From: a virus
Length of the DNA: 64,000 nucleotides
Virus record (IMG/VR): IMGVR_UViG_3300042891_002337
Location: 1-64,000 of that record
Strand: one strand, 5' to 3'
Shown: piece by piece, positions 1 through 64,000 of the stretch
Numbering within the stretch: position 1 is the stretch's first letter
How the letters are laid out: every line of letters starts with the position of its first letter
The notes under the pieces: model-generated
What the model saw: the letters and a program-made list of their open reading frames with translations, nothing else
The model's database searches: none
Told to the model about the DNA's origin: nothing
Made by a program: the position numbers and the translations under genes

Positions 1-325
1 CCCTCTGAGCAATCTTCTCAGCCTCCCAGGGCTTCACCTTTCCACCGTCGGCATTGTAGAGTCCAGGCTTTCCGAACCTCTTTCTGAAGGATGCTGCAGT
101 TTGCATCACTCCGGGAATTCCCCAAGTTCCACCCTTCGGCACATCTGGATTGTCAACATCGTCTATTGGTTCAAGAACGTCAGGAAGCTTCTCAGCCTGA
201 CGTCTCCGAGGTGGAACATAAGTAGCAGCTGCAGCTCTTGCGCTGGGTGTTATGTCCTGTGGACCCTCAGTGAGCTCCTCTCTGACAATTCTACGAAGTT
301 CTGTTTCTGTGATCCTCTTGGACAA
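1..325 (-). CDS. Hypothetical late protein with LTE..LR.I.REE-type leader (partial, runs off window start)
   Basis: Translated by hand: TTG start at 325, GGAGG at 331-335, MSKRITETELRRIVREELTEGPQD..., open to position 1. Not in the ORF track. Confidence 0.75.
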   Translation of the reverse strand, partial: MSKRITETELRRIVREELTEGPQDITPSARAAAATYVPPRRRQAEKLPDVLEPIDDVDNPDVPKGGTWGIPGVMQTAASFRKRFGKPGLYNADGGKVKPWEAEKIAQR

Positions 326-341
326 GATCGCCTCCACAAGG

Positions 342-349
342 ATATGTAT
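342..349. promoter_or_regulatory. Overlapping divergent late-type boxes (ATATGTA on +, ATACATA on -)
   Basis: Lies between the two divergent starts (325 and 354) and matches the [A/C]TAnnTA motif on both strands. Confidence 0.55.
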
Positions 350-353
350 AAGC

Positions 354-827
354 ATGCACACATTCAGTCACGCTGTAAAGCAATACATCGCAATCATCAG
401 GGCATGCCAGCTCTGGTTCCATGGGGCTCACCTCGCAAGCAGGGGAGCCGGATTCGTGGGTGACCACGCTGAACTCCTCTCGGAGATCTACACGGCACAC
501 ACCGGTCACCTCGATGCAACCATCGAGAAGGCAATCGGAATCACCAACGATGAGAGCTTCAGCTCACCGATTGAGACGACTGCAATGGCACTGAAGGTAC
601 TCGCTTCATTCCCACAGCCACACCAGGCCACGGCACTCGCAACCATGTCATTCGGTCTCAAGCTTGAGCAGCTCTACATTGAGTTCCTCAATGAGCTCTT
701 CAAGACCTTGGAGGACAGGGGAGAGCTGAGTCTCGGATTCAATGACTTCATCATGGCAGATGCGAACAACCATGAGTCATTTGTGTACAAGCTCCAGCAG
801 AGAACAAAGACTGAACTAGAGAACTAA
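354..827 (+). CDS. Dps/ferritin-like protein
   Basis: Dps-like spacing WFHGAH...DHAELLSEIY...LDATIEK; about 157 aa four-helix size; ATG at 354 preferred; only convincing + strand gene. Confidence 0.7.
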   Translation: MHTFSHAVKQYIAIIRACQLWFHGAHLASRGAGFVGDHAELLSEIYTAHTGHLDATIEKAIGITNDESFSSPIETTAMALKVLASFPQPHQATALATMSFGLKLEQLYIEFLNELFKTLEDRGELSLGFNDFIMADANNHESFVYKLQQRTKTELEN

Positions 828-848
828 AGAATTAGACAGAGAAAACTG

Positions 849-879
849 ATTCGGCCGCCCAATGGGCGGCCGAATTTTT
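849..879. terminator. Intrinsic terminator between convergent genes
   Basis: ATTCGGCCGCCC-AAT-GGGCGGCCGAAT followed by a T-run. Confidence 0.85.
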
Positions 880-894
880 ATTCGAATTCAGATC

Positions 895-1278
895 TTAGGT
901 GAGATCAAGGTCGATGAAGATCTGCGCAACCTGCATTGCAAGCTCAGGAGTCGCCTCCATGCCACGCTTCTTAGCCTGGTATTTGAACTCGCTGAGATTC
1001 AGTATCTTTTCGGTGACGGCTTCTAGACCAAGACTCTTCGTTCTTCTGAAGCTTGATGCATCGAACCAGCCTTGGCACTCTACTGCGATCTCCTCCACGG
1101 GTGTAGCTGTGCCTGTGACAACGGCACGAGATCCCATGCTGACTCGATCGCTCACGCCGATGAGCTTCGTTTTCTTGACTGTGAGTCCCTCGGTCACACG
1201 ATGAGGACGATGAGTGAGACTTGAGACCTCTTCACGGATGATCTGACGGAGACGGGATTCTGTAAGACGAATAGACAT
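895..1278 (-). CDS. Hypothetical protein with MSIRLTESRLRQIIREE leader
   Basis: AGGAG RBS; leader nearly identical to that of 1306..1773. Confidence 0.8.
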   Translation of the reverse strand: MSIRLTESRLRQIIREEVSSLTHRPHRVTEGLTVKKTKLIGVSDRVSMGSRAVVTGTATPVEEIAVECQGWFDASSFRRTKSLGLEAVTEKILNLSEFKYQAKKRGMEATPELAMQVAQIFIDLDLT

Positions 1279-1305
1279 TTGCGTACTCCTACGTAAGAAA
1301 GAGTC

Positions 1306-1773
1306 TCAGGTGTCCATCATTCTGCGTGAGACCTTGAGTCGCTTGATAAGATCAGTGCGTGGTGCATCACCTTCCATCTCTCCGAATGCATCTGCAAGCA
1401 TGCTCACAGTGGTGTCATCACCGTAGAACCTGAAGACCGGCATGCCGCCACCTGGGCCGCTTGGATTGATCATGACTGCGATATCCTCAGTGCCTGAGAG
1501 CGCACCCTGGAGCTCGGGGATCAGGTCAGCAAGATACTCGGCAACGTTCTCACCTGGCCCTGCTCCACCGATATCATCAGGCATAATATCGAGGTCGTAG
1601 TCGATGTAGTGAGTGGCGCCATAGTTGGCTGCCATGATGTCGGCCTCACGGGAGATTAAAGATCCCCTTGCCATCTCTGAGAGGCGACGAGTAGGACGAC
1701 GTGAACGGGAGAGCTTCGAGGCCTCCTCACGGATAATCTGGCGAAGCTTGGACTCAGTAAGACGAATAGCCAT
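1306..1773 (-). CDS. Hypothetical protein with MAIRLTESKLRQIIREE leader
   Basis: AGGAG RBS; late-type box ATAGATA at 1802-1808. Confidence 0.8.
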   Translation of the reverse strand: MAIRLTESKLRQIIREEASKLSRSRRPTRRLSEMARGSLISREADIMAANYGATHYIDYDLDIMPDDIGGAGPGENVAEYLADLIPELQGALSGTEDIAVMINPSGPGGGMPVFRFYGDDTTVSMLADAFGEMEGDAPRTDLIKRLKVSRRMMDT

Positions 1774-1821
1774 TTGATGATTCTCCTGAATGCGGTGTCA
1801 TTATCTATTCATCTGCGAGTT

Positions 1822-1856
1822 AAAACAACACGGGCCTGGCAAAAACCAGGCCCGTG
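1822..1856 (-). terminator. Intrinsic terminator
   Basis: CACGGGCCTGG-loop-CCAGGCCCGTG followed by TTGTTTT on the minus strand. Confidence 0.8.
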
Positions 1857-1876
1857 GAGGCTAGTGCCTCAGTCGA

Positions 1877-2068
1877 TCAGGTGCGACCCTGAGCGTCCGT
1901 GTCGTCACCGCTGATGTAGGGACGAGTGTTGGGACCACCACGAACCTGGAAGTAGCGACCGTTGTAGCGGACCACGGCATAGCCGGAACGCTGGACGGGA
2001 ACACGGACGATGGTCTCATTGGTGGAGGTAACGCGGATGCCGATGGGGGTGCGATTGCTGACGAACAT
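1877..2068 (-). CDS. Small hypothetical protein (63 aa, MFVSNRTPIG...)
   Basis: AAGGAG RBS, own promoter at 2124-2150, terminator downstream; the longer ORF-track start overlaps the upstream gene. Confidence 0.7.
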   Translation of the reverse strand: MFVSNRTPIGIRVTSTNETIVRVPVQRSGYAVVRYNGRYFQVRGGPNTRPYISGDDTDAQGRT

Positions 2069-2123
2069 GTGTACTTTGCTCCTTGGTTGTTGCTGAAGGT
2101 TTGTTGTCCCCTTCAGTGATTGA

Positions 2124-2150
2124 ATCATATTCAGTTGTTGAGGTTGTTCA
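2124..2150 (-). promoter_or_regulatory. Sigma70-like promoter TGAAC-N16-TATGAT
   Basis: Member of the recurring TGAAC class. Confidence 0.6.
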
Positions 2151-2153
2151 AGC

Positions 2154-2381
2154 TCAGGCGATTCGACCGTCAATCTCTTCGATATAGGTGTCGCACTCGT
2201 TCTCTGAGGCACCGAGCTTGGACTTGATCTTGACAATCTTGATTGCGGCCATGAGGGCCTTCATGTCGATCTTCTCCTTGAACTCCTCCACAAGGGCCTT
2301 GCGGTCCTCGGCAAGGAGCTTCTGCTCGTTCTCGATGGAAGTGAGTCGCTCAATGAATTCTGCTACAGTCGGGCTTGCCAT
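2154..2381 (-). CDS. GapR/DUF2312 (T4 DsbA-like) dsDNA-binding protein
   Basis: FIERLTSIENEQKLLAEDRKALVEEFK..IDMKAL..AIKIVK matches the family pattern. Confidence 0.7.
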   Translation of the reverse strand: MASPTVAEFIERLTSIENEQKLLAEDRKALVEEFKEKIDMKALMAAIKIVKIKSKLGASENECDTYIEEIDGRIA

Positions 2382-2390
2382 GTCTTTCTC

Positions 2391-2723
2391 TCAGTTCATA
2401 TCTTCGTCGTTCTGTTGATCAAAGTCCCCAACCTCCGTGACGAAACCGCAGGTGGGACATGTGAATTCTTTGACCTTGAGACCTACCTGTACAACATCAT
2501 TGATGTCACTCACGATATTGTAGAACTCCTGCAGGTCAAGGGCATTTACCTGAAACTTACTGTCACCGATTGTGAACAGGATCTCTCCTGACTCTTGGTC
2601 AAGGACAGCTTCATGTGGCAGCGGGATCTGCTTCAGTTGCTTGGGCTGTTGCTTCACTTGTTTCCTTCTTTGTTGCCTTTGTCTTGGGTTCAGGCGGTGG
2701 GGGTGGTGGGAACAGAGAATCAA
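2391..2723 (-). CDS. Hypothetical protein with CPTCG (true start probably near 2620)
   Basis: Fills the gap; N-terminus overlaps the upstream gene and is doubtful. Confidence 0.45.
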   Translation of the reverse strand: MILCSHHPHRLNPRQRQQRRKQVKQQPKQLKQIPLPHEAVLDQESGEILFTIGDSKFQVNALDLQEFYNIVSDINDVVQVGLKVKEFTCPTCGFVTEVGDFDQQNDEDMN

Positions 2724-2880
2724 ATGCGTCCTTCACGGAATCCAATGATGGGGGCTCAACACCTATTCCATCAAAGTATGCCTTCAGCTCCTCGTATGTT
2801 CGAGCGCCTGTGTCTCGAACAACCTTCACCATGTCCTTGATACCCCTACGGGCTGCGAAATTCTGCCAGGATCTTGCCAT
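2611..2880 (-). CDS. Hypothetical protein with poly-Pro linker
   Basis: AGGAGG RBS; late-type box ATAGTTA at 2896-2902. Confidence 0.7.
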   Translation of the reverse strand: MARSWQNFAARRGIKDMVKVVRDTGARTYEELKAYFDGIGVEPPSLDSVKDAFDSLFPPPPPPEPKTKATKKETSEATAQATEADPAAT

Positions 2881-2901
2881 CTTTCCTCCTTCCGATAACT
2901 A

Positions 2902-3204
2902 TCAGACCGGCTTCTTGATCCCATAGTGTTCTGCAAGCATAGAAAGGACAGCGTCCTGAAACCGAGGGTCGGACGCAGTCTTCATGGACTCACGGTCAAG
3001 GTCCTCACCCTTCATACCGTGAAGCTCACACATCGGACGAGCCAGTTTGTGGAGGCCGCGCAGGAGGATGTTCCGTGCCGTCGCATGGTTCATCTTGTCA
3101 CCATCGGCACTCATGATGTCCGCGATCTCACGGAAACCGAGGCCGCCATCAGAACCGACAGTGGCATATCCGTGCTGGGACTTGTGACCCTTGGGCATCA
3201 TCAA
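2902..3204 (-). CDS. Stand-alone sigma region 4.2-like HTH protein
   Basis: GFREIADIM...NHATARNILLRGLHKLARP resembles RpoD TLEEVG...TRERIRQIEAKALRKLRHP; start overlaps the sigma gene stop. Confidence 0.65.
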   Translation of the reverse strand: MMMPKGHKSQHGYATVGSDGGLGFREIADIMSADGDKMNHATARNILLRGLHKLARPMCELHGMKGEDLDRESMKTASDPRFQDAVLSMLAEHYGIKKPV

Positions 3205-3971
3205 ACACCTCCTGCGCGGGCATCCAGCTCCGCAAGTTCAGACTCAGTGATGGGGAAGTTGACATGGTCGGTGGGGTCTTCAGCGAGGCCGAACCGAAGT
3301 CGAATGACCTTTTCCTCGCGTGGAGTGAGGGTTGCCATCGCCTTGCGGAGGATCTCGGCAATACGTTCACGGTCGATCGACTCACCGGGGTCGGCGGCGT
3401 TCTCGTCCGGAATCACATCGCTGAGGCGTGGACCGTCGGGATCCCCAGGGGATGCACTCTGGTCCAGGGACATTGTTCCACGGTAGGTGTTCATGAGGGA
3501 CTGGTAGGTGTTGAGGGACACCCCCATGAACTCAGCCACCTCGTTGTCATTCGGAGGGGAGCCAAACTCCGTGGTGTAATCACGGATCATCATCTTGGCT
3601 CGGTAGTAGAACGCATTGGCCGAGGCCGGCATCCGAATGTTGGAGGACTGTTCAGTCACGTGGCTTGCCACAGCCTGTCGAATCCACCAAGATGCGTACG
3701 TGGAGAACTTGAATCCACGACGCCAGTCGAATCGATCCACCGCCTTGATGAGACCGACGTTGGACTCCTGAATCAGGTCCTCGAAAGCGGCGCCCTTGTT
3801 CATGTAGCGCTTGGCGATCGAGATGGCCAGTCGGAGGTTCGACGCGATCATAAGGTCTCGAGCTCGCTTGTCACCGGCCTCGATTGCTTGTGCCAGTCGG
3901 GCCTCGTCCTCACGGGTGAGAAGAGTGTACTTACCTACGTCCTTGAAGAATCCAGTCAGCATGTCCGCCAT
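3201..3971 (-). CDS. RNA polymerase sigma-70 family factor (RpoD/RpoS-like), regions 1.2-4.1 only
   Basis: LLTREDE, SNLRLAISIAKRY, DLIQE, FKFSTYASWWIRQA, LTPREEKVIRLRFGL. Confidence 0.93.
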   Translation of the reverse strand: MADMLTGFFKDVGKYTLLTREDEARLAQAIEAGDKRARDLMIASNLRLAISIAKRYMNKGAAFEDLIQESNVGLIKAVDRFDWRRGFKFSTYASWWIRQAVASHVTEQSSNIRMPASANAFYYRAKMMIRDYTTEFGSPPNDNEVAEFMGVSLNTYQSLMNTYRGTMSLDQSASPGDPDGPRLSDVIPDENAADPGESIDRERIAEILRKAMATLTPREEKVIRLRFGLAEDPTDHVNFPITESELAELDARAGGV

Positions 3972-4036
3972 GTTGCTTCCTTGTGTTGTGGGGGGAACCA
4001 GGAATCCCCCCATTTTCCATCACATTAGGAATATAA

Positions 4037-4273
4037 TCACATTTCGTACTGACGAACACCATTCTTTTCGAGATAAAGTGCGTGTGCACGACGGCGCGCC
4101 TCACGGACCTCAAGCTCTCGAGCAAAGTAGCACGCATCAACCTCGAGGTCAGGATGACTTCCGCCACGGCGACGGTCACGCTCGATGTAGGAAACCAGGG
4201 AGTTGTGCTTCTGAATGAGCTCCTCGTCTGGAATCATTGCGATATCATCAATGCTCAACACCTTCGACTTCAT
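4037..4273 (-). CDS. Hypothetical protein
   Basis: AAGGAG RBS, 78 aa. Confidence 0.65.
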   Translation of the reverse strand: MKSKVLSIDDIAMIPDEELIQKHNSLVSYIERDRRRGGSHPDLEVDACYFARELEVREARRRAHALYLEKNGVRQYEM

Positions 4274-4317
4274 TCTTTCTCCTTGTCGCTATTCATTATT
4301 GTCAGGTTGAACGATCT

Positions 4318-6092
<1,775 letters not shown>

Positions 6093-6105
6093 GTTGTCTC
6101 CTTTC

Positions 6106-6903
6106 TTATTGTACTTCACGGAACGTGTTGGTGAACTTGTTCCACGACTTATCATTTGCGATGGACCAGAATCCGCGACTAATGAATGCGGTCCTGACCT
6201 GTTCCCACTGATTGGACGGATACTTTGCCTCGAGCTCGTCCTCAATGGGAAGGAACGAGATGAGGAATCGATTGCGCTCGAAGATCTGCCGATTGTCACC
6301 CTCACTCAGGAAGGCGTCGAGCTTTGTAGGATTGCTGAGCAGCTTCTCTGCAGTCTTTCCACCGATGCCCTTGAATCCTGGGATGCCATCTGAACCGTCA
6401 CCGGTGAGGGACTTCCACATCACATAGTCGTATGCAACCGGCTCGATCCAAACCTTTCGAATCGGGTTCCAGAGGCGAACACGATCATTACCTGGTGTGA
6501 GGAGCTGAATGAAGTCTGTGTCCGATGAAACCACAACACAGGGATCCTCACTGTGAACGTTCCTCACAAGGTGAGCGATAGTGTCATCACACTCACGGTG
6601 TGGGTGGCGGACGATATGGACAGGCATCATTCCAAGGATTTCGACAATGTCGCTGTGTTGGCGCCAGAAGTCGTCTCCTGGTGAGGTTCGACCTGCCTTG
6701 TATTCAGCGAATGCGTCCTTGCGTTCCTGCGGACGACCTTCCTTTACGATGTAGACTCGACTCGGATCGAAAGTCTCCACGGTCTTACGAAACATCGTGA
6801 AGAACGTGTAGGTGATGGTGTTCTCACCCTTGTCTCCACTGAAACCTGCTCGGGCTCGATGGACCATGTTGTTGAAGTCGATGACCAGGATGGGCTTAGA
6901 CAT
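6106..6903 (-). CDS. 5'-3' exonuclease / flap endonuclease (T4 RNase H, T5 D15-like)
   Basis: YKAGR, ECDD, SSDTDFIQL, GDGSDGIPGFKGIGGKTA. Confidence 0.9.
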   Translation of the reverse strand: MSKPILVIDFNNMVHRARAGFSGDKGENTITYTFFTMFRKTVETFDPSRVYIVKEGRPQERKDAFAEYKAGRTSPGDDFWRQHSDIVEILGMMPVHIVRHPHRECDDTIAHLVRNVHSEDPCVVVSSDTDFIQLLTPGNDRVRLWNPIRKVWIEPVAYDYVMWKSLTGDGSDGIPGFKGIGGKTAEKLLSNPTKLDAFLSEGDNRQIFERNRFLISFLPIEDELEAKYPSNQWEQVRTAFISRGFWSIANDKSWNKFTNTFREVQ

Positions 6904-6910
6904 TTGTCTC

Positions 6911-7348
6911 CTATCGAAGTGCAGGTGGAAGTTTTACCTTGGCCCTTACCCCATTCTCTAGTAATATGGTTTCGTCCTCTTGGACACCCTCATCGTCACT
7001 TTCTTCGAAACTTCTTTCGAGGCGACTAACCTGTGGTGATTCCTGCTGCGGAAGTTCTCTAAACTCTCTTGCCTTGACAGAAAGCGCGCGCGCACACACC
7101 CTTTCAATGCCCCTTCTGGCATTCTCAAGAAGTGCTTCCTTTGCGTCCTCTAAAGAGGTGAAGACATTTTCAGGTGATTCATCAAGCGGAACAGGCTCCA
7201 GGTTTCTGTTCTCGCTCACTGACACCAGATAGGATCGCTTCTCTCCGTCGACCGTCCTGCGGACGACTTCCTCAACTACCCTTACGGGAACGAGTGATTG
7301 CTTATCCTTGAATACAATGAAAAGAAATTGTCCGACTTGGTACTGCAT
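6911..7348 (-). CDS. Hypothetical protein
   Basis: 145 aa; apparently leaderless, TAAGAT 5 nt upstream. Confidence 0.7.
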   Translation of the reverse strand: MQYQVGQFLFIVFKDKQSLVPVRVVEEVVRRTVDGEKRSYLVSVSENRNLEPVPLDESPENVFTSLEDAKEALLENARRGIERVCARALSVKAREFRELPQQESPQVSRLERSFEESDDEGVQEDETILLENGVRAKVKLPPALR

Positions 7349-7381
7349 GTATCATCTTACCAAGTCGGACAGGAATGTTCA
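7329..7381 (-). promoter_or_regulatory. Promoter TGAAC-N17-TAAGAT with 14-bp inverted repeat enclosing the start codon
   Basis: TGTCCGACTTGGTA (7329-7342) / TACCAAGTCGGACA (7358-7371). Confidence 0.75.
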
Positions 7382-7391
7382 ATAGAAAGGA

Positions 7392-7817
7392 TTACTTGAA
7401 ACCGATTCCCTTGAATCCCATTGTGACTCCGCGTGGTGCACCAGTCTTCTTGCCAAAAACCTGGCCCGATGCCCAGTTGGATGCAAGCTCGTCCCTGATG
7501 ATGCTCTTCATCTTTGAGTATGAAACTCCCTCTGAGGTGGCACCAAAGAGTCCTGCCATGTCGCCACCGGCTTCGCCGCCTTCCTCACCGGAGGCAGCCT
7601 CTCCACCTTCAGGTTCCTTGATTTCCATTCCAAGGGCGGTGGCGAGTTGCTTCACAGCATCCTTCAGGGCAGCCTGGTCAACCTTCTTCTCCTCCTCTGG
7701 AGGAGCCTCTTCCTCATGGAGCCTGGATTCTTTGAGAAGTCCGTTACCGCCTGATTCAGGAAGGCCTGCAAGCTTTAGCATCCTGTTTGCGTCAAAGTTC
7801 ATAATAACCTCTGACAC
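7392..7817 (-). CDS. Hypothetical acidic late protein (RMLKLAGL motif)
   Basis: Late-type box at 7818-7824; the ATG near 7802 may be the real start. Confidence 0.7.
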   Translation of the reverse strand: MSEVIMNFDANRMLKLAGLPESGGNGLLKESRLHEEEAPPEEEKKVDQAALKDAVKQLATALGMEIKEPEGGEAASGEEGGEAGGDMAGLFGATSEGVSYSKMKSIIRDELASNWASGQVFGKKTGAPRGVTMGFKGIGFK

Positions 7818-7823
7818 TAACTA

Positions 7824-8468
7824 TTACAGACTCTCCAATCTTACACCATAACGGGGGACACCACTCTCGATTGCAAGAACTTTCTCTTCAAGCTTCTTCT
7901 TTGTCTTTACAGCTCGAGGTGAGCAATCAGCAATCTTCTTCAAATGCTGGGCTTTATGCAACTCAGAAACATTCTCAAGGAACCCGATGATAGGCCTGCA
8001 TTTGTGAGCAGCTCGACCTTTGATCATCTGAACCTTGCCCTTGCTTCCTGGGTGAGGGTTTCGAAAGTCATCCTTGACAAGACCTTCAAACAGGAACACG
8101 CCATATTCCTTGAAGTCCTTGTCGATCACAACGTAGAGATAGTCTCTGCCGTCACTTAAAGAGTGAGCGTCTGCCTGGAATGTGATGGAGCCCTCTGCAT
8201 TGGGGGATGTGAGCTTGCACTCCACTTCCTTTCCAATCTCGGGAATGTGAATGTCAGGCTGTCCTGTTCTTCCATCAGCGGTTGCGGTGGGAAACTTCTT
8301 TCGAATCTCCCTTGCAAAGAACTCTTCCTGTGAGTGCGACAGGAGGTTATTGCGACGACCAACGTTGTTCGAGAAACTGAGTCCGTACTTGTTGAAGACA
8401 TCATCAAGGTCACTTGAGAGTGACTTCATTGACATGAGAGCGTTGACAGCAGATTCACGTGTAATCAA
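7824..8468 (-). CDS. PD-(D/E)xK restriction endonuclease-like protein
   Basis: GQPDIHIPEIGKEVECKLT motif. Confidence 0.6.
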   Translation of the reverse strand: MITRESAVNALMSMKSLSSDLDDVFNKYGLSFSNNVGRRNNLLSHSQEEFFAREIRKKFPTATADGRTGQPDIHIPEIGKEVECKLTSPNAEGSITFQADAHSLSDGRDYLYVVIDKDFKEYGVFLFEGLVKDDFRNPHPGSKGKVQMIKGRAAHKCRPIIGFLENVSELHKAQHLKKIADCSPRAVKTKKKLEEKVLAIESGVPRYGVRLESL

Positions 8469-8470
8469 AG

Positions 8471-8511
8471 AACCTCCTGTTCAAATCATAACAGGAGTTA
8501 CGATAAGTTCA
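8471..8511 (-). promoter_or_regulatory. Promoter TGAAC-N16-TATGAT with RBS-sequestering hairpin
   Basis: Minus strand AACTCCTGTT-atgatttg-AACAGGAGGTT. Confidence 0.7.
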
Positions 8512-8856
8512 ACCGATCTCGCCGCCAACGTTCTTTGCAACATTCATCGTGATCTTCTTTCCAGCTGCCTCAGCTTCCTTCAGGGGTTGGAGTCCAAAGC
8601 ACTTCCTAACCTCATCGTAAGTAGACTCAGGAAGCCTGTCCTTCAGGATCTTCATGTCTGCGAACTGCCTCAGATCCATTTCCATTACAGGGAGCTCCTC
8701 ACCCTTGGGACCAGGCTCAAACTCACCGGTAGCCCTGTTGACGAAGATGAACAGCATGGCCGGATCCTCTTCGTTGTTAGGGACATTGATGAACGGAATG
8801 TTAGAGTCTTCCTCGTAACAGATTTCAGGGATCCACTTGCTAGATTTTGTCTTCAT
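8509..8856 (-). CDS. Hypothetical protein
   Basis: 115 aa; TAGGTT 5 nt upstream of ATG. Confidence 0.7.
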   Translation of the reverse strand: MKTKSSKWIPEICYEEDSNIPFINVPNNEEDPAMLFIFVNRATGEFEPGPKGEELPVMEMDLRQFADMKILKDRLPESTYDEVRKCFGLQPLKEAEAAGKKITMNVAKNVGGEIG

Positions 8857-8874
8857 GTTGAAACCTACACAATG

Positions 8875-10221
8875 TCAGGGAGACGTATCCACCTTTATCT
8901 GATTTTGGAATTTGATTCCTGCATTCTCAATCTTGCTTCTTGCTGCCTTGAAGACATTTCCAAACTCACTCTTCATGAGGATTTCTTTGTCATCTGCGTT
9001 CTTTGGCATGAATGTTTCATCAAACTTCTTGAGAGTTTCTTGTTTAGCACTTGCCATCGTTGATTGAACCTGGTTCTTGGAGTCAGTCACAATCTTTGAC
9101 ATTATTGTCTTTGTGACTATCTCCTGAGCAGCAGCTTTCTTTTCTTCGTCTGTCGGAGACTTGGGATCTTTTGGCTTGACAACGGATGTCACGAAAAGAT
9201 CGGAGATCTTTCCACTTTCTTCGGCCTTCAGGAGAGTCTCATCGGTCAATTGCTTGATCCTGTCAGGCTTTAGTTGCTCAACACCTGAGACCTTGAAGCC
9301 GACCTTTGTCATCTCATTGAGAATGCCATACATCTCGTTCGGTGTCTTTGCTGCCGATAGGCTTACGATCAGACTGTAAGGTTGCTCAAATTTCATTGCA
9401 AGCTCGTCAGCCATTTGATTCATGTCTTGCTCTACTTGCTTTGCTGATGACTTCACGCCAAGCTTCTCAAGATCTACCTGCTTCATGAAGTGTTCGACGG
9501 CAATCTTGAACTCTTCCTTAGTGAGAGGAGTAGTGACATCCTGCTTTGCTTCTATCAAAATAGGAAGCTCACCGTACGAATAGAATTCAGTTGCTGTTGG
9601 TGGCCTGGGCCTGTCCAATCCGGAAACTCTAAGAGGAGGTGCACGCATAAGCCTTGGGTCTAGAGATATTCCAAAAGCCCTATTCAGCCTGTTCTCAATC
9701 TGCCTTGCATTTCTTGAAGGAGCCGAGCCTCTTCCTCCTCCCATCGCTCCTCCATAGTTGAATCCCATGGAATAGTTGATGCGATTGTTCATAAGAGACG
9801 CAGTGTCCCTGGCGCCCGGAGGACCGATGTCGAACGGATTGAGGCTGTCGCCTGTCGATTCCTGATAAAAGTCTATGAAGTTACGAAGAGCGCCTGGACC
9901 TCCTGCAAGCAATCGAGCACCGAGGACATAATCAGGACTGAACACAAATGAAAACAGGTTCATGTCACCAGATGTTGCTTCAATCTTTGACATGATCTCA
10001 GACGACTTTGCGTTGAGAGACTTCATTCTGTCATAGTATTTGTCGATAATCTCAAACACTTTCTTGTTATCAAACGTGAAGACCAGCTTGACGGCAGTAA
10101 CAGCAACATTCAGGAATTGAGCAAATGTGTTCTTCACAACATCTAGCAAATTTTCAAACGGCTCTGTCCAAGAAGACACAACAGAACTCTCAGCTTCTAA
10201 TAGAACTACCTTCCTGTTCAT
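8875..10221 (-). CDS. Hypothetical protein (late cluster, possibly virion-internal)
   Basis: 448 aa; coupled to the upstream gene. Confidence 0.75.
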   Translation of the reverse strand: MNRKVVLLEAESSVVSSWTEPFENLLDVVKNTFAQFLNVAVTAVKLVFTFDNKKVFEIIDKYYDRMKSLNAKSSEIMSKIEATSGDMNLFSFVFSPDYVLGARLLAGGPGALRNFIDFYQESTGDSLNPFDIGPPGARDTASLMNNRINYSMGFNYGGAMGGGRGSAPSRNARQIENRLNRAFGISLDPRLMRAPPLRVSGLDRPRPPTATEFYSYGELPILIEAKQDVTTPLTKEEFKIAVEHFMKQVDLEKLGVKSSAKQVEQDMNQMADELAMKFEQPYSLIVSLSAAKTPNEMYGILNEMTKVGFKVSGVEQLKPDRIKQLTDETLLKAEESGKISDLFVTSVVKPKDPKSPTDEEKKAAAQEIVTKTIMSKIVTDSKNQVQSTMASAKQETLKKFDETFMPKNADDKEILMKSEFGNVFKAARSKIENAGIKFQNQIKVDTSP

Positions 10222-11177
10222 TAGTCCTTCTCTACGAGAGGTGGAACTCCCATGACACGAGGATTACCTGAACCTGGTGACCTTCTCATTGCAGCCTTCA
10301 ACTGAGATTTCAGGGCCTTCAATGCCATTGTGAATGCATGCCTGCTTTCTGAACCCGGTTCCTGGTACGACCTTATTCTTTCCATATCCTCTATTCTGGC
10401 TTCGATGTCTGCAACGTGCGCCTTTGATCCAAAGGGAACAACTCTTCCAGACGAGACAGGGACATCCACCTCACGAATTCTGGTCTTGACTCCTTCACCA
10501 ACAACTATGGGAGGAACAGCACCAACTGCCACCTTCTTCGATTGCTGTGCTTGTTGAGGCTTATCACTCACAGGTTTGGAAGCAGGTTTTGAAGAGCTGG
10601 GACCTGATATCTTTATAGAGTACGTGTCAAGTGGACTTGGCACTTCAACAGCCTTTTCACCGCCGAGAACTATCTTTGCAATTCCATCGCTGAATGCAAA
10701 GAACGCTTTCCTTTCTTCAGGAGAAAGAGCATCGATGTAAGTCCGAAGCTGTTTCGAAACCTCCTCATCCTTTAGCGACTTTCCTGCTCGAATAAAATTG
10801 AGCCTCGATATCACATCGTCTGATTTCACTTCTTCGTCAGGAGATTTTGAAGCTGCAGCAAGTTTCTTTGCACCAGGTAGCTTTCCACCTTTCTTTGACT
10901 TGCTGTCTCCGCCACCCTTGTCCCCTGATTCGGAATCTCCGCCTTCATCGCCCTTATCTTCTTTGCTGGTGTCGTCTTCGCCTTCGTCTCCCTTGTCCTC
11001 TTCATCGCCACCAAACAGGCCTTCCTCATCAAGCTCTTTCTTCTCTTTTGTGGCGGAAAGCTTAGATAGCTCCTTCTTCATCTTCTTCTGATGACTAATC
11101 TCCTTCTGAGATGCACTGTCAGTCTCATGAAGATTCTTCAGAAGTATCCTGAGTTCGAGAGAATTTAGCGGCCTCAC
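10221..11177 (-). CDS. Hypothetical protein with acidic low-complexity region
   Basis: 318 aa; D/E/G/K-rich segment; coupled overlaps. Confidence 0.75.
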   Translation of the reverse strand: MRPLNSLELRILLKNLHETDSASQKEISHQKKMKKELSKLSATKEKKELDEEGLFGGDEEDKGDEGEDDTSKEDKGDEGGDSESGDKGGGDSKSKKGGKLPGAKKLAAASKSPDEEVKSDDVISRLNFIRAGKSLKDEEVSKQLRTYIDALSPEERKAFFAFSDGIAKIVLGGEKAVEVPSPLDTYSIKISGPSSSKPASKPVSDKPQQAQQSKKVAVGAVPPIVVGEGVKTRIREVDVPVSSGRVVPFGSKAHVADIEARIEDMERIRSYQEPGSESRHAFTMALKALKSQLKAAMRRSPGSGNPRVMGVPPLVEKD

Positions 11178-11344
11178 CGGTACCTCACTCTATTCTGTGG
11201 AAGCTCTTGGTACTTTTGCACACGCTGGCGCTGCAGTGTCTGCTCATCAGTTTCCTGTGTTTGGCGTGACTGTTCATGGCGTGTAATGTTCTCCATGAAC
11301 TTGTCAAACTCAAAAGATGGGTTTTCGTGATTATCGTTTTCCAT
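11174..11344 (-). CDS. Small hypothetical protein (MENDNHEN...)
   Basis: Fits operon packing. Confidence 0.55.
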   Translation of the reverse strand: MENDNHENPSFEFDKFMENITRHEQSRQTQETDEQTLQRQRVQKYQELPQNRVRYR

Positions 11345-11348
11345 GTCT

Positions 11349-11705
11349 CTAAGTATCTCCGTCCAACACGAAAGAAAGTTCGAAGTTTGATTCGACAAAA
11401 TTGAGAGAAGCACCTGTGACGGTTCCTCCCAGAGAGAAGTTTCCAAGTTCAACTTGACACTTCCCAATAATCTTCAAGATATCAGCAGGTGAAAGATCAC
11501 ATGTGGGCTTGACGACAACCTTCACAATATTGAGGTCAAGGGCTGTGGATACAGATATCAGGTTTCCCTGTATCTCCCTTTCAGAGAATTTGCCGACAAA
11601 GCTTTCTGAGCTTCCGGAAAGTCTCTCAAGAAAACCGTCAGATGCTAAAATCTGTCCGTCCGCCTGGTTCAGGTAATCTGAACGATGCTTGCTTGAAAAG
11701 CTCAT
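11349..11705 (-). CDS. Hypothetical protein (start uncertain)
   Basis: Fills the gap; N-terminus overlaps the upstream gene. Confidence 0.5.
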   Translation of the reverse strand: MSFSSKHRSDYLNQADGQILASDGFLERLSGSSESFVGKFSEREIQGNLISVSTALDLNIVKVVVKPTCDLSPADILKIIGKCQVELGNFSLGGTVTGASLNFVESNFELSFVLDGDT

Positions 11706-12057
11706 CTACTTGTCTCGCATAATCTAAATCTATTCTAGTAACTCTATTGAGGTCCTTTGTATAGATCTCAACTGAAACTTGATCGTGGTCTATGATGTGC
11801 ATTCCATGATGTTGGATGCTATCCTCATAGTCTAGCAACAAAGAAACAAACTGGGATAGTGAAGACCTGTCAATAAAAGTGAACACCCTTCTAATTCTCT
11901 CTGGGTCTTTGAGCCTTTCCCAGCCTGACTTCGTTGGAATTACAGGCAGACTAAAGCTTTCCTCAATCCTTGGTGGTAGGTCAAGGGTCCTTCGATGAGA
12001 TTGATTTTCTCTATCAAAGTACTCCTGCAATAGGGATGAGACTTTCATGTCCCTCAC
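11638..12057 (-). CDS. Pterin-4a-carbinolamine dehydratase (PCD/PhhB)-like protein with N-terminal extension
   Basis: GW...IRRVFTF....SQFV...EDSIQHH...VSVEIYTKD...VTRIDLDYARQVD. Confidence 0.8.
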   Translation of the reverse strand: MRDMKVSSLLQEYFDRENQSHRRTLDLPPRIEESFSLPVIPTKSGWERLKDPERIRRVFTFIDRSSLSQFVSLLLDYEDSIQHHGMHIIDHDQVSVEIYTKDLNRVTRIDLDYARQVDELFKQASFRLPEPGGRTDFSI

Positions 12058-12395
12058 TCACTTTCAGCGTTGATGATCTTGTCGAGAAGATTGTTGAATG
12101 ACCTGTAGAATTCAGCAACCTTTTCTTGTGGGACCGCCTCACCAAGGATTGCGAGCGCCTTTCCAAGCTCCTTTGGATTTGCTGGAACGAATTCGTCGTC
12201 CTCCACAGGTGGCCTCTGTTGAGAAAGCTGATTTGCAACATCTCCTGCCGGAGATATCGGTAAGCTTGATGGAAGGCCTGGTGCCTGTTTGTCATCACGA
12301 CCTGACCTTCCACTTGTCTCGTCAGAGATTCCAAGAGCTTCTCTAACCAGTTTTCTGATTTCTCCAGGTGTCGTCACGACTTTCATGTTCTTCAT
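12054..12395 (-). CDS. Hypothetical late protein (EIRKLVREAL leader)
   Basis: Late-type box CTATTTA at 12419-12425. Confidence 0.7.
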   Translation of the reverse strand: MKNMKVVTTPGEIRKLVREALGISDETSGRSGRDDKQAPGLPSSLPISPAGDVANQLSQQRPPVEDDEFVPANPKELGKALAILGEAVPQEKVAEFYRSFNNLLDKIINAESE

Positions 12396-12441
12396 TGAGC
12401 ACGCTCTCTTTCAAATGTTAAATAGTAGACTTCAAGCAAAG

Positions 12442-12645
12442 TCAATTGAACGTGTCATCAGCTTTGTGAGGAACTCTCACAACATGTGTCACTTTGTGAC
12501 GATCAAGGTCATCAGCAACCTTTTTGAAGGTTTCGACAACTCCATTGATGGCATTCGTAAGCTTTATGATGTCTTCCCTCTTGACATTGCCTGGCCTTCT
12601 TTCAAAGAATTGCGTCACGATGAAGTCAAGTAGAAGCATTTCCAA
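12442..12645 (-). CDS. Small hypothetical protein
   Basis: 67 aa, fits packing. Confidence 0.5.
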   Translation of the reverse strand: MEMLLLDFIVTQFFERRPGNVKREDIIKLTNAINGVVETFKKVADDLDRHKVTHVVRVPHKADDTFN

Positions 12646-12895
12646 GCTCCTCTATAATCTTGTAAAGAGCGTCCTGCTCATTGTTGGACAGTCTACGAAT
12701 TTTCTTCGTCTTCTTTCCTGTCTCAAGGTCATTCACAATCTTGAGTGCTGTCTCATCACCGTCCAAAAACTTGCAAACAAATGTCTCTACCACTTCCTGC
12801 ATTGTCAGTCCCCTCTTTGCACACTCTACTTTGAGGTGACTGTGAATATCGTCGAGGAGATGTATGTGAACCGGTTTCCTTGCTACTTCCTTCAT
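12626..12895 (-). CDS. Ribbon-helix-helix DNA-binding protein
   Basis: KPVHIHLLDDIHSHLKVECAKRGLTMQEVV is a CopG/ParG-like pattern. Confidence 0.65.
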   Translation of the reverse strand: MKEVARKPVHIHLLDDIHSHLKVECAKRGLTMQEVVETFVCKFLDGDETALKIVNDLETGKKTKKIRRLSNNEQDALYKIIEELGNAST

Positions 12896-13377
12896 GCACC
12901 ACCTGCTGCCGAGGCAGAGGCCCCAACAGCAAGCGTCGGCTCAGGCGGAAGGTCGCTCTTTGGAGCGTCAGCCGTTATGCCATAGTTCGTTTCGAGGCTC
13001 TGCTTAACCTTATCAAGAGTGCCCTGATCGTATCTCTTGAGAATGAACTTCTCCATTCTCTTTATGATCTTGCCCTTCAGATCAATAAGAGTATCTGCGT
13101 TCATCACAATTCGAGCTACTTCATTTGAGAAAGCCTCAGGGTCGAGGGGAGGAACTTTTTCAACCTCAGCTTCAACAAGGAATCTCAATGAGCCCCTGCG
13201 TAAAGACTCGCCCATTGAGATGCTTGCCTGCTTCTTGCCTGATTGAACTGCAGATCTCTCAGCTTTTGTAAGCATCTGTTCGATCTGGTTGTCTATGCTG
13301 GATTCGTCTGGTGAACTTTCAGCATCCTTGCTCTCGTCTGCCTCTCTCAGGAAGTACCTGATGTGCGGGGCTTTCAT
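12892..13377 (-). CDS. Hypothetical protein
   Basis: 161 aa; ATGA overlaps. Confidence 0.7.
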   Translation of the reverse strand: MKAPHIRYFLREADESKDAESSPDESSIDNQIEQMLTKAERSAVQSGKKQASISMGESLRRGSLRFLVEAEVEKVPPLDPEAFSNEVARIVMNADTLIDLKGKIIKRMEKFILKRYDQGTLDKVKQSLETNYGITADAPKSDLPPEPTLAVGASASAAGGA

Positions 13378-14075
13378 GACATCACCTTGATCATCTTGTC
13401 AATTTTCTCGAACCTTTCATCTATCCTTGTCCACCTGAGTTCTCTCATCATTGCGAAGACATAGGACTTTCGATCCTTCAAGAAGTCGCTGTAATATGAG
13501 TGTTCCCATGCATCAACGACTATCACTGGGTGACATCCGAACGGAACATTCAGGCAATGAAGGTCAACTACAACATTGATGTACCTCTTCAGGAATGTAT
13601 TGTAACAAGTTACTGCCCATCCATTCCTTGCCGACAGCGCGCACGCAATGAAGTCCTTCTGCCAGGCATCAAATGTTCCAAAGTCTCGCTCCAGTCTCAT
13701 GAAAGCGAGAGAATCCATTGTGATTTTTGAGCTGACATCACCGATGTTTTCAAAGAACATCCCATGAAGGAAAGCAGCGTTGAGATTGTGAGACTCATCA
13801 AGCTTCAAATTCCTGAACTGGCTGTTGTTTGGATTGGCACCGTCACGATCTGCCGTGTCAAGCTCAGCAGAAACCCTGTTCAGTGCCTCAACATACCCAG
13901 CAAGAAGCTCCTGATGAGCTTTCTTGTTCTCTTCTGAGAGTGATTCTGTCTTAATGTCAAAGGTCTTGGTAGCTACAGAATATGCCTCTTGGAGCTTCCT
14001 TACAGGCTCATTCTTTTGTTTTGCTTCGGCGACGGCTTGGGCCACCAGCTTGTTTATGATGTTTCCCTTCATCAC
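13374..14075 (-). CDS. sod: Fe/Mn superoxide dismutase with N-terminal extension
   Basis: DAWEHSYY signature; LHGMFFENI; AH..LLAGYVEALN; DFGTFDAWQKDF. Confidence 0.9.
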   Translation of the reverse strand: MMKGNIINKLVAQAVAEAKQKNEPVRKLQEAYSVATKTFDIKTESLSEENKKAHQELLAGYVEALNRVSAELDTADRDGANPNNSQFRNLKLDESHNLNAAFLHGMFFENIGDVSSKITMDSLAFMRLERDFGTFDAWQKDFIACALSARNGWAVTCYNTFLKRYINVVVDLHCLNVPFGCHPVIVVDAWEHSYYSDFLKDRKSYVFAMMRELRWTRIDERFEKIDKMIKVMS

Positions 14076-14518
14076 GCCTCCTCATAATCTTTTTCAAATT
14101 CTTTCTGATCAATCACAAAGATGACCTCACCAGATTCCTTTGGTTCCTTTGAAGCCTTTGGGTAAGCCTTCTTACCGACATCCTTCATGTCCTCGGTTTC
14201 CTCGTCCTCATCAGATTCAGCTTGAAATTGCTGAACGGCAGGCTTGGTCGTTATGGGACCTGCTTCGGGTGGAGGCTTCACACGTGGCGTCTCGGGGGAA
14301 CGAAGTGTCACCTTTGCAGATCCATTCTTACCATCAACGCTATCAATAGTGTAAATGAACCCTGATGGTTTGTGCTTGACCTTTAGGTCCTTGTCGATCA
14401 CTAGAACCCCTCTAGAGTCAAAGAGGTCGACCTCGTTGATGGCTGTCTTGATGCTTCTCTCGTACTCCTCTTTCATGAGGAGTCTTATCTCACGACTACC
14501 AAACTTCTTTGTTTTCAT
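14072..14518 (-). CDS. Hypothetical protein (EIRLLMKEE leader)
   Basis: ATG at 14518 overlapping the upstream stop. Confidence 0.7.
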   Translation of the reverse strand: MKTKKFGSREIRLLMKEEYERSIKTAINEVDLFDSRGVLVIDKDLKVKHKPSGFIYTIDSVDGKNGSAKVTLRSPETPRVKPPPEAGPITTKPAVQQFQAESDEDEETEDMKDVGKKAYPKASKEPKESGEVIFVIDQKEFEKDYEEA

Positions 14519-16470
14519 AGGATCCCCGCAAGCTTTTGCCATCTTTCGACAATCACCAATTCTTTTGAGTCAACACTTTCAAGTTTCATGCCCTTGATGG
14601 ATTCCTGAGAGTCTTTGATAGCTGCTACCAAAGCGGCTCTATTAGTCTTACCGCCCTTGCCTGATGCGTAACTGTCAAGTACTGTCTTCAACTTCATGAG
14701 AGATGCTTTGATCTTCTCACCGGAAGGGTCAAGCTTCTTCTTAATGCTTGCGTCTGAGTTGAACAGGATTGAGCTCAATGACTTTCCTCCTGCCTCAGGA
14801 GCTCCTTCTTCTGAGCTTCCCTTCTCACTTGCAAGCTTTTCAAGACCCATCGCTTTCCAAGACTTCGGATTATCAATTCCTCCGTATTTTTCAAGCTTCG
14901 CAAATGCTGCACTGTAAGTCTTTTCATCAGAACCAGCTTCCTCAAGGCCCTTAATGAATTCATTCTGAATTGCACTTTGGCTCTTGTCAGCAGGGGCATC
15001 AATAAAGTCGCGCATGAGCTCTTCAAGCTTGTCTAGCGGAACTCCAAAGTCGATCTCAACCTTCGGGGCAGACTTCTTTATGGACTTCAGGGTCGAGTCA
15101 AGGTCTTCCCACCCATTTTCATAATCCTTCGCAAGTGTCTCAAAAGCAATTCGAGTCTTCTCACCAAGCTTGCCCATTGAAGCAAAGTCATTCGACTTTT
15201 CTATCTTGTCAAGAAGTGTCTCAGCAATAGTCGCGTCCTTGTCTGGCATCTCACCGGACTCGGTCTTGTACTTTATCATTGACTTGAGGTCTTTGATTCT
15301 CTTCTTTGCTTCGACGAACGCTTCCTCAGACTTTTCAGGTGTAAGAGCGCCACCGCTCTCCTTTCCAGCGCCAGCTTCCTTTGCATCCTCAAGGGTGGCA
15401 TCAAGGTCTTCGAATTTATTCGCTGCAACCTTCAATATCGGGTCATCAAGGACCTGCTGTCCCTTGGGACCGAGATTGTTGACAAGGTTTTCATACGTCT
15501 CTTTCGGATTTCCAGTGAATTGACCAAGGACCTTCATGGCGATCGAGTATGTGTTCTTTTCGATCTCTCCATTGTCAAGCATAAACTTAAAGGCAGCCTT
15601 GTAGTCATCTACCCGCTTGGACGCAAGATCTACAAGCTTCTTTTTCTTATCATCAAGTACTAGCTTGCCTTCTTCAGCGGCCTCAGCAGGTGTTTCTTGA
15701 CCCTGTTCCTGCGCACTCTTTGCAATGTTGGGGTCGATTTTAGGACTTGATACAACTGTCCCCTGTATGTCTCTCTGTCCTGCAAAGTTCCTGTCAGTAG
15801 CTATAGCAAGCGCTTTCTCTGGGTCCTCTCCTATGGAAAGAATTGCAGTACGCCAATTAGGATAAAGTCCTGACAGTCTGTCTTCAAGGCCCTTCCTGCC
15901 TTCCTTGAACTTTTCAATAGCCCTCTGTAGGAATGGAAGTTTGGATATCTTGTTCGATATTACAGCCTGTGAGTCTTTGATTGCCTTTTGAAAGATATCA
16001 GTAAACTTGATATCGCTGGCTTTTTGACCCGCCTTGATTTTCGCCTGAGCTGCGACCGCATACCTGTCAACGCTCATCACGATAAGGGCATGAAGCTCTT
16101 CAGCAGTCTTGAAGTCACTAAGTGCCTCTGGTGTGTCAGGATCCTGAACGTGATCCGACACCTTTTTAGTGATTTCATTGAACATTGTTTGCATTTTCTC
16201 AGGCATTGCCTTAACGCTCTTGAAGCCGTTGAATGCATCAAGGGTTGCGTCCATTGCCTTCGGCATCATTCCTGCAAGCTGCTTGTCTTCTTTCGCTTGA
16301 GGAGCACCTTCGCCACCCTCAGTGCCCTCTTCCTCTGCGTCAGCTTCAAGCATGTCCAGACCAGACTCAAGGAGGAATCCCATGGAGCCCTCGAAAAGCG
16401 ACCTGTTGATGTTCCTGGCAGCACGGATGCGCCGCTGTTGTTCAAGTAGATAGTTCAGTCCGACACTCAT
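14515..16470 (-). CDS. Large charged helical late protein ending RWQKLAGIL
   Basis: About 651 aa; late box ATAGTTA exactly 5 nt upstream of ATG 16470. Confidence 0.8.
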   Translation of the reverse strand: MSVGLNYLLEQQRRIRAARNINRSLFEGSMGFLLESGLDMLEADAEEEGTEGGEGAPQAKEDKQLAGMMPKAMDATLDAFNGFKSVKAMPEKMQTMFNEITKKVSDHVQDPDTPEALSDFKTAEELHALIVMSVDRYAVAAQAKIKAGQKASDIKFTDIFQKAIKDSQAVISNKISKLPFLQRAIEKFKEGRKGLEDRLSGLYPNWRTAILSIGEDPEKALAIATDRNFAGQRDIQGTVVSSPKIDPNIAKSAQEQGQETPAEAAEEGKLVLDDKKKKLVDLASKRVDDYKAAFKFMLDNGEIEKNTYSIAMKVLGQFTGNPKETYENLVNNLGPKGQQVLDDPILKVAANKFEDLDATLEDAKEAGAGKESGGALTPEKSEEAFVEAKKRIKDLKSMIKYKTESGEMPDKDATIAETLLDKIEKSNDFASMGKLGEKTRIAFETLAKDYENGWEDLDSTLKSIKKSAPKVEIDFGVPLDKLEELMRDFIDAPADKSQSAIQNEFIKGLEEAGSDEKTYSAAFAKLEKYGGIDNPKSWKAMGLEKLASEKGSSEEGAPEAGGKSLSSILFNSDASIKKKLDPSGEKIKASLMKLKTVLDSYASGKGGKTNRAALVAAIKDSQESIKGMKLESVDSKELVIVERWQKLAGIL

Positions 16471-16496
16471 GGAACTAACTATCACTCACCGGCACG

Positions 16497-16985
16497 TTAT
16501 TGCGACTGTCGAACGACAATGCCTGACTGTTTCAGGACTTCAATTCCTGATTCATCGCGGTACTTCTTGTTATAGACAACCTCTCGAATTCCTCCGTTCA
16601 CGATTGCCTTTGCGCAAAGCTTGCAAGGAGAGACCGTGAGGTACATCTTCTTTGGCTTTGGATGATTGAAGTCACACTTGATGAGGGCATTGATCTCTGC
16701 ATGAATGAATCCTGATTGTCCTGGCTCATGAGACTCAACTTCGTTGGGACCGCCCTTGTGGTCTCCGTTGTATCCAACAGCGAGGACCTGAGTGTTGTCT
16801 TCAGTCACAATCACGGCGCCCACTTGGGTACGCGGATCGAGGGATCGACCTGATATGATCCTCGCCATTTCAATCCACACCTGGTCCCAGGTTGGCCTCT
16901 CGGATTCACTCGGATTCTTCAGGTGATCAACAAAATCGCTGTGTGTGGTAACCATCATCAAGTTTCTCGATTCATCCTGTTGCAT
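16497..16985 (-). CDS. dCMP deaminase
   Basis: VGAVIV, GYNG, HAEINAL, SPCKLC; start approximate. Confidence 0.92.
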   Translation of the reverse strand: MQQDESRNLMMVTTHSDFVDHLKNPSESERPTWDQVWIEMARIISGRSLDPRTQVGAVIVTEDNTQVLAVGYNGDHKGGPNEVESHEPGQSGFIHAEINALIKCDFNHPKPKKMYLTVSPCKLCAKAIVNGGIREVVYNKKYRDESGIEVLKQSGIVVRQSQ

Positions 16986-17817
16986 CTGGTTCAAATAGGG
17001 TCTCAATGCTGGCTCCCGGTGGAAGGGCAAATCCGGCTGCCTTGCGATGGCCGCCACCTCCGAACTTCTTAGCAACCTCACTCACGTCAGAATCCTCATG
17101 GTGTGCCCTGAGGCTCACCTTCACCTGTCGGGTCTCATGGTCGTAGTACCAGATCACGGCGAAGTCGCACTTGGGTGAGAGGGCATTTCCAATCTCTGAC
17201 ATCCAGTGGGAAGAGTTCACAACCAGGACGTCCTTGCCTCCCATCTTTCTGGGAGATGCATGCTTGGAGATCTTTGAGATTACTGTCTTGGAATAGGCGA
17301 GAATGTAGGCTCCCCTCTCCTGAGCATTGTCCACCTCAGAATCGTCGAGGTACTTGTCGAACTCCTCGAAGTCGAACTTCACCATGTCGAATGCTGCAGA
17401 GAACTCCTTGGAGTAGGGGATCTCCCACTTCCAGAGGTCACGGTCTTCAATGAACTTGATGAGACGAGGTGCTTCCTTACCGGGATGGAAGAACTTCCAA
17501 GCCAGCATCGCCCCGCTGTGGTTCATGTCGAACCTGGTGCAGGAGACATCATGAAGCTCAACCATCGCTGACTTGTGGTGGTCGATGATGAGGAAGTTCT
17601 TGGCCTCCTTCATCAAGCGCTTTGTGGTGGCATTGTCGTACGAGAAGTCAAGTACAACAACATTCTTTCCCATCACATCAGGAGGTGTCTCACCGTACTT
17701 TGCTGCGTGGTATGTTGCCCTGTCACCGAGGAGCTTCCATGCTGAGTATGCCGCTCCGAATCCGTCTGTGCATGCCGCGTGATAGATAACGAGATCTACG
17801 CTATGGGGGTCCAACAT
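16972..17817 (-). CDS. DHH/DHHA1 phosphoesterase (NrnB-like)
   Basis: YH..CTDG, LDFS, IDHH, DRDLW, SLR, FGGGGH..AAGF. Confidence 0.9.
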   Translation of the reverse strand: MLDPHSVDLVIYHAACTDGFGAAYSAWKLLGDRATYHAAKYGETPPDVMGKNVVVLDFSYDNATTKRLMKEAKNFLIIDHHKSAMVELHDVSCTRFDMNHSGAMLAWKFFHPGKEAPRLIKFIEDRDLWKWEIPYSKEFSAAFDMVKFDFEEFDKYLDDSEVDNAQERGAYILAYSKTVISKISKHASPRKMGGKDVLVVNSSHWMSEIGNALSPKCDFAVIWYYDHETRQVKVSLRAHHEDSDVSEVAKKFGGGGHRKAAGFALPPGASIETLFEPDATG

Positions 17818-17838
17818 GTTCTCCGTGGATGCTGGTGT

Positions 17839-18414
17839 TCAGTTCATCGTTTCAGCAACGACAGGATGACAGTTCCAACACATCGGCTCATAACTATCAG
17901 CGCCTCCGACTGAGATCTCTTCCAGTGAGGGAACTCGACGATGCGTGAGAGCAGCATCCTCACCACACATCATGCAAACAGCAGTGCACTTCTCAATTCG
18001 AGTTGCGAAGGGCATCATCCTCTCGATCTCACCGAATGACTTCAGGTTTGCCGAGAGTTCGATGGATGACACGTAGACTGAGATTCCCATACGGAACACT
18101 TCAACGAGTGCATCGGCACAGCCCTCGATCATGAATGCCTCATCGACTGCCACGACTCCGGGCTTGCGATCACGGACATGTTGAAGTATCTGGCTGCCTG
18201 TGCTCACAGGGACGGCGTCCATCCTTGAGCCGGAATGCGTGACAATTGAGCTGTCTGCATACCTGCCATCGATCTCTGGCTTGAAACAGAGGACCTCCGT
18301 ACGTCGAATCCTGTGCCTTTCGACCGCCGCCGTGAGCCGGGTGGTCTTTCCTGACCACATCGGCCCTGTGTAGATTACGAACTCCCTTACCTTATTTCGC
18401 TCGACCATAGTCAT
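17839..18414 (-). CDS. tdk: Thymidine kinase
   Basis: GPMWSGKT, KPEIDGRY, VDEAF, Zn cysteines, VGGADSYEPMC..C. Confidence 0.92.
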   Translation of the reverse strand: MTMVERNKVREFVIYTGPMWSGKTTRLTAAVERHRIRRTEVLCFKPEIDGRYADSSIVTHSGSRMDAVPVSTGSQILQHVRDRKPGVVAVDEAFMIEGCADALVEVFRMGISVYVSSIELSANLKSFGEIERMMPFATRIEKCTAVCMMCGEDAALTHRRVPSLEEISVGGADSYEPMCWNCHPVVAETMN

Positions 18415-18790
18415 CCTCCAGCCTCACAGGACAATTGTCATTCCTGTCGCCGATCTCAATTATGACGCTCTCTTCTAGAGCCTCAATCCTGTATGGACAT
18501 TCTGATTGTACATTAAGGACTTCACCAGGTACAAGGACTTTTGTACTATAAGGATACTTTTCTTCATTTTCTAGGGTCCGAGAATTCCCGTATGTGACCC
18601 TCACACGACCCTTAAGCACAAAGAAGACTTCGTTCTTGACCTTGTGGTACTTGAGACTTGTCCTGTGACCCTCATAGATTGTGATCTGCTTTCCATGAAC
18701 TATCGAATTCGTGTGCCAGTGCCATGTGTATCCCCATGGCTTTTCTTCCTTCACCGACTGTGAAGGCCATGCTTCCTTTGGAGCAGCCAT
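18392..18790 (-). CDS. Cupin, mannose-6-phosphate isomerase type II-like
   Basis: EKPWG, RTSLKYH..KNEVFFVLKG, VRLEDDYGR. Confidence 0.8.
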   Translation of the reverse strand: MAAPKEAWPSQSVKEEKPWGYTWHWHTNSIVHGKQITIYEGHRTSLKYHKVKNEVFFVLKGRVRVTYGNSRTLENEEKYPYSTKVLVPGEVLNVQSECPYRIEALEESVIIEIGDRNDNCPVRLEDDYGRAK

Positions 18791-19788
18791 CAGATCCCCC
18801 ACCAATTCCAAGTTTGCTCAAGTCCGTCATGAATGTTGACCTGCGCCTTGAAGCCAAGCTCTCTCTTGGCTAGGCTAACGTTTGCCATTGTCTTTCTGAC
18901 GTCGCCCTGTCTCCTGGGCGCATGAACAACCTCAATGTTCGGAAACCTCTTCCTAAAGAAGTCCATGATCTGGTTGTTCGTGTATGAGACTGCAGTTCCG
19001 ATATTGATGACCTCACCCCTGAAAGGTTCCTCTCTGGTGGCTGCAAGGATGTTCGCTCTCACTACATCACCGACAAAGACCATGTCCCTAGACTGCTCAC
19101 CGTCGCCGTCAGATCGAAGAGGCTTTCCCTTGTGGATTGCATTGCACCATGCGCTTATTGCAGTTGCGTAGGGTGAGTCTCCTCCCTGCCAGGGACCGTA
19201 CACATTGAAGTACCTGAGACACACAACGTCGAGTCCATGAATCTCAGCAGCGACCTTTGCATACTGCTCAACATAAAGTTTCTGGATTCCGTATGGTGAG
19301 AGTGGGTTGGCCTCACATTTCTCTGAGGTCGGAATCTCTTTCGGGTCGCCGTAGATTGCGCAGCTGGATGAGAAGATCATCCTGACCTTGCTCTTACAGT
19401 CTCTTACAGCCTCAAACAGTGTGAGTGACCTTGTGCAATTCACATCAGTAGTTGCCGCAGGATTGTGAACTGAGTACTCTACCCTTGGGTTTGCCGCGAG
19501 ATGAAAGACCGCATCGTAGAAACCCCTGCGGATTCGAGATAGAATGAACTCATCCTCGATATCACCTTGGACAACAACAACAGTATCATCAGTCCTATTG
19601 TGTTCATGGGTGTCTTCGTACTGCTTTCCGAGGATTCCCATCAGGTTTCGAAGGTTCAGTCCGACAAGGTTTGACACATCACCTGTCGACAAGTCATCGA
19701 CGACATCAACCCTGTGACCGCGGTCAACGAGAGACCTCACAAGGTTTGACCCAATGAAACCACAGCCACCAGTTACAAGCGCTCTCAT
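18790..19788 (-). CDS. NAD-dependent nucleotide-sugar epimerase/dehydratase
   Basis: VTGGCGFIGS, FHLAA, SPYGIQK, LRYFNVYGP, GDGEQSRD. Confidence 0.93.
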   Translation of the reverse strand: MRALVTGGCGFIGSNLVRSLVDRGHRVDVVDDLSTGDVSNLVGLNLRNLMGILGKQYEDTHEHNRTDDTVVVVQGDIEDEFILSRIRRGFYDAVFHLAANPRVEYSVHNPAATTDVNCTRSLTLFEAVRDCKSKVRMIFSSSCAIYGDPKEIPTSEKCEANPLSPYGIQKLYVEQYAKVAAEIHGLDVVCLRYFNVYGPWQGGDSPYATAISAWCNAIHKGKPLRSDGDGEQSRDMVFVGDVVRANILAATREEPFRGEVINIGTAVSYTNNQIMDFFRKRFPNIEVVHAPRRQGDVRKTMANVSLAKRELGFKAQVNIHDGLEQTWNWWGI

Positions 19789-19796
19789 GTTCTCCT

Positions 19797-22700
19797 CTAG
19801 CAATCCAAGTACTTCATCTTTCCGATGTTGGTTGAGATGCCCCAGTTCACCTCATGGTTGACGTTGGCCATCCAGATGGAGTAGGGTACCAGCTTATCAT
19901 TTGAATCTCCCCACACTCGTATCCAGCTGGTCTTTAGAGAGGAGTCTACAACCTTGAGCCGAAGGAAAGTCTTGCCTGTCTTTGTGGACTTCTTTTCGAT
20001 GTGAATCACACAGAACCATGCAATGTCAGAGTTTCCAGGCTCGATCTCTGAGATTGCAGGAATCTCAACCTTTCGAATCTTGCCCATAATCTCTTCGGGG
20101 AACATGATGTGGTGAGGAGCGGCACCTGAGATTTCGGCCTGAAGGGCAACCTTCTCGGTTCGTGTCCAATCCTCGATGCACTGTGTGGATTCGATGAGGG
20201 TCTCAATCACAGGTGGAGCATTGGTCTTTGCTGCCTTCTTGGCACTCATCCCCCATCGTCCCTTGCGCAGGACTCCGTAATTTCCAATGATGATCTCATG
20301 GAGCTGCTTGTGGTTGTTGACCTTGCCGGACTTGAACTCTTCAAGTGAGGTGAATGCCTCCATTCCAAGAAGGGCCTCGAAGCATCGACGGTTGAGCTTT
20401 GAGTGCTTCCAATTTCCTTCCTCATCGAAGAGGAGCTCATCCATGTTTCGGTATGGTCGATTCTCAATGATCTCATCGACTGCCGAATCACCGACACCCT
20501 TCAAGGAGGAGAGAGGTGGGACGAAAGAATCAAGCTCATCTGACCATGACCACTCCTCAGAAGAAGAGTTGATGTCAGGTGGTGAGATCTTGTAGCCCTG
20601 CTGCTTGATCTCGGACATCACCACAGCGAGGCCTTCAACATTTCGATTCTCAGTCTGAAGGCAGGTGGCAAGCCAATCCTTCTCATAGTATGTCATGAGC
20701 CAAGCACCATAGTAGGAGTCGATGGCATATGCAACAGAGTGGGACTTGTTGAAACCGTAAAGTGAGAAGAATGCGATTGTCTCAAAGAGGTCTGTGGCCT
20801 GCTTCTTTGAAAGACCGGACTTTTCAATACATCCGCTGATGAACTTCTTTTCCAGGGCCTCCTTCTCATCGGACTTCTTGCCAAGGGATGTGAGGTCCTT
20901 CTTCACCAGGGTCTTTCGCATCTTGTCAGAGTCACCAGGTGAGAATCCGGCAAGCTTCTGTGCCAGCAACATGAACTGTTCCTGGAAGACGATGAACCCG
21001 CATGTTGGGCCGAGGATCTCCTCGATGACCGGATGGTCGTACTTGATTGCGGCTCGATTCTTCTTGGCCTCGACGTACTTCTTGTGGACGTCGGCCTTCA
21101 GGGGACCAGGACGATAGATTGCCGTGATGGTGGAGAGGTCCACAATGTTCTCAGGTTGAGCTGAAATACAGAACCTCCGTGCGCCATCCGATGTGAACTG
21201 GAAGATGCCTGGCCACCGACCTGCCTGGTAGACGAACTTGAACACCTCAGGATCGTTGGGATCGACATATCGACAGTTCAGCTTATCGTCATAGAACTTC
21301 TTGACTTCCTTGAAGGTGGGCTCCTTTCCGGTCTCACGACGGAGGATTCGACGGATACAGTCCTCAACCATCTGCATTTGCTTCAGGCCAAGGAAGTCGA
21401 ACTTTAGGAAGCCGTTCTCCTCCAGGTTTCGAATGTTGACGCCTTCAGTCCATGGTGTCTGTAGTTCACCGCGAACTGTGATGAGTGGCATGTGCTTCTC
21501 AAGCTCAGGACAGACAAGGACGCCACCGGCATGACGACCAATGGATCGATTCATCATGAAGAGGGCTCGGACCTTGTCCTCGACCTGAGGGTACTTCTCC
21601 ATGAACTCACGGTACCTGGGAGAGTGCTCGAGGCAATCCTCATGCTTGAGGACGAACATGGACTTCTCCATGTTAGGATCTCGGGACTTCTCTGCAACCT
21701 CACGTTCGAGGGGACCTGTGACGGCATTCACCTCATCGAAAGGAATGCCATAGAACTTTGATACGTCCTTCACCAGGGACTTGAGCTTGAGGGTATTGAA
21801 GTTGGAGACTGGGACAACCGATTCCTCACCGAAGATCTCACGTGCTGCATCGATAAGAGCATCACGGTTTCCGACGTCAGTGTCGATGTCAGGCCAACCT
21901 GCACGGTGACGACCAAGGAATCGTTCCCAGAGGAGGTCATATCGCATTGGGTCGACGTGAGTGATTCCAAGGAGGTAGTTGACGAGGGAACCTGCGCCGG
22001 AACCACGACCGGCACCTGGAAGAGTCCGGTTCTCGGCAACCTTGAACACCTTCTGAAGTGTGAGGAAGTAGTTCTCGAAGCCAAGGTGCTTGATGTCACC
22101 AAGCTCGAACTTGGCACGTTCGACGTATTCCTTGTTGGTTGCAAGACCCTCATCAATAAGGGCAGTCTTCACAAGGCTGGTGAGTTGGCTCATTGCAGTG
22201 CTTTCAGATGTGGAGAACGAAGGAAGCTTTGCAGTGTCCTCGAACCAGATCTCCTCACACATCTGCCACGCAATGTCATGTCCACGTTCGATGGAGGAAC
22301 GAACCACATCTTCAGTCCCCTCATAGAACTTGAACTCCTTTCGTCGGAGGAGGTACTCTTCCCACATCTGGTCGGCATTCTTGGGGAAGAGTTCAGCCTT
22401 GATCTGGTCCTTCGTAGGAAGTGGCTTCGGCTCCTCACCAATCTTCATTCGACCAGGCTGAAGCTGGCGATAGATCTCACGGGCTTCCCAAAGGTCAGGA
22501 CCAGGGTAGTGAGCGTCAGAAGTGGTAAGGAGGGGAATTCCTGTTCGCTGGGACAGGTCAATCATGCACCGGTTCGTGAGGTCCTGTGCGCCGAGTCGAT
22601 TGAACTGGATCTCGAGGAAGAAGTTGTCTCGTCCAACACAGTCGGTGAATCGATCTACCATGTTCTGAAGTCGATTGTTGATTCGGTTTCGAACGGTCTC

Positions 22701-23336
22701 ATCATCAACAAGTCGAGGATCGAGCTGGTCAAACTTGAGGTCTGGGAACTCACGGTAGATAATGCCGGACGGATAGCCGCCGACGCATGCTGTGGAGACC
22801 ACCAGGCCTTCACCATGTTCCTTGAGCATGTTGAAGTCGATTCGTGGGAACTTGTAGAACCCGTCCTTGAAGGACTTCTTGACCAGAGTGAAGAGGTTGG
22901 AGAGGCCGACTCGATTCTTGGCAACCACGACAAGGTGGTACCGTCGACTGATGTTGTCGATCTGCTCGGTTCGAGTGTCGTCGGCATCCTCGACAACAAG
23001 GCCAGCCTCTTCCTCATCGTTCTCGGAGGTGCTGTCCTCTGCCGAGATACCCTTCGAAAGGTCGTAGGCCTTCTTCCATTCCTTCAGGTCGGGGACAAAG
23101 TAGAACTCCACACCGTAGAGTTGGCGGAACTTTGCACCCTTGCCCTTCAGCTTCTTGGCATGCGCGTGTGCATGAGCAAGTCCATTGCCATTTCCATGGT
23201 CTGTCAGTGACCAGGAATCGAGGCCATTCTTCAGGCAGAAGTCGATGTGCTCACGAGGTTCGGAGAGTCCATCGAAAGGAGAGAACGTCGAGTGGTTGTG
23301 GATGGAGGCGTAACGATTTGGGGGTAAAAGAATCAT
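19797..23336 (-). CDS. dnaE: DNA polymerase III alpha subunit (family C)
   Basis: PHP HNHSTFS..DG and TDHG; GRGSGAGS; PDIDTD; GRHAGG; KFDFLGL; YGFNKSH. Confidence 0.97.
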   Translation of the reverse strand: MILLPPNRYASIHNHSTFSPFDGLSEPREHIDFCLKNGLDSWSLTDHGNGNGLAHAHAHAKKLKGKGAKFRQLYGVEFYFVPDLKEWKKAYDLSKGISAEDSTSENDEEEAGLVVEDADDTRTEQIDNISRRYHLVVVAKNRVGLSNLFTLVKKSFKDGFYKFPRIDFNMLKEHGEGLVVSTACVGGYPSGIIYREFPDLKFDQLDPRLVDDETVRNRINNRLQNMVDRFTDCVGRDNFFLEIQFNRLGAQDLTNRCMIDLSQRTGIPLLTTSDAHYPGPDLWEAREIYRQLQPGRMKIGEEPKPLPTKDQIKAELFPKNADQMWEEYLLRRKEFKFYEGTEDVVRSSIERGHDIAWQMCEEIWFEDTAKLPSFSTSESTAMSQLTSLVKTALIDEGLATNKEYVERAKFELGDIKHLGFENYFLTLQKVFKVAENRTLPGAGRGSGAGSLVNYLLGITHVDPMRYDLLWERFLGRHRAGWPDIDTDVGNRDALIDAAREIFGEESVVPVSNFNTLKLKSLVKDVSKFYGIPFDEVNAVTGPLEREVAEKSRDPNMEKSMFVLKHEDCLEHSPRYREFMEKYPQVEDKVRALFMMNRSIGRHAGGVLVCPELEKHMPLITVRGELQTPWTEGVNIRNLEENGFLKFDFLGLKQMQMVEDCIRRILRRETGKEPTFKEVKKFYDDKLNCRYVDPNDPEVFKFVYQAGRWPGIFQFTSDGARRFCISAQPENIVDLSTITAIYRPGPLKADVHKKYVEAKKNRAAIKYDHPVIEEILGPTCGFIVFQEQFMLLAQKLAGFSPGDSDKMRKTLVKKDLTSLGKKSDEKEALEKKFISGCIEKSGLSKKQATDLFETIAFFSLYGFNKSHSVAYAIDSYYGAWLMTYYEKDWLATCLQTENRNVEGLAVVMSEIKQQGYKISPPDINSSSEEWSWSDELDSFVPPLSSLKGVGDSAVDEIIENRPYRNMDELLFDEEGNWKHSKLNRRCFEALLGMEAFTSLEEFKSGKVNNHKQLHEIIIGNYGVLRKGRWGMSAKKAAKTNAPPVIETLIESTQCIEDWTRTEKVALQAEISGAAPHHIMFPEEIMGKIRKVEIPAISEIEPGNSDIAWFCVIHIEKKSTKTGKTFLRLKVVDSSLKTSWIRVWGDSNDKLVPYSIWMANVNHEVNWGISTNIGKMKYLDC

Positions 23337-23401
23337 CGGGTTCCTTCCTTGACTGACCGTTTGTTGACGATCAATCTTATTAGGAAGGAACCCGATGTTC
23401 A
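23334..23401 (-). promoter_or_regulatory. dnaE promoter TGAAC-N17-TAAGAT with 16-bp inverted repeat covering RBS and ATG
   Basis: CATCGGGTTCCTTCCT (23334-23349) / AGGAAGGAACCCGATG (23382-23397). Confidence 0.8.
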
Positions 23402-23416
23402 GGATCAGGGAGAAGA

Positions 23417-23851
23417 CTACTCGATTCGTCCGTAATACGGCTCAAAGAGAGGCTTACCTGCTTCAATGGAACGCTTCAGGTAGTCACGGAGCTCATCGTA
23501 ACTAGTGGTCACCTTCACACCGGACTGTGCCAACATGAGGTTGAAGTTACCTGTGAGGCCCTGGGCAAAGTAGACGATCGGAACGTTTGCGTTGTATGCG
23601 ACGCCTGCCTCGAAGATTGTGCCCATGTCCTTGTCTCGTGTGTTGCAAAGGACGAAGTCGGCAGTTCGAATGTGATCGACATTGCCCTTGAACGTGTCCT
23701 TCTGCACATCAAGTGGTGCATTTGGTGGACAGATGAAGATCTTACGAGGGGATGCCACGTTGAGATCCAGTTCAGCCAGAAGATTCTCAAGGGCTTCTAC
23801 CTCTTCAAGAGCCTTGGGTGTGAACCAACCGGATGCGAGATACACTTTCAT
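23417..23851 (-). CDS. Nucleoside 2-deoxyribosyltransferase / dNMP N-glycosidase family
   Basis: KVYLASGWF, DMGTIFEAGVAY, FNLML. Confidence 0.88.
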   Translation of the reverse strand: MKVYLASGWFTPKALEEVEALENLLAELDLNVASPRKIFICPPNAPLDVQKDTFKGNVDHIRTADFVLCNTRDKDMGTIFEAGVAYNANVPIVYFAQGLTGNFNLMLAQSGVKVTTSYDELRDYLKRSIEAGKPLFEPYYGRIE

Positions 23852-23860
23852 TTTGACTCC

Positions 23861-24454
23861 TCAGTAATTGAGATTGATATTGTTCGATTCGATTCCAAAC
23901 TGTTCAGCACAGGAGCAGCAGGAATCAACTAGCTCCTTTGGTCCTGCAACAAACACCTGTGTTCCGATGGGAAACTCCTTCACGTTGAGCGGTGTGAAAG
24001 GAGTGTCCGGCCTACCCAGCTTCTTTGTGTTCCATTCAACGACTGTTTCAATTCCCTTCATTTCGCGAATCGATTCAATGCCAGAAGAAAGGGGATGTCC
24101 GCCACGGGTGTAGGAAACAAACCAAGTCCTCAGGTTGCGCTGTGACCTGTATTTGAGGAGGTTGTATCCCACACCCGTGGCGGTGCCGCCACAAACAATG
24201 ACGGCATCCCATGAATCATAAACAGGAAATCCCTTTCCAAGGGGTCCTGCTACATTCACTTCCGTTCCCTCCGGTAGGTCTAGAGGACCTCCGTAGCGGG
24301 TAAGCACCGAAGCAGAATTTTCATCCGAATCGGCTATAGCGAAGAATCGACCGTTGACATTGATGCACTGACCTGGTGAGGCTCCGTCACAGGGCATCTC
24401 AAACTTGACGACAATCATGTCGTCGCCTCTCAAATTTTCAATAACCTTTGCCAT
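23861..24454 (-). CDS. Ferredoxin-reductase-like FAD/NAD(P)-binding protein (PyrK-like, no 2Fe-2S tail)
   Basis: PGQ, GPLGKGF, VCGGT, VFVAGP. Confidence 0.65.
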   Translation of the reverse strand: MAKVIENLRGDDMIVVKFEMPCDGASPGQCINVNGRFFAIADSDENSASVLTRYGGPLDLPEGTEVNVAGPLGKGFPVYDSWDAVIVCGGTATGVGYNLLKYRSQRNLRTWFVSYTRGGHPLSSGIESIREMKGIETVVEWNTKKLGRPDTPFTPLNVKEFPIGTQVFVAGPKELVDSCCSCAEQFGIESNNINLNY

Positions 24455-24455
24455 A

Positions 24456-24983
24456 CTACACCCAAGCCTTCAGGAGGCCCTGCATTGTTTCTCGCATCTC
24501 GCGTTCCAGGTCCTCATCATCGACATTCACAAGCACCGTCTTGCACTTGGTCCACTTTGTGAACTTCATGTAGAGATCGTGAATCTTGGTGATGTTGTCA
24601 TTGATGTTGTCATACTCATCCTTGACGCCTGCATACGAGGATCGATGAGGAATGACGATGACAGTTCCAAGACGAGAGTGACGTTCATCAAGCTGACGAA
24701 GGAGCTCAAAGTCAGTCTGCCTTCCGAGGGCTTGGGAGTATATCCACTCGGAAGGCCAGGCACGATCGAGGATTACCGATGAGCCGGAGGACTCGAGGTA
24801 CGAGGTGAAGTAAGTGTCCACATAGCGGATCGCATTGAGAAAGTAGCTTGGGTCGCTGAGAAAGTACTTGTGCTCGTCCGTGTTCTTGAAGTACGGAATG
24901 CCAAGGCGACGACTGAGCTCCTTGGCCTGCTCGGTCTTCCCGCAGCGATCAGGACCCTCGTAGATGATGATCCGCTGTGGCAT
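24456..24983 (-). CDS. Thymidylate kinase-like dNMP kinase
   Basis: EGPDRCGKT P-loop; ILDRAWPSEWIY. Confidence 0.88.
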   Translation of the reverse strand: MPQRIIIYEGPDRCGKTEQAKELSRRLGIPYFKNTDEHKYFLSDPSYFLNAIRYVDTYFTSYLESSGSSVILDRAWPSEWIYSQALGRQTDFELLRQLDERHSRLGTVIVIPHRSSYAGVKDEYDNINDNITKIHDLYMKFTKWTKCKTVLVNVDDEDLEREMRETMQGLLKAWV

Positions 24984-25909
24984 TACTTCCCCTCGACCTT
25001 ACGGATTCGTGCCTCATACCCGATGGTCTTCCAGTCCTCGATCATCTCCTTCTCACCTGGAAAGAGGAGGTGGTCCGGAAGCTCCTGTAGCTCGAAGAAC
25101 CATGCGGACTTATCGAACTTCCAGTCAGGCTGGTTCTCAGGATTCGAGAGGGAGGGAATGTGCTTGCCTGCGGAAGGAGCACGACCGGTGTTGCCGAAGA
25201 CCTTGTCGGTATTGAGGCAGGTCTTGTTGGCGCCCATCGCCTCGAGCTTGGTGAGGAGTGTGGACCAACCGGAACCCTTCACCTTCTCAGAACCATCCTC
25301 ATTGAGGTGTGCCTTGATGAGCTCATGGCGAATGAGGCGACCAATGAGGTTGAGCTCATCGGTAAGACCGTTCTCACAACGACGGGCAAAGTAACCACGA
25401 AGAGCCATGAAGTTGACAACACAGACGAGGTTAGTCTGCTGGCCATGGAATGTCATGTAACGGCAGTCCTGAGGAGGAACACCTGCCGAAACCATCTCAT
25501 CATAAAGAGCCTGAGACTCACGAACGATACTGGCAGCACGATCACCAAACACAGGATGCTCGAAGATGTTCTTAGGAATGGTGACATTGTGCTCGATCGC
25601 TTCAGGCATCTGGGATGTGACGCAATAAGCCCAACCAACTCGACCACGAGTGAACTGTGCAAGGCCGACTCGACTGATTCCTTCCACACGAATCTGGAAG
25701 TTGAGGGCCTCCTGCGGAACAGGAAGTGCAGTACCGGCAAGGACCTCCTTGCAGGCCTCGATGTGCTTCGGATTCGTGGGATCGTACTCCTGATTGCGAA
25801 GAGAGTACCAGGTCTCACGGTACCAGTTCCAGAACATTTGGAACGGGTTCTCGATTCCAGAGTCGAGAATGGTTACCTTGATGTTGCCGAAGCCATTCGA
25901 AATGCTCAC
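24983..25909 (-). CDS. Divergent ThyX-fold flavoenzyme
   Basis: VEGISRVGLAQFTRGR..., GVPPQDCRY, TNLVCVVN...YFARR; canonical RHR and SxRY altered. Confidence 0.8.
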   Translation of the reverse strand: MSISNGFGNIKVTILDSGIENPFQMFWNWYRETWYSLRNQEYDPTNPKHIEACKEVLAGTALPVPQEALNFQIRVEGISRVGLAQFTRGRVGWAYCVTSQMPEAIEHNVTIPKNIFEHPVFGDRAASIVRESQALYDEMVSAGVPPQDCRYMTFHGQQTNLVCVVNFMALRGYFARRCENGLTDELNLIGRLIRHELIKAHLNEDGSEKVKGSGWSTLLTKLEAMGANKTCLNTDKVFGNTGRAPSAGKHIPSLSNPENQPDWKFDKSAWFFELQELPDHLLFPGEKEMIEDWKTIGYEARIRKVEGK

Positions 25910-26847
25910 TTTACCTCCAGATTGTTGACTGAGTTTAGAAAATCTTGATGTGTGTCGTAGATATCAATGTTCTTCACATTGACCAACTGTTCATTGTAAG
26001 TCTTCTGTGGAGACAGTACACGAATCCCATGCGATGCATACTCAAGGGCATGCTTTGGTGAATCGTCCATTGCAAACATGACCTTCCCCTTCAGGAAGTA
26101 ATCCTGCTGCGTCAGCCACCTGTACTTCTCAGGGCTGAATCCGATTCCATCGACCTCAAAGCCGTGACGCTCGAGCCACGCATATGTGGCGCACTCACAC
26201 ATTGGATTCTCCTGTGGGCGCGCCGTGAGGATCTGGATCCAGAATCCCCTCTTTCGCATTGCATTGAGCTCATCTCGAAGCCAGACAAGAGGTTCGAGTT
26301 CCATCATGCCGCCAGCACTGATAAAGTCCTCAAACACGTTTGTGGGATCAATTCCAGCCTGAAGGATCGCATCGGTGTTGTAGTACTCCTTGCCATGCAA
26401 GTTAGTCTTCACACCCTTCGATTCGAGCCATTCATAGAACTTTGTTCGAAAGTCTGCAACGACGTCGTCGACATCAACAATGACAACAGGTTCACCTGAC
26501 CATTTTCGGGAAAGGAGCCTGTGACGAATGTTGAGCTGGGAGTCACGAAGTTGCATGGCAGCCTCGAGGTCCTCAGAAGAGAAGTCCCATGTGTTGAGTA
26601 CTGCGGTGATGTAACGCACAACATCCACAGACTCAAACAGCATCTTGTTTCTGTTTATGAAACGATCTTCTGTGTGGTGACGAAAGTTGATGCTGTTTGT
26701 GAGTTGACCGACCTCATTGTGAAGTGAGAGGAGGAGCGTCTTTGTGAGCTCCAGCTTCTTTTCATCATCACGACCAAACTGGTCCAGCAACTCACCAAAC
26801 GAACGTTGTGCGGACAGGATTCCCTGTAGAGTCTTGAATTCCTTCAT
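25906..26847 (-). CDS. All-alpha NTP pyrophosphatase (MazG/dUTPase-like) fused to HAD 5'-nucleotidase-like domain
   Basis: N-term HNEVGQL...FESVDV; C-term VDVDDVVAD, LTARP, MDDSP. Confidence 0.75.
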   Translation of the reverse strand: MKEFKTLQGILSAQRSFGELLDQFGRDDEKKLELTKTLLLSLHNEVGQLTNSINFRHHTEDRFINRNKMLFESVDVVRYITAVLNTWDFSSEDLEAAMQLRDSQLNIRHRLLSRKWSGEPVVIVDVDDVVADFRTKFYEWLESKGVKTNLHGKEYYNTDAILQAGIDPTNVFEDFISAGGMMELEPLVWLRDELNAMRKRGFWIQILTARPQENPMCECATYAWLERHGFEVDGIGFSPEKYRWLTQQDYFLKGKVMFAMDDSPKHALEYASHGIRVLSPQKTYNEQLVNVKNIDIYDTHQDFLNSVNNLEVK

Positions 26848-26852
26848 GATTC

Positions 26853-26880
26853 ACTGTAATCCTTGAGATATGGGTTTTCA
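26853..26880 (-). promoter_or_regulatory. Promoter TGAAA-N17-TACAGT, 5 nt before ATG
   Basis: TGAAC-class variant heading the 26847-23417 operon. Confidence 0.55.
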
Positions 26881-27114
26881 ACCCCTGACAATGGAAAAGT
26901 CAGAAATAGGCTGGTTCAGGTATGAGGTGCCAGTCCCTGGTTCAATGACATCAATGACGATGCTCAGCGTGGCGGCTCTCTCACTCCAGTAGACTGTCCC
27001 CTCATGGGGACCCCTCGTAACGAGGAATATCTTGTCAGGAGGCCACCTCCAACTCTCACCAAGGACTGGTGTGTTGGAGACTATTGATCTCCTGACAAGG
27101 TCACCCCTCTTCAA
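26878..27114 (-). CDS. Small hypothetical protein
   Basis: 78 aa; MKRGDLV start typical of small phage proteins. Confidence 0.55.
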   Translation of the reverse strand: MKRGDLVRRSIVSNTPVLGESWRWPPDKIFLVTRGPHEGTVYWSERAATLSIVIDVIEPGTGTSYLNQPISDFSIVRG

Positions 27115-27308
27115 GCACGGTCGGGAATAAGGGTGTTGAAGCCTGTGGGGTAGTATCTCACCTCACTTTCGACCTGGATCGCAAAATGCTTGATGGTGGG
27201 ATGTGGCATGTTCAGATCATGTGGAGGGATTCCCTCACCAAGATAGAAACCCACAGCACAGGGATTGCCATTCTCGTTGATGACTCTTACCTTCGTTCCT
27301 CTTTCCAT
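27111..27308 (-). CDS. Small hypothetical protein
   Basis: AGGAG RBS. Confidence 0.6.
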   Translation of the reverse strand: MERGTKVRVINENGNPCAVGFYLGEGIPPHDLNMPHPTIKHFAIQVESEVRYYPTGFNTLIPDRA

Positions 27309-27316
27309 TTCTTCTC

Positions 27317-27547
27317 CTAAATCGGGTTATTCTTATACTCTTCAATAATCTCTATCATCTGCGGGACATCGTTGTCCTCACACTCCTTGTAGTTGCGACC
27401 GAGCTCTCGGTTCAACATGTCCCATATGAAAGAATACGGGTTGAGTGCTGGGAGGTCATTGATGTCCTCCATGTTCTTGATGAGGTAGTCGCCGGCCTCA
27501 CGGGCCTTCATGCGGACAATCTGGATATTACTCTCTGAGAGGGCCAT
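27317..27547 (-). CDS. Small hypothetical protein
   Basis: 76 aa, fits packing. Confidence 0.6.
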   Translation of the reverse strand: MALSESNIQIVRMKAREAGDYLIKNMEDINDLPALNPYSFIWDMLNRELGRNYKECEDNDVPQMIEIIEEYKNNPI

Positions 27548-27556
27548 AGGTTTCCA

Positions 27557-28198
27557 TTAGTTGTTTCTTTCGGTGTACCAGAGGGTACGTGCGTAATCCT
27601 GGAGGTGGTCTATTAGGCCTTCCAGGTCCTCCTTCCTTACATTTGCAGACACATTGACCATACCGTCGGCGGAGGTCACCTCGACGTGGTCGATTATGGG
27701 TTCTTCAAGCTTTATTCCACACAGCCTCTCCTCAGAAATTGGTGCAAAGTCCCAGAGGTCTACACAGACATTCACCCTTCGTCCTGTGACGATGGGGCCG
27801 GAATGACGGTGACCGTGGACCTGCATGTCGTAATCGCGAATCACAGAGTCAGGCAGGGGCTTGTGACACATTATCACACGTCTTCCGTCCTGAAGGGTGA
27901 TGGACTTGCGCTGGAACACCTCAGCGAAACCGCACTCCTTCATTGTCCTGGGTGACCTGTCATGGTTGCCGGAGATGAGGACTTTGTGGCCTCGGAGGTC
28001 CCTGATTAGGCGAGCCGCCGATGTATGGTCACCAAGGAACATGTCCCCGACGACGTACACGGTGTCACTGTCAAGTATCTTCTCGTTCCACCTCTGAACA
28101 AGCTGCTCGTTCATGTGCTTTGTGGACTCGAACGGACGCTTGCAGTACTCGATGATGTTGTGATGATTGAGGTGAAGGTCCGATGTGAACCAGTTCAT
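27557..28198 (-). CDS. Calcineurin-like metallophosphoesterase
   Basis: FTSDLHLNH, VGD, GNHD, CH.P, HGH.H. Confidence 0.92.
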   Translation of the reverse strand: MNWFTSDLHLNHHNIIEYCKRPFESTKHMNEQLVQRWNEKILDSDTVYVVGDMFLGDHTSAARLIRDLRGHKVLISGNHDRSPRTMKECGFAEVFQRKSITLQDGRRVIMCHKPLPDSVIRDYDMQVHGHRHSGPIVTGRRVNVCVDLWDFAPISEERLCGIKLEEPIIDHVEVTSADGMVNVSANVRKEDLEGLIDHLQDYARTLWYTERNN

Positions 28199-29245
28199 TC
28201 AGGCTCCGAAAATTCTCCGGACCCGCTCACCCTGTGTGAGGTTGAGCTGAAGCATCTTTGCCTCCTGCTCTGGTGTGATGTCCTTCTTCATCTTCCTGGC
28301 AACGTTGTCTTCCATTCCGTCGACAAAGTTCCTGAGGATGGTGCCCAGCATTTCCTGAGCGTCGACATCACCTGCCCTCTCCATAGACCTCGCAAGTCCT
28401 ACAATACCATAAGCAAGGTCGCTAATGTTTACATTGTCTGGATCAAGCCCTGGGTATTGTAGGAGAAGTGGATCGGGTTCATATGCGCCCTCGATCACGT
28501 AGTCAGCGATGTCCTTGAAGAAGTTACGAAAGTCAGTTGAGATCGACCTGTACGTGATTCCTGCCCTGAGTGTGGAGGGAACACGCTGTCCGTCCTTGAG
28601 ACGAGCGAGCACACCTTCAGTCCCGATGGTGAGGACCAGGTAGTCTCCGAGGGCCTTGTAGAGGTTTCCTGTGACGTAGCCCTTGATGCCGCGCTCAGGT
28701 GTATACCTTCCCTTCATCCACTCAGAATACTTCGGGTGTGTTACAACAGTGTCGACCTGCGCAAGGCCACCTGATGGCACCTTGACGATTATCATGAGGG
28801 GATGACCACCAACCGTGAGGTCAACATCTACCTCTGGGGGTCGAACCTGTGTGAGGTACTCAACGAGGAGGTCGGTGTACTTCTTCACCGTTACTGCCTC
28901 CTCCTTTCGCATCATTGTGGGATCGTCGGATGTGTAATCGACTGGGAACGAGACGAGGAAGTCAATGTCACCGTAGGTTGCACCAGGACGATCGACGATA
29001 TCCTTCTCGGCATGTGTGGATGAGCCTGTTGGTCGAATTGGGTCCAGCGGCTGCATTCCCATCCCTGAGAGCCAGTCATTAAAGTCTCTGATGAAGTTCC
29101 TGTAGACTTCTGAGGCCTCCCTCACAAGGGCAGGTGTGAGGTCTCTCCTGTGCTGTGGAGGAAGCTTCAGCCCACCTTCATTAAGGAACCTTCTCACAAT
29201 TGACCTGATCAGTTGCTGGTTCCTCTGTGATTCTCTCAGTGCCAT
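28199..29245 (-). CDS. Pol-beta superfamily nucleotidyltransferase-like protein with late leader
   Basis: PTGSS...YGDIDFLV...AQVD; late box CTAATTA at 29269-29275. Confidence 0.65.
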   Translation of the reverse strand: MALRESQRNQQLIRSIVRRFLNEGGLKLPPQHRRDLTPALVREASEVYRNFIRDFNDWLSGMGMQPLDPIRPTGSSTHAEKDIVDRPGATYGDIDFLVSFPVDYTSDDPTMMRKEEAVTVKKYTDLLVEYLTQVRPPEVDVDLTVGGHPLMIIVKVPSGGLAQVDTVVTHPKYSEWMKGRYTPERGIKGYVTGNLYKALGDYLVLTIGTEGVLARLKDGQRVPSTLRAGITYRSISTDFRNFFKDIADYVIEGAYEPDPLLLQYPGLDPDNVNISDLAYGIVGLARSMERAGDVDAQEMLGTILRNFVDGMEDNVARKMKKDITPEQEAKMLQLNLTQGERVRRIFGA

Positions 29246-29327
29246 CTTCTCAGTTCACTCTGTAGAGGTAATTAGGTCACTGAAACTTTTAAATTTTTAA
29301 GGGAAGATGACGGTCATGTAAACAGTG

Positions 29328-29576
29328 TCATGCATGCCTGAGGTCAAACCCACCCCACAGCCATTCTCTTCCTGAGCAGACAACGTGAAGTTTCTCATCT
29401 TCGGACTCTTGTATTATGAGTGCGAGGTCACTTCTTCCTTCTGTTTCAAGCAGCTCTTTGACCTTGAGACTGACAGGGGATCTAATTGATTCTATCGATC
29501 CATACTCAGATTCTGCTGCCTTGATGCAGGAAACAATAGAATTCATCTTACGTCCTAATATGTCTTCGACAGCCAT
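29328..29576 (-). CDS. Small hypothetical protein
   Basis: ATG at 29576. Confidence 0.5.
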   Translation of the reverse strand: MAVEDILGRKMNSIVSCIKAAESEYGSIESIRSPVSLKVKELLETEGRSDLALIIQESEDEKLHVVCSGREWLWGGFDLRHA

Positions 29577-30505
29577 ACGGTGTCGCCAACAGATGCAACA
29601 GAGTGAGAAAATCCCCAATAGACGACTTCACCACCTGATGATATTGTCGAAAGGAAAGTCGAAGTTGGCCCATCATAGATGCCAGCCAAATTTCCCACAG
29701 TGTAAAATGGCGTATCATTCCTTGCCATCGCGATTGGAACAGGTGCATACTTGCTTGCGTCCCACTTACCGAAACCAGAAGTGTTTGTTGGTGTCTTAGA
29801 AGGTGTGCAGAAGGTGTCGATCTTCTCCCAAGTTGAAGATCCTGATACATACGCCCCTGCATGAAAGTCACCATTGTTCTCATTATGATTCAAAAAGTAT
29901 TGATTCATTCTGAAGTTGGCATTCATGGCAAACTGCCACGACTGATTGATAATTCCATATCGATAGCCGTCAGACTCAAAGTATTGACCAGTCCCATTCA
30001 GCACAGCACCTGCAATCATTGATCTTTGATTTGCATTTGATGAACCTTCAATCATTGCTGCAAAACCTTTGTCAGATGCCCAGGCATGGATTTTTGTTGA
30101 GTTTGTTGCAGATGTTGTGCTCCAGGCAGTGAGACCTGCAAAGCCCGCTGATTGAAATGGAGACGAAGCATACCAGTTTGTGTATGCACCATCAGCGTTT
30201 GTAGCAAGGCCAACAAGCACTCTTGTCGCAGAATAAGTGTCTGGCGCCAACATTGTAGGACTTGGGCTCGGAGTTCCTGAGTCCTGTGATGCAACTACAA
30301 GCCTGAAGTTTCTGGGCCCAAATGTGTTCGAATAGATTGCCTGTGATCCTGTAGTGGAATCTTTCGTCCAGGACAGAACTGTGTTCGGAACAGCGTTCCC
30401 GTAGTAATCGGTTCCTGCTGACAGAAGATTGTACAGGGCCGTTATGAAACCGTTGTTATCCGGAGGAGTGACATTCGCAGATCCCATGTAGTAACGGGTT
30501 GGCAT
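29555..30505 (-). CDS. Putative virion/tail-fibre-associated protein
   Basis: S/T/G/N-rich, aromatic-rich; coupled to the fibre gene. Confidence 0.6.
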   Translation of the reverse strand: MPTRYYMGSANVTPPDNNGFITALYNLLSAGTDYYGNAVPNTVLSWTKDSTTGSQAIYSNTFGPRNFRLVVASQDSGTPSPSPTMLAPDTYSATRVLVGLATNADGAYTNWYASSPFQSAGFAGLTAWSTTSATNSTKIHAWASDKGFAAMIEGSSNANQRSMIAGAVLNGTGQYFESDGYRYGIINQSWQFAMNANFRMNQYFLNHNENNGDFHAGAYVSGSSTWEKIDTFCTPSKTPTNTSGFGKWDASKYAPVPIAMARNDTPFYTVGNLAGIYDGPTSTFLSTISSGGEVVYWGFSHSVASVGDTVWLSKTY

Positions 30506-31797
30506 TAGACTATCTCGATGGTTGAAGATACGACTGACTGTTCGGAGTGAGCAACGTCGACAGTCATTGGGGTCACAGCAATAGCAGCGCCGAATACCCA
30601 CGCAAGGGAATTATTTTGCCATCCGAGAACTCTACCGTCACGATAGCCAGATGTCGGTGGCTCAACACCAGCAAATGAACCTGCGTTATTGTACTGAACA
30701 GAGTTCGTGGAGCCTGCGGGAGAACCGCCGCCGGTCGATGAGATCGTCACAGCTCCGTTCGAACCAGTTACTACATTTACATTCGTGCCAGCAATAATGT
30801 ACGAAGTACCGTCCGAGAGCTTTGTAAGTGAACCTGACATCTTAGTGACGGTGATGCTTCCGCCTGTGATGGACACATTGTTTGAGTTCTGTGTTGATAG
30901 AGTTCCGAGGCCAAGGTTGGTTCGAGCAGTCGAAGCATCAGAAGCCCCTGTACCACCGTCTGCAACTGCAAGATCTGTGATTCCTGTTACAGATCCACCT
31001 GTGATAGAAACATTTGAGGCTGCCTGTGTGGCAATTGTTCCTAATCCCAGGTTAGACCTCGCTGTTGTAGCGTCTGAAGCGCCTGTTCCTCCATCTGCGA
31101 TAGCGAGGTCTGTGATTCCTGTGATTGAACCACCTGTGATTGTGACGCTGTTTGATGCCTGTGTAGAGATTGTGCCCAGTCCAAGATTAGACCTTGCGGT
31201 TGCAGCATCTGAGGCGCCTGTCCCACCATCAGCAACAGCAAGATCTGTTATGCCTGCAATGGAGCCGCCTGTTATAGAAACGCTGTTCGACGCCTGTGTG
31301 GCAATTGTTCCGAGACCCAGGTTGGTCCTTGCGGTTGCAGCATCTGTGGCGCCTGTACCGCCATTAGAAACAGCAACAGGTGAAGACAGAGAAATTGTGA
31401 CTGAGCTTCCTGCTCCTCCGTCACTTATTGTAATCCCTGTCCCCTGAGTCAGGACCCTTTCCTGTGTTAATGTTGCGTCAGTCGCAAGGGTTACGTACCT
31501 TGCAGTAGTGGGTGCACCGCCACCGCCTCCACCTCCACCCACAGAATATGCATTCCCCTCGGCATCGTAGATTGTGCCTGAAACCGTCAGGTTACCCTTT
31601 ATGATGCTGCTTCCTGAAGCAACCAAGCTTCCGGATACAAAAGCATTCCCAGTGATGTTGATGCTGGATGTCTTAAAACCAGATATGCCCACATACAGGT
31701 CATGTGGGCCAACAACTCGAAGTATTTCCCTGCTTCTGTCGTCTGAGACTGGTATGAAAGACTCAGTCAGGGCAGTTCTAGCGTCTATGCTGCCCAT
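30505..31797 (-). CDS. Tail-fibre-like protein with tandem repeats
   Basis: GGTGA..A.TAR.NLGLG repeats; SVQYNNAGSFAG. Confidence 0.8.
   Translation of the reverse strand: MGSIDARTALTESFIPVSDDRSREILRVVGPHDLYVGISGFKTSSINITGNAFVSGSLVASGSSIIKGNLTVSGTIYDAEGNAYSVGGGGGGGGAPTTARYVTLATDATLTQERVLTQGTGITISDGGAGSSVTISLSSPVAVSNGGTGATDAATARTNLGLGTIATQASNSVSITGGSIAGITDLAVADGGTGASDAATARSNLGLGTISTQASNSVTITGGSITGITDLAIADGGTGASDATTARSNLGLGTIATQAASNVSITGGSVTGITDLAVADGGTGASDASTARTNLGLGTLSTQNSNNVSITGGSITVTKMSGSLTKLSDGTSYIIAGTNVNVVTGSNGAVTISSTGGGSPAGSTNSVQYNNAGSFAGVEPPTSGYRDGRVLGWQNNSLAWVFGAAIAVTPMTVDVAHSEQSVVSSTIEIV
30838..31377 (-). repeat. Four tandem 135-bp (45-aa) intragenic repeats
   Basis: LAVADGGTGASDAATARSNLGLGTISTQASNSVTITGGSITGITD-like unit x4. 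Confidence 0.9.
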
Positions 31798-31803
31798 GAT
31801 CTG

Positions 31804-32016
31804 TCAGTACCCGTACTCATCCATTTCATCGACGATCTTTTGTGCCTTCTCTTTGGACATCTTCACAGGAACTTCCTTGTCCCCGACCTTTGCAGTCTTC
31901 TTACCAGCAATTGCTGCCTTTGCTACTGCATAGGTGAAGCTGTCCTCCTCGAGAGCCTCGGCGATCAGGCTGCGAATCATTCTCCTGAATCTTGTCTCGG
32001 ACATGCTCATCTCCAC
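31804..32016 (-). CDS. Small late protein (ETRFRRMIRSLIAEALEE leader)
   Basis: Late box ATATGTA at 32022-32028. Confidence 0.7.
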   Translation of the reverse strand: MEMSMSETRFRRMIRSLIAEALEEDSFTYAVAKAAIAGKKTAKVGDKEVPVKMSKEKAQKIVDEMDEYGY

Positions 32017-32044
32017 ATCCTTACATATTCAGGAGAATGATTCG

Positions 32045-32440
32045 TCAATCGTCCGGCCAAGAATCATCGAGCTCCACAGGCGTAGGTACCTGAGCTGAAG
32101 CATACCTCTCAGACCTCTCATTGAGAAAATTGACTATCGATGCAATCGTCCTTTCCCTTTCCTCAAGAAGCTTAGGACGAGAGTGGACCCTGTCAAGCTC
32201 TCCCAATGCCCAGTCCTCGATCCTCTTGAATGCCTCCTCATAGAGAGCAACAAGATCTTCCTTCTTTATCTTCGAAGCCTCGGACCTCACCTCACCAATA
32301 AAGCCTGTGACGGTTCGAATGAGCCTGTCGGACGCAGGTAGGTCACGATTGGACTCTACAATCTCAGACTGCGCAAGCTCCCTGGTCTGTGACAATATTG
32401 CAATGAGTTCCCTTACTTCTTCAAGTCTCTCAGTACCCAT
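32045..32440 (-). CDS. Hypothetical protein
   Basis: GAGG RBS; helical. Confidence 0.65.
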   Translation of the reverse strand: MGTERLEEVRELIAILSQTRELAQSEIVESNRDLPASDRLIRTVTGFIGEVRSEASKIKKEDLVALYEEAFKRIEDWALGELDRVHSRPKLLEERERTIASIVNFLNERSERYASAQVPTPVELDDSWPDD

Positions 32441-32825
32441 TCTCAATCCTCTCAAGAATCTTCTTGTGCTTTGAAACGTATGCCTTCAGGAGGTCCTCTT
32501 CCGTGAATCCGGTCAGGATCAGGACTGAGAGGAAATAATTGAAGCCATCAACGACCTCTTCAAGGAAGTGATCCTCATTGAACTGAGGTAGGTCGGTCTG
32601 CCGATGTGGCTTTGCATTCTTCAGTTCCTGAAGCGCCTCGAACATCTCCTCGACTCCGCGAAGGACAATGTCCCTTGCCATTAGCTGGGATGACTTCTTG
32701 GTGAGGTCCATGGGCCATCCCTCACTGTAACATCCTGTCTTTTCAGTGAGCCTCTTCATGTACTCCTCACGGAGTTCAAAGAGAAGCTTCAGGCCATCAG
32801 TTGGTTGTTGTGTCGTTGAGCTCAT
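32430..32825 (-). CDS. Dimeric all-alpha dUTPase/MazG-like pyrophosphatase
   Basis: EEMFEAL..LKN.KPH, FLEEVVDGFNY. Confidence 0.8.
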   Translation of the reverse strand: MSSTTQQPTDGLKLLFELREEYMKRLTEKTGCYSEGWPMDLTKKSSQLMARDIVLRGVEEMFEALQELKNAKPHRQTDLPQFNEDHFLEEVVDGFNYFLSVLILTGFTEEDLLKAYVSKHKKILERIENGY

Positions 32826-33030
32826 TTGCCTTCTGCAGCAGGAGTTGGATGCCTTCTTCGAAACCCTTGATAAACTCAGGATCAGGATCAAGTGTTCCAC
32901 TGTCATTAGTGTGAAGTACTAAAGTGCGGAGGTTATCCACAACGTCTGTGCCTGTGAGGATTGCCATCTGGACGAGACGTGAGATCTGAATGATCGTTGC
33001 GTCTGAAAGCTTGTATGTTGTCATTGTCAC
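32797..33030 (-). CDS. Hypothetical protein
   Basis: GGAG RBS; promoter TAAAC-N17-TACAAT at 33040-33067. Confidence 0.65.
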   Translation of the reverse strand: MTMTTYKLSDATIIQISRLVQMAILTGTDVVDNLRTLVLHTNDSGTLDPDPEFIKGFEEGIQLLLQKANELNDTTTN

Positions 33031-33064
33031 TCCAGTTTCATTGTAGGGATGAAGTCAGATAAGT

Positions 33065-33853
33065 TTATAGCTGGACTCGAGGACACCACCATGTCGTTCG
33101 TCCATCCTTAGTCTCCTGACAGATGACTTGTTCACCGTTCGGATCGGTCTTTCGACCGTAAACGAGCATTGAGTGGTTTCCCTCTTCACCGTCGAAACCC
33201 TTGTATGTGAGTATCGTGGATCCGCCATTCTCGTAAGCAGTCTTGATAACCGACCTCACAGACTCATGAAGGAATCGAAGCTGGTCATCTGTGCACTGTG
33301 ATACGGTTCGATGAGGACTAAGCTTGGCAAGCCAGAGTGCGTCCGCCTTCAGATAATTTCCAACCCCTGAAACGACGCCCTGGTTCATTAGAGCCTCAGC
33401 CAAGGTAAACTTAGGGTGCTTTCGAAGGCTCTCAATGAATGCTTCCGGCTTCACATCCTCATTCAACATGTCCGGACCAAGTGACTTCAGTTTGTTCTCA
33501 AGTCCCTTTCTGTCTGTGAATTTGATGGTGCCGAAGTTGCGTGGATCGTTGAAGAAGAGGTTGCCCTCAGAAGTTTCGAACTTTACTCTGGCATTCCTCT
33601 CGCGGTTTGACCAGGAGCCAGACATACCAAGCGTGTTGAAGATAACTGTGTCGGTATCCGTGAGCCAGTAGATGAACTTGCCCTTGCACTTCACATCGAT
33701 GATGTTGATCGGAAACTGCACATCTGAGATTCCTTCGATCGGCTTCTTGAGGTATCGACCGGACAGGGGTGTGACTGATAGAAGCTGCACTCCTTGTCCG
33801 ATGAAGTTTCCAATTGAACGTACGAAACCTGCTACCTCGGGTCCCTCAGGCAT
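33065..33853 (-). CDS. Fpg/Nei-family DNA glycosylase
   Basis: MPEGPEV, KGK, LGMSG, DPRNFG, LGPD, SGVGNY, GRTTWWCP. Confidence 0.93.
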   Translation of the reverse strand: MPEGPEVAGFVRSIGNFIGQGVQLLSVTPLSGRYLKKPIEGISDVQFPINIIDVKCKGKFIYWLTDTDTVIFNTLGMSGSWSNRERNARVKFETSEGNLFFNDPRNFGTIKFTDRKGLENKLKSLGPDMLNEDVKPEAFIESLRKHPKFTLAEALMNQGVVSGVGNYLKADALWLAKLSPHRTVSQCTDDQLRFLHESVRSVIKTAYENGGSTILTYKGFDGEEGNHSMLVYGRKTDPNGEQVICQETKDGRTTWWCPRVQL

Positions 33854-34289
33854 TTGCAAACTCCTCGCTGTGATTATTCTTCAGGAAGTTGTGATAATCT
33901 GTGAGTGCGTGGTCCTTTGGTTCGACGCTTCGCCAATCACCAAGGACAAAGATTCGATAGGCATCGGATGCATACTTTCCAACACCATGAAGCTGATTGA
34001 CATCAGACCACTTTCCCTCGTGGTACTGAGCAGACATTCTCTTGAGAGTCTGGGTGCGCTTCTTTTGCATGCCCAGAGTCTTGATCATTTCCTCAAGTTC
34101 TGAGTCATCAGCTTCGGACATGGACTTTGCATTTGGCCAGCGCTGGAACATCTTTTCAACGACTGGTTCCATTTGCTTCCTCGTCGTGAGGTTGAGACAG
34201 AGGCAGCAAACAAGAATCTTCCAGGGATCAGGCCAATAACGTTCCTGGATAAGACCGAACTTTGGGGGATGCCACACGTTTGCCTCCAT
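33846..34289 (-). CDS. MBD4-like HhH-GPD DNA glycosylase
   Basis: LIQE...DPWK, LNLT, LHGVGKYASDAYRIF, DHALTDY. Confidence 0.88.
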   Translation of the reverse strand: MEANVWHPPKFGLIQERYWPDPWKILVCCLCLNLTTRKQMEPVVEKMFQRWPNAKSMSEADDSELEEMIKTLGMQKKRTQTLKRMSAQYHEGKWSDVNQLHGVGKYASDAYRIFVLGDWRSVEPKDHALTDYHNFLKNNHSEEFANA

Positions 34290-34323
34290 ATTGGAATGGT
34301 AATAGCAAACGATGAGTTTACAA

Positions 34324-35103
34324 TCAGTAGGGAGTTCCGTGTCTTACATGTCCCATGATATCTTCTATGACTGTCTCGGTCTCATCGTGGTCATTAACGC
34401 TGAAAGCGCGGCCGTACTTTTTGAGGGCTTCATAGATCTCATAGTCGTTTCCATTTGCCTGACATCTGTCACCCACAAACCAGACAGTCTCATCTGGAAA
34501 GTGATTGAGAGCGTATGTCTTGTCCCAACCTACCGGGTAGATATCGAACGAGGTCGATCCGCCAAGCTTTGCAATAAGTGGGGTTCGAATTGTCATGAGC
34601 CGAAGCTTCAACAGGGAGAGGATGCCAAGCCTAAAGTCGTTTCTTGCGTCGAAACTCTCAAACCAGGTCCTGCTTGAGCGATCTGCTTCCCTACCAATCG
34701 GACACCAATTGACCATTGAGCTCCGCGAGGAGACAAAGTTTCCAGTCAGGGGAAGGTCGCGAACATTATCCATGACCTCACGCTGCATGGTATTGAGAAT
34801 GAGGTGAAGTTCACGCCACTCCTGTCCCAGGTGATTCATCATAGACTTTGGGACTGCCTGAGCCTGCCAGTGACCATTGACAAACTTCCAATGCTCAGTG
34901 CCATTGCACGGCAGCGCTTCCACGCCATGCTCAAATGCCTCAAGCGGAACCTGCTCCTTGACATAGTCAAGTGCAGAACCTGTTACAATTCCAACCCTTG
35001 CAAACGCAGAGAGTTCAGTAAGCTTTCGTAGGTTCTTTTGAGTGATTCCTTGGCGCGGTGGTGTTAGTGTGCCATCAAGATCAAAGAGTACAACGTCTCG
35101 CAT
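34324..35103 (-). CDS. HAD phosphomannomutase (PMM/Sec53 type)
   Basis: LFDLDGTLT.PR, NWCPIGR, SFDIYPVGWDKTYAL, GD....GNDYEI. Confidence 0.88.
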   Translation of the reverse strand: MRDVVLFDLDGTLTPPRQGITQKNLRKLTELSAFARVGIVTGSALDYVKEQVPLEAFEHGVEALPCNGTEHWKFVNGHWQAQAVPKSMMNHLGQEWRELHLILNTMQREVMDNVRDLPLTGNFVSSRSSMVNWCPIGREADRSSRTWFESFDARNDFRLGILSLLKLRLMTIRTPLIAKLGGSTSFDIYPVGWDKTYALNHFPDETVWFVGDRCQANGNDYEIYEALKKYGRAFSVNDHDETETVIEDIMGHVRHGTPY

Positions 35104-35735
35104 TAGTATCCAAATGCCTCGATCGTGTGCTTGAAAGGATTGTCTTCAATGCTTCGAACAAGATCTAACATCTTCTCGGCGATCTCCCTCACTTCTTTCT
35201 GAGCATCGGGCTTCATTCGTAGTCCAAGGAAGTGATTGAAGGATCGCCAGTTGAACATGATGTCCATCGTGATCTGATTGCCGTAAGGGAGGTAGAACCT
35301 CGCAGACTCCTTGGCACGCTTGCGATCCATGCCTCCGTCTACAAGGCGCTGGAGTGTGTCATGGTAGCGCATGATTGCGTCCTCCATGAATGCGATGTAC
35401 TTTGCCTTCTCAACGGTGGGCCAATCATCAGGAACAACATACTTGTCATCCTTCAGTTCCTTGTACCGTGCAGACTCACCATTGATGGAGACGCCGACCC
35501 TGTGCTTCAGGAGGTGAATGTGAGTAGCGGTATCAACGGTCACAAGGAAGTGAATCGAGCTCTTCTCAAAAGGAGTCTCATGTCCATTCTCAGCAAGCAT
35601 CTTGAGAAGCTGTGGGATCCTCTTCATCTTGTCGGGATTCAAGTCTCGGCTTGTGCTTGTCCATGCTGAGAGAGCGTGGACTTCGTCCCCACCGTACCAA
35701 CCGACCAATTCTACCTTGTTGTCCTGAAATGGCAT
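35103..35735 (-). CDS. thyX: Flavin-dependent thymidylate synthase
   Basis: GHETPFE, KHRVGVSINGESARY, ARFYLP, AQKEVR. Confidence 0.93.
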   Translation of the reverse strand: MPFQDNKVELVGWYGGDEVHALSAWTSTSRDLNPDKMKRIPQLLKMLAENGHETPFEKSSIHFLVTVDTATHIHLLKHRVGVSINGESARYKELKDDKYVVPDDWPTVEKAKYIAFMEDAIMRYHDTLQRLVDGGMDRKRAKESARFYLPYGNQITMDIMFNWRSFNHFLGLRMKPDAQKEVREIAEKMLDLVRSIEDNPFKHTIEAFGY

Positions 35736-35940
35736 CTCTTGTCCTTAGTCTTGCGTACCTGTCCCAGAGTATCTCGAACCCCCACTGTAGGAAAGTAAGG
35801 GTTGAGCCGGTCAAAAGAACGATGCCGGCTGACTCACCGGCATTATCAGTGAAGCTATAAGCTATCGTAAAACCGTAACACATGGAGAATAACCTCCATG
35901 CGACGACCTTAATTAGGAGCTCTGCGCGTGCTGGGTTCAC
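35590..35940 (-). CDS. Small membrane protein, DUF2061-like N-terminus
   Basis: KVVAWR...two hydrophobic helices...FEILW; C-terminus overlaps thyX. Confidence 0.5.
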   Translation of the reverse strand: MNPARAELLIKVVAWRLFSMCYGFTIAYSFTDNAGESAGIVLLTGSTLTFLQWGFEILWDRYARLRTRDAISGQQGRIGRLVRWGRSPRSLSMDKHKPRLESRQDEEDPTASQDAC

Positions 35941-36543
35941 TCAATCCAGCGTGTAATTGAGATCAATCTTGCATGTGAGTGTCGGAATACGAAGCTCATT
36001 GGCAAGGTTGTGACCCTTCGCGTCATTGGCGTCAAGGTACCAATCCGCGTGGCCCTTCTCATGGACCAACTTCAGGAAGTAGTCCGAGGGCTTGCCACAG
36101 TTGCGAGCCATCATCTCGTAGACCTTCTTGTTGAGGCGCTCGACCTCCTTCGCGTCGGCCTTGATCTCTTCCACCTTACCCCAGGCTCCGCTGGAGACGT
36201 CGTGGATCATGAGGGTGGCGTCCGGGTCCATGTAGCGCTTACCCTCGGCACCGAAGCTGAAGAGGATTGCTCCACAGCTCATTGCCTTACCCTCGATGAT
36301 GGTGGCAACCGGGACACGTGAGGCCTTGATTGCTGCGATCATTGACATGAGTGAGTAGACCTGACCACCGTAGGAGTCGATGACGATGGGAATCACAGTC
36401 TGGCCGGTGTTCTGTGCACGGCTCATTGCGTCCGTGAACTCCTTGGCCGACTCCTCGTCGAACTTGTTGACACGGATGATGATTGGGTCGACCCGGAGCT
36501 CGACCGCCTTGATGTGATGAGAAACGTCTGCGATGAAGTTCAT
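35941..36543 (-). CDS. clpP: ClpP-family protease
   Basis: IDSYGG, AMSCG (Ser), MIHD (His), ADWYL (Asp); start at 36543 with GGAG. Confidence 0.88.
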   Translation of the reverse strand: MNFIADVSHHIKAVELRVDPIIIRVNKFDEESAKEFTDAMSRAQNTGQTVIPIVIDSYGGQVYSLMSMIAAIKASRVPVATIIEGKAMSCGAILFSFGAEGKRYMDPDATLMIHDVSSGAWGKVEEIKADAKEVERLNKKVYEMMARNCGKPSDYFLKLVHEKGHADWYLDANDAKGHNLANELRIPTLTCKIDLNYTLD

Positions 36544-36595
36544 TGCATACTCCGGTTGAGTTAGATTGCGAATTGCCTTTTCGAAGTCTTCTTCT

Positions 36596-39085
36596 TCACT
36601 TGCACTTGGAGAAGCCGCACGCCTTGCAGGAGAGACAACCTTCCTGATAGACGAGCTCTGAGTTACCACACTCAGGGCACCCCTTTTCGCTTGACTTTGT
36701 ACCATCCTTGATGTACCCCTTGAGAACTCTTGCGATTACTCTTGCGAATGAGAACATATCACTGTTCTTGTCCTTCTGAAGCTGTTCCACGATGTACTGG
36801 AGTGGGACATCGTGACGGAGGGCCAGGGAAACTGTCCTCGAGAATGCACCCTGTGTGGGGTTGTCGAAGAGATTGACGACGTCCTTGAAGATGAGATTGT
36901 CGTCCTCTCCAACCGGCACCAGGAGGTTGTATGTTGCAACTCCGTCACGCTTACCATTTTTAACCAAGGAGCCTGACTTGTATCGCTTGGGAATCTCAAT
37001 GTTCTCAGGAATTCCACAGAACACCTCATAGGGCTTGTCGTCTAGCAATCCTACGAGAACCAACCACGACTCAGTGACATCACCATTTCTCACGGTTGCT
37101 CGATGGATGTCGCAGTCCAGAGACTTTGGACGCTTCGGTGTGAGACGTCCCTCTTCAGACTTCTTCTCCTTCTTCGGCTCATCGTTGGAGATGAGGACTC
37201 CAGTTCGGCAACCATCACGGTAGACCGTGAATCCCTTACATCCCATTGCCCATGCCTTCAGATAGACATTGTTGACTGTCTCCTTGGTGGCAGAGTTGGG
37301 AAGGTTGCAGGTCTTACTGATGCTGTGGTCAATCCAACGTTGTGCCGCTGCCTGGATGTCTACCGACTTCTCCCAATCGATGTCATTTGCTGTTCCACCC
37401 CAGTATGGACTCTCCTGTGGGTCGGTCTTACCTGTGATATCCATCCACTTCTTGAACCAGTGGTGGTAAACCGTGTACTCCTGCCACTTGTCTCCCATCG
37501 GATCCACGAAGTCCACCCTGGAGGTGAGGTCACCCTGTGTGATCTTGCGACGGCGCTTGTAAGAGAGGAGGAAGGCAGGCTCGATACCGGATGTTGTTCT
37601 GGTGAGGCATGAGACAGAACCGACAGGTGCCGTGGTAGTGAGGGCGATGTTACGACGGCCCGTCTCCTTCCACATGTCTGTGTACTCACCGCTGCATGCG
37701 CTGATAACCTTCTTCAGGTAGGTGTGGTCCTTCTCCTTCTCGAAGTCAAATACAGGGAATGCACCACGCTCCTTGGCCATGATGAGAGACGAACGGTGTG
37801 CACCCACAGCAAGAGCCTTGTAGATCTCCTCAGTGACCGTGATGGAGCATTCACTTCCATATCGAATGTTCATTGCTGCAAGCGCATCACCGAGACCTGT
37901 CACTCCCAGACCTGTCCTTCGTCCGTTCCGGCCGGCAGCCTTGATCTTGTGCCAGAGGTCCCACTCGATCCTCTTCACGTGGTCAGGTTGCGGGTCCTTC
38001 TCAATCTTCTCAAGGATGCGATCCACGCACTCGATCTCGAGGTCAACGAGGTCATCCATCAGGCGCTGGGCCTTCATGACAACCGTGTTGAATCGATCGA
38101 AGTCGAAGGTGGGGTTGTCACTGAATGGGTACCTGACGAATGAGGTCAGGTTGACAACCATGAGTCGACAAGAGTCGTAGGGACTCAGTGGGATCTCACC
38201 ACATGGATTTGTTGAGATTGTCTTGTAACCGACATCACGGTAGCAGTCGACGATTCCTTCGCGGGTGATCGTGTCCCAGAAGAGGGCGCCAGGTTCGGCT
38301 GAGGACCATGCTGCGTCCACGAACTTTTCCCAGACCTGACGAGCATTCACGTTCTTCGTGATCTCAGCAGTCTCAGGTGTGGATTCGACAGGCCAGCGAA
38401 GTGTAAAGTCCTCACCATCCACAGCCGCCTGCATGAACTCATCGGTGAAGCGTATGGAGATGTTGGCACCCGTCACCTTCTTCAGGTCGCGCTTGATGTC
38501 GATGAATGCCTCAACCTCAGGATGACGACAGTCGATGGTGAGCATGAGGGCGCCACGACGTCCACCCTGAGCAACCTCACGGGTGGAGTTGGAGAACCTC
38601 TCCATGAAGACGCTGATGCCATCGGTGGTTCTTGCAGCGTTGGTTGTGGGCTGACCCTTCGGGCGGATGGTGGAGACGTCGAAACCGACACCGCCACGAC
38701 GCTTCATGATCTGGACCTGCTCTTGGTCTGAGAAGAGAATGCCACCGTAGGAGTCGTGTGGCTGTTCAATGACGAAACAGTTTGACAGGCTCTGAAGCTG
38801 GTAGTAGTTTCCAATGCCTGACATTGGGGAGCCCTGTGGGACTACGTCCTTGAAGTCCTTCAGAAGCTCGTAGATCTCATCCTCAGTCATTGGGTTGGGA
38901 TACTTCGCCTCAATTCGAGCAAACTCACGGGCAAGACGATGGTGCATCTGGTCGGGGTTTGTCTCAAGCAGATCATCCTGAGCGTCTCTAAGCGCATACT
39001 TCATGAAGACATCTGGGGCGAGTTCATCACCCTCAAAGTAAGCCGAAGTCTCCTGTATTGCTTTTTGCCTGATGTAATCTTTCAT
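36596..39085 (-). CDS. nrdJ: Class II (B12-dependent) ribonucleotide reductase
   Basis: SNCF, GGVG, TNPCGE, TTAPVGS, SGIEP, TVYRDG, C-terminal Zn ribbon; no NrdB in window. Confidence 0.92.
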   Translation of the reverse strand: MKDYIRQKAIQETSAYFEGDELAPDVFMKYALRDAQDDLLETNPDQMHHRLAREFARIEAKYPNPMTEDEIYELLKDFKDVVPQGSPMSGIGNYYQLQSLSNCFVIEQPHDSYGGILFSDQEQVQIMKRRGGVGFDVSTIRPKGQPTTNAARTTDGISVFMERFSNSTREVAQGGRRGALMLTIDCRHPEVEAFIDIKRDLKKVTGANISIRFTDEFMQAAVDGEDFTLRWPVESTPETAEITKNVNARQVWEKFVDAAWSSAEPGALFWDTITREGIVDCYRDVGYKTISTNPCGEIPLSPYDSCRLMVVNLTSFVRYPFSDNPTFDFDRFNTVVMKAQRLMDDLVDLEIECVDRILEKIEKDPQPDHVKRIEWDLWHKIKAAGRNGRRTGLGVTGLGDALAAMNIRYGSECSITVTEEIYKALAVGAHRSSLIMAKERGAFPVFDFEKEKDHTYLKKVISACSGEYTDMWKETGRRNIALTTTAPVGSVSCLTRTTSGIEPAFLLSYKRRRKITQGDLTSRVDFVDPMGDKWQEYTVYHHWFKKWMDITGKTDPQESPYWGGTANDIDWEKSVDIQAAAQRWIDHSISKTCNLPNSATKETVNNVYLKAWAMGCKGFTVYRDGCRTGVLISNDEPKKEKKSEEGRLTPKRPKSLDCDIHRATVRNGDVTESWLVLVGLLDDKPYEVFCGIPENIEIPKRYKSGSLVKNGKRDGVATYNLLVPVGEDDNLIFKDVVNLFDNPTQGAFSRTVSLALRHDVPLQYIVEQLQKDKNSDMFSFARVIARVLKGYIKDGTKSSEKGCPECGNSELVYQEGCLSCKACGFSKCK

Positions 39086-39094
39086 TTTGTTCCC

Positions 39095-40480
39095 TTACTT
39101 TGCGTTCATTACTTGTTGCCACTTTTCCTTCAGTGTCCTCTTCTTGGCATTGTCATCCTGTGACATTGCCTCCTGAAGTGAAAGTGCGTTCTCGTCCAGG
39201 ACTGTTATTGTAGACCTTGCCGTGTCGATGTGAACAGGGAAAAGCACTCCGTCCTTACCTGCTCGATTCTTTGCCACGAAGAGGCGTCCGGAGCCTGTTG
39301 CCTTCTCATTCGCCTTTCTCGAAAGGGAGAGGACAACGTCGGCAACCATTGCCTTTCCGTAGGCCTCAGACATATTTTCGAGTCCAACCACATCGGAATT
39401 TGCTGATTCCCTGTTAGCCTGTGATGCTGTCCAGATTGGTACGCTTCTCTCCATTGCAAGGTTTCGAAGCTCCTCATAGATCAGCTTCAGTTCGAGTCGA
39501 AGGGCATCATACTCACGGCTGGACCTCATGATGTCAGCATAGTCGATCAGGATCAGGTGAGGAACGAAGCCCTTCATTGCAAGCTTCTCAAGGTGATTTC
39601 GAAGCGTGTTCACCGTAGCAGTGCCGGTCGGGTACTCCTTGATGATAAGCCTACCGAGCTCCATGTCCTTGTACTTCTTGAGGACCTCCTCCTTGGAATC
39701 CTGCACCTCGTTTGATGGGATCTCACAGAGGTTGGAGTCGTAACGAATACCGACGGCGGTCTCGGTAAGTTCGAATGTGTAATGAACAACATTCTTTCCG
39801 ATGCGCAAGGCCGCCGATCCCATTGCCGTGAGGAAGTGAGACTTGCCAACGCCAGTGTTGGCCACCACAACTCCAAGCTCTCCCTTTCCAAGGCCACCAT
39901 TCATGATGGACTTTTCATCGAGTGCCGGAATTCCTGTGCTGCAGGCGTTTCGATTGATCTTCACGAAGCGAGCTTCGGCATCCTCGAAGAAGTCATGGCC
40001 GACTGATGCCGAAAGACCAACACTCACGGCAGACTTCATCGTCTCCAGGACGGCATCGTACTTGTCCTGAGCAATCAGCTCAACGGACTTCTCAAGTGCC
40101 TCTCGAAGTGCCTGCTTCTTGCAGAAGTCCAGGGACTTTTCCTTCACATAGGCAATGTCACCCATGTCAGGAGAGGACTTCATCCTGCTGAGGTAGTCCA
40201 CAATCTGGTCACGCAGGATTGTGTCATTGCCCTGTGAGAGGTCATCCTTGATGATGGATATCAGGAGTGACATCGTCGGGAATGTCTTGTACTTGCCATG
40301 GTACTTAAAGTACTTGTCAGCAAGGTATGAGAGGTACCTGAGGTCGAAGTAATCGTGCCTCATCACCTCAGTCATTTGTGCTGCCCAGTGGTGGTCTGTC
40401 AGGAGTCCTTGAAAGATTTTCTCCTGAAAGGGCTTTCCATACTGCTTGAAGAGGGCCTCAGCGGCCAGATTCTCTCGCAT
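39095..40480 (-). CDS. Replicative helicase (T4 gp41/DnaB-like)
   Basis: ANTGVGKS, YTFE, IDYAD, WTASQANR, KNR. Confidence 0.93.
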   Translation of the reverse strand: MRENLAAEALFKQYGKPFQEKIFQGLLTDHHWAAQMTEVMRHDYFDLRYLSYLADKYFKYHGKYKTFPTMSLLISIIKDDLSQGNDTILRDQIVDYLSRMKSSPDMGDIAYVKEKSLDFCKKQALREALEKSVELIAQDKYDAVLETMKSAVSVGLSASVGHDFFEDAEARFVKINRNACSTGIPALDEKSIMNGGLGKGELGVVVANTGVGKSHFLTAMGSAALRIGKNVVHYTFELTETAVGIRYDSNLCEIPSNEVQDSKEEVLKKYKDMELGRLIIKEYPTGTATVNTLRNHLEKLAMKGFVPHLILIDYADIMRSSREYDALRLELKLIYEELRNLAMERSVPIWTASQANRESANSDVVGLENMSEAYGKAMVADVVLSLSRKANEKATGSGRLFVAKNRAGKDGVLFPVHIDTARSTITVLDENALSLQEAMSQDDNAKKRTLKEKWQQVMNAK

Positions 40481-41434
40481 TCAATTCCTGAGATTGAGGG
40501 TGATGGTCAAATAAAATCTGTCGACATCAAATGTTTTGATCCCATGCTTCACAAGTTGTCTAATGAGACCCATCTTGTCGGGATTCGAAATGGGAATATC
40601 AAATGACGTGTTTATCTTCTGGACTTGGCTTGCACTGAGGTTGGAAACGTCCAGGCTCATGAGCTGCCAGTTTCTTCGTGCGACCTCTTTGTTCTCCATG
40701 ATCGACTTCAGGGCCTTGATTCGATCGATTTTGGGGTGGGTCTCGCACAATTCAATTATGTCTTCAACTGAGAGTTCATCCTCACCGGCAAGCTTCGGGA
40801 ACATGTTGACCATTGTCCGCAGGCCGACGCCTGGGATACCCGGAAGTGCGTCAGATGCATCTCCTGTGAAGCAGCGGGTAACACAAAGATTGTGAGGTGG
40901 GACACCAAATTTCTTTTGGACGAAGTCACAGTTCACAATCTCCTTGAGAGTGGGTGACCAGACCTGGACACGATCATCCACGAGTTGGAGGTAGTCATGG
41001 TCGGAAGAAACGATAAGGATGTTCCTATCCTTGAAATGGTACCTCGCCATATAGCCGATTACATCGTCTGCCTCGCAATCCGACACATAGGTCTGCCTGA
41101 TTGGAAGGAACTTCAACAATGAGACCAGGAGCTTCACCTGCCAGTTTCGGTTCTCAACCGTATCAGGAATGTCCCCCTCGTGGAACCTGTTTAGCTTCTG
41201 AGGTCTTCGGTTGTCCTTGTATTGGGGAAATATGGCCCGTCTACGTGATGATCCCCCACCTTCCCAGATTACAACGAGCGACGACGGCCTGTGATCCGCC
41301 ACCAGGGCACCGATGGACTTCATGAATCCAACGACGCCTCCGACGTGTTGCCCCTCCTCCATGAGTGGATTGGCAACGAAGTTGCGCACAAACAGGTTGT
41401 ACGCATCTACCAACATCACAGGACCGTCCTTCAC
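40481..41434 (-). CDS. 5'-3' exonuclease (Pol I N-terminal-like), second paralogue
   Basis: VDAYN, YKDNR, EADD, SSDHDYLQ, GDASDALPGIPGVG. Confidence 0.9.
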   Translation of the reverse strand: MKDGPVMLVDAYNLFVRNFVANPLMEEGQHVGGVVGFMKSIGALVADHRPSSLVVIWEGGGSSRRRAIFPQYKDNRRPQKLNRFHEGDIPDTVENRNWQVKLLVSLLKFLPIRQTYVSDCEADDVIGYMARYHFKDRNILIVSSDHDYLQLVDDRVQVWSPTLKEIVNCDFVQKKFGVPPHNLCVTRCFTGDASDALPGIPGVGLRTMVNMFPKLAGEDELSVEDIIELCETHPKIDRIKALKSIMENKEVARRNWQLMSLDVSNLSASQVQKINTSFDIPISNPDKMGLIRQLVKHGIKTFDVDRFYLTITLNLRN

Positions 41435-41437
41435 GGT

Positions 41438-42649
41438 TCACTCCGGAGAAACCATCTCGTCGTCACCGCCAAGGAGATCAGCGACTGCCTTCACCTCCTC
41501 GTAGGACTCAGGGTCGATGTCAACCGCAGCGGGGTTTGCCGCCAGTCGAACCATCGCCTTCTCAAGAAGTCCATCGACCCAAGGCTTGTAGTCAGGTGTG
41601 TTCATAATCTCACCAAAGTCAGCCTTATAGAACTTCTTCTCGATGATGTTGACATTCTGCTCGTTGGTGACTCGGAGGACCTTCCAGGAGCCTGAACCCT
41701 CGATCACCACCTGGTGCTCTTCCACCATGTCAGGCCCGTGGTCACGGAGGATGTCAAAGAGCTCCTCATGCTCCTCGATGCCTTGCCCGAAGATGATTCG
41801 GAAGTTCGCTGTGCGGAACGGCTTCGCCACCTTGTTCTTGATGGTCTTTGCAGAGACATTGATTCCAAGCACCTCATCGTTCGGTCCCTTGATCTGGGAG
41901 CCGGCACCAAGCTTGATTCTAACCGACGAGTGGAACGGAATTGCATTTCCGCCCGGTACCGCTGTCGGATCACCGTACATCACACCGATCTTTGTTCGAA
42001 TCTGGTTGAGGCAGACGAAGAGGACGCTCTGGTCACCAATGACACCTGTGATCTTACGCATTCCCTTGGAAAGTACTCGTGCCTGGAGGCCGATAGTATC
42101 CTTGTCGTAAGCGCCATCCAGCTCGGCCTTCGGGGACGATGCTGCCACCGAGTCCCAGATGATGGTGATCGGAACGTCCTTGTTGAGTGCCTTCGCCTTC
42201 AGGATGGTCTTCTCAGCAATATCGAAGACCTCCTCGGTACAGTGCGTATCCACGTAGACGAATCGCTTTCCGATGTTGACACCAAGAGCCTCCAGGTTCT
42301 CTGGGTTTGTAGCATTCTCAGTGTCGATGTAGACGGCAATTCCACCCATGCGCTGGGTTGATCGACAGATCTGCGCTGCGAGGTGTGACTTACCGATGGA
42401 CGGTGGACCGAACACCTCCACAATTCGACCCTCAGGAAGGCCACCATTCCGTCGGTTTGCGATGATGTAGTCGAGCCCCTTAGATCCTGTTGAGATCCAG
42501 CGCTTCACGTGAGTTGGTGATGTGTCCGACGCCAGGTTATAAGCGACTCGATGACCGAGGTCCTTGTTGAGCGAATCAATGAGGTCGGCGGTGAAATCCT
42601 CGGTGGCCGAGCTGGTCACCTCACCCGTACTTAGCTTCTTCCTTGCCAT
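41438..42649 (-). CDS. recA: RecA/UvsX recombinase
   Basis: GGLPEGRIVEVFGPPSIGKS, IDTE, DSVA, IGLQAR, NQIR, PGG. Confidence 0.96.
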   Translation of the reverse strand: MARKKLSTGEVTSSATEDFTADLIDSLNKDLGHRVAYNLASDTSPTHVKRWISTGSKGLDYIIANRRNGGLPEGRIVEVFGPPSIGKSHLAAQICRSTQRMGGIAVYIDTENATNPENLEALGVNIGKRFVYVDTHCTEEVFDIAEKTILKAKALNKDVPITIIWDSVAASSPKAELDGAYDKDTIGLQARVLSKGMRKITGVIGDQSVLFVCLNQIRTKIGVMYGDPTAVPGGNAIPFHSSVRIKLGAGSQIKGPNDEVLGINVSAKTIKNKVAKPFRTANFRIIFGQGIEEHEELFDILRDHGPDMVEEHQVVIEGSGSWKVLRVTNEQNVNIIEKKFYKADFGEIMNTPDYKPWVDGLLEKAMVRLAANPAAVDIDPESYEEVKAVADLLGGDDEMVSPE

Positions 42650-42668
42650 GTCATTTCTCTCCTAATCA

Positions 42669-42716
42669 ATTCTACAGTCTCTTTAAATGTGTTCACCCAG
42701 GTGTGAGCCTGGGTGA
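42669..42716 (-). promoter_or_regulatory. recA promoter TGAAC-N16-TAGAAT, overlapped by a hairpin after the SSB gene
   Basis: TCACCCAGG-TGTGAG-CCTGGGTGA at 42693-42716. Confidence 0.6.
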
Positions 42717-42733
42717 GACAACTTCAGGAACCT

Positions 42734-43558
42734 TTATTCGAGGTCTGCGAAGGCATCCTCAAGGTCATCCATGGTCTTCTTCTTGACAGGAGCCGAAGCA
42801 GGCTTGTTGCCACGAAGCTCAGCAAGGTCGTTCTCAATGGAGTCGGACTTGTTGCCACGGGTGAGGCCAACCTCCTTCTCGGAAGAGCTGGACTCACTTC
42901 CACCACCGAGCCAGTCATTCACTCGCTTCTCAATCTCCTCGACAGGAGTGAGCTCCTCGTAGTCGTCGATGTTCGGAATCGAGGAAAGCCAGGTCTTGAT
43001 CTGGTCCTTGTCCTTGGACAGAGGAGATGTGGTTCCGCGTGGGGTGACCTTGGTGTCTGCATACTGCTTTCCAGGAGTCTTGGTCACGGAGACCTTGACG
43101 TCTCGGCCCTCGAGGGGATCGGTGATGTCACCGTAGTCCTCATCCAGCATCAGCTTCAGGAGGTCCTGGTAGATCATCTTGCCGAATGCCCAGAGTCGAA
43201 CGCCTCGATCCTCCTCACCACGAACCACTACCGCAGCATAGGTGCGCATCTTCGGGTAGAGCTTCTTTGCAAGCTCACGACTTGCATCGGAGTTGTCCTC
43301 ACGAAGCTTGTTGATCAGCTCCTGGATCGGATCCTTCTTACCGAACTGGTAAGGGGCCAGGATTGCGGCTGCCTTGTCACCACCGATACCGTAGTAGTAC
43401 CAGCGATCCTTGAAGGGCTGACCGTCGTTGTTAGGAAGCGCGATGATTCGGACATTGTAGTCCTTGCCTTCCTCGGGTCGCCACATGATAGTGGACTTCT
43501 TGTTCTGGCCGGAGAGTTGGCCAAGCTTCTTACGGATTGCGTCAAAGTCGATTGCCAT
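42734..43558 (-). CDS. Single-stranded DNA-binding protein (T4 gp32-like)
   Basis: WRP...VRII, DPI, FGKMIY, DITDP.EGRD, acidic tail DDLEDAFADLE; next to recA. Confidence 0.85.
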   Translation of the reverse strand: MAIDFDAIRKKLGQLSGQNKKSTIMWRPEEGKDYNVRIIALPNNDGQPFKDRWYYYGIGGDKAAAILAPYQFGKKDPIQELINKLREDNSDASRELAKKLYPKMRTYAAVVVRGEEDRGVRLWAFGKMIYQDLLKLMLDEDYGDITDPLEGRDVKVSVTKTPGKQYADTKVTPRGTTSPLSKDKDQIKTWLSSIPNIDDYEELTPVEEIEKRVNDWLGGGSESSSSEKEVGLTRGNKSDSIENDLAELRGNKPASAPVKKKTMDDLEDAFADLE

Positions 43559-43672
43559 GATTGTTTGTCCTTGATTGTTGTTGAAGTAGTGAGGAACGGC
43601 GTCACCCCCGTCCATCACCTTATTGCGGAACCACCCGCAACAAGATTGTAGTAATTGTTTGTAAGTTGTTCA
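43559..43672 (-). promoter_or_regulatory. SSB promoter (TGAAC-N17-TACAAT) and structured 5' leader
   Basis: Two hairpins followed by an unstructured CA-rich tract. Confidence 0.6.
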
Positions 43673-44086
43673 GATCTTTGGTGAAAGATAGCTTATCACC
43701 TTTCTGCGAGATAGCTTTCCCTTGTTGCCGAATGGAGACTCGGATCCACCGAATGAGCTTGCTAGCTTCTCAACTGAGCTCTCATATGATTCAAGTGCAC
43801 GCTCAATCCTCTTCCGCTGCTTCTCCTTGTCGGAATCTCGAGACTTAGGAAGGTGGTCATCGAAACCTCCTATCGATGCAGATTCAGCAGGCATCACAGT
43901 GTTTGCATGCGCAGCAGACTCACCAAGATTCTTGTTCTTCTTCACCTTCGGCTCCATGCCGAGTGGAAGAGTGTAACCGGCAACGGCACCAGCACCCGAG
44001 AACTCATCGAGTTCTTCCTCGTCAAGCTCATCAAGTTCTGCCTTGAGCATCTCAGCAATCAGGATTCTTAGTGCCTTCTCTTCCAT
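43670..44086 (-). CDS. Hypothetical late protein (LRILIAEML leader)
   Basis: Late box ATAGTTA exactly 5 nt upstream. Confidence 0.75.
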   Translation of the reverse strand: MEEKALRILIAEMLKAELDELDEEELDEFSGAGAVAGYTLPLGMEPKVKKNKNLGESAAHANTVMPAESASIGGFDDHLPKSRDSDKEKQRKRIERALESYESSVEKLASSFGGSESPFGNKGKLSRRKVISYLSPKI

Positions 44087-44090
44087 GCAA

Positions 44091-44678
44091 TTAACTATTA
44101 CCGTCGCCGAAGACCCATTGGCGCGCCTGCATCAGGAGGATAGAAATTGTGGACTCGGAACCGATGTAAAATCGGTTCTCCTCACGGGACTGCCCACCTG
44201 AGACTGCAATCGCCTGCCACTCATCGTGAGAGAGATGTATTCCAAAGTGCTGTGCAAGGTACAGGCTCCTATGAGAGATCGGCATCTTTACCACCGACTC
44301 TCCGAACTTATACCTCTTCCCCTGCTTCAGGTGCCAGTCAGAGTCCTGTGGAACAAGGTAGTCCTGCCCGTTCTCAGGCCCGCCAAGTAGTCCAAGACTG
44401 TGACAGATCCCAACAACTATGATAGACTCATTGCTCACGTCAAGCTCAAGTGCCTTTGCAAGTGACCTCATTTTCTTGATTACTGAGAGTGTCGTGTCTA
44501 GCAAACCTCCTGAGTAGCAACCTGGTAGGTGACTTGCCGCAGATGCCGGTGCCATTAGATACCTCTCACCAAGAGAGTCAAGCATTCCGACTATTGCGTC
44601 TCTCCTCGTGCCTGTATTCTCAGCAAGCTTATTTAGAGTCTGCCACTTCGACTGAATCTGTTCTATCGATAGTTCCAT
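44091..44678 (-). CDS. HD-domain-like protein with degenerate metal ligands
   Basis: APAS...YSGGLL, CHSLG, HRSLYLAQHFGIHLS.DEWQAI. Confidence 0.65.
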   Translation of the reverse strand: MELSIEQIQSKWQTLNKLAENTGTRRDAIVGMLDSLGERYLMAPASAASHLPGCYSGGLLDTTLSVIKKMRSLAKALELDVSNESIIVVGICHSLGLLGGPENGQDYLVPQDSDWHLKQGKRYKFGESVVKMPISHRSLYLAQHFGIHLSHDEWQAIAVSGGQSREENRFYIGSESTISILLMQARQWVFGDGNS

Positions 44679-44701
44679 GTTTGACTATAACAACGGATTC
44701 G

Positions 44702-45346
44702 TCACTTTTTAGGGACATTGCCCTTATTCTGACTAGATTGTGGCGCCTTGGTGCCTGATGACTGCTTTTGCTCTGGTGGGTAACTGCTTGCAGTGACCCT
44801 TATGATTCCAGTGTCATTGCTGCTAAGCAACACAAAGTCTTTCTCAGGATTGAATTTGACCCATCCCATCTTTGATGCAGCGATCATAAGAAGGTTAATC
44901 CACCTGCCACAGGCAGCGGCGCTCTGTACGACATATGAGGGACCTGCGCTGGAGCCAAAGTAACCGGAGTTTGCCCTTGTTTCTCGCCTCCTCTCTACGA
45001 ACACAGAGTCACCTGACATAGAGACCTTGCCATACACTTGAGCAAGGTCTGCGTTGCTCATGGTAACCTGCTGCAAGAAATTCCTGACATCTTCTAGCTT
45101 ACCAGTCTGCGGCGTTGAGACCTTTGTGAATCCAAGCCTGTCGAACAGGGACTTTGGATTTGATGAAACGAGATTCTCAGCCGCAATGTATGCGTTGGAC
45201 CTTCTTCCTTTCGGTTTAGACCAGTCCTCCTCAGAGTCAAACGCTGACGTAACTTCGCCGCCTCCGAGCTCATCATCAGGGTCGATATCTCCCTGTTCCA
45301 AGAGAGTCCTGGCTATTGACTTTCTAATGAATTCTTCCCTAGTCAT
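44702..45346 (-). CDS. Hypothetical late protein (FIRKSIARTLLEQ leader)
   Basis: Late box at 45360-45366. Confidence 0.7.
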   Translation of the reverse strand: MTREEFIRKSIARTLLEQGDIDPDDELGGGEVTSAFDSEEDWSKPKGRRSNAYIAAENLVSSNPKSLFDRLGFTKVSTPQTGKLEDVRNFLQQVTMSNADLAQVYGKVSMSGDSVFVERRRETRANSGYFGSSAGPSYVVQSAAACGRWINLLMIAASKMGWVKFNPEKDFVLLSSNDTGIIRVTASSYPPEQKQSSGTKAPQSSQNKGNVPKK

Positions 45347-45362
45347 TGGTCACCGTGAATAA

Positions 45363-46508
45363 CTATTCATCCCAGATAGGGCCAAGGCTCAATGGAAATC
45401 TTCCAAGAGGAGAGACTTCAACTCCCATGCTCACCCTGTTACGAAGGTGTCCATACAGTTCAGGTGAAACATCGAGAATGAGGGCATCATGGAGTACGAA
45501 TATCGGAACGATTCCGTTTCCGACATGGGAACCAAGGTCCTGGATGAGTGTATTGAAGCCCAGCAGGGCAACGTCGACTGCCGTTGACTGTGTGTAGTGA
45601 GGGATCAGCAACCTGTCCTCACAGTCCTCGAGTGGCCTGCCAAAGCCGTTTGTGTTGCCTTCGGATCGAAGCCTTTGCATCAGTTCATCAATCTTAAAGA
45701 CCCTCTTGACCTCTTCTCTAATTGAGGATGAGACAGGATCATCATTCTTTGAGCCTTGACCGTACAGGACAGAAAGGGTTGGAACCTTGACCTTGGACCT
45801 TGAATGACCTCCGCCAATGCTTCGAGATATCCAGTCGTAGACATCCTCACCGTCTGGCTTCACACCAGCTGTGTAAAGAGCGACACGAGGCTCAAGCGAG
45901 ACATAATCTACCTGAAGTATCCTTCCTCCCGAGAACCTCGAAGATATCACACGCCTGTCTGCTTTCGATATTGTGAGAATCTTTGGTCCATCAATCACCT
46001 TGAGACGACCTGTCTGTGTCACCTGTGAGTACCTTGGAACAGCAGCAAACCTTCCTGATGTCGGAATGAATGACTCAACTGACGGTGACTTTCTCCTTGC
46101 TTCAAACTCGCGTGCGTCTATCGATGCAGGCTCAAGAGACATCAGTAGGCTTCGACACTTGATATGAGTGTCGACATACTTCTTAGTTGATTCGTCCTGC
46201 AACCAGTCAACAACTGATGAGTGCGCTGACTTCACAACAGAAAGGTACTTCTCCTTTCCTATTGCCTGCATCCAGGGAATCTCTGATGATGTGAGAGAAC
46301 CGTATGCATCCCGCTGGCCTTGTGACACTATTGACGGAGGTGTTCGACCAAAGAGAGACATTGACTCATCAAGTGACCTTGTCTCATTTTGACCTGACTC
46401 CATCCACCACGACTCTGGATCATGAGTCTTCGAGAATCTCTTCCCATCAAATTGAACTGACATTCCAGGAGAACATGACTTTTCAGGAATTGAGATCTTC
46501 ACTTGCAT
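45363..46508 (-). CDS. Minimal family-A DNA polymerase domain
   Basis: TGRL; motif A VDYVSLEPR; motif B R..VK...LSVLYG; QSTAVD; motif C LHDAL. Confidence 0.8.
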   Translation of the reverse strand: MQVKISIPEKSCSPGMSVQFDGKRFSKTHDPESWWMESGQNETRSLDESMSLFGRTPPSIVSQGQRDAYGSLTSSEIPWMQAIGKEKYLSVVKSAHSSVVDWLQDESTKKYVDTHIKCRSLLMSLEPASIDAREFEARRKSPSVESFIPTSGRFAAVPRYSQVTQTGRLKVIDGPKILTISKADRRVISSRFSGGRILQVDYVSLEPRVALYTAGVKPDGEDVYDWISRSIGGGHSRSKVKVPTLSVLYGQGSKNDDPVSSSIREEVKRVFKIDELMQRLRSEGNTNGFGRPLEDCEDRLLIPHYTQSTAVDVALLGFNTLIQDLGSHVGNGIVPIFVLHDALILDVSPELYGHLRNRVSMGVEVSPLGRFPLSLGPIWDE

Positions 46509-46538
46509 ATTCAAGTTTTATGACAAAGTTTTCATTGT

Positions 46539-49500
46539 TCATGAAGGAGACTTCTTTTCTAGTTTCTTCTGGAGCTCATCAACGACTTTCTTGATGGCAT
46601 TATCCTTGTCACTTATTGCAGACTGGAATTCAGAAAGAGCTGCTTCCTGAGCGCTTAGCTTCACACTGCTCAAGTTTTTGCTGAAACTAGACTGCAGTTC
46701 ACTTCTCCCAGTGTTCAATGGCAATCCTTGAACGTTTGAGATGGCAGCAGTAATGCTGCTGAGTATATTTCTTGATTCACCGCTAGTAGAGTATGAGGCT
46801 CTTGCTTCGTCAACATACTTCGCAGCCAATAGCAGTATTCTATCTGTGGCTTCGTGTACGCCTACAAACAGTCCTGTGCCTGACTTGTAGTAGGCCTCGC
46901 TGAGATCGATGACCTTCTCGCGGCCCATTGCATCTTCGACTGAGACTCTAAATGGTTGACAGTCTGCATTTTGTTCAGCATTACGTGACCTTCCATTGAT
47001 TGAGTTAATGAACTTCTTCCACAGAGTGTCAAGTACTTTATTGTAATCTTCAATAGCAGCCTTCTCGGCGTCACTCAGCGTTTGCCTCTTTGCTTGCTCG
47101 TCTTTCTGATGCTGTATGGCTATGTCCCTAGCGGCCTTTTGTTCCCTTACTCTATCTTCCTGAAGCTGTTGCTGCCTCTTCTCCTCTTCAATCAGTTTCT
47201 TCTGTGCGTCCTCCTGCATCCATCTAGAGAGGGCATTTGACATGTCTGTACCTGCAGACCTGAACGTAGCGTAAGAATCTCCTGTGTTCAACAGCTTTGA
47301 TGAAGTCGTGAAGGTACCAGGACTCAGTGTGTGGTCAACTGTGCTTATTGTGTAGATTCCGTCCAATGATGTCATAGTGTCAAGGTCGACGAAGAAAGAC
47401 TGCATTGGGTTCAAGAGAGGACAGCCGATCATTTCTACACTCATCTCAGCGGGAGTAATCCTCATAGGAATTCCTCTCAACTGGTCTGCGTTTGCTGGAT
47501 CTAACGCACTTGACTGTCCGCCTGCCGTGAGGGCGACGGTCGTAAGAGCTGGGTCTGACAGAGATGAGACTCCGATACTGTTTATTGCTCCGGCTCCTTG
47601 GCCATACCTGATAGTTGGCATTCCCTTAGAGACAAGCCTTTTGAGGGACTTTGCATCAGTAATTGAATTCTTTTGATCGATTGGTGTCTTATTTTCATCA
47701 GTCTTAGCGGTGGGTGCCTTTGACTCAGCAAGAGCAGGCTTCAAGACTCCCTTGTCTGTCAGGTACTTGTTCAATTTTGCGATGTCACTGCCAACAGACT
47801 TTGCCTCTGGTATGTTTGTGGACATGGGATGGTCAGGGTTGATATCAACCGATGAGAAGATCTTGTCCGCAGTGTCTCTAGCGCTCCTCAGCATATCGAC
47901 GTAGCTCGCGTGCGTTATGGACCTGCTGTCAGTCACATGAATTCTCAGGATAGGCTGAGAATTTGATCCCATGACACACTCGGAATAGAGTGAGATGGAC
48001 GGCTTCATATAGACACCGTCCTTGATCCCGGCTGCGTTTATAACTTTAGACTGCTTCTCAAGGATTGTAGAATCTACCTTGTCCTTGTCTGACTTTGGCA
48101 TGAACTTGCTGAATCCGTAAGCGAAAGATGAATCATTTCCAATGTGCTTCTCGTTCAACATCGTGATAAAATCGCCAATAGACATCTTTGGCTTCTGCTT
48201 CAAAAAGTCGGTAACATCCTTCTTCAGGATTTCATAGTCAAGTGGATGACGAGCAATGGAGACTGATCTCATGAATGAGGCTCGCCTGTTGTGCGTGTGA
48301 AAGATGAGCTGCACCTCTGCAAACTGTCCAGTCGAAGCAAGTGGTGCAGCTATGAAAGCATACAGGACCTTGCCAAGAGAGACGCAAGGTTTACTCACGC
48401 TTAATGAATCCTTTGCGCCAGGATTTCCCGGTGGAATGGTGACGCTTGAACTTGGTGAACCTGAAGATGTGAATGAGATTGGAAATATCTCTTGACTCTG
48501 GTAGAGATTCTCAAGCTTTTTCACGCCTTGCGCTGAGGAGCTTTCCTGTGCTTGTTTGACTGTCTGGAGAAGCCTTTGAATCTCGACACCAACCTTGCCA
48601 GCCTCTGATGGAGACTTGGCGAGCAAGTCAACATTCTTCTTAATCTCTTCGTATTTTTCAAGGTTCATCGAAAGTGCAGCGTCAGCTGACCCTATTCCTC
48701 CCATAATCACTTCTGGGAATGCCGTCTTCAGGGTGGATGTATCAGTCCCGCTTGATTCAATGTCATTGAATTGCTTGTTGATCTTCTTCACAAGCTCTTC
48801 TACAATCCGCACGCTCTCTTGAACTTCAGTGATCGATGTGTCAAGTGCAAACAGCCCGACCTGACTCTTGGATACAAGCTGTAGACTGATATTCACCTGT
48901 CCTGAGTCTGCAAAGTTGTAGCTTACGTTGTATGCCTCGTATGCTTCTCTTACTCGCATGCTGTTGAGAAATGCACCAATTGGATTGACGAAACCCCTTC
49001 CTGATGTTGTCTTCTTGCCATCTGGATGCGACCATCCGTACTCAAGGTAGAAAGTGGTCTTGTCTGTGCCGGCAAAGATCTCCGGCCTCAATAGGGGTGC
49101 GATTAGATTCATTCTTGACCTGTCGTGGAGGACGATTTCGAGAGTTGCGCTCTTGTAGACGTTCCATCCGCATGCAATGTTTGTTGTAATCTTTGCATTC
49201 GTGACAGTCATGAACGGTCTTGTCCTGTCAAGCACAGGAGTCGTAAAATTCTGGAGGTTTGACCTCTCAGTCATCATTGTCTGAGGGGTCGTGAACAGTT
49301 CCATTCCGCCGCCGCCCATTGAGAGCCTCACGGCATTCTTTCCGTCAGGCTTTGTAGAATCAAAACCGGTAGACAGAGAAATTCCTTCGTCTGCCCCATA
49401 CTTGAGAGACTTTAGGTTTGTAAGGACTTCCTTCTTGTCTCCTTTGAGGAAGCCGATGATATTGAAATAGGGAGGTGTTTCTATCGTTGATCCCTTCTTT

Positions 49501-50219
49501 TCTTTATCTTCCTCATCATCTCCAAAGACAAACTTGGGAGGAACAACGTCCATCTTGAAGTATGGAATGCATCTGGACAGTTCAAGTGATGTAGCAATTG
49601 ATGTGAATGCTGCAACCTCCTTGGTGTCACGTGAAGTTGGACCAAAGCCAGGTTTCAGGATCTCTATGACGCTGCAAGACACTCCTGTTCCAATTGATGG
49701 AATCCCTGAGATCGAATCAGCTTTCATGAATCTAGGCGTCGAATGACACTTCATTGGAACTGAATTCACAAGGTCATAGAATGAAGGTTCACCTTCCTTG
49801 AAGTGAGTCGTGGAACCATTCATCAGGTATTTTAGTTTATCCTTGTCACCTGAGTATGGATGAAGCATCGTTATTCTTATGGCGTTTCTGAGCTCTTCAC
49901 CTGTAGACTTAGTGGTCTCAGCATTTGACATAAGGGCAACAAGGCTGTCTACAATCTCTTTCGTGTACCTGCCGGTCAATCCTTGGTATTCATTCCTTGG
50001 AGTGAGAGACATGATTTCTTTTGCAATCTTTGACACAGGTGCAGAGGTTGCTATTGATGACAGGTCAGGTGCATCTCCCAAAGCTTCCTGGACCTGAGCA
50101 ACTTCTCCTGCATACTGCAACATTGCGAGTTCGACATTTGAATAGTTGCCTGTGTATTTTAGCAGCGATTCAAGGTTTTTGTCGTAATCTTCCTTTGTAA
50201 TGAATGAGCTTTCAGCCAT
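46539..50219 (-). CDS. Large baseplate/hub-type structural protein
   Basis: 1226 aa after the LysM gene; LEYGW and GIYTISTVDHTL..G.FTT typical of hub/late-control-D folds. Confidence 0.6.
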   Translation of the reverse strand: MAESSFITKEDYDKNLESLLKYTGNYSNVELAMLQYAGEVAQVQEALGDAPDLSSIATSAPVSKIAKEIMSLTPRNEYQGLTGRYTKEIVDSLVALMSNAETTKSTGEELRNAIRITMLHPYSGDKDKLKYLMNGSTTHFKEGEPSFYDLVNSVPMKCHSTPRFMKADSISGIPSIGTGVSCSVIEILKPGFGPTSRDTKEVAAFTSIATSLELSRCIPYFKMDVVPPKFVFGDDEEDKEKKGSTIETPPYFNIIGFLKGDKKEVLTNLKSLKYGADEGISLSTGFDSTKPDGKNAVRLSMGGGGMELFTTPQTMMTERSNLQNFTTPVLDRTRPFMTVTNAKITTNIACGWNVYKSATLEIVLHDRSRMNLIAPLLRPEIFAGTDKTTFYLEYGWSHPDGKKTTSGRGFVNPIGAFLNSMRVREAYEAYNVSYNFADSGQVNISLQLVSKSQVGLFALDTSITEVQESVRIVEELVKKINKQFNDIESSGTDTSTLKTAFPEVIMGGIGSADAALSMNLEKYEEIKKNVDLLAKSPSEAGKVGVEIQRLLQTVKQAQESSSAQGVKKLENLYQSQEIFPISFTSSGSPSSSVTIPPGNPGAKDSLSVSKPCVSLGKVLYAFIAAPLASTGQFAEVQLIFHTHNRRASFMRSVSIARHPLDYEILKKDVTDFLKQKPKMSIGDFITMLNEKHIGNDSSFAYGFSKFMPKSDKDKVDSTILEKQSKVINAAGIKDGVYMKPSISLYSECVMGSNSQPILRIHVTDSRSITHASYVDMLRSARDTADKIFSSVDINPDHPMSTNIPEAKSVGSDIAKLNKYLTDKGVLKPALAESKAPTAKTDENKTPIDQKNSITDAKSLKRLVSKGMPTIRYGQGAGAINSIGVSSLSDPALTTVALTAGGQSSALDPANADQLRGIPMRITPAEMSVEMIGCPLLNPMQSFFVDLDTMTSLDGIYTISTVDHTLSPGTFTTSSKLLNTGDSYATFRSAGTDMSNALSRWMQEDAQKKLIEEEKRQQQLQEDRVREQKAARDIAIQHQKDEQAKRQTLSDAEKAAIEDYNKVLDTLWKKFINSINGRSRNAEQNADCQPFRVSVEDAMGREKVIDLSEAYYKSGTGLFVGVHEATDRILLLAAKYVDEARASYSTSGESRNILSSITAAISNVQGLPLNTGRSELQSSFSKNLSSVKLSAQEAALSEFQSAISDKDNAIKKVVDELQKKLEKKSPS

Positions 50220-50500
50220 TACAACTTCTCCATCTGCGACTTGTCAGGAATGGCGACAACAGTTCCAGGTGGGCATTGCAATCCCCACCCGATTCCACTT
50301 GCTGCTGCAATAACCCACCAAAGAGTAGAGTCACCGTAGTATTTTCCAGCAATCTGGTCGAGCCTCTCTCCTTCTTTGAGAGTTATTATTGTTGTAGAAA
50401 GCTGCCCTGATGCTACAAGGTTTCTAACTGTAGTCGCCATACTTCTGGAGTCAAGGGACTTCCCACCCATAATGGTAAGTGAATTGCTGTATCTTCTCAT
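50219..50500 (-). CDS. LysM / tail-X baseplate protein
   Basis: GERLDQIAGKYYGDSTLWWVIAAA. Confidence 0.85.
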   Translation of the reverse strand: MRRYSNSLTIMGGKSLDSRSMATTVRNLVASGQLSTTIITLKEGERLDQIAGKYYGDSTLWWVIAAASGIGWGLQCPPGTVVAIPDKSQMEKL

Positions 50501-53500
50501 ATGAAGTTCTTCTTATATGGTGCTGTAACTGTGTTCTTTGGATTTTCACCTCCAGCAGGCTTGCTCTCTCCCAAGGTGGTTTCATAAGTTCCGTCTTGTT
50601 TCACCCTTGAGATTCCATGTGATCCTCGAGTGAGGTCACCAACAGGGTAAGCCGGGGCGACCATTGCACCCTGGGAGTCAAGACCCATCGGTAGGTCGTG
50701 GATAGGTGCAAACTGCATGGTTATCTTAAGGAAGATGGGTGCCTTGGAGCCGAGGCGGTCAGTCTCCCAGGTGGATTCATTCCAGTCCATTGCCATGGAT
50801 GTGAGAACTCCTGCTAGCCCGTATCCCATTGAAGACTCGAAGGATCGAACTATTGCATTATTGTTGCTGAAGAAGTCACCGATATTTTTTATTTTACCAG
50901 CATCCGGGGCTGGTGGCGATTTTTCTGTTGATGGCAGGAAAATCACCGGAATTAGTTCAGAGCCATCATTCTCGATATCTACATTCGTTTCAAGAAGCTC
51001 CCATGGAACAGCAACATATTTCACCTGATCTGGTTCTTTTTCTTTTGAAGCATCTGCACCTTTAGGTGGTGATGGATCAGCTGCCTGTGATGCACTTGGA
51101 TTCACAGGTGTTACAAGTTCGCAGAATGCAACGTTCTTGCGCCCAGAAGCGCTTCCAAGAAGTGTGAGATGATTTGATTCAAAAGTTTCATCAATTTTTA
51201 AGAATTTGACCTGTGTGTTCGGTCGAAGGTGAACCCTGTATGTTGGCTTTAGAATACTGCTTGGCTTGTCTTTAAAGCCAACATAAACACCACCACGAAT
51301 GATTCTTCCTGCAACTGCTCCAGAGAAAGGGTTCATATCAGACGACAGTTTCGGTGAGCCGTCAGTTGAGCTGTCTTTTATCCTTTCAAAGTATGCACTG
51401 TTTACTTCTCCACCGTCAGTTAAAGATTTCTTAACTTTTTCAAATTGATCATTCGCAATTTGTGGCTCTGCAGAATCTTCATCCTTTGTAATGTGAAAGG
51501 TTCTGTCTTTCTTTCCCAATCCAAAAAGTCTTGCAAGTCCAAACCTGCTGTAATTGCTTGCAATCACGTCACCAACTCTGAGCCTTATCAAAGGAGATGA
51601 TCCGTAGACCTGCGAGAACGGGACCTCAAATTGATTCTTGTTGTCTACGTTCGATGCAAGCTTCCCATCAGTATACTGTGGGTACAGCATAGTCACAAGT
51701 TTGTTGATTTTGTACCACATAACATCATGATCTTTCGGACTCGTGCTCACAACATAAAATGAGAAACCGATAGATCTTGTAGTGTTTTTGTACATCTGAA
51801 CCGGATCCTGCCGTCCGAATCCTTCTGCTGCTGTGTAGTTTGCAGTAAAAGAGTCTGACAAGTCCTCAAGGAACGCATGAAAAGAAATGATCTCGTTTGT
51901 GCGTAGATCTCGGAAGTAGAAAGGAACATACTCAGCATCAAGAGCCTTCTCAACCTCTTTTATGCTTTCTTGATCGAAGTAGCCATCATCTGTTACTGAT
52001 TTTCCGCCACTTCCTGCAAGTGGAACTCTTCCTGCAATCCTGTCAACCCAAATTTTTTGAAGATTCTTTTCATCAGAATAAAGCAATGCTGCGCCTCGAA
52101 TCATAGATCCAGGCATCAATAGTTTCATAGCAGTCGATGAAGATCTCCAAGACAGTTTATTGCCAGTCTCTCTAGACCTCGACACCCTTCTGATTGCACT
52201 GTCTCTATATTGCGCAAGATCATTAGGATTGGAAGGTGGCTTCTCAAGAGTTTCTTCTGTTATGTCGACACCGCGAAGAGTCACGGACCCAACATCTATG
52301 ATCCTGTTGACAAATGTGACTAACCTGTTTGTTCTGATAGCTCCAAGGATTGCCATCGCCCCTGCAACTCCACCTCCTCCGGCAGAGAAAGAGTTGATGA
52401 AAGAATAAAGACCTGTGAGAACTGACCTTGACACCATAACGTAGTAGTCAGGACTCATTGCAAAGTTCAGCAGAGCTTTTCCAACAATCGTGCCTGTATC
52501 TGCGCCACTTGTCGATATTCCAAGGAAGAGATATGTTCCCTGAAATGCAGCTGCTAATGTTGACACATTGTACGGCTTCTTTGTGCCGAAGACCATTCCA
52601 AGGAGGTCTTCTCCAAATGTAGTGTCTCTCTCTGATCCTGGTGCCAACCTGCCTGTCCTGTAATCAGGTCTATCAAGCTTCTGAATTATGAGAGCTACAA
52701 CAGCAGACCAAACAAGCACTGCCAATATGATTGCAAGCAATGCAGCAAGCGCTGAGAGTATCGTAGTTCCTGACTTGAACAGGTTTCCAAACGGTGAGTC
52801 TACACTGTTCTTATTTCCGTAGGAAAGCCCTGTGTAGATGCCTCCTGTAGTTCCGAGACCATCATCTACCTTTAGGCTTGCTTGGTTCTGATTGATGAGA
52901 TGCGACGGAATGAATGTGCTTCCATCAACGTCAACTCCATTTTCTATGTCACCAACAAGGTCGATAGAACCCTTTCCCTCGCGAACACGCATGCCATCTA
53001 CACCAATTCGAACATTAGCAGGCGCGAAATTTATCTGGTGACCTACAGTGTTCTTGCCTGCCGAGTAGAACAGGGCGTCCTCGGCGGCCTTCTTCATCTC
53101 AGCTATCTTTTCAAGTGATGATGTGAAGTCATCACCTTCAAAATTTTTACTTACCTTGCCTGCTGTAAAGAAAGAATCCCTTGTGTAGATATTGTCTCTT
53201 AAAACGGAACTGATACCGCTTTTCAGTCTCTTTGATGTCTCAGAACTTCGTAAAGAGTTGATTGTCCCCGCAACAGCTGATGTAGGATCTTCTATTGGAT
53301 CTTGGTCAAGTTTCAAAATCTCATCTGCCCTGTGGCCACCTATTACTGAATTCAGGACACGATGCCTTTCGATATCTGACGTATCATCACGTATGATTTT
53401 ATCCCGGCTTACAGGTCCGCCCTTTGTGCTCCACTCCTTGTAAGCGCTGTCATTTTCGGTTACAAAAGATTCCTGATCCGAAGAAATCTGTGACAGGACA

Positions 53501-53742
53501 TCTCGATTGAGGATCAAGTCATCAGAAGTCTCAGAGATTGGAAATGCATTCGATCTCGGTGGGTTGTACTGAGCTTTTCTCGATGGGAATATCTTGTCAT
53601 CAGACTGCTTCCCTTTGGTCCTCTCGCTCAGGTACTTGCCCAGTGTGATCCTGTTTTGCTTGCTCAGGTCGAGTCCGTTCTCGTTTGCCTGGGGCACGAA
53701 GAGGGCGGCGTCCACATTCGGATCGTTGTTCTTGATTGACAT
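50497..53742 (-). CDS. Baseplate / tube-initiator-type structural protein
   Basis: FHAFLEDLSDSF...FGRQDPVQMYKNTTRSIGFSF, PLIRLRVGD; synteny. Confidence 0.6.
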   Translation of the reverse strand: MSIKNNDPNVDAALFVPQANENGLDLSKQNRITLGKYLSERTKGKQSDDKIFPSRKAQYNPPRSNAFPISETSDDLILNRDVLSQISSDQESFVTENDSAYKEWSTKGGPVSRDKIIRDDTSDIERHRVLNSVIGGHRADEILKLDQDPIEDPTSAVAGTINSLRSSETSKRLKSGISSVLRDNIYTRDSFFTAGKVSKNFEGDDFTSSLEKIAEMKKAAEDALFYSAGKNTVGHQINFAPANVRIGVDGMRVREGKGSIDLVGDIENGVDVDGSTFIPSHLINQNQASLKVDDGLGTTGGIYTGLSYGNKNSVDSPFGNLFKSGTTILSALAALLAIILAVLVWSAVVALIIQKLDRPDYRTGRLAPGSERDTTFGEDLLGMVFGTKKPYNVSTLAAAFQGTYLFLGISTSGADTGTIVGKALLNFAMSPDYYVMVSRSVLTGLYSFINSFSAGGGGVAGAMAILGAIRTNRLVTFVNRIIDVGSVTLRGVDITEETLEKPPSNPNDLAQYRDSAIRRVSRSRETGNKLSWRSSSTAMKLLMPGSMIRGAALLYSDEKNLQKIWVDRIAGRVPLAGSGGKSVTDDGYFDQESIKEVEKALDAEYVPFYFRDLRTNEIISFHAFLEDLSDSFTANYTAAEGFGRQDPVQMYKNTTRSIGFSFYVVSTSPKDHDVMWYKINKLVTMLYPQYTDGKLASNVDNKNQFEVPFSQVYGSSPLIRLRVGDVIASNYSRFGLARLFGLGKKDRTFHITKDEDSAEPQIANDQFEKVKKSLTDGGEVNSAYFERIKDSSTDGSPKLSSDMNPFSGAVAGRIIRGGVYVGFKDKPSSILKPTYRVHLRPNTQVKFLKIDETFESNHLTLLGSASGRKNVAFCELVTPVNPSASQAADPSPPKGADASKEKEPDQVKYVAVPWELLETNVDIENDGSELIPVIFLPSTEKSPPAPDAGKIKNIGDFFSNNNAIVRSFESSMGYGLAGVLTSMAMDWNESTWETDRLGSKAPIFLKITMQFAPIHDLPMGLDSQGAMVAPAYPVGDLTRGSHGISRVKQDGTYETTLGESKPAGGENPKNTVTAPYKKNFI

Positions 53743-53772
53743 GTTAATATGTAGGTGGACCTGACTTTTCTG

Positions 53773-53982
53773 TTAGGTCTGTTCCCTAAGAAGCTTCTCC
53801 AATTGAGTCGGATTCATGCTGTCAAGTGCAGGCATCATGGTCGATATCTTTCCCTGAATTGTAGTAGAAACTTCCTTTATCATTCTCATGCCCTCTTCTT
53901 TTTCTTCCGGAGATGCCTGCTCCAGCATCGCCTTGACAATCGGATTGTTCATAATCTCATTAATAACGTTTGGATTTCTCAT
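53773..53982 (-). CDS. Small hypothetical protein
   Basis: 69 aa between tape measure and baseplate genes. Confidence 0.55.
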   Translation of the reverse strand: MRNPNVINEIMNNPIVKAMLEQASPEEKEEGMRMIKEVSTTIQGKISTMMPALDSMNPTQLEKLLREQT

Positions 53983-54011
53983 TGACTCATCTCCACATTG
54001 TCACAGAATTA

Positions 54012-57000
54012 TCACATTGGGCGTGGACCTGTTTGCTTCGGTCCAACGCCAGGAGTTCCTGGCGGGGCTGACTGTTCCTGCCTTGTCTTTACCTGACCCA
54101 GCACCAATGAGAGGTCGGCAGCATCCATGGTCAGGTTGATCTGCACGTTGATATTGATTGGCTTGTTATCGATAGTGAGCTTTTCAGGTGAGATTGCGAG
54201 GAGCTTTCCTATCTTTTCAATCCTGGCATTCATATTGATGTTCTCAATGCCAGCGAGCTGCTCATCAATCATGTTGATTTGATCAACAGTTTTCAGGATC
54301 AATTCAGTGTAACTGTCACTGGAGATCTCACGCATCGTGTCGATGGAACCCTGAATTCCATCAAGGTACAGGCCCAAGTTAGAAAGTGCTTGGAATCCAG
54401 CCTCAATCCCAGCAAACTTTTCAGTGGTGAACGTTGGAAGGCTGTTGAATGCCGTTAGGACTATGTTCAGGTTTGCAGCCGCTGCATTGATGTAATTTCC
54501 TACAGTACCCCTCATGTTCATCAGTTCGCTTGCTCGACTCTCCAAAGACCTCTCAAAGAAAGACGTTGTGAATGCGTTGAGGAGCCTCTCAACACCAATC
54601 ATCATTGATGTCGTCACATTCTCAATTGCTGTTATCTTTTCCTCAATCGTCCCGACGGTAGCAGTCGGTGAGGGGATCATGTTGAAAGCACTGACAATTT
54701 GTACGATTGCACCGCTGAGAACATTAATCACTCTGGTCACGGCGCCGGCCTTCGACTCAAATGATGCTGTGTTCGCCTCTGTAACGGCAGCCTCTCCTAT
54801 TCCCTTTGTGGTCTCGGTTATCGAGTTCATGACTCCGGTGAGCCGTGTGACCTGCTCCCATATCATTGTCATGACGCTTCCAACATTCGTAACACGCTGC
54901 TTGATTTCTTCGGCTGTTCCTGGTATCGATATGCTGAGGAACATGTCGGCCATCCCCTTCACGACTGGTAGGAGCTCTTCGATCACTTTCTTCACAGCAT
55001 TCGACTTAATCAGGAAGTCTGCCTTCAACTTGACAAAGTCATCACCCTCTGGGAACAGGGCCAGCATGTTCTGAATTGCTGTGACGATTGTTGAGATCGC
55101 TGCACCCACACCTTCAGCCTTGTCCTTCACCGTTTTCGGGTCACCTGTTATGTTGATCTCATTGAACTTTTCCATGAGACCCGGCAACATGTTCTTCAAT
55201 TTGTCGAACACTATCTGAAACGGACCGCCTTCTCCCATGAATGTGATGACCTTGTCCATGTCAACAAACGTGTTTTCGTACTTGGAGGACTCCAGCGTAG
55301 CTCCTGTGAGCATTGCAAAGTTTGCCTTTCCTGATTCTCCCTTCTGCGTCGTCTTGCCTAGAGCAGCGGCAGCTTGGGCTATTGATCCGAAGGCACCGGC
55401 AAGATCACCTATCGCTCCTACCATCTTACCAACCATCTCTGCCTTTGCTGACATGGACTTGATCTGCTTCTCTGACATCGCTGCTGTCATCTTGTCTATT
55501 GTTTCCATGATGAGCGGCAGAGTGTCGATTACAGCATAGAATATGCCGTTCTTGTTTGGTCCCAGCAGGAAGTCCTTGAGTGCGTCAAGTTGACTGGCAG
55601 CCGTGACTCCAACCTTTGTCGTGACCCCAAGGCTGGATCTTTCCTCAGCTGAACCAGAGAACGAACTGATGCCTGATGTGAGCGATGTGATGAGGTTTGA
55701 GATCGGGTCAAGCATGGCGGCAACAAGCTCGGCCCTCTTAAAGTCTGACTCTGTGTACGATGGAATTCGAGAAGCTGCATCGAATATTGTCCTGATTGAC
55801 ACAGCAAGGGAGAACAGGATAGTTTGGAAGAATCCTGCAATTGAGTCCAGCTGAGTCTTGAGTGTCTGAGCATCCTCTTCATCTGTCGTGAACCAGCCGT
55901 CTGACCTTGCAATTGTCATCTTGACTATCTCAAAGAGAGGATCAAGTAGGCCGAACACCTTCTCAAGGACCTGGACTTTCTTGAAAGTTGTTCCTGGGTC
56001 GAAAGGCGCCTTGTTTATCTCTTCAAGCATGTTCGCCATGATTGGAATGACACCAATCATCATCGTGGCCAGGCCTATAATTCCTGCTCCAATCATGTAA
56101 AGAGTCGCTGGATTTACGAGTAGGAATCCAATACCAAGAGCAAGTGCAACCATCGCTGCCATTGCAGCTATTATCAGTGTCATTGCGCCTATGGTGGAAG
56201 CTCCTTTCCATGCCTCCTCAGGTGTCGGCGCAATTGCCATAAATGCCTTCAAGCCAAGAGCAAGAACAGCAAGGGCGGCCAGTATTACGACTGATCCGAC
56301 CATGAGCCCTATTGCAATCTGTCCTGCTATTGCCGGAGTTACGACTGTCGAGAGTAGATAACCCAGCCCTGCAATTGCCATGAGTGACCCAATAGTCACA
56401 AGCATTGCAAGTGATAACAGTGTGATCTTCATTGGATCAAGACCAAAGCTCTCAAAGAGGATAACCAATCCGCCCATCGCAGCCATTAGAATAGAAGATG
56501 CAGTAAGGATCGCTAAGCCTGTGATTCCCAACGACATCGCAGACTTCATTCCCTTTGCCGGGGTCGGCAAAAATCCTGCTGCGTAGGATATCGCTGTTAT
56601 TCCAAGAACTGTTGCGACAACCATCCCAAGACCAAGGGCTACGGCTGCAACACCTCCTGGGACAAGTGCAAGAATTGCACCAATGCCTGCCATGATTGCC
56701 ATCAATCCTGCGGCAGCCGTGAGGATAGGATAAGTTCCTTTGATTTTTTCAGCAGTTTTTAATGACTGGCCCTTGGTTGGAAGTGTATTCGCAACCATTG
56801 AGATTCCAGCAATCGCAAGTATCGCTCCTCCGAGAGCGAGCAAACCAACGATGATGGGTGCAATGCCAACAGTGAGGATTACCTTCCCAACAACAAACAA
56901 AGCAGCAAGGAATCCAATGAGAGGAGGAATCAAATGCCTGACGATTGCCCAGAGGTTCTGACCTGCTTTCTTGATATCATCTGGTTTGAGATCAATGAGC

Positions 57001-59540
57001 CTCTCAAGAAGGGACTTTGTGGGTGCGACCGGACCGGCGGCGGCAGCTGTCGTGCCTTCAACTTTTTGTGCCTGTGCTGCGATTCCTGCCTGCGGTGAGG
57101 GCGCAGTTGGGACAGATCCGGCCGCCGCAGCCTGCGTGTTCTTCTTGAAGACATTCAGGAGACCGCGGCGCATCTTCAGGTCCATAAATTGCATCAGCTT
57201 TTCCATGCCAGCTGTAACAGCGGCGGATGCCATTGCTGATGCAATTCCAAGGACAATTCCCTGGATGAAGATCATTCCAAAGTAGATCGCCATCGCCTTG
57301 TAGAGGTATGGCTTTATTGCCTCAAATGCAAGTTCCAGCAGGCGGACCAGGGCCTCCTTGAGCTTGGGCCAGTTCTTCTCAATCACCTCACCGAGCTTTA
57401 TGAAGGCATTCTTGAACGCAGCGCCAATGCCAGTCTCAGTAGCATCAGATATGAGTGTGTTTGTTGAGTCGCCTGATATGAAGTCGGCAAGGGCATTGAG
57501 GACCTCAGTGAGTTTCTCCATCAGGAAGCTTGTCGCACCGACCAGGGCATTTCCCATGTAACCGACGAGTGTTTCAACTGCAGACATTATTCCGCTGGTT
57601 GCCGCCGGATTGTTGAACATGCCCTTGAACCAGTCTATGAAAGAATCAAAGAACTTTGAGAAGGCCTTCTCGGCAGTAGCAGGATTCTTCAGGTCCTTGA
57701 AGAGGTTCTGGAATATCTCTACGAGCTTGTTTCCCTGCAGCTCAAACTTGGCCGGGTCGAATATGTCTGCTATCCCTCCAAAGATCTGTTCGATCTCCGG
57801 AAAGGTCTTGAGGAAGAAATCGCCTACCTTTACGCCGATGTCGTAGAACTTTTGCATTGCAAGCGCAATGTTCTCTGACATCTTCTTCATGGCCTTGGAT
57901 TCTGATATTGCCTTCTTGAATCCGCTGGTGAATGCATCTATGAAAGATGTGAACTCCTTCTTCGCTTCGTTGGCGCCTCCGCCGCCACCACTCTCACCTG
58001 GAAGCTTCTTGATGTTAGTAGCGAGAGCCTGCAGCAGCTTTGACTGAGTCATTAGCTGGCGGTTGGTCTCAGATGCGGCATCTGCTGCAGCTGATTCAGC
58101 ATCTCCAAGCTTCATTCCCTTGCCGGCCTGTCCCAGTGCCTGCTTGAGGTTGTCACCGAGACCTGTAGTCTGTGCAAGGTAATTGATCTGCTGTCTGCTC
58201 AGGCCGTCAAGCGACTTTCCACTCTTTGCGAAGGCATCACGCAGCATATCAATCTGCTCAGCAGGATTCTGCGTCTTCATCATCTTCATTGAGTCGATCT
58301 GGATTCCGAATGCCTGTGACAACTTTGCCGAGGCCTGCGCTCCTGACTCAAAGTCGTCAAAGACGCCCATGACTCCCTCAAGAGCCTTCATCTCGAGACC
58401 GAGTTTCCTAACGTAGACTGAGACTGCGCCCATCGCCTTGCTGCTCATGTTTCCGAACTTTGTGTAGTTCGCGCTCATGTATGCAAGGTCTTTGCTTATC
58501 AGCTTTGAACTGATCCCAAACTTCTTGCCGAGAGTCTCAGACATCCTTGCCGTGTCTTCAAGGACTTCAGTGAGGCTCTTGCCGGATGCGTATGCCTCCT
58601 GTGCAAAGGACTGCATTTCCTCGTTTGAGAGACCGAGTCCTTTCTGGAATATTGTGAGCTTAGTTGCTGACGTCTTGAGCTCATCACCAAAGACGTACAC
58701 CATGGGGCCAAGCCCCTCATACATCTCCTGCATTGCCTTGAGGGCATCTGCCTGTTTGCCAAACACACCGGCAAGAGTGAGACCGGTTCCGGCAAGGTTC
58801 TTTTGCTCGGACTCGATTTGATTGTACATGTCGACAACAAGTTTTCCTTCTCCTGTCGCAATGTCACCGAGCTTATCCCTGACTTCCTCTAGTGCAAGTG
58901 CGAAGGAATTGTCACCTCCGCCTCCTCCACTACTCTTGGCTGAAAGAAGCTTGTTTCCTTCCTCTGCTGCAAGTCCCAATAGTTGGAAGGGTATTGCAAG
59001 CACTGCCTTTCCAATATTGAAAAGTCCGCCTACAAGTGTTCCGACGCCACTTATGAGTGAGGCGACCCTCGCATTCGCAGCCGTGAATGCACCTGATACG
59101 TTCTCACCTGCCTGCCGAGCAGCATTCGACGCCATATTGAGGGCGTCTGTTATCTCAAATATGCCAAATGACGCTTCCTGGAACTCCAGTTCCCTGGCAA
59201 ACCTCTCAAGAGCAGTTCCGGCCTCGTCGAACTCTGAGACGAGGTTTCTTACGCTCTTTTGAATTTTGCTGTTGTTATTGACAGCCTTTTGAGCAGCAAT
59301 GTCATTTTGAGCAGCAATGTCACGTGTTCCATTCACTGACTGCTCAGCAGAGGCAGCCATGGACCTCTTCATCTGACCAGCCTGCTCAGTGGCAGTGTTC
59401 ATGTTCTTGGACACACGATTCAGAGCATCTGCCATAGTCCTGGTCGAAGATGCTATCTCGGTCCACAGCGCAGACTGCTGTGCAAGAAGGTCGTTTGTCT
59501 CTCTTACGCTAGCAGACGATGGGTCGGATGGAGGAGGCAT
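54012..59540 (-). CDS. Tape measure protein
   Basis: 1842 aa, Ala/Gly-rich helical with a long hydrophobic block, downstream of tube and chaperone. Confidence 0.88.
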   Translation of the reverse strand: MPPPSDPSSASVRETNDLLAQQSALWTEIASSTRTMADALNRVSKNMNTATEQAGQMKRSMAASAEQSVNGTRDIAAQNDIAAQKAVNNNSKIQKSVRNLVSEFDEAGTALERFARELEFQEASFGIFEITDALNMASNAARQAGENVSGAFTAANARVASLISGVGTLVGGLFNIGKAVLAIPFQLLGLAAEEGNKLLSAKSSGGGGGDNSFALALEEVRDKLGDIATGEGKLVVDMYNQIESEQKNLAGTGLTLAGVFGKQADALKAMQEMYEGLGPMVYVFGDELKTSATKLTIFQKGLGLSNEEMQSFAQEAYASGKSLTEVLEDTARMSETLGKKFGISSKLISKDLAYMSANYTKFGNMSSKAMGAVSVYVRKLGLEMKALEGVMGVFDDFESGAQASAKLSQAFGIQIDSMKMMKTQNPAEQIDMLRDAFAKSGKSLDGLSRQQINYLAQTTGLGDNLKQALGQAGKGMKLGDAESAAADAASETNRQLMTQSKLLQALATNIKKLPGESGGGGGANEAKKEFTSFIDAFTSGFKKAISESKAMKKMSENIALAMQKFYDIGVKVGDFFLKTFPEIEQIFGGIADIFDPAKFELQGNKLVEIFQNLFKDLKNPATAEKAFSKFFDSFIDWFKGMFNNPAATSGIMSAVETLVGYMGNALVGATSFLMEKLTEVLNALADFISGDSTNTLISDATETGIGAAFKNAFIKLGEVIEKNWPKLKEALVRLLELAFEAIKPYLYKAMAIYFGMIFIQGIVLGIASAMASAAVTAGMEKLMQFMDLKMRRGLLNVFKKNTQAAAAGSVPTAPSPQAGIAAQAQKVEGTTAAAAGPVAPTKSLLERLIDLKPDDIKKAGQNLWAIVRHLIPPLIGFLAALFVVGKVILTVGIAPIIVGLLALGGAILAIAGISMVANTLPTKGQSLKTAEKIKGTYPILTAAAGLMAIMAGIGAILALVPGGVAAVALGLGMVVATVLGITAISYAAGFLPTPAKGMKSAMSLGITGLAILTASSILMAAMGGLVILFESFGLDPMKITLLSLAMLVTIGSLMAIAGLGYLLSTVVTPAIAGQIAIGLMVGSVVILAALAVLALGLKAFMAIAPTPEEAWKGASTIGAMTLIIAAMAAMVALALGIGFLLVNPATLYMIGAGIIGLATMMIGVIPIMANMLEEINKAPFDPGTTFKKVQVLEKVFGLLDPLFEIVKMTIARSDGWFTTDEEDAQTLKTQLDSIAGFFQTILFSLAVSIRTIFDAASRIPSYTESDFKRAELVAAMLDPISNLITSLTSGISSFSGSAEERSSLGVTTKVGVTAASQLDALKDFLLGPNKNGIFYAVIDTLPLIMETIDKMTAAMSEKQIKSMSAKAEMVGKMVGAIGDLAGAFGSIAQAAAALGKTTQKGESGKANFAMLTGATLESSKYENTFVDMDKVITFMGEGGPFQIVFDKLKNMLPGLMEKFNEINITGDPKTVKDKAEGVGAAISTIVTAIQNMLALFPEGDDFVKLKADFLIKSNAVKKVIEELLPVVKGMADMFLSISIPGTAEEIKQRVTNVGSVMTMIWEQVTRLTGVMNSITETTKGIGEAAVTEANTASFESKAGAVTRVINVLSGAIVQIVSAFNMIPSPTATVGTIEEKITAIENVTTSMMIGVERLLNAFTTSFFERSLESRASELMNMRGTVGNYINAAAANLNIVLTAFNSLPTFTTEKFAGIEAGFQALSNLGLYLDGIQGSIDTMREISSDSYTELILKTVDQINMIDEQLAGIENINMNARIEKIGKLLAISPEKLTIDNKPININVQINLTMDAADLSLVLGQVKTRQEQSAPPGTPGVGPKQTGPRPM

Positions 59541-59583
59541 GATTCCTTGCCGCGTTACAATTAATTAGTTTTGCAGCAAAAAG

Positions 59584-59823
59584 TCACAGGCTCCAAGTGT
59601 CACCTGTGAACTTCTTCCAACGTGTGGATGCATCCTTCTTTTTCTGAATTGCGTTTGCAATTTCAGTCTCAGATGATTCCCTGCGTAGGCATTCCAGTAA
59701 CTCACGTGATGCCTGAGTCACTTCGTATAGTGTTGCCAATAGTAATGGATTGCCAACAACTTGAAGTTCCTGGGTGTTTCCGAGGATGTAGTTTGCGAGG
59801 TTTGAACGAAGCTTTCTGTCCAT
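59584..59823 (-). CDS. Small late hypothetical protein
   Basis: Late box ATAGTTA exactly 5 nt upstream of ATG 59823. Confidence 0.65.
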   Translation of the reverse strand: MDRKLRSNLANYILGNTQELQVVGNPLLLATLYEVTQASRELLECLRRESSETEIANAIQKKKDASTRWKKFTGDTWSL

Positions 59824-59849
59824 GTCGATAACTATCACCTCGGAAAGTC

Positions 59850-60128
59850 TTATGTGAATCTCCTGAGCTTAGATGGGACTTGAGCTCGAGCCCTTCCCAT
59901 CATTGAACGCGCTTCGGCGCTATTGTCATGGGCAGCTCGAGACTGACCGTCTCCCTTTTCATTCGCCTTCTTGAGCTCCTCCTGGACCCGGTTGATGAAC
60001 CAGATCCTGTACTGTATGGGAATATTGTACGCTTCAACGTACGTAAATCCCATGTAGTACATTAGGAGGAATGTGTGCTCAAGGTGGATTGTTCGATCAC
60101 TCGGTTCCAGGCCAAAAGAAGCCGGCAC
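59850..60128 (-). CDS. Tail chaperone frameshift extension (G-T-like)
   Basis: Overlaps the chaperone 3' end in +1 frame, no RBS; YMGFTYVEAYNIPIQYRIWF. Confidence 0.65.
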   Translation of the reverse strand: MPASFGLEPSDRTIHLEHTFLLMYYMGFTYVEAYNIPIQYRIWFINRVQEELKKANEKGDGQSRAAHDNSAEARSMMGRARAQVPSKLRRFT

Positions 60129-60951
60129 CCATGGGCATCCTTATCTCCGTAGACTCGGAGCAAGAAGGACAGTCCATGAAGACCTTCATGTCAACACCCG
60201 GCTCATTCTTATCAATGAAGTTCCTGAGTGCAAGTGAGTCCCTTGCAGGCATGTTCCTGATGAAGTTTGAGATCAGAGCCTTATCCGTCTTACCATCAAC
60301 CGAAACCACGGCAAACTGAAGCCTGGTGGTCACCAGAGAGTCAGACAGAGACCCTGTCTTCTTCTTCCTCTCCTGAATCTGCATGATCTCTTCCTCATCG
60401 ACTCCAGTAAGGAACTTGAACTTTACTACCTTCTTGGTGACAGGAAGCAAGAACTCAAACACATTCTCACCGAGAGAAACCGGATCAATCTCAAGTGGCT
60501 TGACAGGTAGTGAGGAGAGATCGAAGGTCTGCTTTGACTTTGTGTTACAAGTTGGACACTCTGCCTCGGCAACGTAATCAGATCCATAACCTGTGATTCT
60601 TAGGGCAACCATCACTGCGTTCCTGTCACCGGTCAACATTTCGCTCACATTGACCCTTCTATCAACGATGCAGGACTGTAGGAGGTGTGTGATGACCGTG
60701 CCTTTCTTGATGAGGGCACGTGACGTGAGAATGTCCTCCTCGCGAGCTGTCATTGCTCGAATATCGAGTGTGTGTGCCTTGTGAAGGGGACTTGACTCAG
60801 GATAGACAACACCCTGTGATGGGAGGGGCACGCTCTCAAGTGGCACCTCGAAACCGAAGTCATCCTTCATTACGTCACGAACCTGAACTCCCGGAGGCGG
60901 AGAGCCACCAAGGTTTGATGAACCGAATACCTGACTTCTGTCGCTAGACAA
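60097..60951 (-). CDS. Tail/baseplate assembly chaperone (T4 gp26-like)
   Basis: LPSQG, MTAREEDIL, CPTC and CPSC, FFWP end; between tube and tape measure. Confidence 0.8.
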   Translation of the reverse strand: MSSDRSQVFGSSNLGGSPPPGVQVRDVMKDDFGFEVPLESVPLPSQGVVYPESSPLHKAHTLDIRAMTAREEDILTSRALIKKGTVITHLLQSCIVDRRVNVSEMLTGDRNAVMVALRITGYGSDYVAEAECPTCNTKSKQTFDLSSLPVKPLEIDPVSLGENVFEFLLPVTKKVVKFKFLTGVDEEEIMQIQERKKKTGSLSDSLVTTRLQFAVVSVDGKTDKALISNFIRNMPARDSLALRNFIDKNEPGVDMKVFMDCPSCSESTEIRMPMGAGFFWPGTE

Positions 60952-61007
60952 TCTTTCCTCCTAAACTTGTCTGTTGATCAATTGTCATAGAACTGGCTAG
61001 AAGTAAA

Positions 61008-61043
61008 CAAAAAAGAAGCCGGAGGGGACGAAGCCCCTCCGGC
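61008..61043 (-). terminator. Intrinsic terminator after tail tube gene
   Basis: GCCGGAGGGG-loop-CCCCTCCGGC then TTCTTTTTT on the minus strand. Confidence 0.88.
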
Positions 61044-61062
61044 CATAGGGAACCGAAACCTT

Positions 61063-61551
61063 TCAGTACTGGAGGACGCAGTTATCGAACTGCAGCGTCA
61101 GAGCGATCTCAGTAGGATCCTCAGCAGAGTAGTCAAGGTCGTTGAACTGAGCTGATGTAATCTGGGCGCCCTTGATGTCCCAAAGCTCGACAACTGTTCC
61201 GACAGGATCAAGCATCTTCAGCTGAATGTCACGCTTGTAGAAGTCAGCATAGCCTGCGCGGCCTGATACTGACTCGTAGTGAGTACGAACCCATTCCATA
61301 ACCTGCTGCGCGCCTGATGGTGCGATGGGGTCGTAGAGGGTGACGTTCATTGTGCTGAACTTCGCCTTGCCTGCAACGTAACGGACTGTGTTGATCCAGT
61401 GGATCTCCTGTGAGGAGATGTCCATCTGTGGCCTGGCGGTTGTCTTCACCAGGAATGAGTCAATTCCCTCAATGGCTAGAACCCATCTAAACTTGCGCTT
61501 GGGCTCGAACCTATTGGGCAACATATCAGTGACTGATAGTGTTTCGGCCAT
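61063..61551 (-). CDS. Tail tube protein (T4 gp19-like)
   Basis: FEPKRKFRW, LYDPIAPSGAQQVMEW, WDIKGA; follows the sheath gene. Confidence 0.9.
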   Translation of the reverse strand: MAETLSVTDMLPNRFEPKRKFRWVLAIEGIDSFLVKTTARPQMDISSQEIHWINTVRYVAGKAKFSTMNVTLYDPIAPSGAQQVMEWVRTHYESVSGRAGYADFYKRDIQLKMLDPVGTVVELWDIKGAQITSAQFNDLDYSAEDPTEIALTLQFDNCVLQY

Positions 61552-61592
61552 TTCTTTACTCCTTGTTCCCTATGTATTCATCTCAAAGGTTT

Positions 61593-64000
61593 TCAGATCT
61601 GTGCGCCTTGGTTGGTTACAACAAAGTCGAGGTTGATGAACTCTAGTGACCTGGTCGGCTGGAGGTAGATCTGTCCACGAATTGTATTGTTCTCAACATC
61701 GGCCTGTGTTGTGGTCGAGGTGTCGATCTTCACCTTGAACCTCTCTACACCCTGCTGTGCCTGAATCTGCTTCAGGATTGGGTCGACCAGAGAAGTGAAC
61801 CTTGCGAGGGTTGACTCCCTGTTCGGCTCAAACAGGATGAGGTTTGCTACATTACGCACCCTGCGACGGATTTCGATCAGAAGGCGCCTGACGTTGACTC
61901 GGTCGAGTGCAGATGCCCTTGCGAGGAGTGTCTTCTGTCCATAGACAAGAGGACCTGACTCACCCGGGAATGCAACAATTGGGTTGATGCTGTTTACGTA
62001 GAGTGTGTCCATGTTCTCACGGCTCAGCTTCACCTGAATCTCGGACACTGATGAGAGTGCGCCGCGTGTGAATCCTGCAGGAGCGTACCATGGGTATGCA
62101 AGAGAATCGTTGAGTCCGAATGCACCGAGGACCGCAACCGACGGAGGAACCACAACGTTTGTCCTGCTATTGGGATCAGTCATCACAACGTCTGGGTAGT
62201 ACACAGCTGCGAACGATGAGTCAAGTCTCCTGTTTCTCAGAGCGTTGGCAGTGAGTGAGACGCTTGGGACCGAATTGCTTCCTGTCACGACAAGGTCATC
62301 AACATCCCTTTCCTCAATGTCGGCGATGTAAAGAGCGTCGAATCTGCCCTCTACAGCATCGATTGCGTAATCAACAACGCCAGGATTCCTGATTCCAGGA
62401 ATTGCAAGCAGCTGGAGGTCAACGTCTGACTTCTCGGCAAGGATGTCAATCGCCTTACGGTATGCAGCCACAGTGGGACCTGCAGGACCGAACTGGGTCG
62501 TGGCATAATCCATCTCCCTCTTCACGGCCACTGTGGAGAGCGCAGACTTCTCCCTGTCGAAGATGTTGACTCCGTCGAAGCCGCCCTGAACTATTGTAGT
62601 GAACTTCAGGTAAGACCTTGCCTTCAGGTCTCCAAAGTCTCCCTTTGCGACATCAACAAGCCTGTAGCCAGCATCAGCAACACCTGTTCTCTTGTAGGAT
62701 GCGCTGGTCCAAAGGTTCACATCAGGAAGGAGTGTGTTGGAGTTCTGGATGACCTGGACGTTTTCAAGCGTGAACCTATTCTTTGTGAAGCGGTCAGCGT
62801 CATAAACGGTTCCATTGGCATCAAGAGTTCCCTCATTGTTTCCAACCCAAGGATTCTGGAAGTCAGTGTGGAAGTTGGGGAAGTATTTCGTCATTGCGAT
62901 GGCTGTGTCTGAGATTCCTGTGCCGTTGTTTACCTCGGCAGCAGATTCCACAGGCTCAGTCTGGAATCCCCAGTGGAGTGACGACAGGATTGTCTTTGAA
63001 TTTCCTGTTCCGGTCGTGATGTTCAACCTGTACGGTGCAGGGGGCTGAATCAGTCCGTCAGCAGCGTTTGTTGCGACTGCTGATGTGAGAGAGCTTCCTG
63101 ATGTGACCAGGTGGTAGTATCCTCTGAATCCGACAGGAAGTGAGGATGCAGGAACTTCCTGATTTGAAACGTTGTCATCAATCTCAACACGGATGTAATT
63201 CGAAAGGTTCGGGTAGTTGCCCTCTATTGTGAGCTTCTGTGCACCTTCAGTACGATCGAAGTCGTAGAATGTGTTGAGGTCTCCGATTATCTTTCCAATG
63301 TACCTTGTGTCTACAGGATTGAGAGACAACCTGTTGAAGCTCTCAAGGACAACCTTGTTCGCATCAGTGTCACTGAATTCCCTGACGCTAAGAGTGAATG
63401 TTCCGTACTCAGATGTTGGATCGGTGGAAGGTGTGATGTCAGATATGCTGACCTTGACCTTGGTGTTTGCATAGGCGCCGTCGTCCCTACAGTGAACCCT
63501 AAAGAGGTTGTAGACAGTTCCTCCAAATTTCTGTGAGGTGATGAACGGAGTGAATGCTGTCTTAAACCTGTCCTCGAAGTTATCGAAGTTAGGAACGACG
63601 GTTGTTCCACTGTTGTGAGTCACGCTCTTCGCTAGAATGACAGCCTCTTCAAGGCCGATTCCATTTGGGCCCACCTGGCCGGGAATGGGAAGGTCTGAAC
63701 CTGTGACCCTGGCAATCGATGGGTGGAAGTCGTATGAAGCATACAGATAGTGACCAGCCTGCTCAATAAGCTTTGGATCAGTGTTGAAGACACTGGCAAA
63801 GTAGTTGTTTGCAGTTGGATCAAAGCTTGCTGTGATGAAGTTGTTGTATGCTGCTGTTGACTTGTGACCTGAGAGGAACAGAACGAATGTCTGAGTTCCG
63901 CCAGCCACGTTGACGGTTCCCGTTACGTGTCCGATGATAGCAGGTGATGGAGTCACTGATGCAAGGTTGTTGTTGACACCGTTGGAGCTTGAAAGAGAAA
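61593..64000 (-). CDS. Tail sheath protein (5' end outside window)
   Basis: YPWYAPAGFTRG, INPI, YGQKTL, RVNVRRL, FEPN, PTRSLEFI. Confidence 0.95.
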   Translation of the reverse strand, partial: SLSSSNGVNNNLASVTPSPAIIGHVTGTVNVAGGTQTFVLFLSGHKSTAAYNNFITASFDPTANNYFASVFNTDPKLIEQAGHYLYASYDFHPSIARVTGSDLPIPGQVGPNGIGLEEAVILAKSVTHNSGTTVVPNFDNFEDRFKTAFTPFITSQKFGGTVYNLFRVHCRDDGAYANTKVKVSISDITPSTDPTSEYGTFTLSVREFSDTDANKVVLESFNRLSLNPVDTRYIGKIIGDLNTFYDFDRTEGAQKLTIEGNYPNLSNYIRVEIDDNVSNQEVPASSLPVGFRGYYHLVTSGSSLTSAVATNAADGLIQPPAPYRLNITTGTGNSKTILSSLHWGFQTEPVESAAEVNNGTGISDTAIAMTKYFPNFHTDFQNPWVGNNEGTLDANGTVYDADRFTKNRFTLENVQVIQNSNTLLPDVNLWTSASYKRTGVADAGYRLVDVAKGDFGDLKARSYLKFTTIVQGGFDGVNIFDREKSALSTVAVKREMDYATTQFGPAGPTVAAYRKAIDILAEKSDVDLQLLAIPGIRNPGVVDYAIDAVEGRFDALYIADIEERDVDDLVVTGSNSVPSVSLTANALRNRRLDSSFAAVYYPDVVMTDPNSRTNVVVPPSVAVLGAFGLNDSLAYPWYAPAGFTRGALSSVSEIQVKLSRENMDTLYVNSINPIVAFPGESGPLVYGQKTLLARASALDRVNVRRLLIEIRRRVRNVANLILFEPNRESTLARFTSLVDPILKQIQAQQGVERFKVKIDTSTTTQADVENNTIRGQIYLQPTRSLEFINLDFVVTNQGAQI

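Follow-up and report, generated by a model that had tools for sequence, protein, structure and literature searches.

Promoter-nested hairpins at gene starts of an uncultured freshwater jumbo phage as putative read-through insulators

Described systems and their likeness to the phage hairpins

RNase III sites occur in T7, where they lie between genes, and in the N leader of lambda. Fold-back inhibition, or "protection from outside transcription", was reportedly described for IS10/Tn10 by Davis, Simons and Kleckner in 1985, and IS200 is said, from work of Beuzon et al. in 1999, to carry a 5' terminator plus an RBS stem-loop. Protection of the IS10/IS200 type hits outside transcripts only, because the element's own transcription start site (TSS) is located further downstream than its 5' arm. 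Both the IS10/Tn10 protection and the IS200 stem-loop studies are cited in PMC2965389. In T4 (e, soc, 49 and I-TevI) and in Aeh1 (mobE), the early read-through mRNA forms an inhibitory hairpin, and the region encoding its 5' strand contains a late promoter (PMC3014915); a preliminary description of the DNA studied here had given the T4 precedent correctly.

The window analysed here, a stretch of 64,000 nucleotides, belongs to a 75.6-kb fragment from an uncultured freshwater (lake) jumbo phage whose minus strand holds nearly all genes. Its hairpins resemble those of T4 in that the SD and/or the AUG is predicted to be paired on upstream-started transcripts only, the gene's own putative promoter in the 5'-strand region presumably leaving its own transcripts open, and in that the structure persists among related phages while the arms vary. 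They differ in having a bipartite, sigma70-like promoter whose -35/-10 spacer is filled by the arm, whereas T4 late promoters have a -10-type box only; moreover, some of them bear U-tracts or have a leaderless AUG within, and the phage is unrelated and uncultured. The two-level protection of IS10 and IS200, by termination and RBS sequestration, would have a counterpart here, but concerns a transposase gene at a mobile-element end there and ordinary phage genes (dnaE and others) in a co-oriented array here. A GC-rich stem followed immediately by a U-rich tract is shared with intrinsic terminators; here, however, it is nested in the next promoter, with the spacer as 5' arm and the -10 box as loop, and in this genome it reaches the RBS and first codons and has long loops. 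Like the RNase III sites of T7 and lambda, the hairpins are long intergenic structures at cistron junctions that would alter the fate of the downstream message, although most are too short for such sites and have promoter boxes embedded. As insulators, they would be a compact, new form of a known principle (T4 e/soc/49/I-TevI; IS10).

Inverted repeats and promoter-like boxes at gene starts

Scanning for perfect inverted repeats with loops of 3-45 nt revealed three of at least 14 bp, where 0.01 were expected from 200 dinucleotide shuffles, and seven of at least 12 bp, where 0.27 were expected, so that an excess over shuffled controls was borne out. The three longest in the genome (18, 16 and 14 bp) all lie at gene starts. 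All four repeats listed in the preliminary description, those of dnaE, ORF 6911-7348, ORF 7824-8468 and the MBD4-like gene, were found at the positions given there (Table 1).

The sense-strand pattern TGAAC-N16-18-TA.GAT occurs four times, always in intergenic regions, and its spacer is the 5' arm in three of these. A TAnnnT box flanked by a helix is about eight times commoner near gene starts (9/462) than elsewhere (9/3582), and at 5 of the 27 promoter-like sites the spacer paired with downstream sequence better than its shuffled versions did (p<=0.01). The earlier proposal that the 5' arm occupies the -35/-10 spacer holds for dnaE, ORF 6911-7348 and ORF 7824-8468 but not as a genome-wide rule, a nested hairpin being present at only three of the seven promoters of the (T/C)TGAAC...TAnnnT class in the genome. 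The relative G2 has few promoter-nested hairpins, and over all genes, internal sites show, if anything, more structure than start regions. The phage encodes its own unusual sigma factor. A search of Rfam 15 at the gathering threshold gave no RNA family match anywhere in the window.

Table 1. Coordinates of hairpin arms, promoter-like boxes and U-rich tracts in the window
Feature	Position	Strand	Comparison or remark
-35-like box CTGAAC, dnaE promoter	23397..23402	-	TTGAAC, CTGAAC or TTGAAA in relatives L111, L108, L138, L109 and G2
5' arm of dnaE hairpin, CATCGGGTTCCTTCCT, occupies promoter spacer	23382..23397	-	compensatory changes in L108, L138, L111 and L109
-10-like box TAAGAT, 17 nt past -35 box, at start of hairpin loop	23374..23379	-	TACGAT, TAGTGT, TAGGAT, TAGTAT in orthologues
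Inner 10-bp stem within 32-nt loop	23351..23376	-	L108, L111 and L138 also have inner stems, of other sequence
3' arm of dnaE hairpin, SD AGGAAGGA and ATG of dnaE (19797-23336)	23334..23349	-	inverted repeat
U-rich tract ATTCTTTTA, dnaE codons 2-4, directly past stem	23325..23333	-	tail score -3.1 to -4.2
-35-like box TTGAAC before ORF 6911-7348	7377..7382	-	TTGAAC at 4/4 orthologous loci
5' arm TGTCCGACTTGGTA in spacer, overlaps first 2 nt of -10 box	7358..7371	-	CTTGACCGATG in same place in G1
-10-like box TAAGAT before ORF 6911-7348	7354..7359	-	ATG at 7346-7348, 5 nt on, without SD
3' arm, codons 3-7 of ORF 6911-7348	7329..7342	-	inverted repeat
U-rich tract ATTTCTTTTCATT directly past ORF 6911-7348 stem	7316..7328	-	tail score -3.5 to -4.8
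-35-like box TTGAAC before ORF 7824-8468	8507..8512	-	includes TGA stop of upstream gene
5' arm AACTCCTGTT, anti-SD in spacer	8490..8499	-	TCCTCCATG (G1), CTCTTCTT (G2), CGCTCtCTG (L103) in orthologues
-10-like box TATGAT in 8-nt loop, ORF 7824-8468	8485..8490	-	TGAAC...TA.GAT pattern
3' arm AACAGGAGgTT, SD of ORF 7824-8468 (TTG start 8466-8468)	8471..8481	-	terminator-like in pattern scan too
5' arm of 18-bp hairpin	32027..32044	-	begins just past TGA stop of upstream gene, itself inside TTGACG box
3' arm of 18-bp hairpin, inside coding sequence of ORF 31804-32016	31973..31990	-	inverted repeat
7-bp pair CGTTTGC/GCAAACG before HhH-GPD (MBD4-like) gene	34305-34311 / 34277-34283	-	weak

The dnaE repeat is perfect over 16 bp and covers the RBS and ATG, as had been described. 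Together with the inner stem, the whole element forms a nearly continuous hairpin of 72 nt with a 6-nt apical loop (dG -43 kcal/mol). The tail score of the U-rich codons that follow ranks among the top 1-4% of positions in the genome, the real terminators of the genome scoring -3.6 to -4.9, and these codons are missing from dnaE orthologues without the hairpin. A five-gene operon with its own predicted promoter, TTGAAA-N17-TACAGT (26853-26881), enters the dnaE hairpin without an intervening terminator.

The 14-bp repeat of ORF 6911-7348 was also perfect, while the RBS coverage proposed for it was not found, the 3' arm lying within the coding sequence and the ATG in the 15-nt loop. Since the ATG follows the -10-like box so closely and no SD is present, the mRNA of this ORF is probably leaderless; the orthologous loci of G1, G2 and L103 have box-to-ATG spacings of 5-6 nt and likewise lack an SD. 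In G1 the stem is followed by the tail CTTTTTG (score -3.6 to -4.9), and the structures in G2 and L103 are weak or of another kind and lack a U-rich tract. The U-tracts fall in coding sequence and could stem from hydrophobic N-termini, and their co-occurrence with hairpins rests on just two clades.

The repeat of the nuclease ORF 7824-8468, which spans 8 bp or, with one bulge, 10 bp over AGGAGG, agreed with its earlier description. The site near 32016, previously listed as a weak case, carries the 18-bp perfect repeat that is the longest in the genome; start codons lie in its 36-nt loop, and neither a clear -10 box nor an orthologue was found for it. Tail scoring detected no U-tract past the stem of this hairpin, of the ORF 7824 orthologues or of the 70787 locus, which lies outside the window and is of the SD/AUG-burying type. 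The 7 bp at the MBD4-like gene exist, and G1 keeps them with one U-G change, but on their own they are within chance level; the cases at 44678 and 46508 proved to be 4-5 bp long, at chance level.

Covariation and alternative layouts among relatives

Comparison of this genome (G0) with the syntenic relatives G1, G2 and L103 revealed that the hexamers are kept while the arms change together in a compensatory way. The -35-like and -10-like hexamers flank the 5' arm in all orthologues at a distance of 16-18 nt (16-17 nt at the three loci of this genome). The dnaE arms occur in five versions, with double compensatory changes at 11 of 21 pairs by RNAalifold, the anti-SD arm of ORF 7824 occurs in four versions across G0, G1, G2 and L103, and the ORF 6911 stem is 14 bp in G0 versus a different 11-15 bp in G1. 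Single changes give G-U pairs in the sense RNA (L111, G2, L126 versus L139). The covariation that homologous loci were expected to show was thus present at dnaE, ORF 7824 and ORF 6911, and the earlier argument that arms differing between loci indicate RNA structure was upheld, as the arms differ between orthologues too, with compensatory changes. These alignments support the view that the repeats are selected RNA-level structures.

Among 45 distinct metagenome dnaE upstream regions, 10 carry a helix of 14-17 bp around a TAnnnT box, versus 0 of 438 control windows. Seven of the 10 (L118, L119, L124, L126, L128, L139 and L161), from more distant relatives, are canonical terminators with a 14-15 bp stem, a 6-nt loop TA(C/T/A)AAT formed by the -10 box (loops of 5-6 nt overall) and a U-run, and their SD lies 18-22 nt beyond the terminator, not touched by the stem. 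The dnaE genes of G2, L110, L120 and L123 are preceded by a classical terminator and then a promoter, without the hairpin and without U-rich codons. For gene 60097-60951, the layout is reversed: G0 has a classical terminator, and G2 has a nested SD hairpin of 14 bp with TTTAAC-N17-GATAAT. At one and the same junction, three solutions appear interchangeable among relatives: terminator and promoter kept separate, the terminator inside the promoter, and a nested hairpin extending to the RBS.

Insulation against read-through and competing explanations

We propose, with a rough probability of 0.6, that the hairpins are promoter-built read-through insulators acting by RBS masking and/or intrinsic termination. 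In a sigma70-type promoter (T/C)TGAAC-N16-18-TAnnnT, the spacer would encode the 5' arm, the -10 box would sit in the loop or at its edge, and the gene behind would supply the 3' arm with its first transcribed bases. Because the 5' arm lies between the two boxes, RNA from the local promoter, starting presumably about 7 nt past the -10 box, would lack it and stay unstructured, while RNA reading in from co-oriented upstream genes would have both arms and fold. As only upstream-derived transcripts can form the hairpin, it probably stops or silences them. The fold may bury the SD and AUG at dnaE, ORF 7824-8468, 70787 and several G2 loci, following the T4 e/soc/49/I-TevI logic, and together with the U-tract may end the incoming transcript as an intrinsic terminator at dnaE and ORF 6911-7348.

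Masking of the T4 type at all loci, with the read-through mRNA continuing untranslated and termination playing no part, appears unlikely. It has a precedent in PMC3014915, and the SD and/or start codon is paired in the helix at dnaE, ORF 7824-8468 and their orthologues; moreover, the modelled accessibility of SD/AUG at SD-type loci is 0.11-0.31 on long RNA and increases to 0.37-0.66 for local-promoter RNA. Such pairing is however absent at ORF 6911 and 32016, and at loci of leaderless type, with the AUG in the loop, the predicted accessibility is not reduced on long RNA. Since ORF 6911 looks leaderless, as do its orthologues, and holds its AUG in the loop, RBS masking does not account for its hairpin. 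The two strongest hairpins, those of dnaE and ORF 6911, also have U-tails, and the true terminators nested in the same promoter in relatives leave the SD free. With regard to termination, the perfect stems are stable and GC-rich (14-18 bp), and U-tracts follow at dnaE and ORF 6911 in G0 and G1 (tails -3.1 to -4.9) and in the seven relatives; a short terminator loop of about 3-10 nt is present at ORF 7824 (8 nt) but not at dnaE (32 nt) or ORF 6911 (15 nt). Given these tails and the nested terminators of relatives, termination is at least as likely as translational silencing at dnaE and ORF 6911. The claim that read-through is muted by RBS hairpins is supported in part, as a prediction for the SD-type loci, and masking of translation probably accounts for only half of the mechanism.

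Cleavage by RNase III or another double-strand RNase, cutting the polycistronic RNA at junctions and so separating or inactivating the downstream cistron, could use the long helix of the dnaE element (16-19 bp plus 10 bp), whose inner stem covaries too, which masking of the RBS alone would not need. We regard it as improbable, as the remaining hairpins, of 8-14 bp, are short for RNase III, and the U-tracts and the -10 box in the loop are left unaccounted for. There is similarly little to favor a TSS upstream of the 5' arm, by which the hairpins would act on their own mRNA as a translational throttle, a thermosensor or a coupling device that upstream-gene ribosomes or a protein would open: a terminating ribosome could melt the arm where the upstream stop codon is 3-9 nt before it (ORF 7824 in G0 and G2, and some other G2 loci), but this stop codon is 19-20 nt upstream at dnaE and ORF 6911, and the conserved -35/-10 boxes around variable arms in every orthologue would be unexplained. 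Elements acting as DNA, either operators of a dimeric regulator or cruciforms exposing a single-stranded -10 box, are very improbable despite the typical operator position of repeats straddling that box and a phage-specific sigma factor, as the arms share no common sequence between loci or orthologues, G-U wobbles are tolerated on the sense strand only, U-tracts follow the stems and the arm spacing ranges from 6 to 36 nt.

Beyond insulation at single genes, it may tentatively be suggested that this aquatic jumbo phage lineage uses a modular unit, a terminator nested in the next promoter, in which the spacer is the 5' arm, the -10 box the loop and the 3' arm the bases transcribed first, which may or may not include the RBS. 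A narrow literature search found no description of a terminator nested in the next promoter, and to our knowledge this layout has not been described before. If such a unit exists, one element of about 40-70 nt would end the incoming transcript, silence leakage and start a fresh, immune transcript, and could be used as a natural and very compact insulator part.

In co-oriented phage genomes, transcripts from upstream promoters also carry every downstream gene, which blurs temporal control. The phage lineage studied here appears to solve read-through with almost no added DNA, by letting terminator, promoter and ribosome-binding site overlap. If confirmed, the read-through insulators would extend the T4/IS10 principle to sigma70-type promoters and to transcription termination, and would provide compact insulator parts for synthetic operons as well as a sequence signature for promoter finding in uncultured phages.

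Inverted repeats at gene 5' ends

All four repeats listed in the preliminary description, which had read the -35/-10 spacers of several promoters as antisense to the translation start of their own gene, were found in the sequence. The comparison with shuffled controls that it had called for revealed an excess of long repeats: with loops of 3-45 nt, three perfect repeats of at least 14 bp were observed against 0.01 in 200 dinucleotide shuffles, and seven of at least 12 bp against 0.27. The three longest perfect repeats are all located at gene 5' ends. The case near 32016, previously regarded as weak, is in fact an 18-bp repeat, the longest perfect one of the genome; its gene had no orthologue in context among five related records. 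The 7-bp pairing at the MBD4-like gene was within chance, and the cases at 44678 and 46508 (just 4-5 bp) were also attributable to chance.

The dnaE element was predicted to fold into a 72-nt hairpin of -43 kcal/mol when flanking pairs and its inner stem of 10 bp are included. The hairpin outside the window has a weak -35 box and is not followed by a U-tract. The most stable local fold of the genome is within coding sequence, in gene 23861-24454, and an extended hairpin was identified at the very start of a small ORF (26878-27114) with a weak coding score and a weak Shine-Dalgarno (SD) sequence. No Rfam matches were obtained across the whole window, and Pfam returned no family for ORF 7824-8468, whose label as a nuclease came from the preliminary description.

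Hairpins and associated elements of the genome under study (G0) and of two syntenic relatives (G1 and G2)
Feature	Position	Strand	Description
dnaE hairpin		minus	16-bp 5' arm, 32-nt loop; 3' arm is SD AGGAAGGA and ATG
ORF 6911-7348 hairpin		minus	14 bp; ATG within 15-nt loop
ORF 7824-8468 hairpin		minus	8-10 bp covering AGGAGG; 8-nt loop
Hairpin outside the window	70793-70822		13 bp, 8-nt loop (TCATAGTT); buries SD of gene starting at 70787
Hairpin inside gene 23861-24454	24098-24183	minus	86 nt, 17-bp outer stem, dG -50.5 kcal/mol
Hairpin in ORF 26878-27114	27021-27109	minus	89 nt, dG -46.8 kcal/mol
Promoter of five-gene operon	26853-26881
-10 box to ATG, ORF 6911	7346-7359		no SD
-10 box to ATG, gene at 26847	26847-26858		no SD
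Stop in -35-like box	8509-8511		T-TGA-AC
Stop in -35-like box	32045-32047		T-TGA-CG
Stop in -35-like box	26878-26880		T-TGA-AA
Leader of gene 42734-43618	43619-43673	minus
Same leader, G1	47540-47652
Same leader, G2	55680-55734
Classical terminator stem	42693-42716		3' arm overlaps GTGAAC of promoter 42669-42696
sigma70-family protein	3201-3971, 2902-3201	minus

Promoter boxes and the fate of incoming transcripts

The pattern TGAAC-N16-18-TA.GAT occurred at four sense-strand sites in G0, all intergenic, and at one site on the opposite strand. When the -10 box was relaxed to TAnnnT, seven such sites were located just upstream of genes, and the 5' arm lay in the spacer at three of them. The placement of the arm between the -35 and -10 boxes was therefore correct at three loci. 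A genome-wide device was not borne out, the hairpin being carried by 3/7 promoters of the class and thus by a few junctions only. Across orthologous loci the spacers vary and the hexamers are retained, with TTGAAC, CTGAAC or TTGAAA as the -35 box and TAAGAT, TAGGAT, TACGAT, TAGTGT, TAGTAT, TATGAT, TAGAAT, TATAAT, TACAAT or TACCAT as the -10 box. Real sigma70-type promoters would be expected to show such a pattern; the transcription start sites (TSSs) are placed by prediction.

At ORF 6911 and three orthologues the -10 box is followed by ATG after 5-6 nt and no SD is present; the same layout was identified at the gene at 26847, the first of its operon. Given this spacing and the missing SD, these mRNAs are probably leaderless. 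Further SD-less sites of this kind were found in G1 and G2 (L007, L010). At three sites the -35-like box of the next promoter incorporates the upstream gene's TGA stop. In many marine relatives (L124, L128, L131-L137, L151-L161) TTGAAC is replaced before dnaE by a conserved (C)GTGTAAA, which precedes TATAAT by 17 nt and may be a -35 element specific to a lineage. In G1 and G2, a leader of 86-97 nt with a hairpin and a common GGGGGTGACGCC box lies behind the promoter of gene 42734-43618; this box is also present in the G0 leader, which had no Rfam match and may be cis-regulatory. The phage sigma70-family protein matched Pfam regions 1.2, 2 and 3, and region 4 over its first 18 positions only, a point relevant to the question of which sigma factor recognizes the TTGAAC box.

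A transcript started some 7 nt past the -10 box would contain neither the 5' arm nor, at dnaE, one half of the inner stem, so that by geometry the structure would be specific to RNA arriving from upstream. The genes upstream of the arms share their orientation and stop 9-20 nt short of them with no terminator between, and a five-gene operon that has a promoter of its own leads into the dnaE hairpin. At loci of the SD type, positions -14 to +6 had a predicted unpaired probability of 0.11-0.31 on long RNA versus 0.37-0.66 on locally initiated RNA; loci devoid of a hairpin showed no such gain in the prediction. For ORF 6911, of the leaderless type, the AUG lies in the loop and predicted accessibility on long RNA was not lowered. 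If the TSSs were located further upstream than predicted, the hairpins would act instead on the gene's own mRNA, a rival reading.

Masking on long RNA only, as predicted at the SD-type loci, follows the same logic as in the T4 genes e, soc, 49 and I-TevI; T4 late promoters are located where the 5' strand of the inhibitory structure is encoded (PMC3014915). The principle applies also to IS10 and IS200, as cited in PMC2965389, and is thus already known from these systems.

Selection for pairing in related phages

The window covers bases 1-64,000 of a single virus record of 75,598 bp, in which the minus strand carries about 80 of the 84 called genes. The CheckV completeness of G1 (54 kb, 16%) and G2 (257 kb, 76%) points to jumbo phages of about 330 kb. 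No close cultured relative was found, the best DnaE match in the phage collection being 25-30% identical. The phage DNA is nearly unchanged across about 20 lake or freshwater DNA metagenomes, with no RNA run listed among the datasets that contain it, and contigs from four lake runs covering 7280-8560 contained no arm variants, these contigs being nearly identical and hence uninformative on covariation. Synteny of the deoxyribosyltransferase gene yielded 80 loci, with dnaE behind this gene only in G1 and G2.

Pairing between spacer and downstream sequence exceeded that of spacer shuffles at 8/27 promoter-like sites with p<=0.05 and at 5/27 with p<=0.01. Duplex energy between the 75 nt upstream and the translation initiation region (TIR) of all genes was dropped as too permissive, gene starts being less structured than internal ATGs, and was replaced by contiguous-helix scores. 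Strong contiguous helices involving the TIR were found at 15/448 gene starts versus 8/1045 internal ATG decoys, and helices flanking TAnnnT were about 8-fold commoner near gene starts than at other sense-strand positions.

The dnaE arms, whose long helix might alternatively serve RNase III processing, occurred in five versions (G0, L108, L138, L111, which is G1, and L109) with both-side changes in 11/21 pairs (RNAalifold). Four different anti-SD arms were found at ORF 7824 (G0, G1, G2 and L103), of which one includes a U-G pair and another a bulge. Compensatory change, for which homologous loci had been proposed as a check, was thus present at both loci. The 3' arm of ORF 6911 is coding sequence, which the spacer follows in G0 and G1; in G2 and L103 the structures are weaker or different. 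Single arm changes gave G-U pairs in the sense RNA (L111, G2 and L126 vs L139), which argues for RNA rather than for DNA or a protein site, and together with the differing arms upholds the original preference for structure over a protein operator. DNA-level roles of the repeats are a further, less likely rival reading. These comparisons indicate that the repeats are real and selected.

Probable termination and interchangeable layouts

The AUG in the loop at ORF 6911, the U-tracts and the nested terminators of relatives indicate that masking of translation is not the whole story. U-rich tracts directly follow the two strongest hairpins, at codons 2-4 of dnaE and 8-11 of ORF 6911, and their tail scores (-3.1 to -4.9) are in the range of the classical terminators of the genome and in the top 1-4% of positions. 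Tail scoring revealed no such tails at the ORF 7824 orthologues, 32016 and 70787. Among orthologues of dnaE and ORF 6911, representing few independent lineages, the U-rich codons were present with the hairpin and absent without it.

A metagenome scan with the DnaE N-terminus recovered 45 distinct upstream regions, of which ten carry a helix of 14-17 bp that surrounds a TAnnnT box, versus 0/438 control windows. Three of the ten have the long-loop layout of G0, in which the 3' arm covers SD and ATG. The remaining seven (L118, L119, L124, L126, L128, L139 and L161) each amount to a textbook terminator inside a promoter, in the order CTGAAC or GTGTAA as the -35-like box, the 5' arm, a 5-6 nt loop that with the closing T forms TACAAT, TATAAT or TAAAAT, the 3' arm and a U-run, with the SD 18-22 nt beyond. 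Their stems covary (L118 vs L119, L126 vs L139). At dnaE in G2/L123, L110 and L120/121 no hairpin is present, and a classical terminator is followed by a separate promoter. The reverse swap was observed at gene 60097-60951, with a classical terminator in G0 and a nested 14-bp SD hairpin in G2. Elsewhere in G0 a classical terminator stem overlaps the -35-like box of the next promoter, in a register different from that of the nested hairpins.

Muting of read-through, as originally proposed, is the best-supported reading given the predicted TSSs, as a device of few junctions. The mechanism is probably dual: the hairpins would mask the ribosome binding site, terminate transcription intrinsically, or both, and at dnaE and ORF 6911 termination is likely. 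What is new here is that the elements are nested within a bipartite promoter, and that a terminator form occurs; a narrow literature search found nothing specific on nested terminator/promoter units. That the same junction is served by three interchangeable layouts points to one problem: incoming transcription has to be stopped or silenced, and a new transcript started.

Follow-up and report, generated by a model that had tools for sequence, protein, structure and literature searches.

The window, a 64,000-nucleotide stretch of phage DNA, encodes next to dnaE a ThyX-fold protein (hereafter ThyXL), which we lean towards regarding as the ThyX-fold equivalent of the ThyA-type enzymes that hydroxymethylate or hydroxylate pyrimidine C5. 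As such, it would be a neofunctionalized, predicted flavoenzyme that forms, with an adjoining kinase, the core of a pre-replicative route to a non-canonical pyrimidine and supplies the phage polymerase with a modified dNTP. This rewired second ThyX is conserved and always lies beside its own kinase, and it therefore probably makes an unusual pyrimidine for phage DNA.

A Five-Gene Cassette Adjoining dnaE

The cassette consists of five co-directional genes located 5' of dnaE; the list also gives three other genes of the window:

25906-26847, minus strand: HAD/MazG-like protein, 313 aa (NT5C/HAD Pfam match)
24983-25909, minus strand: ThyXL, ThyX-fold protein, 308 aa (Pfam Thy1)
24456-24983, minus strand: TMPK-like P-loop nucleotide kinase, 175 aa (phrog_761)
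23861-24454, minus strand: FNR-fold NAD(P)H:flavin oxidoreductase, 197 aa (Foldseek)
23417-23851, minus strand: nucleoside 2-deoxyribosyltransferase (NDT), 144 aa (PF05014)
19797-23336, minus strand: DnaE (Pol III alpha), directly downstream of the cassette
35103-35735, minus strand: canonical ThyX, 210 aa, KHR...SARY (TIGR02170)
17839-18414, minus strand: thymidine kinase (TK), TK1 type
16572-16970, minus strand: dCMP deaminase

The five minus-strand ORFs and dnaE lie exactly where an earlier reading made from the letters alone (the sequence-only reading) had placed them. Every overlap or gap within the cassette is at most 9 bases: the HAD gene overlaps ThyXL by 4 bases and ThyXL overlaps the kinase gene by 1, a 1-base gap separates kinase and reductase, and 9 bases separate reductase and NDT; dnaE follows NDT after 80 bases. 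In 11 of 16 related loci, too, dnaE follows the cassette, and the phage DnaE is the presumed user of the dNTP pool. The source is an uncultured giant phage from a lake.

A scan for promoters and terminators performed no better than on shuffled sequence. In one metatranscriptome run, six short contigs (151-293 nt) fall on this stretch of DNA: one spans the start of dnaE into the 3' end of NDT, NDT, reductase and kinase contain one each, and the remaining two lie on upstream genes (small ORFs and a phosphoesterase gene). Since carried-over DNA could account for them, these contigs are no evidence of transcription. The whole cassette has no blastn match among isolate phages. Two other genes found beside ThyXL, encoding an AdoMet decarboxylase (loci L013-L015) and a glutamine-synthetase-like protein (L009/L010), were considered as core genes and rejected because they are lineage-specific.

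ThyXL Keeps the ThyX Fold and Has Lost Key Residues

ThyXL matches Pfam Thy1 (PF02511) over residues 59-199 with 56.2 bits (cut-off 24.8), and its AF2 model is compact and of very high confidence (pLDDT 97). All of its Foldseek matches are ThyX or PolB, with TM up to 0.76 on the target, and a PDB sequence search with a close-family ThyXL profile found nothing. Lost and kept positions, numbered according to T. maritima ThyX, were aligned with a wider family profile, which this step needed. Against the TIGR02170 thyX equivalog, ThyXL reaches 34.8 bits, below the cut-off of 87.9, whereas the window's canonical ThyX, rightly singled out as a separate gene by the sequence-only reading, passes with 108.7 bits.

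Alignment recovered the motif changes noticed in the letters: RHR is replaced by TRGR, SxRY by SQMP, and GH by ALP. In particular, H53, H79, R90, and Y91 correspond to L62, G89, M101, and P102 in ThyXL, and equivalents of Q75, R78, R80, S88, R147, and R174 are retained. Ser88 and both RHR arginines of the ThyX motif RHRxxxxxxxS thus remain, as do the nucleotide- and FAD-phosphate arginines, and the Arg and Tyr of SxRY are gone. The folate-stacking His53 is changed, and so are some residues aligned to flavin-contact positions (R165, N169, and H178), a point against our reading that leaves ThyXL a putative flavin binder. ThyXL further has an N-terminal addition of about 45 residues relative to ThyX and a conserved C-terminal extension carrying a DxVFGNTGR motif, which measures about 105-110 aa beyond the Thy1 match instead of the roughly 90 aa first estimated.

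Canonical ThyX depends critically on Tyr91 and Ser88, both strictly conserved; the Y91F substitution lowers flavin oxidation about 1000-fold, and Y91 is hydrogen bonded to H53 and adjoins R90 (PMC11940539). In view of these roles, the residues lost from ThyXL are those tied to folate-dependent methylene transfer, and simple reductive methylation by ThyXL is unlikely. The absence of residues that canonical ThyX needs agrees with the earlier suggestion that this protein differs from an ordinary paralogue of dTMP synthase.

The same losses bear on a different explanation, which we hold to be unlikely, namely that ThyXL is a second dTMP synthase isozyme using another reductant (the FNR-like protein) or another one-carbon donor, in a cassette (nucleotidase, NDT, TK, TMP kinase, ThyX) devoted to ordinary dTTP supply or salvage. 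All cassette genes do belong to families of normal thymidylate metabolism, the kinase is TMPK-like, the phosphate/uracil-binding arginines and Ser88 are retained, and ThyX is reported to accept free formaldehyde (PMC8316439). However, ThyXL lacks the strictly conserved Tyr91 as well as Arg90 and His53 and falls under the equivalog cut-off, the same genomes carry a canonical ThyX, and homologous kinases accompany cytosine hydroxymethylases and glycosyltransferases (see below).

ThyXL Forms a Conserved Clade in Uncultured Phages

The ThyXL family comprises about 120 clusters, whose members all bear the source name "hypothetical protein." Across 117 family members, RGR and SQMP show little or no variation, the replacement residues and the new extension motif are invariant in 18 diverse members, and about 60 positions are invariant among members that are 44-77% identical. 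The invariance of the replacements and of the extension motif points to a constrained, working enzyme. It would thus be very surprising if ThyXL were catalytically dead and served, by binding nucleotide or flavin, to regulate or scaffold a dNTP-synthesis complex: several catalytic residues are indeed gone, but the invariant positions at such levels of identity and the confident, compact model speak against this, and the new conserved motif suggests that the site was remodelled and did not decay.

In the phylogenetic tree, the RGR/SQMP proteins group into one clade (support 0.87-0.92), nested in a long-form clade (support 0.995) away from all canonical ThyX, so that the RGR type proved separate from canonical ThyX when the phylogenetic check proposed earlier was made. 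The clade is large and known from uncultured phages only. ThyXL and canonical ThyX occur together in four of the five large related contigs, one of them 93% complete, and ThyA occurs in none of the five. In tblastn searches of 50,697 isolate phage records, no full-length relative was found for ThyXL (partial matches to ordinary ThyX, coverage at most 55%) or for the kinase, and a search of isolate phages with P0140, a distant long-form member, found none. We found no paper describing a ThyXL-kinase system.

Several candidate relatives were discarded. A weak Thy1 match of 326 aa on contig G007 is unrelated by BLASTP, and the ThyX-fold protein of SP-15 is a poor structural match (TMq 0.45). SP-15, YerA41, and Carin-5 were not kept as precedents, the papers naming only "thymidylate synthase homologs."

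The Kinase Is the Invariable Partner of ThyXL

A dedicated kinase beside a modifying enzyme is the classic sign of a pre-replicative non-canonical nucleotide pathway. Gene-neighbourhood analysis upheld the proposal of such a kinase here: it directly follows ThyXL in all 15 loci with downstream DNA and is its sole invariable neighbour. It matches phrog_761 "thymidylate kinase" (E 1.2e-12), its profile also touches YorR and TMPK in PDB, and it carries the signature DRAWPSEW(I/V)YS. A dNMP kinase next to phage replication genes is, taken alone, no proof of a modified nucleotide.

A reverse search identified related kinases (36-45% identical, with DRAWPSEWVYS) in other uncultured DnaE phages, in two layouts: glycosyltransferase - kinase - ThyA homologue, and RGP (UDP-arabinopyranose-mutase family) - kinase - glycosyltransferase. 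The ThyA homologues of these sister loci best match the CMP hydroxymethylase MilA (168.6 bits vs 88 for TS) and have an Asp at the N177 specificity position; judging from sequence, they are putative MilA/T4-type cytosine hydroxymethylases. The kinase signature may serve as a marker of pyrimidine-modification cassettes of either fold. Similarity of a sister-locus kinase to the JS98/Marfa "thymidylate kinase," which adjoins a phosphoheptose-isomerase gene, is weak (E about 6e-3). The kinase family also occurs in an unrelated 38.6-kb phage with the order NDT - another non-canonical ThyX (RQR/CTGD) - TylF-type O-methyltransferase - kinase::UDG-like fusion, an arrangement suggestive of a hydroxyl-bearing product. 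Homologues of the sister-locus glycosyltransferases, RGP, and O-methyltransferase were found neither in the window nor in the ThyXL loci, and PHROG scans of the window's unassigned ORFs revealed no transferase.

Accessory Genes Vary among Related Loci

The sequence-only reading had taken the five genes as one unit, which does not hold across related loci. The reductase is present in 6 of 15 loci (31-49% identity). Of 16 loci, 10 have a MazG-like/HAD homologue upstream of ThyXL, and none was found in a 76%-complete contig of 257 kb. All five large contigs have NDT; its distance from ThyXL is at most 10 kb in 13 of 16 loci, but it can lie 61 kb away. The best reading is that reductase, NDT, and nucleotidase are accessory to a ThyXL-kinase core.

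Of the "MazG/dUTPase-HAD fusion" first proposed, the HAD part stands: the NT5C/HAD domain scores 28.4 bits (cut-off 24.8) and is an NT5C-type 5'(3')-deoxyribonucleotidase whose DxD, T, K, and DD motifs are all intact. The MazG/dUTPase label is tentative, the all-alpha N-terminal domain remaining at 19.0 bits for dUTPase_2/MazG, under the cut-off of 22.9 (phrog_173, E 5.8e-4), with only H43-x-E45 and E72-x-x-D75 conserved and a degenerate first acidic motif. The AF2 model of the reductase (pLDDT 94.5) retrieves cytochrome b5 reductase, PyrK, and flavohaemoglobin reductase folds in Foldseek (E down to 2e-11; TMq 0.71-0.82 to Cbr1, PyrK, flavohaemoglobin, and NfnI), that is, a two-domain fold of the minimal FNR type (FAD beta-barrel and NAD Rossmann). 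It contains GPxGxGF and GGT-x-x-G motifs; of the RxYS flavin motif, only (R/K)xx(S/G/T) is conserved and the Tyr is not. NDT matches PF05014 with 48.9 bits (cut-off 28.8), and its DMGTIFEAG aligns with DTGTAWELG of PDB 6EVS, with the catalytic Glu in DxGTxxE. Because both Asp and Glu are present in this motif, NDT is of the nucleoside type and not of the Rcl/DNPH1 nucleotide type.

This specificity, together with the 5'-nucleotidase nature of the HAD domain, would suit a product that is not destined for DNA. ThyXL, NDT, and the nucleotidase would then together make or recycle a modified base or nucleoside in free form (cf. MilA/MilB and the bacimethrin genes) or simply rebalance deoxynucleoside pools from degraded host DNA. 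NDT and a non-canonical ThyX also recur with an O-methyltransferase in the 38.6-kb phage, a set resembling the hydroxymethylase, N-glycosidase, O-methyltransferase, and kinase of nucleoside-antibiotic pathways (MilA/MilB, Bcm). We nevertheless find this quite improbable, as the invariable partner of ThyXL is an NMP kinase and not NDT, the cassette sits inside the replication module (next to dnaE in the 11 loci mentioned above), and no transporter or self-resistance gene was seen.

A Putative Route to a Modified Pyrimidine

From the observed folds, motifs, linkage, and distribution, we infer each chemical step, the base, and its fate in DNA as follows. A pyrimidine dNMP (dCMP or dUMP) would sit over the flavin, held by the retained R80, R150, R177, and Ser99, and ThyXL would alter its C5, the leading candidates being hydroxylation (reduced flavin and O2) or hydroxymethylation. 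The TMPK-like kinase would then give the diphosphate and host NDP kinase the triphosphate, to be incorporated by the phage DnaE. Canonical ThyX, TK, and dCMP deaminase may maintain dTTP, like td, tk, and cd in T4; the FNR-fold protein, where present, may re-reduce the flavin; and the MazG-like/HAD nucleotidase, NDT, and TK may act at the nucleoside level to remove or recycle the canonical nucleotide that competes with the product.

A more specific version, which appears rather doubtful to us, makes ThyXL a folate-independent, ThyX-fold flavin monooxygenase that would convert a dNMP into 5-hydroxy-dCMP or 5-hydroxy-dUMP, with the FNR-like protein recharging the flavin, the kinase passing the product on to DNA, and related phages O-methylating or otherwise decorating it.

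Within the general C5-modification reading, the lines of evidence on the base disagree: Arg177 (equivalent to R174, which contacts uracil in ThyX structures) fits uracil better than cytosine, whereas cytosine is favoured by the T4-like set of genes and by the sister cassettes. Against this reading, the fused 5'-nucleotidase would destroy the dNMP substrate. The surroundings of ThyXL also yielded no glycosyltransferase and no other post-replicative modifier, and Illumina lake metagenomes give a normal assembly of the phage DNA at 10-15x, hence no sign of bulky hypermodification.

To our knowledge, the characterized phage pre-replicative modified-pyrimidine pathways all use ThyA-fold enzymes. 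If the proposal is true of this widespread branch, both unrelated thymidylate-synthase folds have been recruited for DNA base modification, a new flavoenzyme chemistry becomes available for the production of modified nucleotides, and an unrecognized modified base is predicted in abundant freshwater and marine giant phages, which bears on restriction/CRISPR evasion and on virome "dark matter." If ThyXL is a monooxygenase, it would moreover represent a second, independent origin of 5-hydroxypyrimidine DNA and a ThyX-side mirror of the folate-to-flavin switch of ThyA homologues.

Comparison with Known Systems

With ThyX/FDTS (EC 2.1.1.148; TM0449 and M. tuberculosis ThyX; PF02511, TIGR02170), ThyXL shares the fold, the Pfam match, and the six kept residues, but it has Leu, Gly, Met, and Pro for His53, His79, Arg90, and Tyr91, is longer at both ends, falls in a separate clade, and coexists with canonical ThyX. 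The only characterized neofunctionalized ThyX paralogue is PolB, the UMP/dUMP C5-methylase of polyoxin biosynthesis (PMC5954106; PDB 4P5A/4P5B). Like ThyXL, for which it is the Foldseek match of rank 36, PolB is a second ThyX-fold protein besides a housekeeping copy, with altered substrate use; unlike it, PolB is bacterial, belongs to an antibiotic cluster, still methylates, and is without a kinase partner or the C-terminal extension of ThyXL, the two being about 11% identical.

The pre-replicative replacement of cytosine in T4 involves the dCMP hydroxymethylase gp42, the dNMP kinase gp1, the dCTPase gp56, and td, tk, and cd. Similarly, the window combines a true TS with a TS-family paralogue, and it encodes a dedicated kinase, a possible NTP pyrophosphatase, a TK, and a dCMP deaminase. 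In contrast, its putative modifying enzyme has the unrelated ThyX fold, its kinase resembles TMPK instead of gp1, it additionally encodes a nucleotidase and an NDT, and searches revealed no glycosyltransferase. Two features by which systems of the T4/SPO1/RB69 kind are recognized are found here, namely a TS-superfamily paralogue (ThyXL beside canonical ThyX) and a linked kinase (15/15 loci); for a third, an enzyme that eliminates the competing dNTP (dCTPase or dTTPase), the candidate is the MazG/dUTPase_2-like domain with its sub-threshold score.

In RB69, DLP3, and RL38J1, the clusters are ordered kinase - glycosyltransferase - synthase, and the ThyA homologue uses flavin and O2 to yield 5-hydroxy-dCMP (Lee et al. 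2026, PMC13326640). Their synthases have the ThyA fold with D169N, whereas ThyXL has the ThyX fold and no adjoining arabinose or glycosyl genes, and the similarity of the kinases is marginal. On the other hand, this published layout is matched by the glycosyltransferase - kinase - ThyA homologue order of the sister loci, and in the published clusters a TS-superfamily enzyme that uses flavin, and not folate, stands beside a TMPK/YorR-like kinase, as is proposed for ThyXL.

Gene Content and Operon Layout

The source contig, whose first 64 kb form the window, measures 75.6 kb in IMG/VR and its completeness is estimated at 22% (CheckV), indicating a piece of a giant phage genome of roughly 300 kb; the phage was found repeatedly in lake-water metagenomes, with coverage reaching 10-15x. 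The window encodes tail sheath, DnaB, RecA, a 5'-3' exonuclease, RNR, ClpP, GroEL, and DnaE. On the minus strand, five ORFs lie head to tail 5' of dnaE, the second of which encodes the rewired ThyX-fold protein referred to here as ThyXL.

Cassette and related nucleotide genes of the window
25906-26847, minus strand: MazG-like/HAD protein, 313 aa (Pfam HAD/NT5C)
24983-25909, minus strand: ThyXL, 308 aa (Pfam Thy1)
24456-24983, minus strand: TMPK-like kinase, 175 aa (P-loop)
23861-24454, minus strand: FNR-fold reductase, 197 aa (structure model)
23417-23851, minus strand: NDT-family protein, 144 aa (catalytic Glu in DxGTxxE)
19797-23336: dnaE
35103-35735: canonical ThyX
17839-18414: thymidine kinase
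about 16572-16970: dCMP deaminase

Consecutive ORFs overlap by 4 bases and then by 1 base, the next two gaps measure 1 and 9 bases, and 80 bases separate the last ORF from dnaE; a consensus scan found no promoter or terminator signals exceeding shuffled controls.

Other phage-encoded proteins of the window include a GroEL-type chaperonin (4318-5907), an Fe/Mn superoxide dismutase (13374-14075), and ClpP (35941-36705), and a tail-fibre-like repeat protein (30505-31797; several PHROG tail-fibre families) lies amid replication and nucleotide genes. Two sugar-nucleotide genes are located within the replication module, a phosphomannomutase (34324-35103) directly 3' of the canonical ThyX and a GDP-mannose 4,6-dehydratase (18790-19803) directly 3' of dnaE; no transferase tying them to DNA was found in the window. 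An Fpg/Nei-family DNA glycosylase (33065-33859; also L010:5704-6513, on a ThyXL contig) is kept in the replication module of related phages. Enzymes of this family excise oxidised pyrimidines and purines.

Proteins Encoded beside ThyXL

The "MazG/dUTPase-HAD fusion" of the sequence-only reading stands for its second half: the 313-aa protein contains an NT5C-type HAD 5'(3')-deoxyribonucleotidase domain (Pfam, 28.4 bits, above cut-off), whose motifs DxD, T, K, and DD are invariant among eight homologs, but the likeness of its all-alpha N-terminal domain to MazG or dimeric dUTPase stays below threshold, with ExxD kept and the first acidic motif reduced to HxE. This domain matches positions 5-102 of the dimeric dUTPase profile, and small proteins encoded at 32430-32906 of the window and at L010:6753-7130 match it only at positions 108-162, its C-terminal third; in L010 the two genes adjoin and overlap. 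Together they may represent a split or rearranged dimeric dUTPase.

The other three assignments hold. The "dNMP kinase" is a P-loop protein of the thymidylate-kinase kind; the "FNR-like reductase" models as a minimal FNR fold (pLDDT 94.5), nearest in structure to cytochrome b5 reductase, PyrK, and flavohaemoglobin reductase domains; and the "NDT/N-glycosidase" belongs to the nucleoside 2-deoxyribosyltransferase family, its catalytic Glu and the preceding Asp in DxGTxxE aligning to PDB 6EVS. We take this motif to mark the nucleoside type, not the Rcl/DNPH1 nucleotide type.

Fold and Altered Active Site of ThyXL

Pfam Thy1 matches ThyXL at residues 59-199 (56 bits), the AlphaFold2 model from a 113-sequence alignment has a pLDDT of 97.1 and a pTM of 0.94 over all 308 residues, and the significant PDB matches are all ThyX or its paralog PolB. 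With the TIGR02170 thyX equivalog model (cut-off 87.9 bits), ThyXL scores 34.8 bits and the copy at 35103-35735 scores 108.7, in agreement with the earlier view that the latter is a separate canonical ThyX.

Residue map of ThyXL, from profile alignment to T. maritima ThyX
Kept: Q75 (Q85 in ThyXL), R78 (R88), R80 (R90), S88 (S99), R147 (R150), R174 (R177)
Lost: H53 (L62 in ThyXL), H79 (G89), R90 (M101), Y91 (P102)

The map shows that the motifs had been read correctly, RHR having become RGR and SxRY having become SQMP. In canonical ThyX, Tyr91 and Ser88 are critical and strictly conserved; Tyr91, which lies beside Arg90 and is hydrogen bonded to His53, is the proposed acid expelling water from the flavin carbinolamine, and the Y91F substitution slows flavin oxidation about 1000-fold (PMC11940539). 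The His53-Tyr91-Arg90 set is exactly what ThyXL has lost, and the arginines holding the nucleotide and FAD phosphates are retained. Judged from these residues, folate-dependent reductive methylation of the ordinary kind is therefore unlikely, but ThyXL plausibly still binds a flavin as well as a pyrimidine nucleotide. A second dTMP synthase within a salvage module is an unlikely reading of a protein so altered. Whole-contig searches found ThyXL together with a canonical ThyX in four of five large contigs, one of them 318 kb long and 93% complete, and no ThyA homolog in any of the five.

Distribution and Phylogeny of ThyXL

A word-indexed search returned 159 clusters of ThyXL relatives; the 122 listed are mostly 300-316 aa long, with 44-99% identity over their full length. 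All clusters are metagenomic, and the longest contig measures 241 kb. Across 18 diverse members, RGR, SQMP, PPQDxRY, RxENGLTDELN, and, in the C-terminal part, DxVFGNTGR vary little or not at all. The residues lost might suggest a non-catalytic protein; set beside such conservation, this is highly improbable. Exhaustive HMMER searching of 1.84 billion representatives brought in more distant long forms, at 28-40% identity, and further non-canonical types, for example, RTR/GGRD and RxR/CTGD. In a midpoint-rooted FastTree phylogeny of 142 sequences, subsampled by ourselves, the RGR/SQMP proteins form one clade (support 0.87-0.92), nested in a long-form clade of 49 members (0.995) and a non-canonical clade of 90 members (0.96), outside which all canonical RHR/SxRY sequences fall. 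No full-length relative was found among 50,697 isolate phage records, and the top full-length BFVD structural matches are likewise from uncultured phages.

Conserved Linkage of ThyXL and the Kinase

Neighbors were counted by tblastn with the window's proteins in the 6-10 kb flanks of the 16 IMG/VR loci that the ThyXL alignment retrieved, on contigs that are often fragmentary. The kinase lies directly downstream of ThyXL at all 15 loci having downstream DNA, NDT within 10 kb at 13/16, DnaE nearby at 11/16, the MazG-like/HAD gene at 10/16, and the reductase at 6/15. NDT is present in all five large ThyXL contigs, at up to 61 kb from ThyXL. A search of a 257-kb contig, 76% complete, did not find the MazG-like/HAD gene. 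From these counts and searches, ThyXL and the kinase are the obligate unit; the reductase, NDT, and MazG-like/HAD gene are frequent yet dispensable companions. The tightly coupled five-gene operon described earlier thus holds in the window, but as an obligate unit it shrinks to the ThyXL-kinase pair in related loci. That the product has a fate other than incorporation into DNA, or that pools are rebalanced via NDT, we consider quite improbable.

Some sub-lineages carry additional genes. Without nearby NDT or MazG-like/HAD genes, one has a gene for S-adenosylmethionine decarboxylase (PF02675, 91 bits) two genes 3' of ThyXL-kinase (L013:7711-8088, L014:4451-4828, L015:5119-5496); in another, an inserted glutamine-synthetase-like gene (Gln-synt_N and Gln-synt_C) separates NDT from ThyXL (L010:8923-9939, L009:8922-9935). 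Insertions of ~0.9-1.2 kb lie between ThyXL and the kinase or interrupt dnaE (L017:11005-11784, L003:15415-16383, and gaps in L007, L008, L012, L018, and L006). The two examined encode nuclease-like proteins, one of the TnsA-like/endonuclease I type and one with ROS/MucR and DUF559, and the insertions are probably homing endonuclease genes.

Sister Cassettes with Related Kinases

In the reverse search, with the kinase alignment as query, loci with close kinases all had ThyXL directly upstream. Seven loci lack ThyXL; their kinases are 36-45% identical and have an invariant DRAWPSEWVYS block in common.

Layouts at other kinase loci
L040:3392-7554 (30.7-kb contig): DnaE, GFO/MocA oxidoreductase, SDR, glycosyltransferase-like, TMPK-like kinase, ThyA homolog of the MilA/T4 cytosine-hydroxymethylase type
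L032-L035, L038, L041 (L035:4908-8646): RGP-family protein, kinase, glycosyltransferase-like
L042:3741-6882 and L043 (38.6-kb contig, 80% complete): NDT, 121-aa ORF, non-canonical ThyX, TylF-type O-methyltransferase, kinase::UDG-superfamily-like

By its gene content, L040 is a candidate glycosyl-hydroxymethylcytosine cassette of an uncultured DnaE phage. Its kinase weakly matches (E about 6e-3) the "thymidylate kinase" beside the phosphoheptose-isomerase gene of JS98- and Marfa-type phages, a likeness to be taken as a lead only. The RGP-family protein of the triad loci belongs to the UDP-arabinopyranose mutase family (PF03214, 125 bits), and the gene after the triad in L035 is of the IMPDH/GMP-reductase kind. 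Both triad contigs that could be searched encode a MilA-like ThyA homolog elsewhere (L049 for L035, L048 for L038). A modified cytosine might carry a pentose or arabinose. The sister-cassette ThyA homologs match the CMP 5-hydroxymethylase MilA far better than any thymidylate synthase (168.6 vs 88 and 101.8 vs 55 bits). They have Asp at the E. coli Asn177 position, the cytosine-specific state (PMC13326640), and keep Asp169, so that by the diagnostic of the same study they appear more like 5-hydroxymethyl than 5-hydroxy synthases.

In L042/L043, a small phage carries the module in compact form, with a ThyX of the RQR/CTGD type (Thy1, 83.9 bits) that differs from ThyXL. Together with the sister cassettes, this layout suggests that the kinase family accompanies enzymes functionalising C5 of pyrimidine nucleotides, on either thymidylate-synthase fold.

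Proposed Pathway and Relation to Known Systems

From its position and partners, we infer that ThyXL would take the place of the ThyA-type hydroxymethylase/hydroxylase of the sister cassettes, converting a pyrimidine dNMP into a C5-modified dNMP that the kinase would hand on. Two chemistries would fit best. One is a hydroxylation driven by reduced flavin with O2, which accords with the missing folate-linked residues, the NAD(P)H:flavin reductase of the operon, the L042 O-methyltransferase, and the flavin-hydroxylase precedent of ThyA homologs; the other is hydroxymethylation at a remodelled folate site. As to the base, the T4-like gene set of the window (true TS, TK, dCMP deaminase, paralog, kinase, and possible dNTPase) and the sister cassettes would, by analogy, favor cytosine. 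Uracil would be favored by the retained Arg177 and by ThyX chemistry, which activates uracil through polarisation without a cysteine (PMC11940539).

In the literature searched, no phage enzyme of the ThyX fold is described in such a role, and PolB, the C5-methylase of polyoxin biosynthesis, is the sole characterised repurposed ThyX (PMC5954106). ThyXL would represent a known kind of pathway, pre-replicative pyrimidine modification, that uses the second thymidylate-synthase fold. Published clusters of RB69 (p045-p048), DLP3 (078-080), and RL38J1 (214-216) have the gene order glycosyltransferase, TMPK-like kinase, synthase (PMC13326640), which is also that of the L040 sister cassette; what is added here is the kinase-centred link between ThyXL and such ThyA-type cytosine-modification cassettes.
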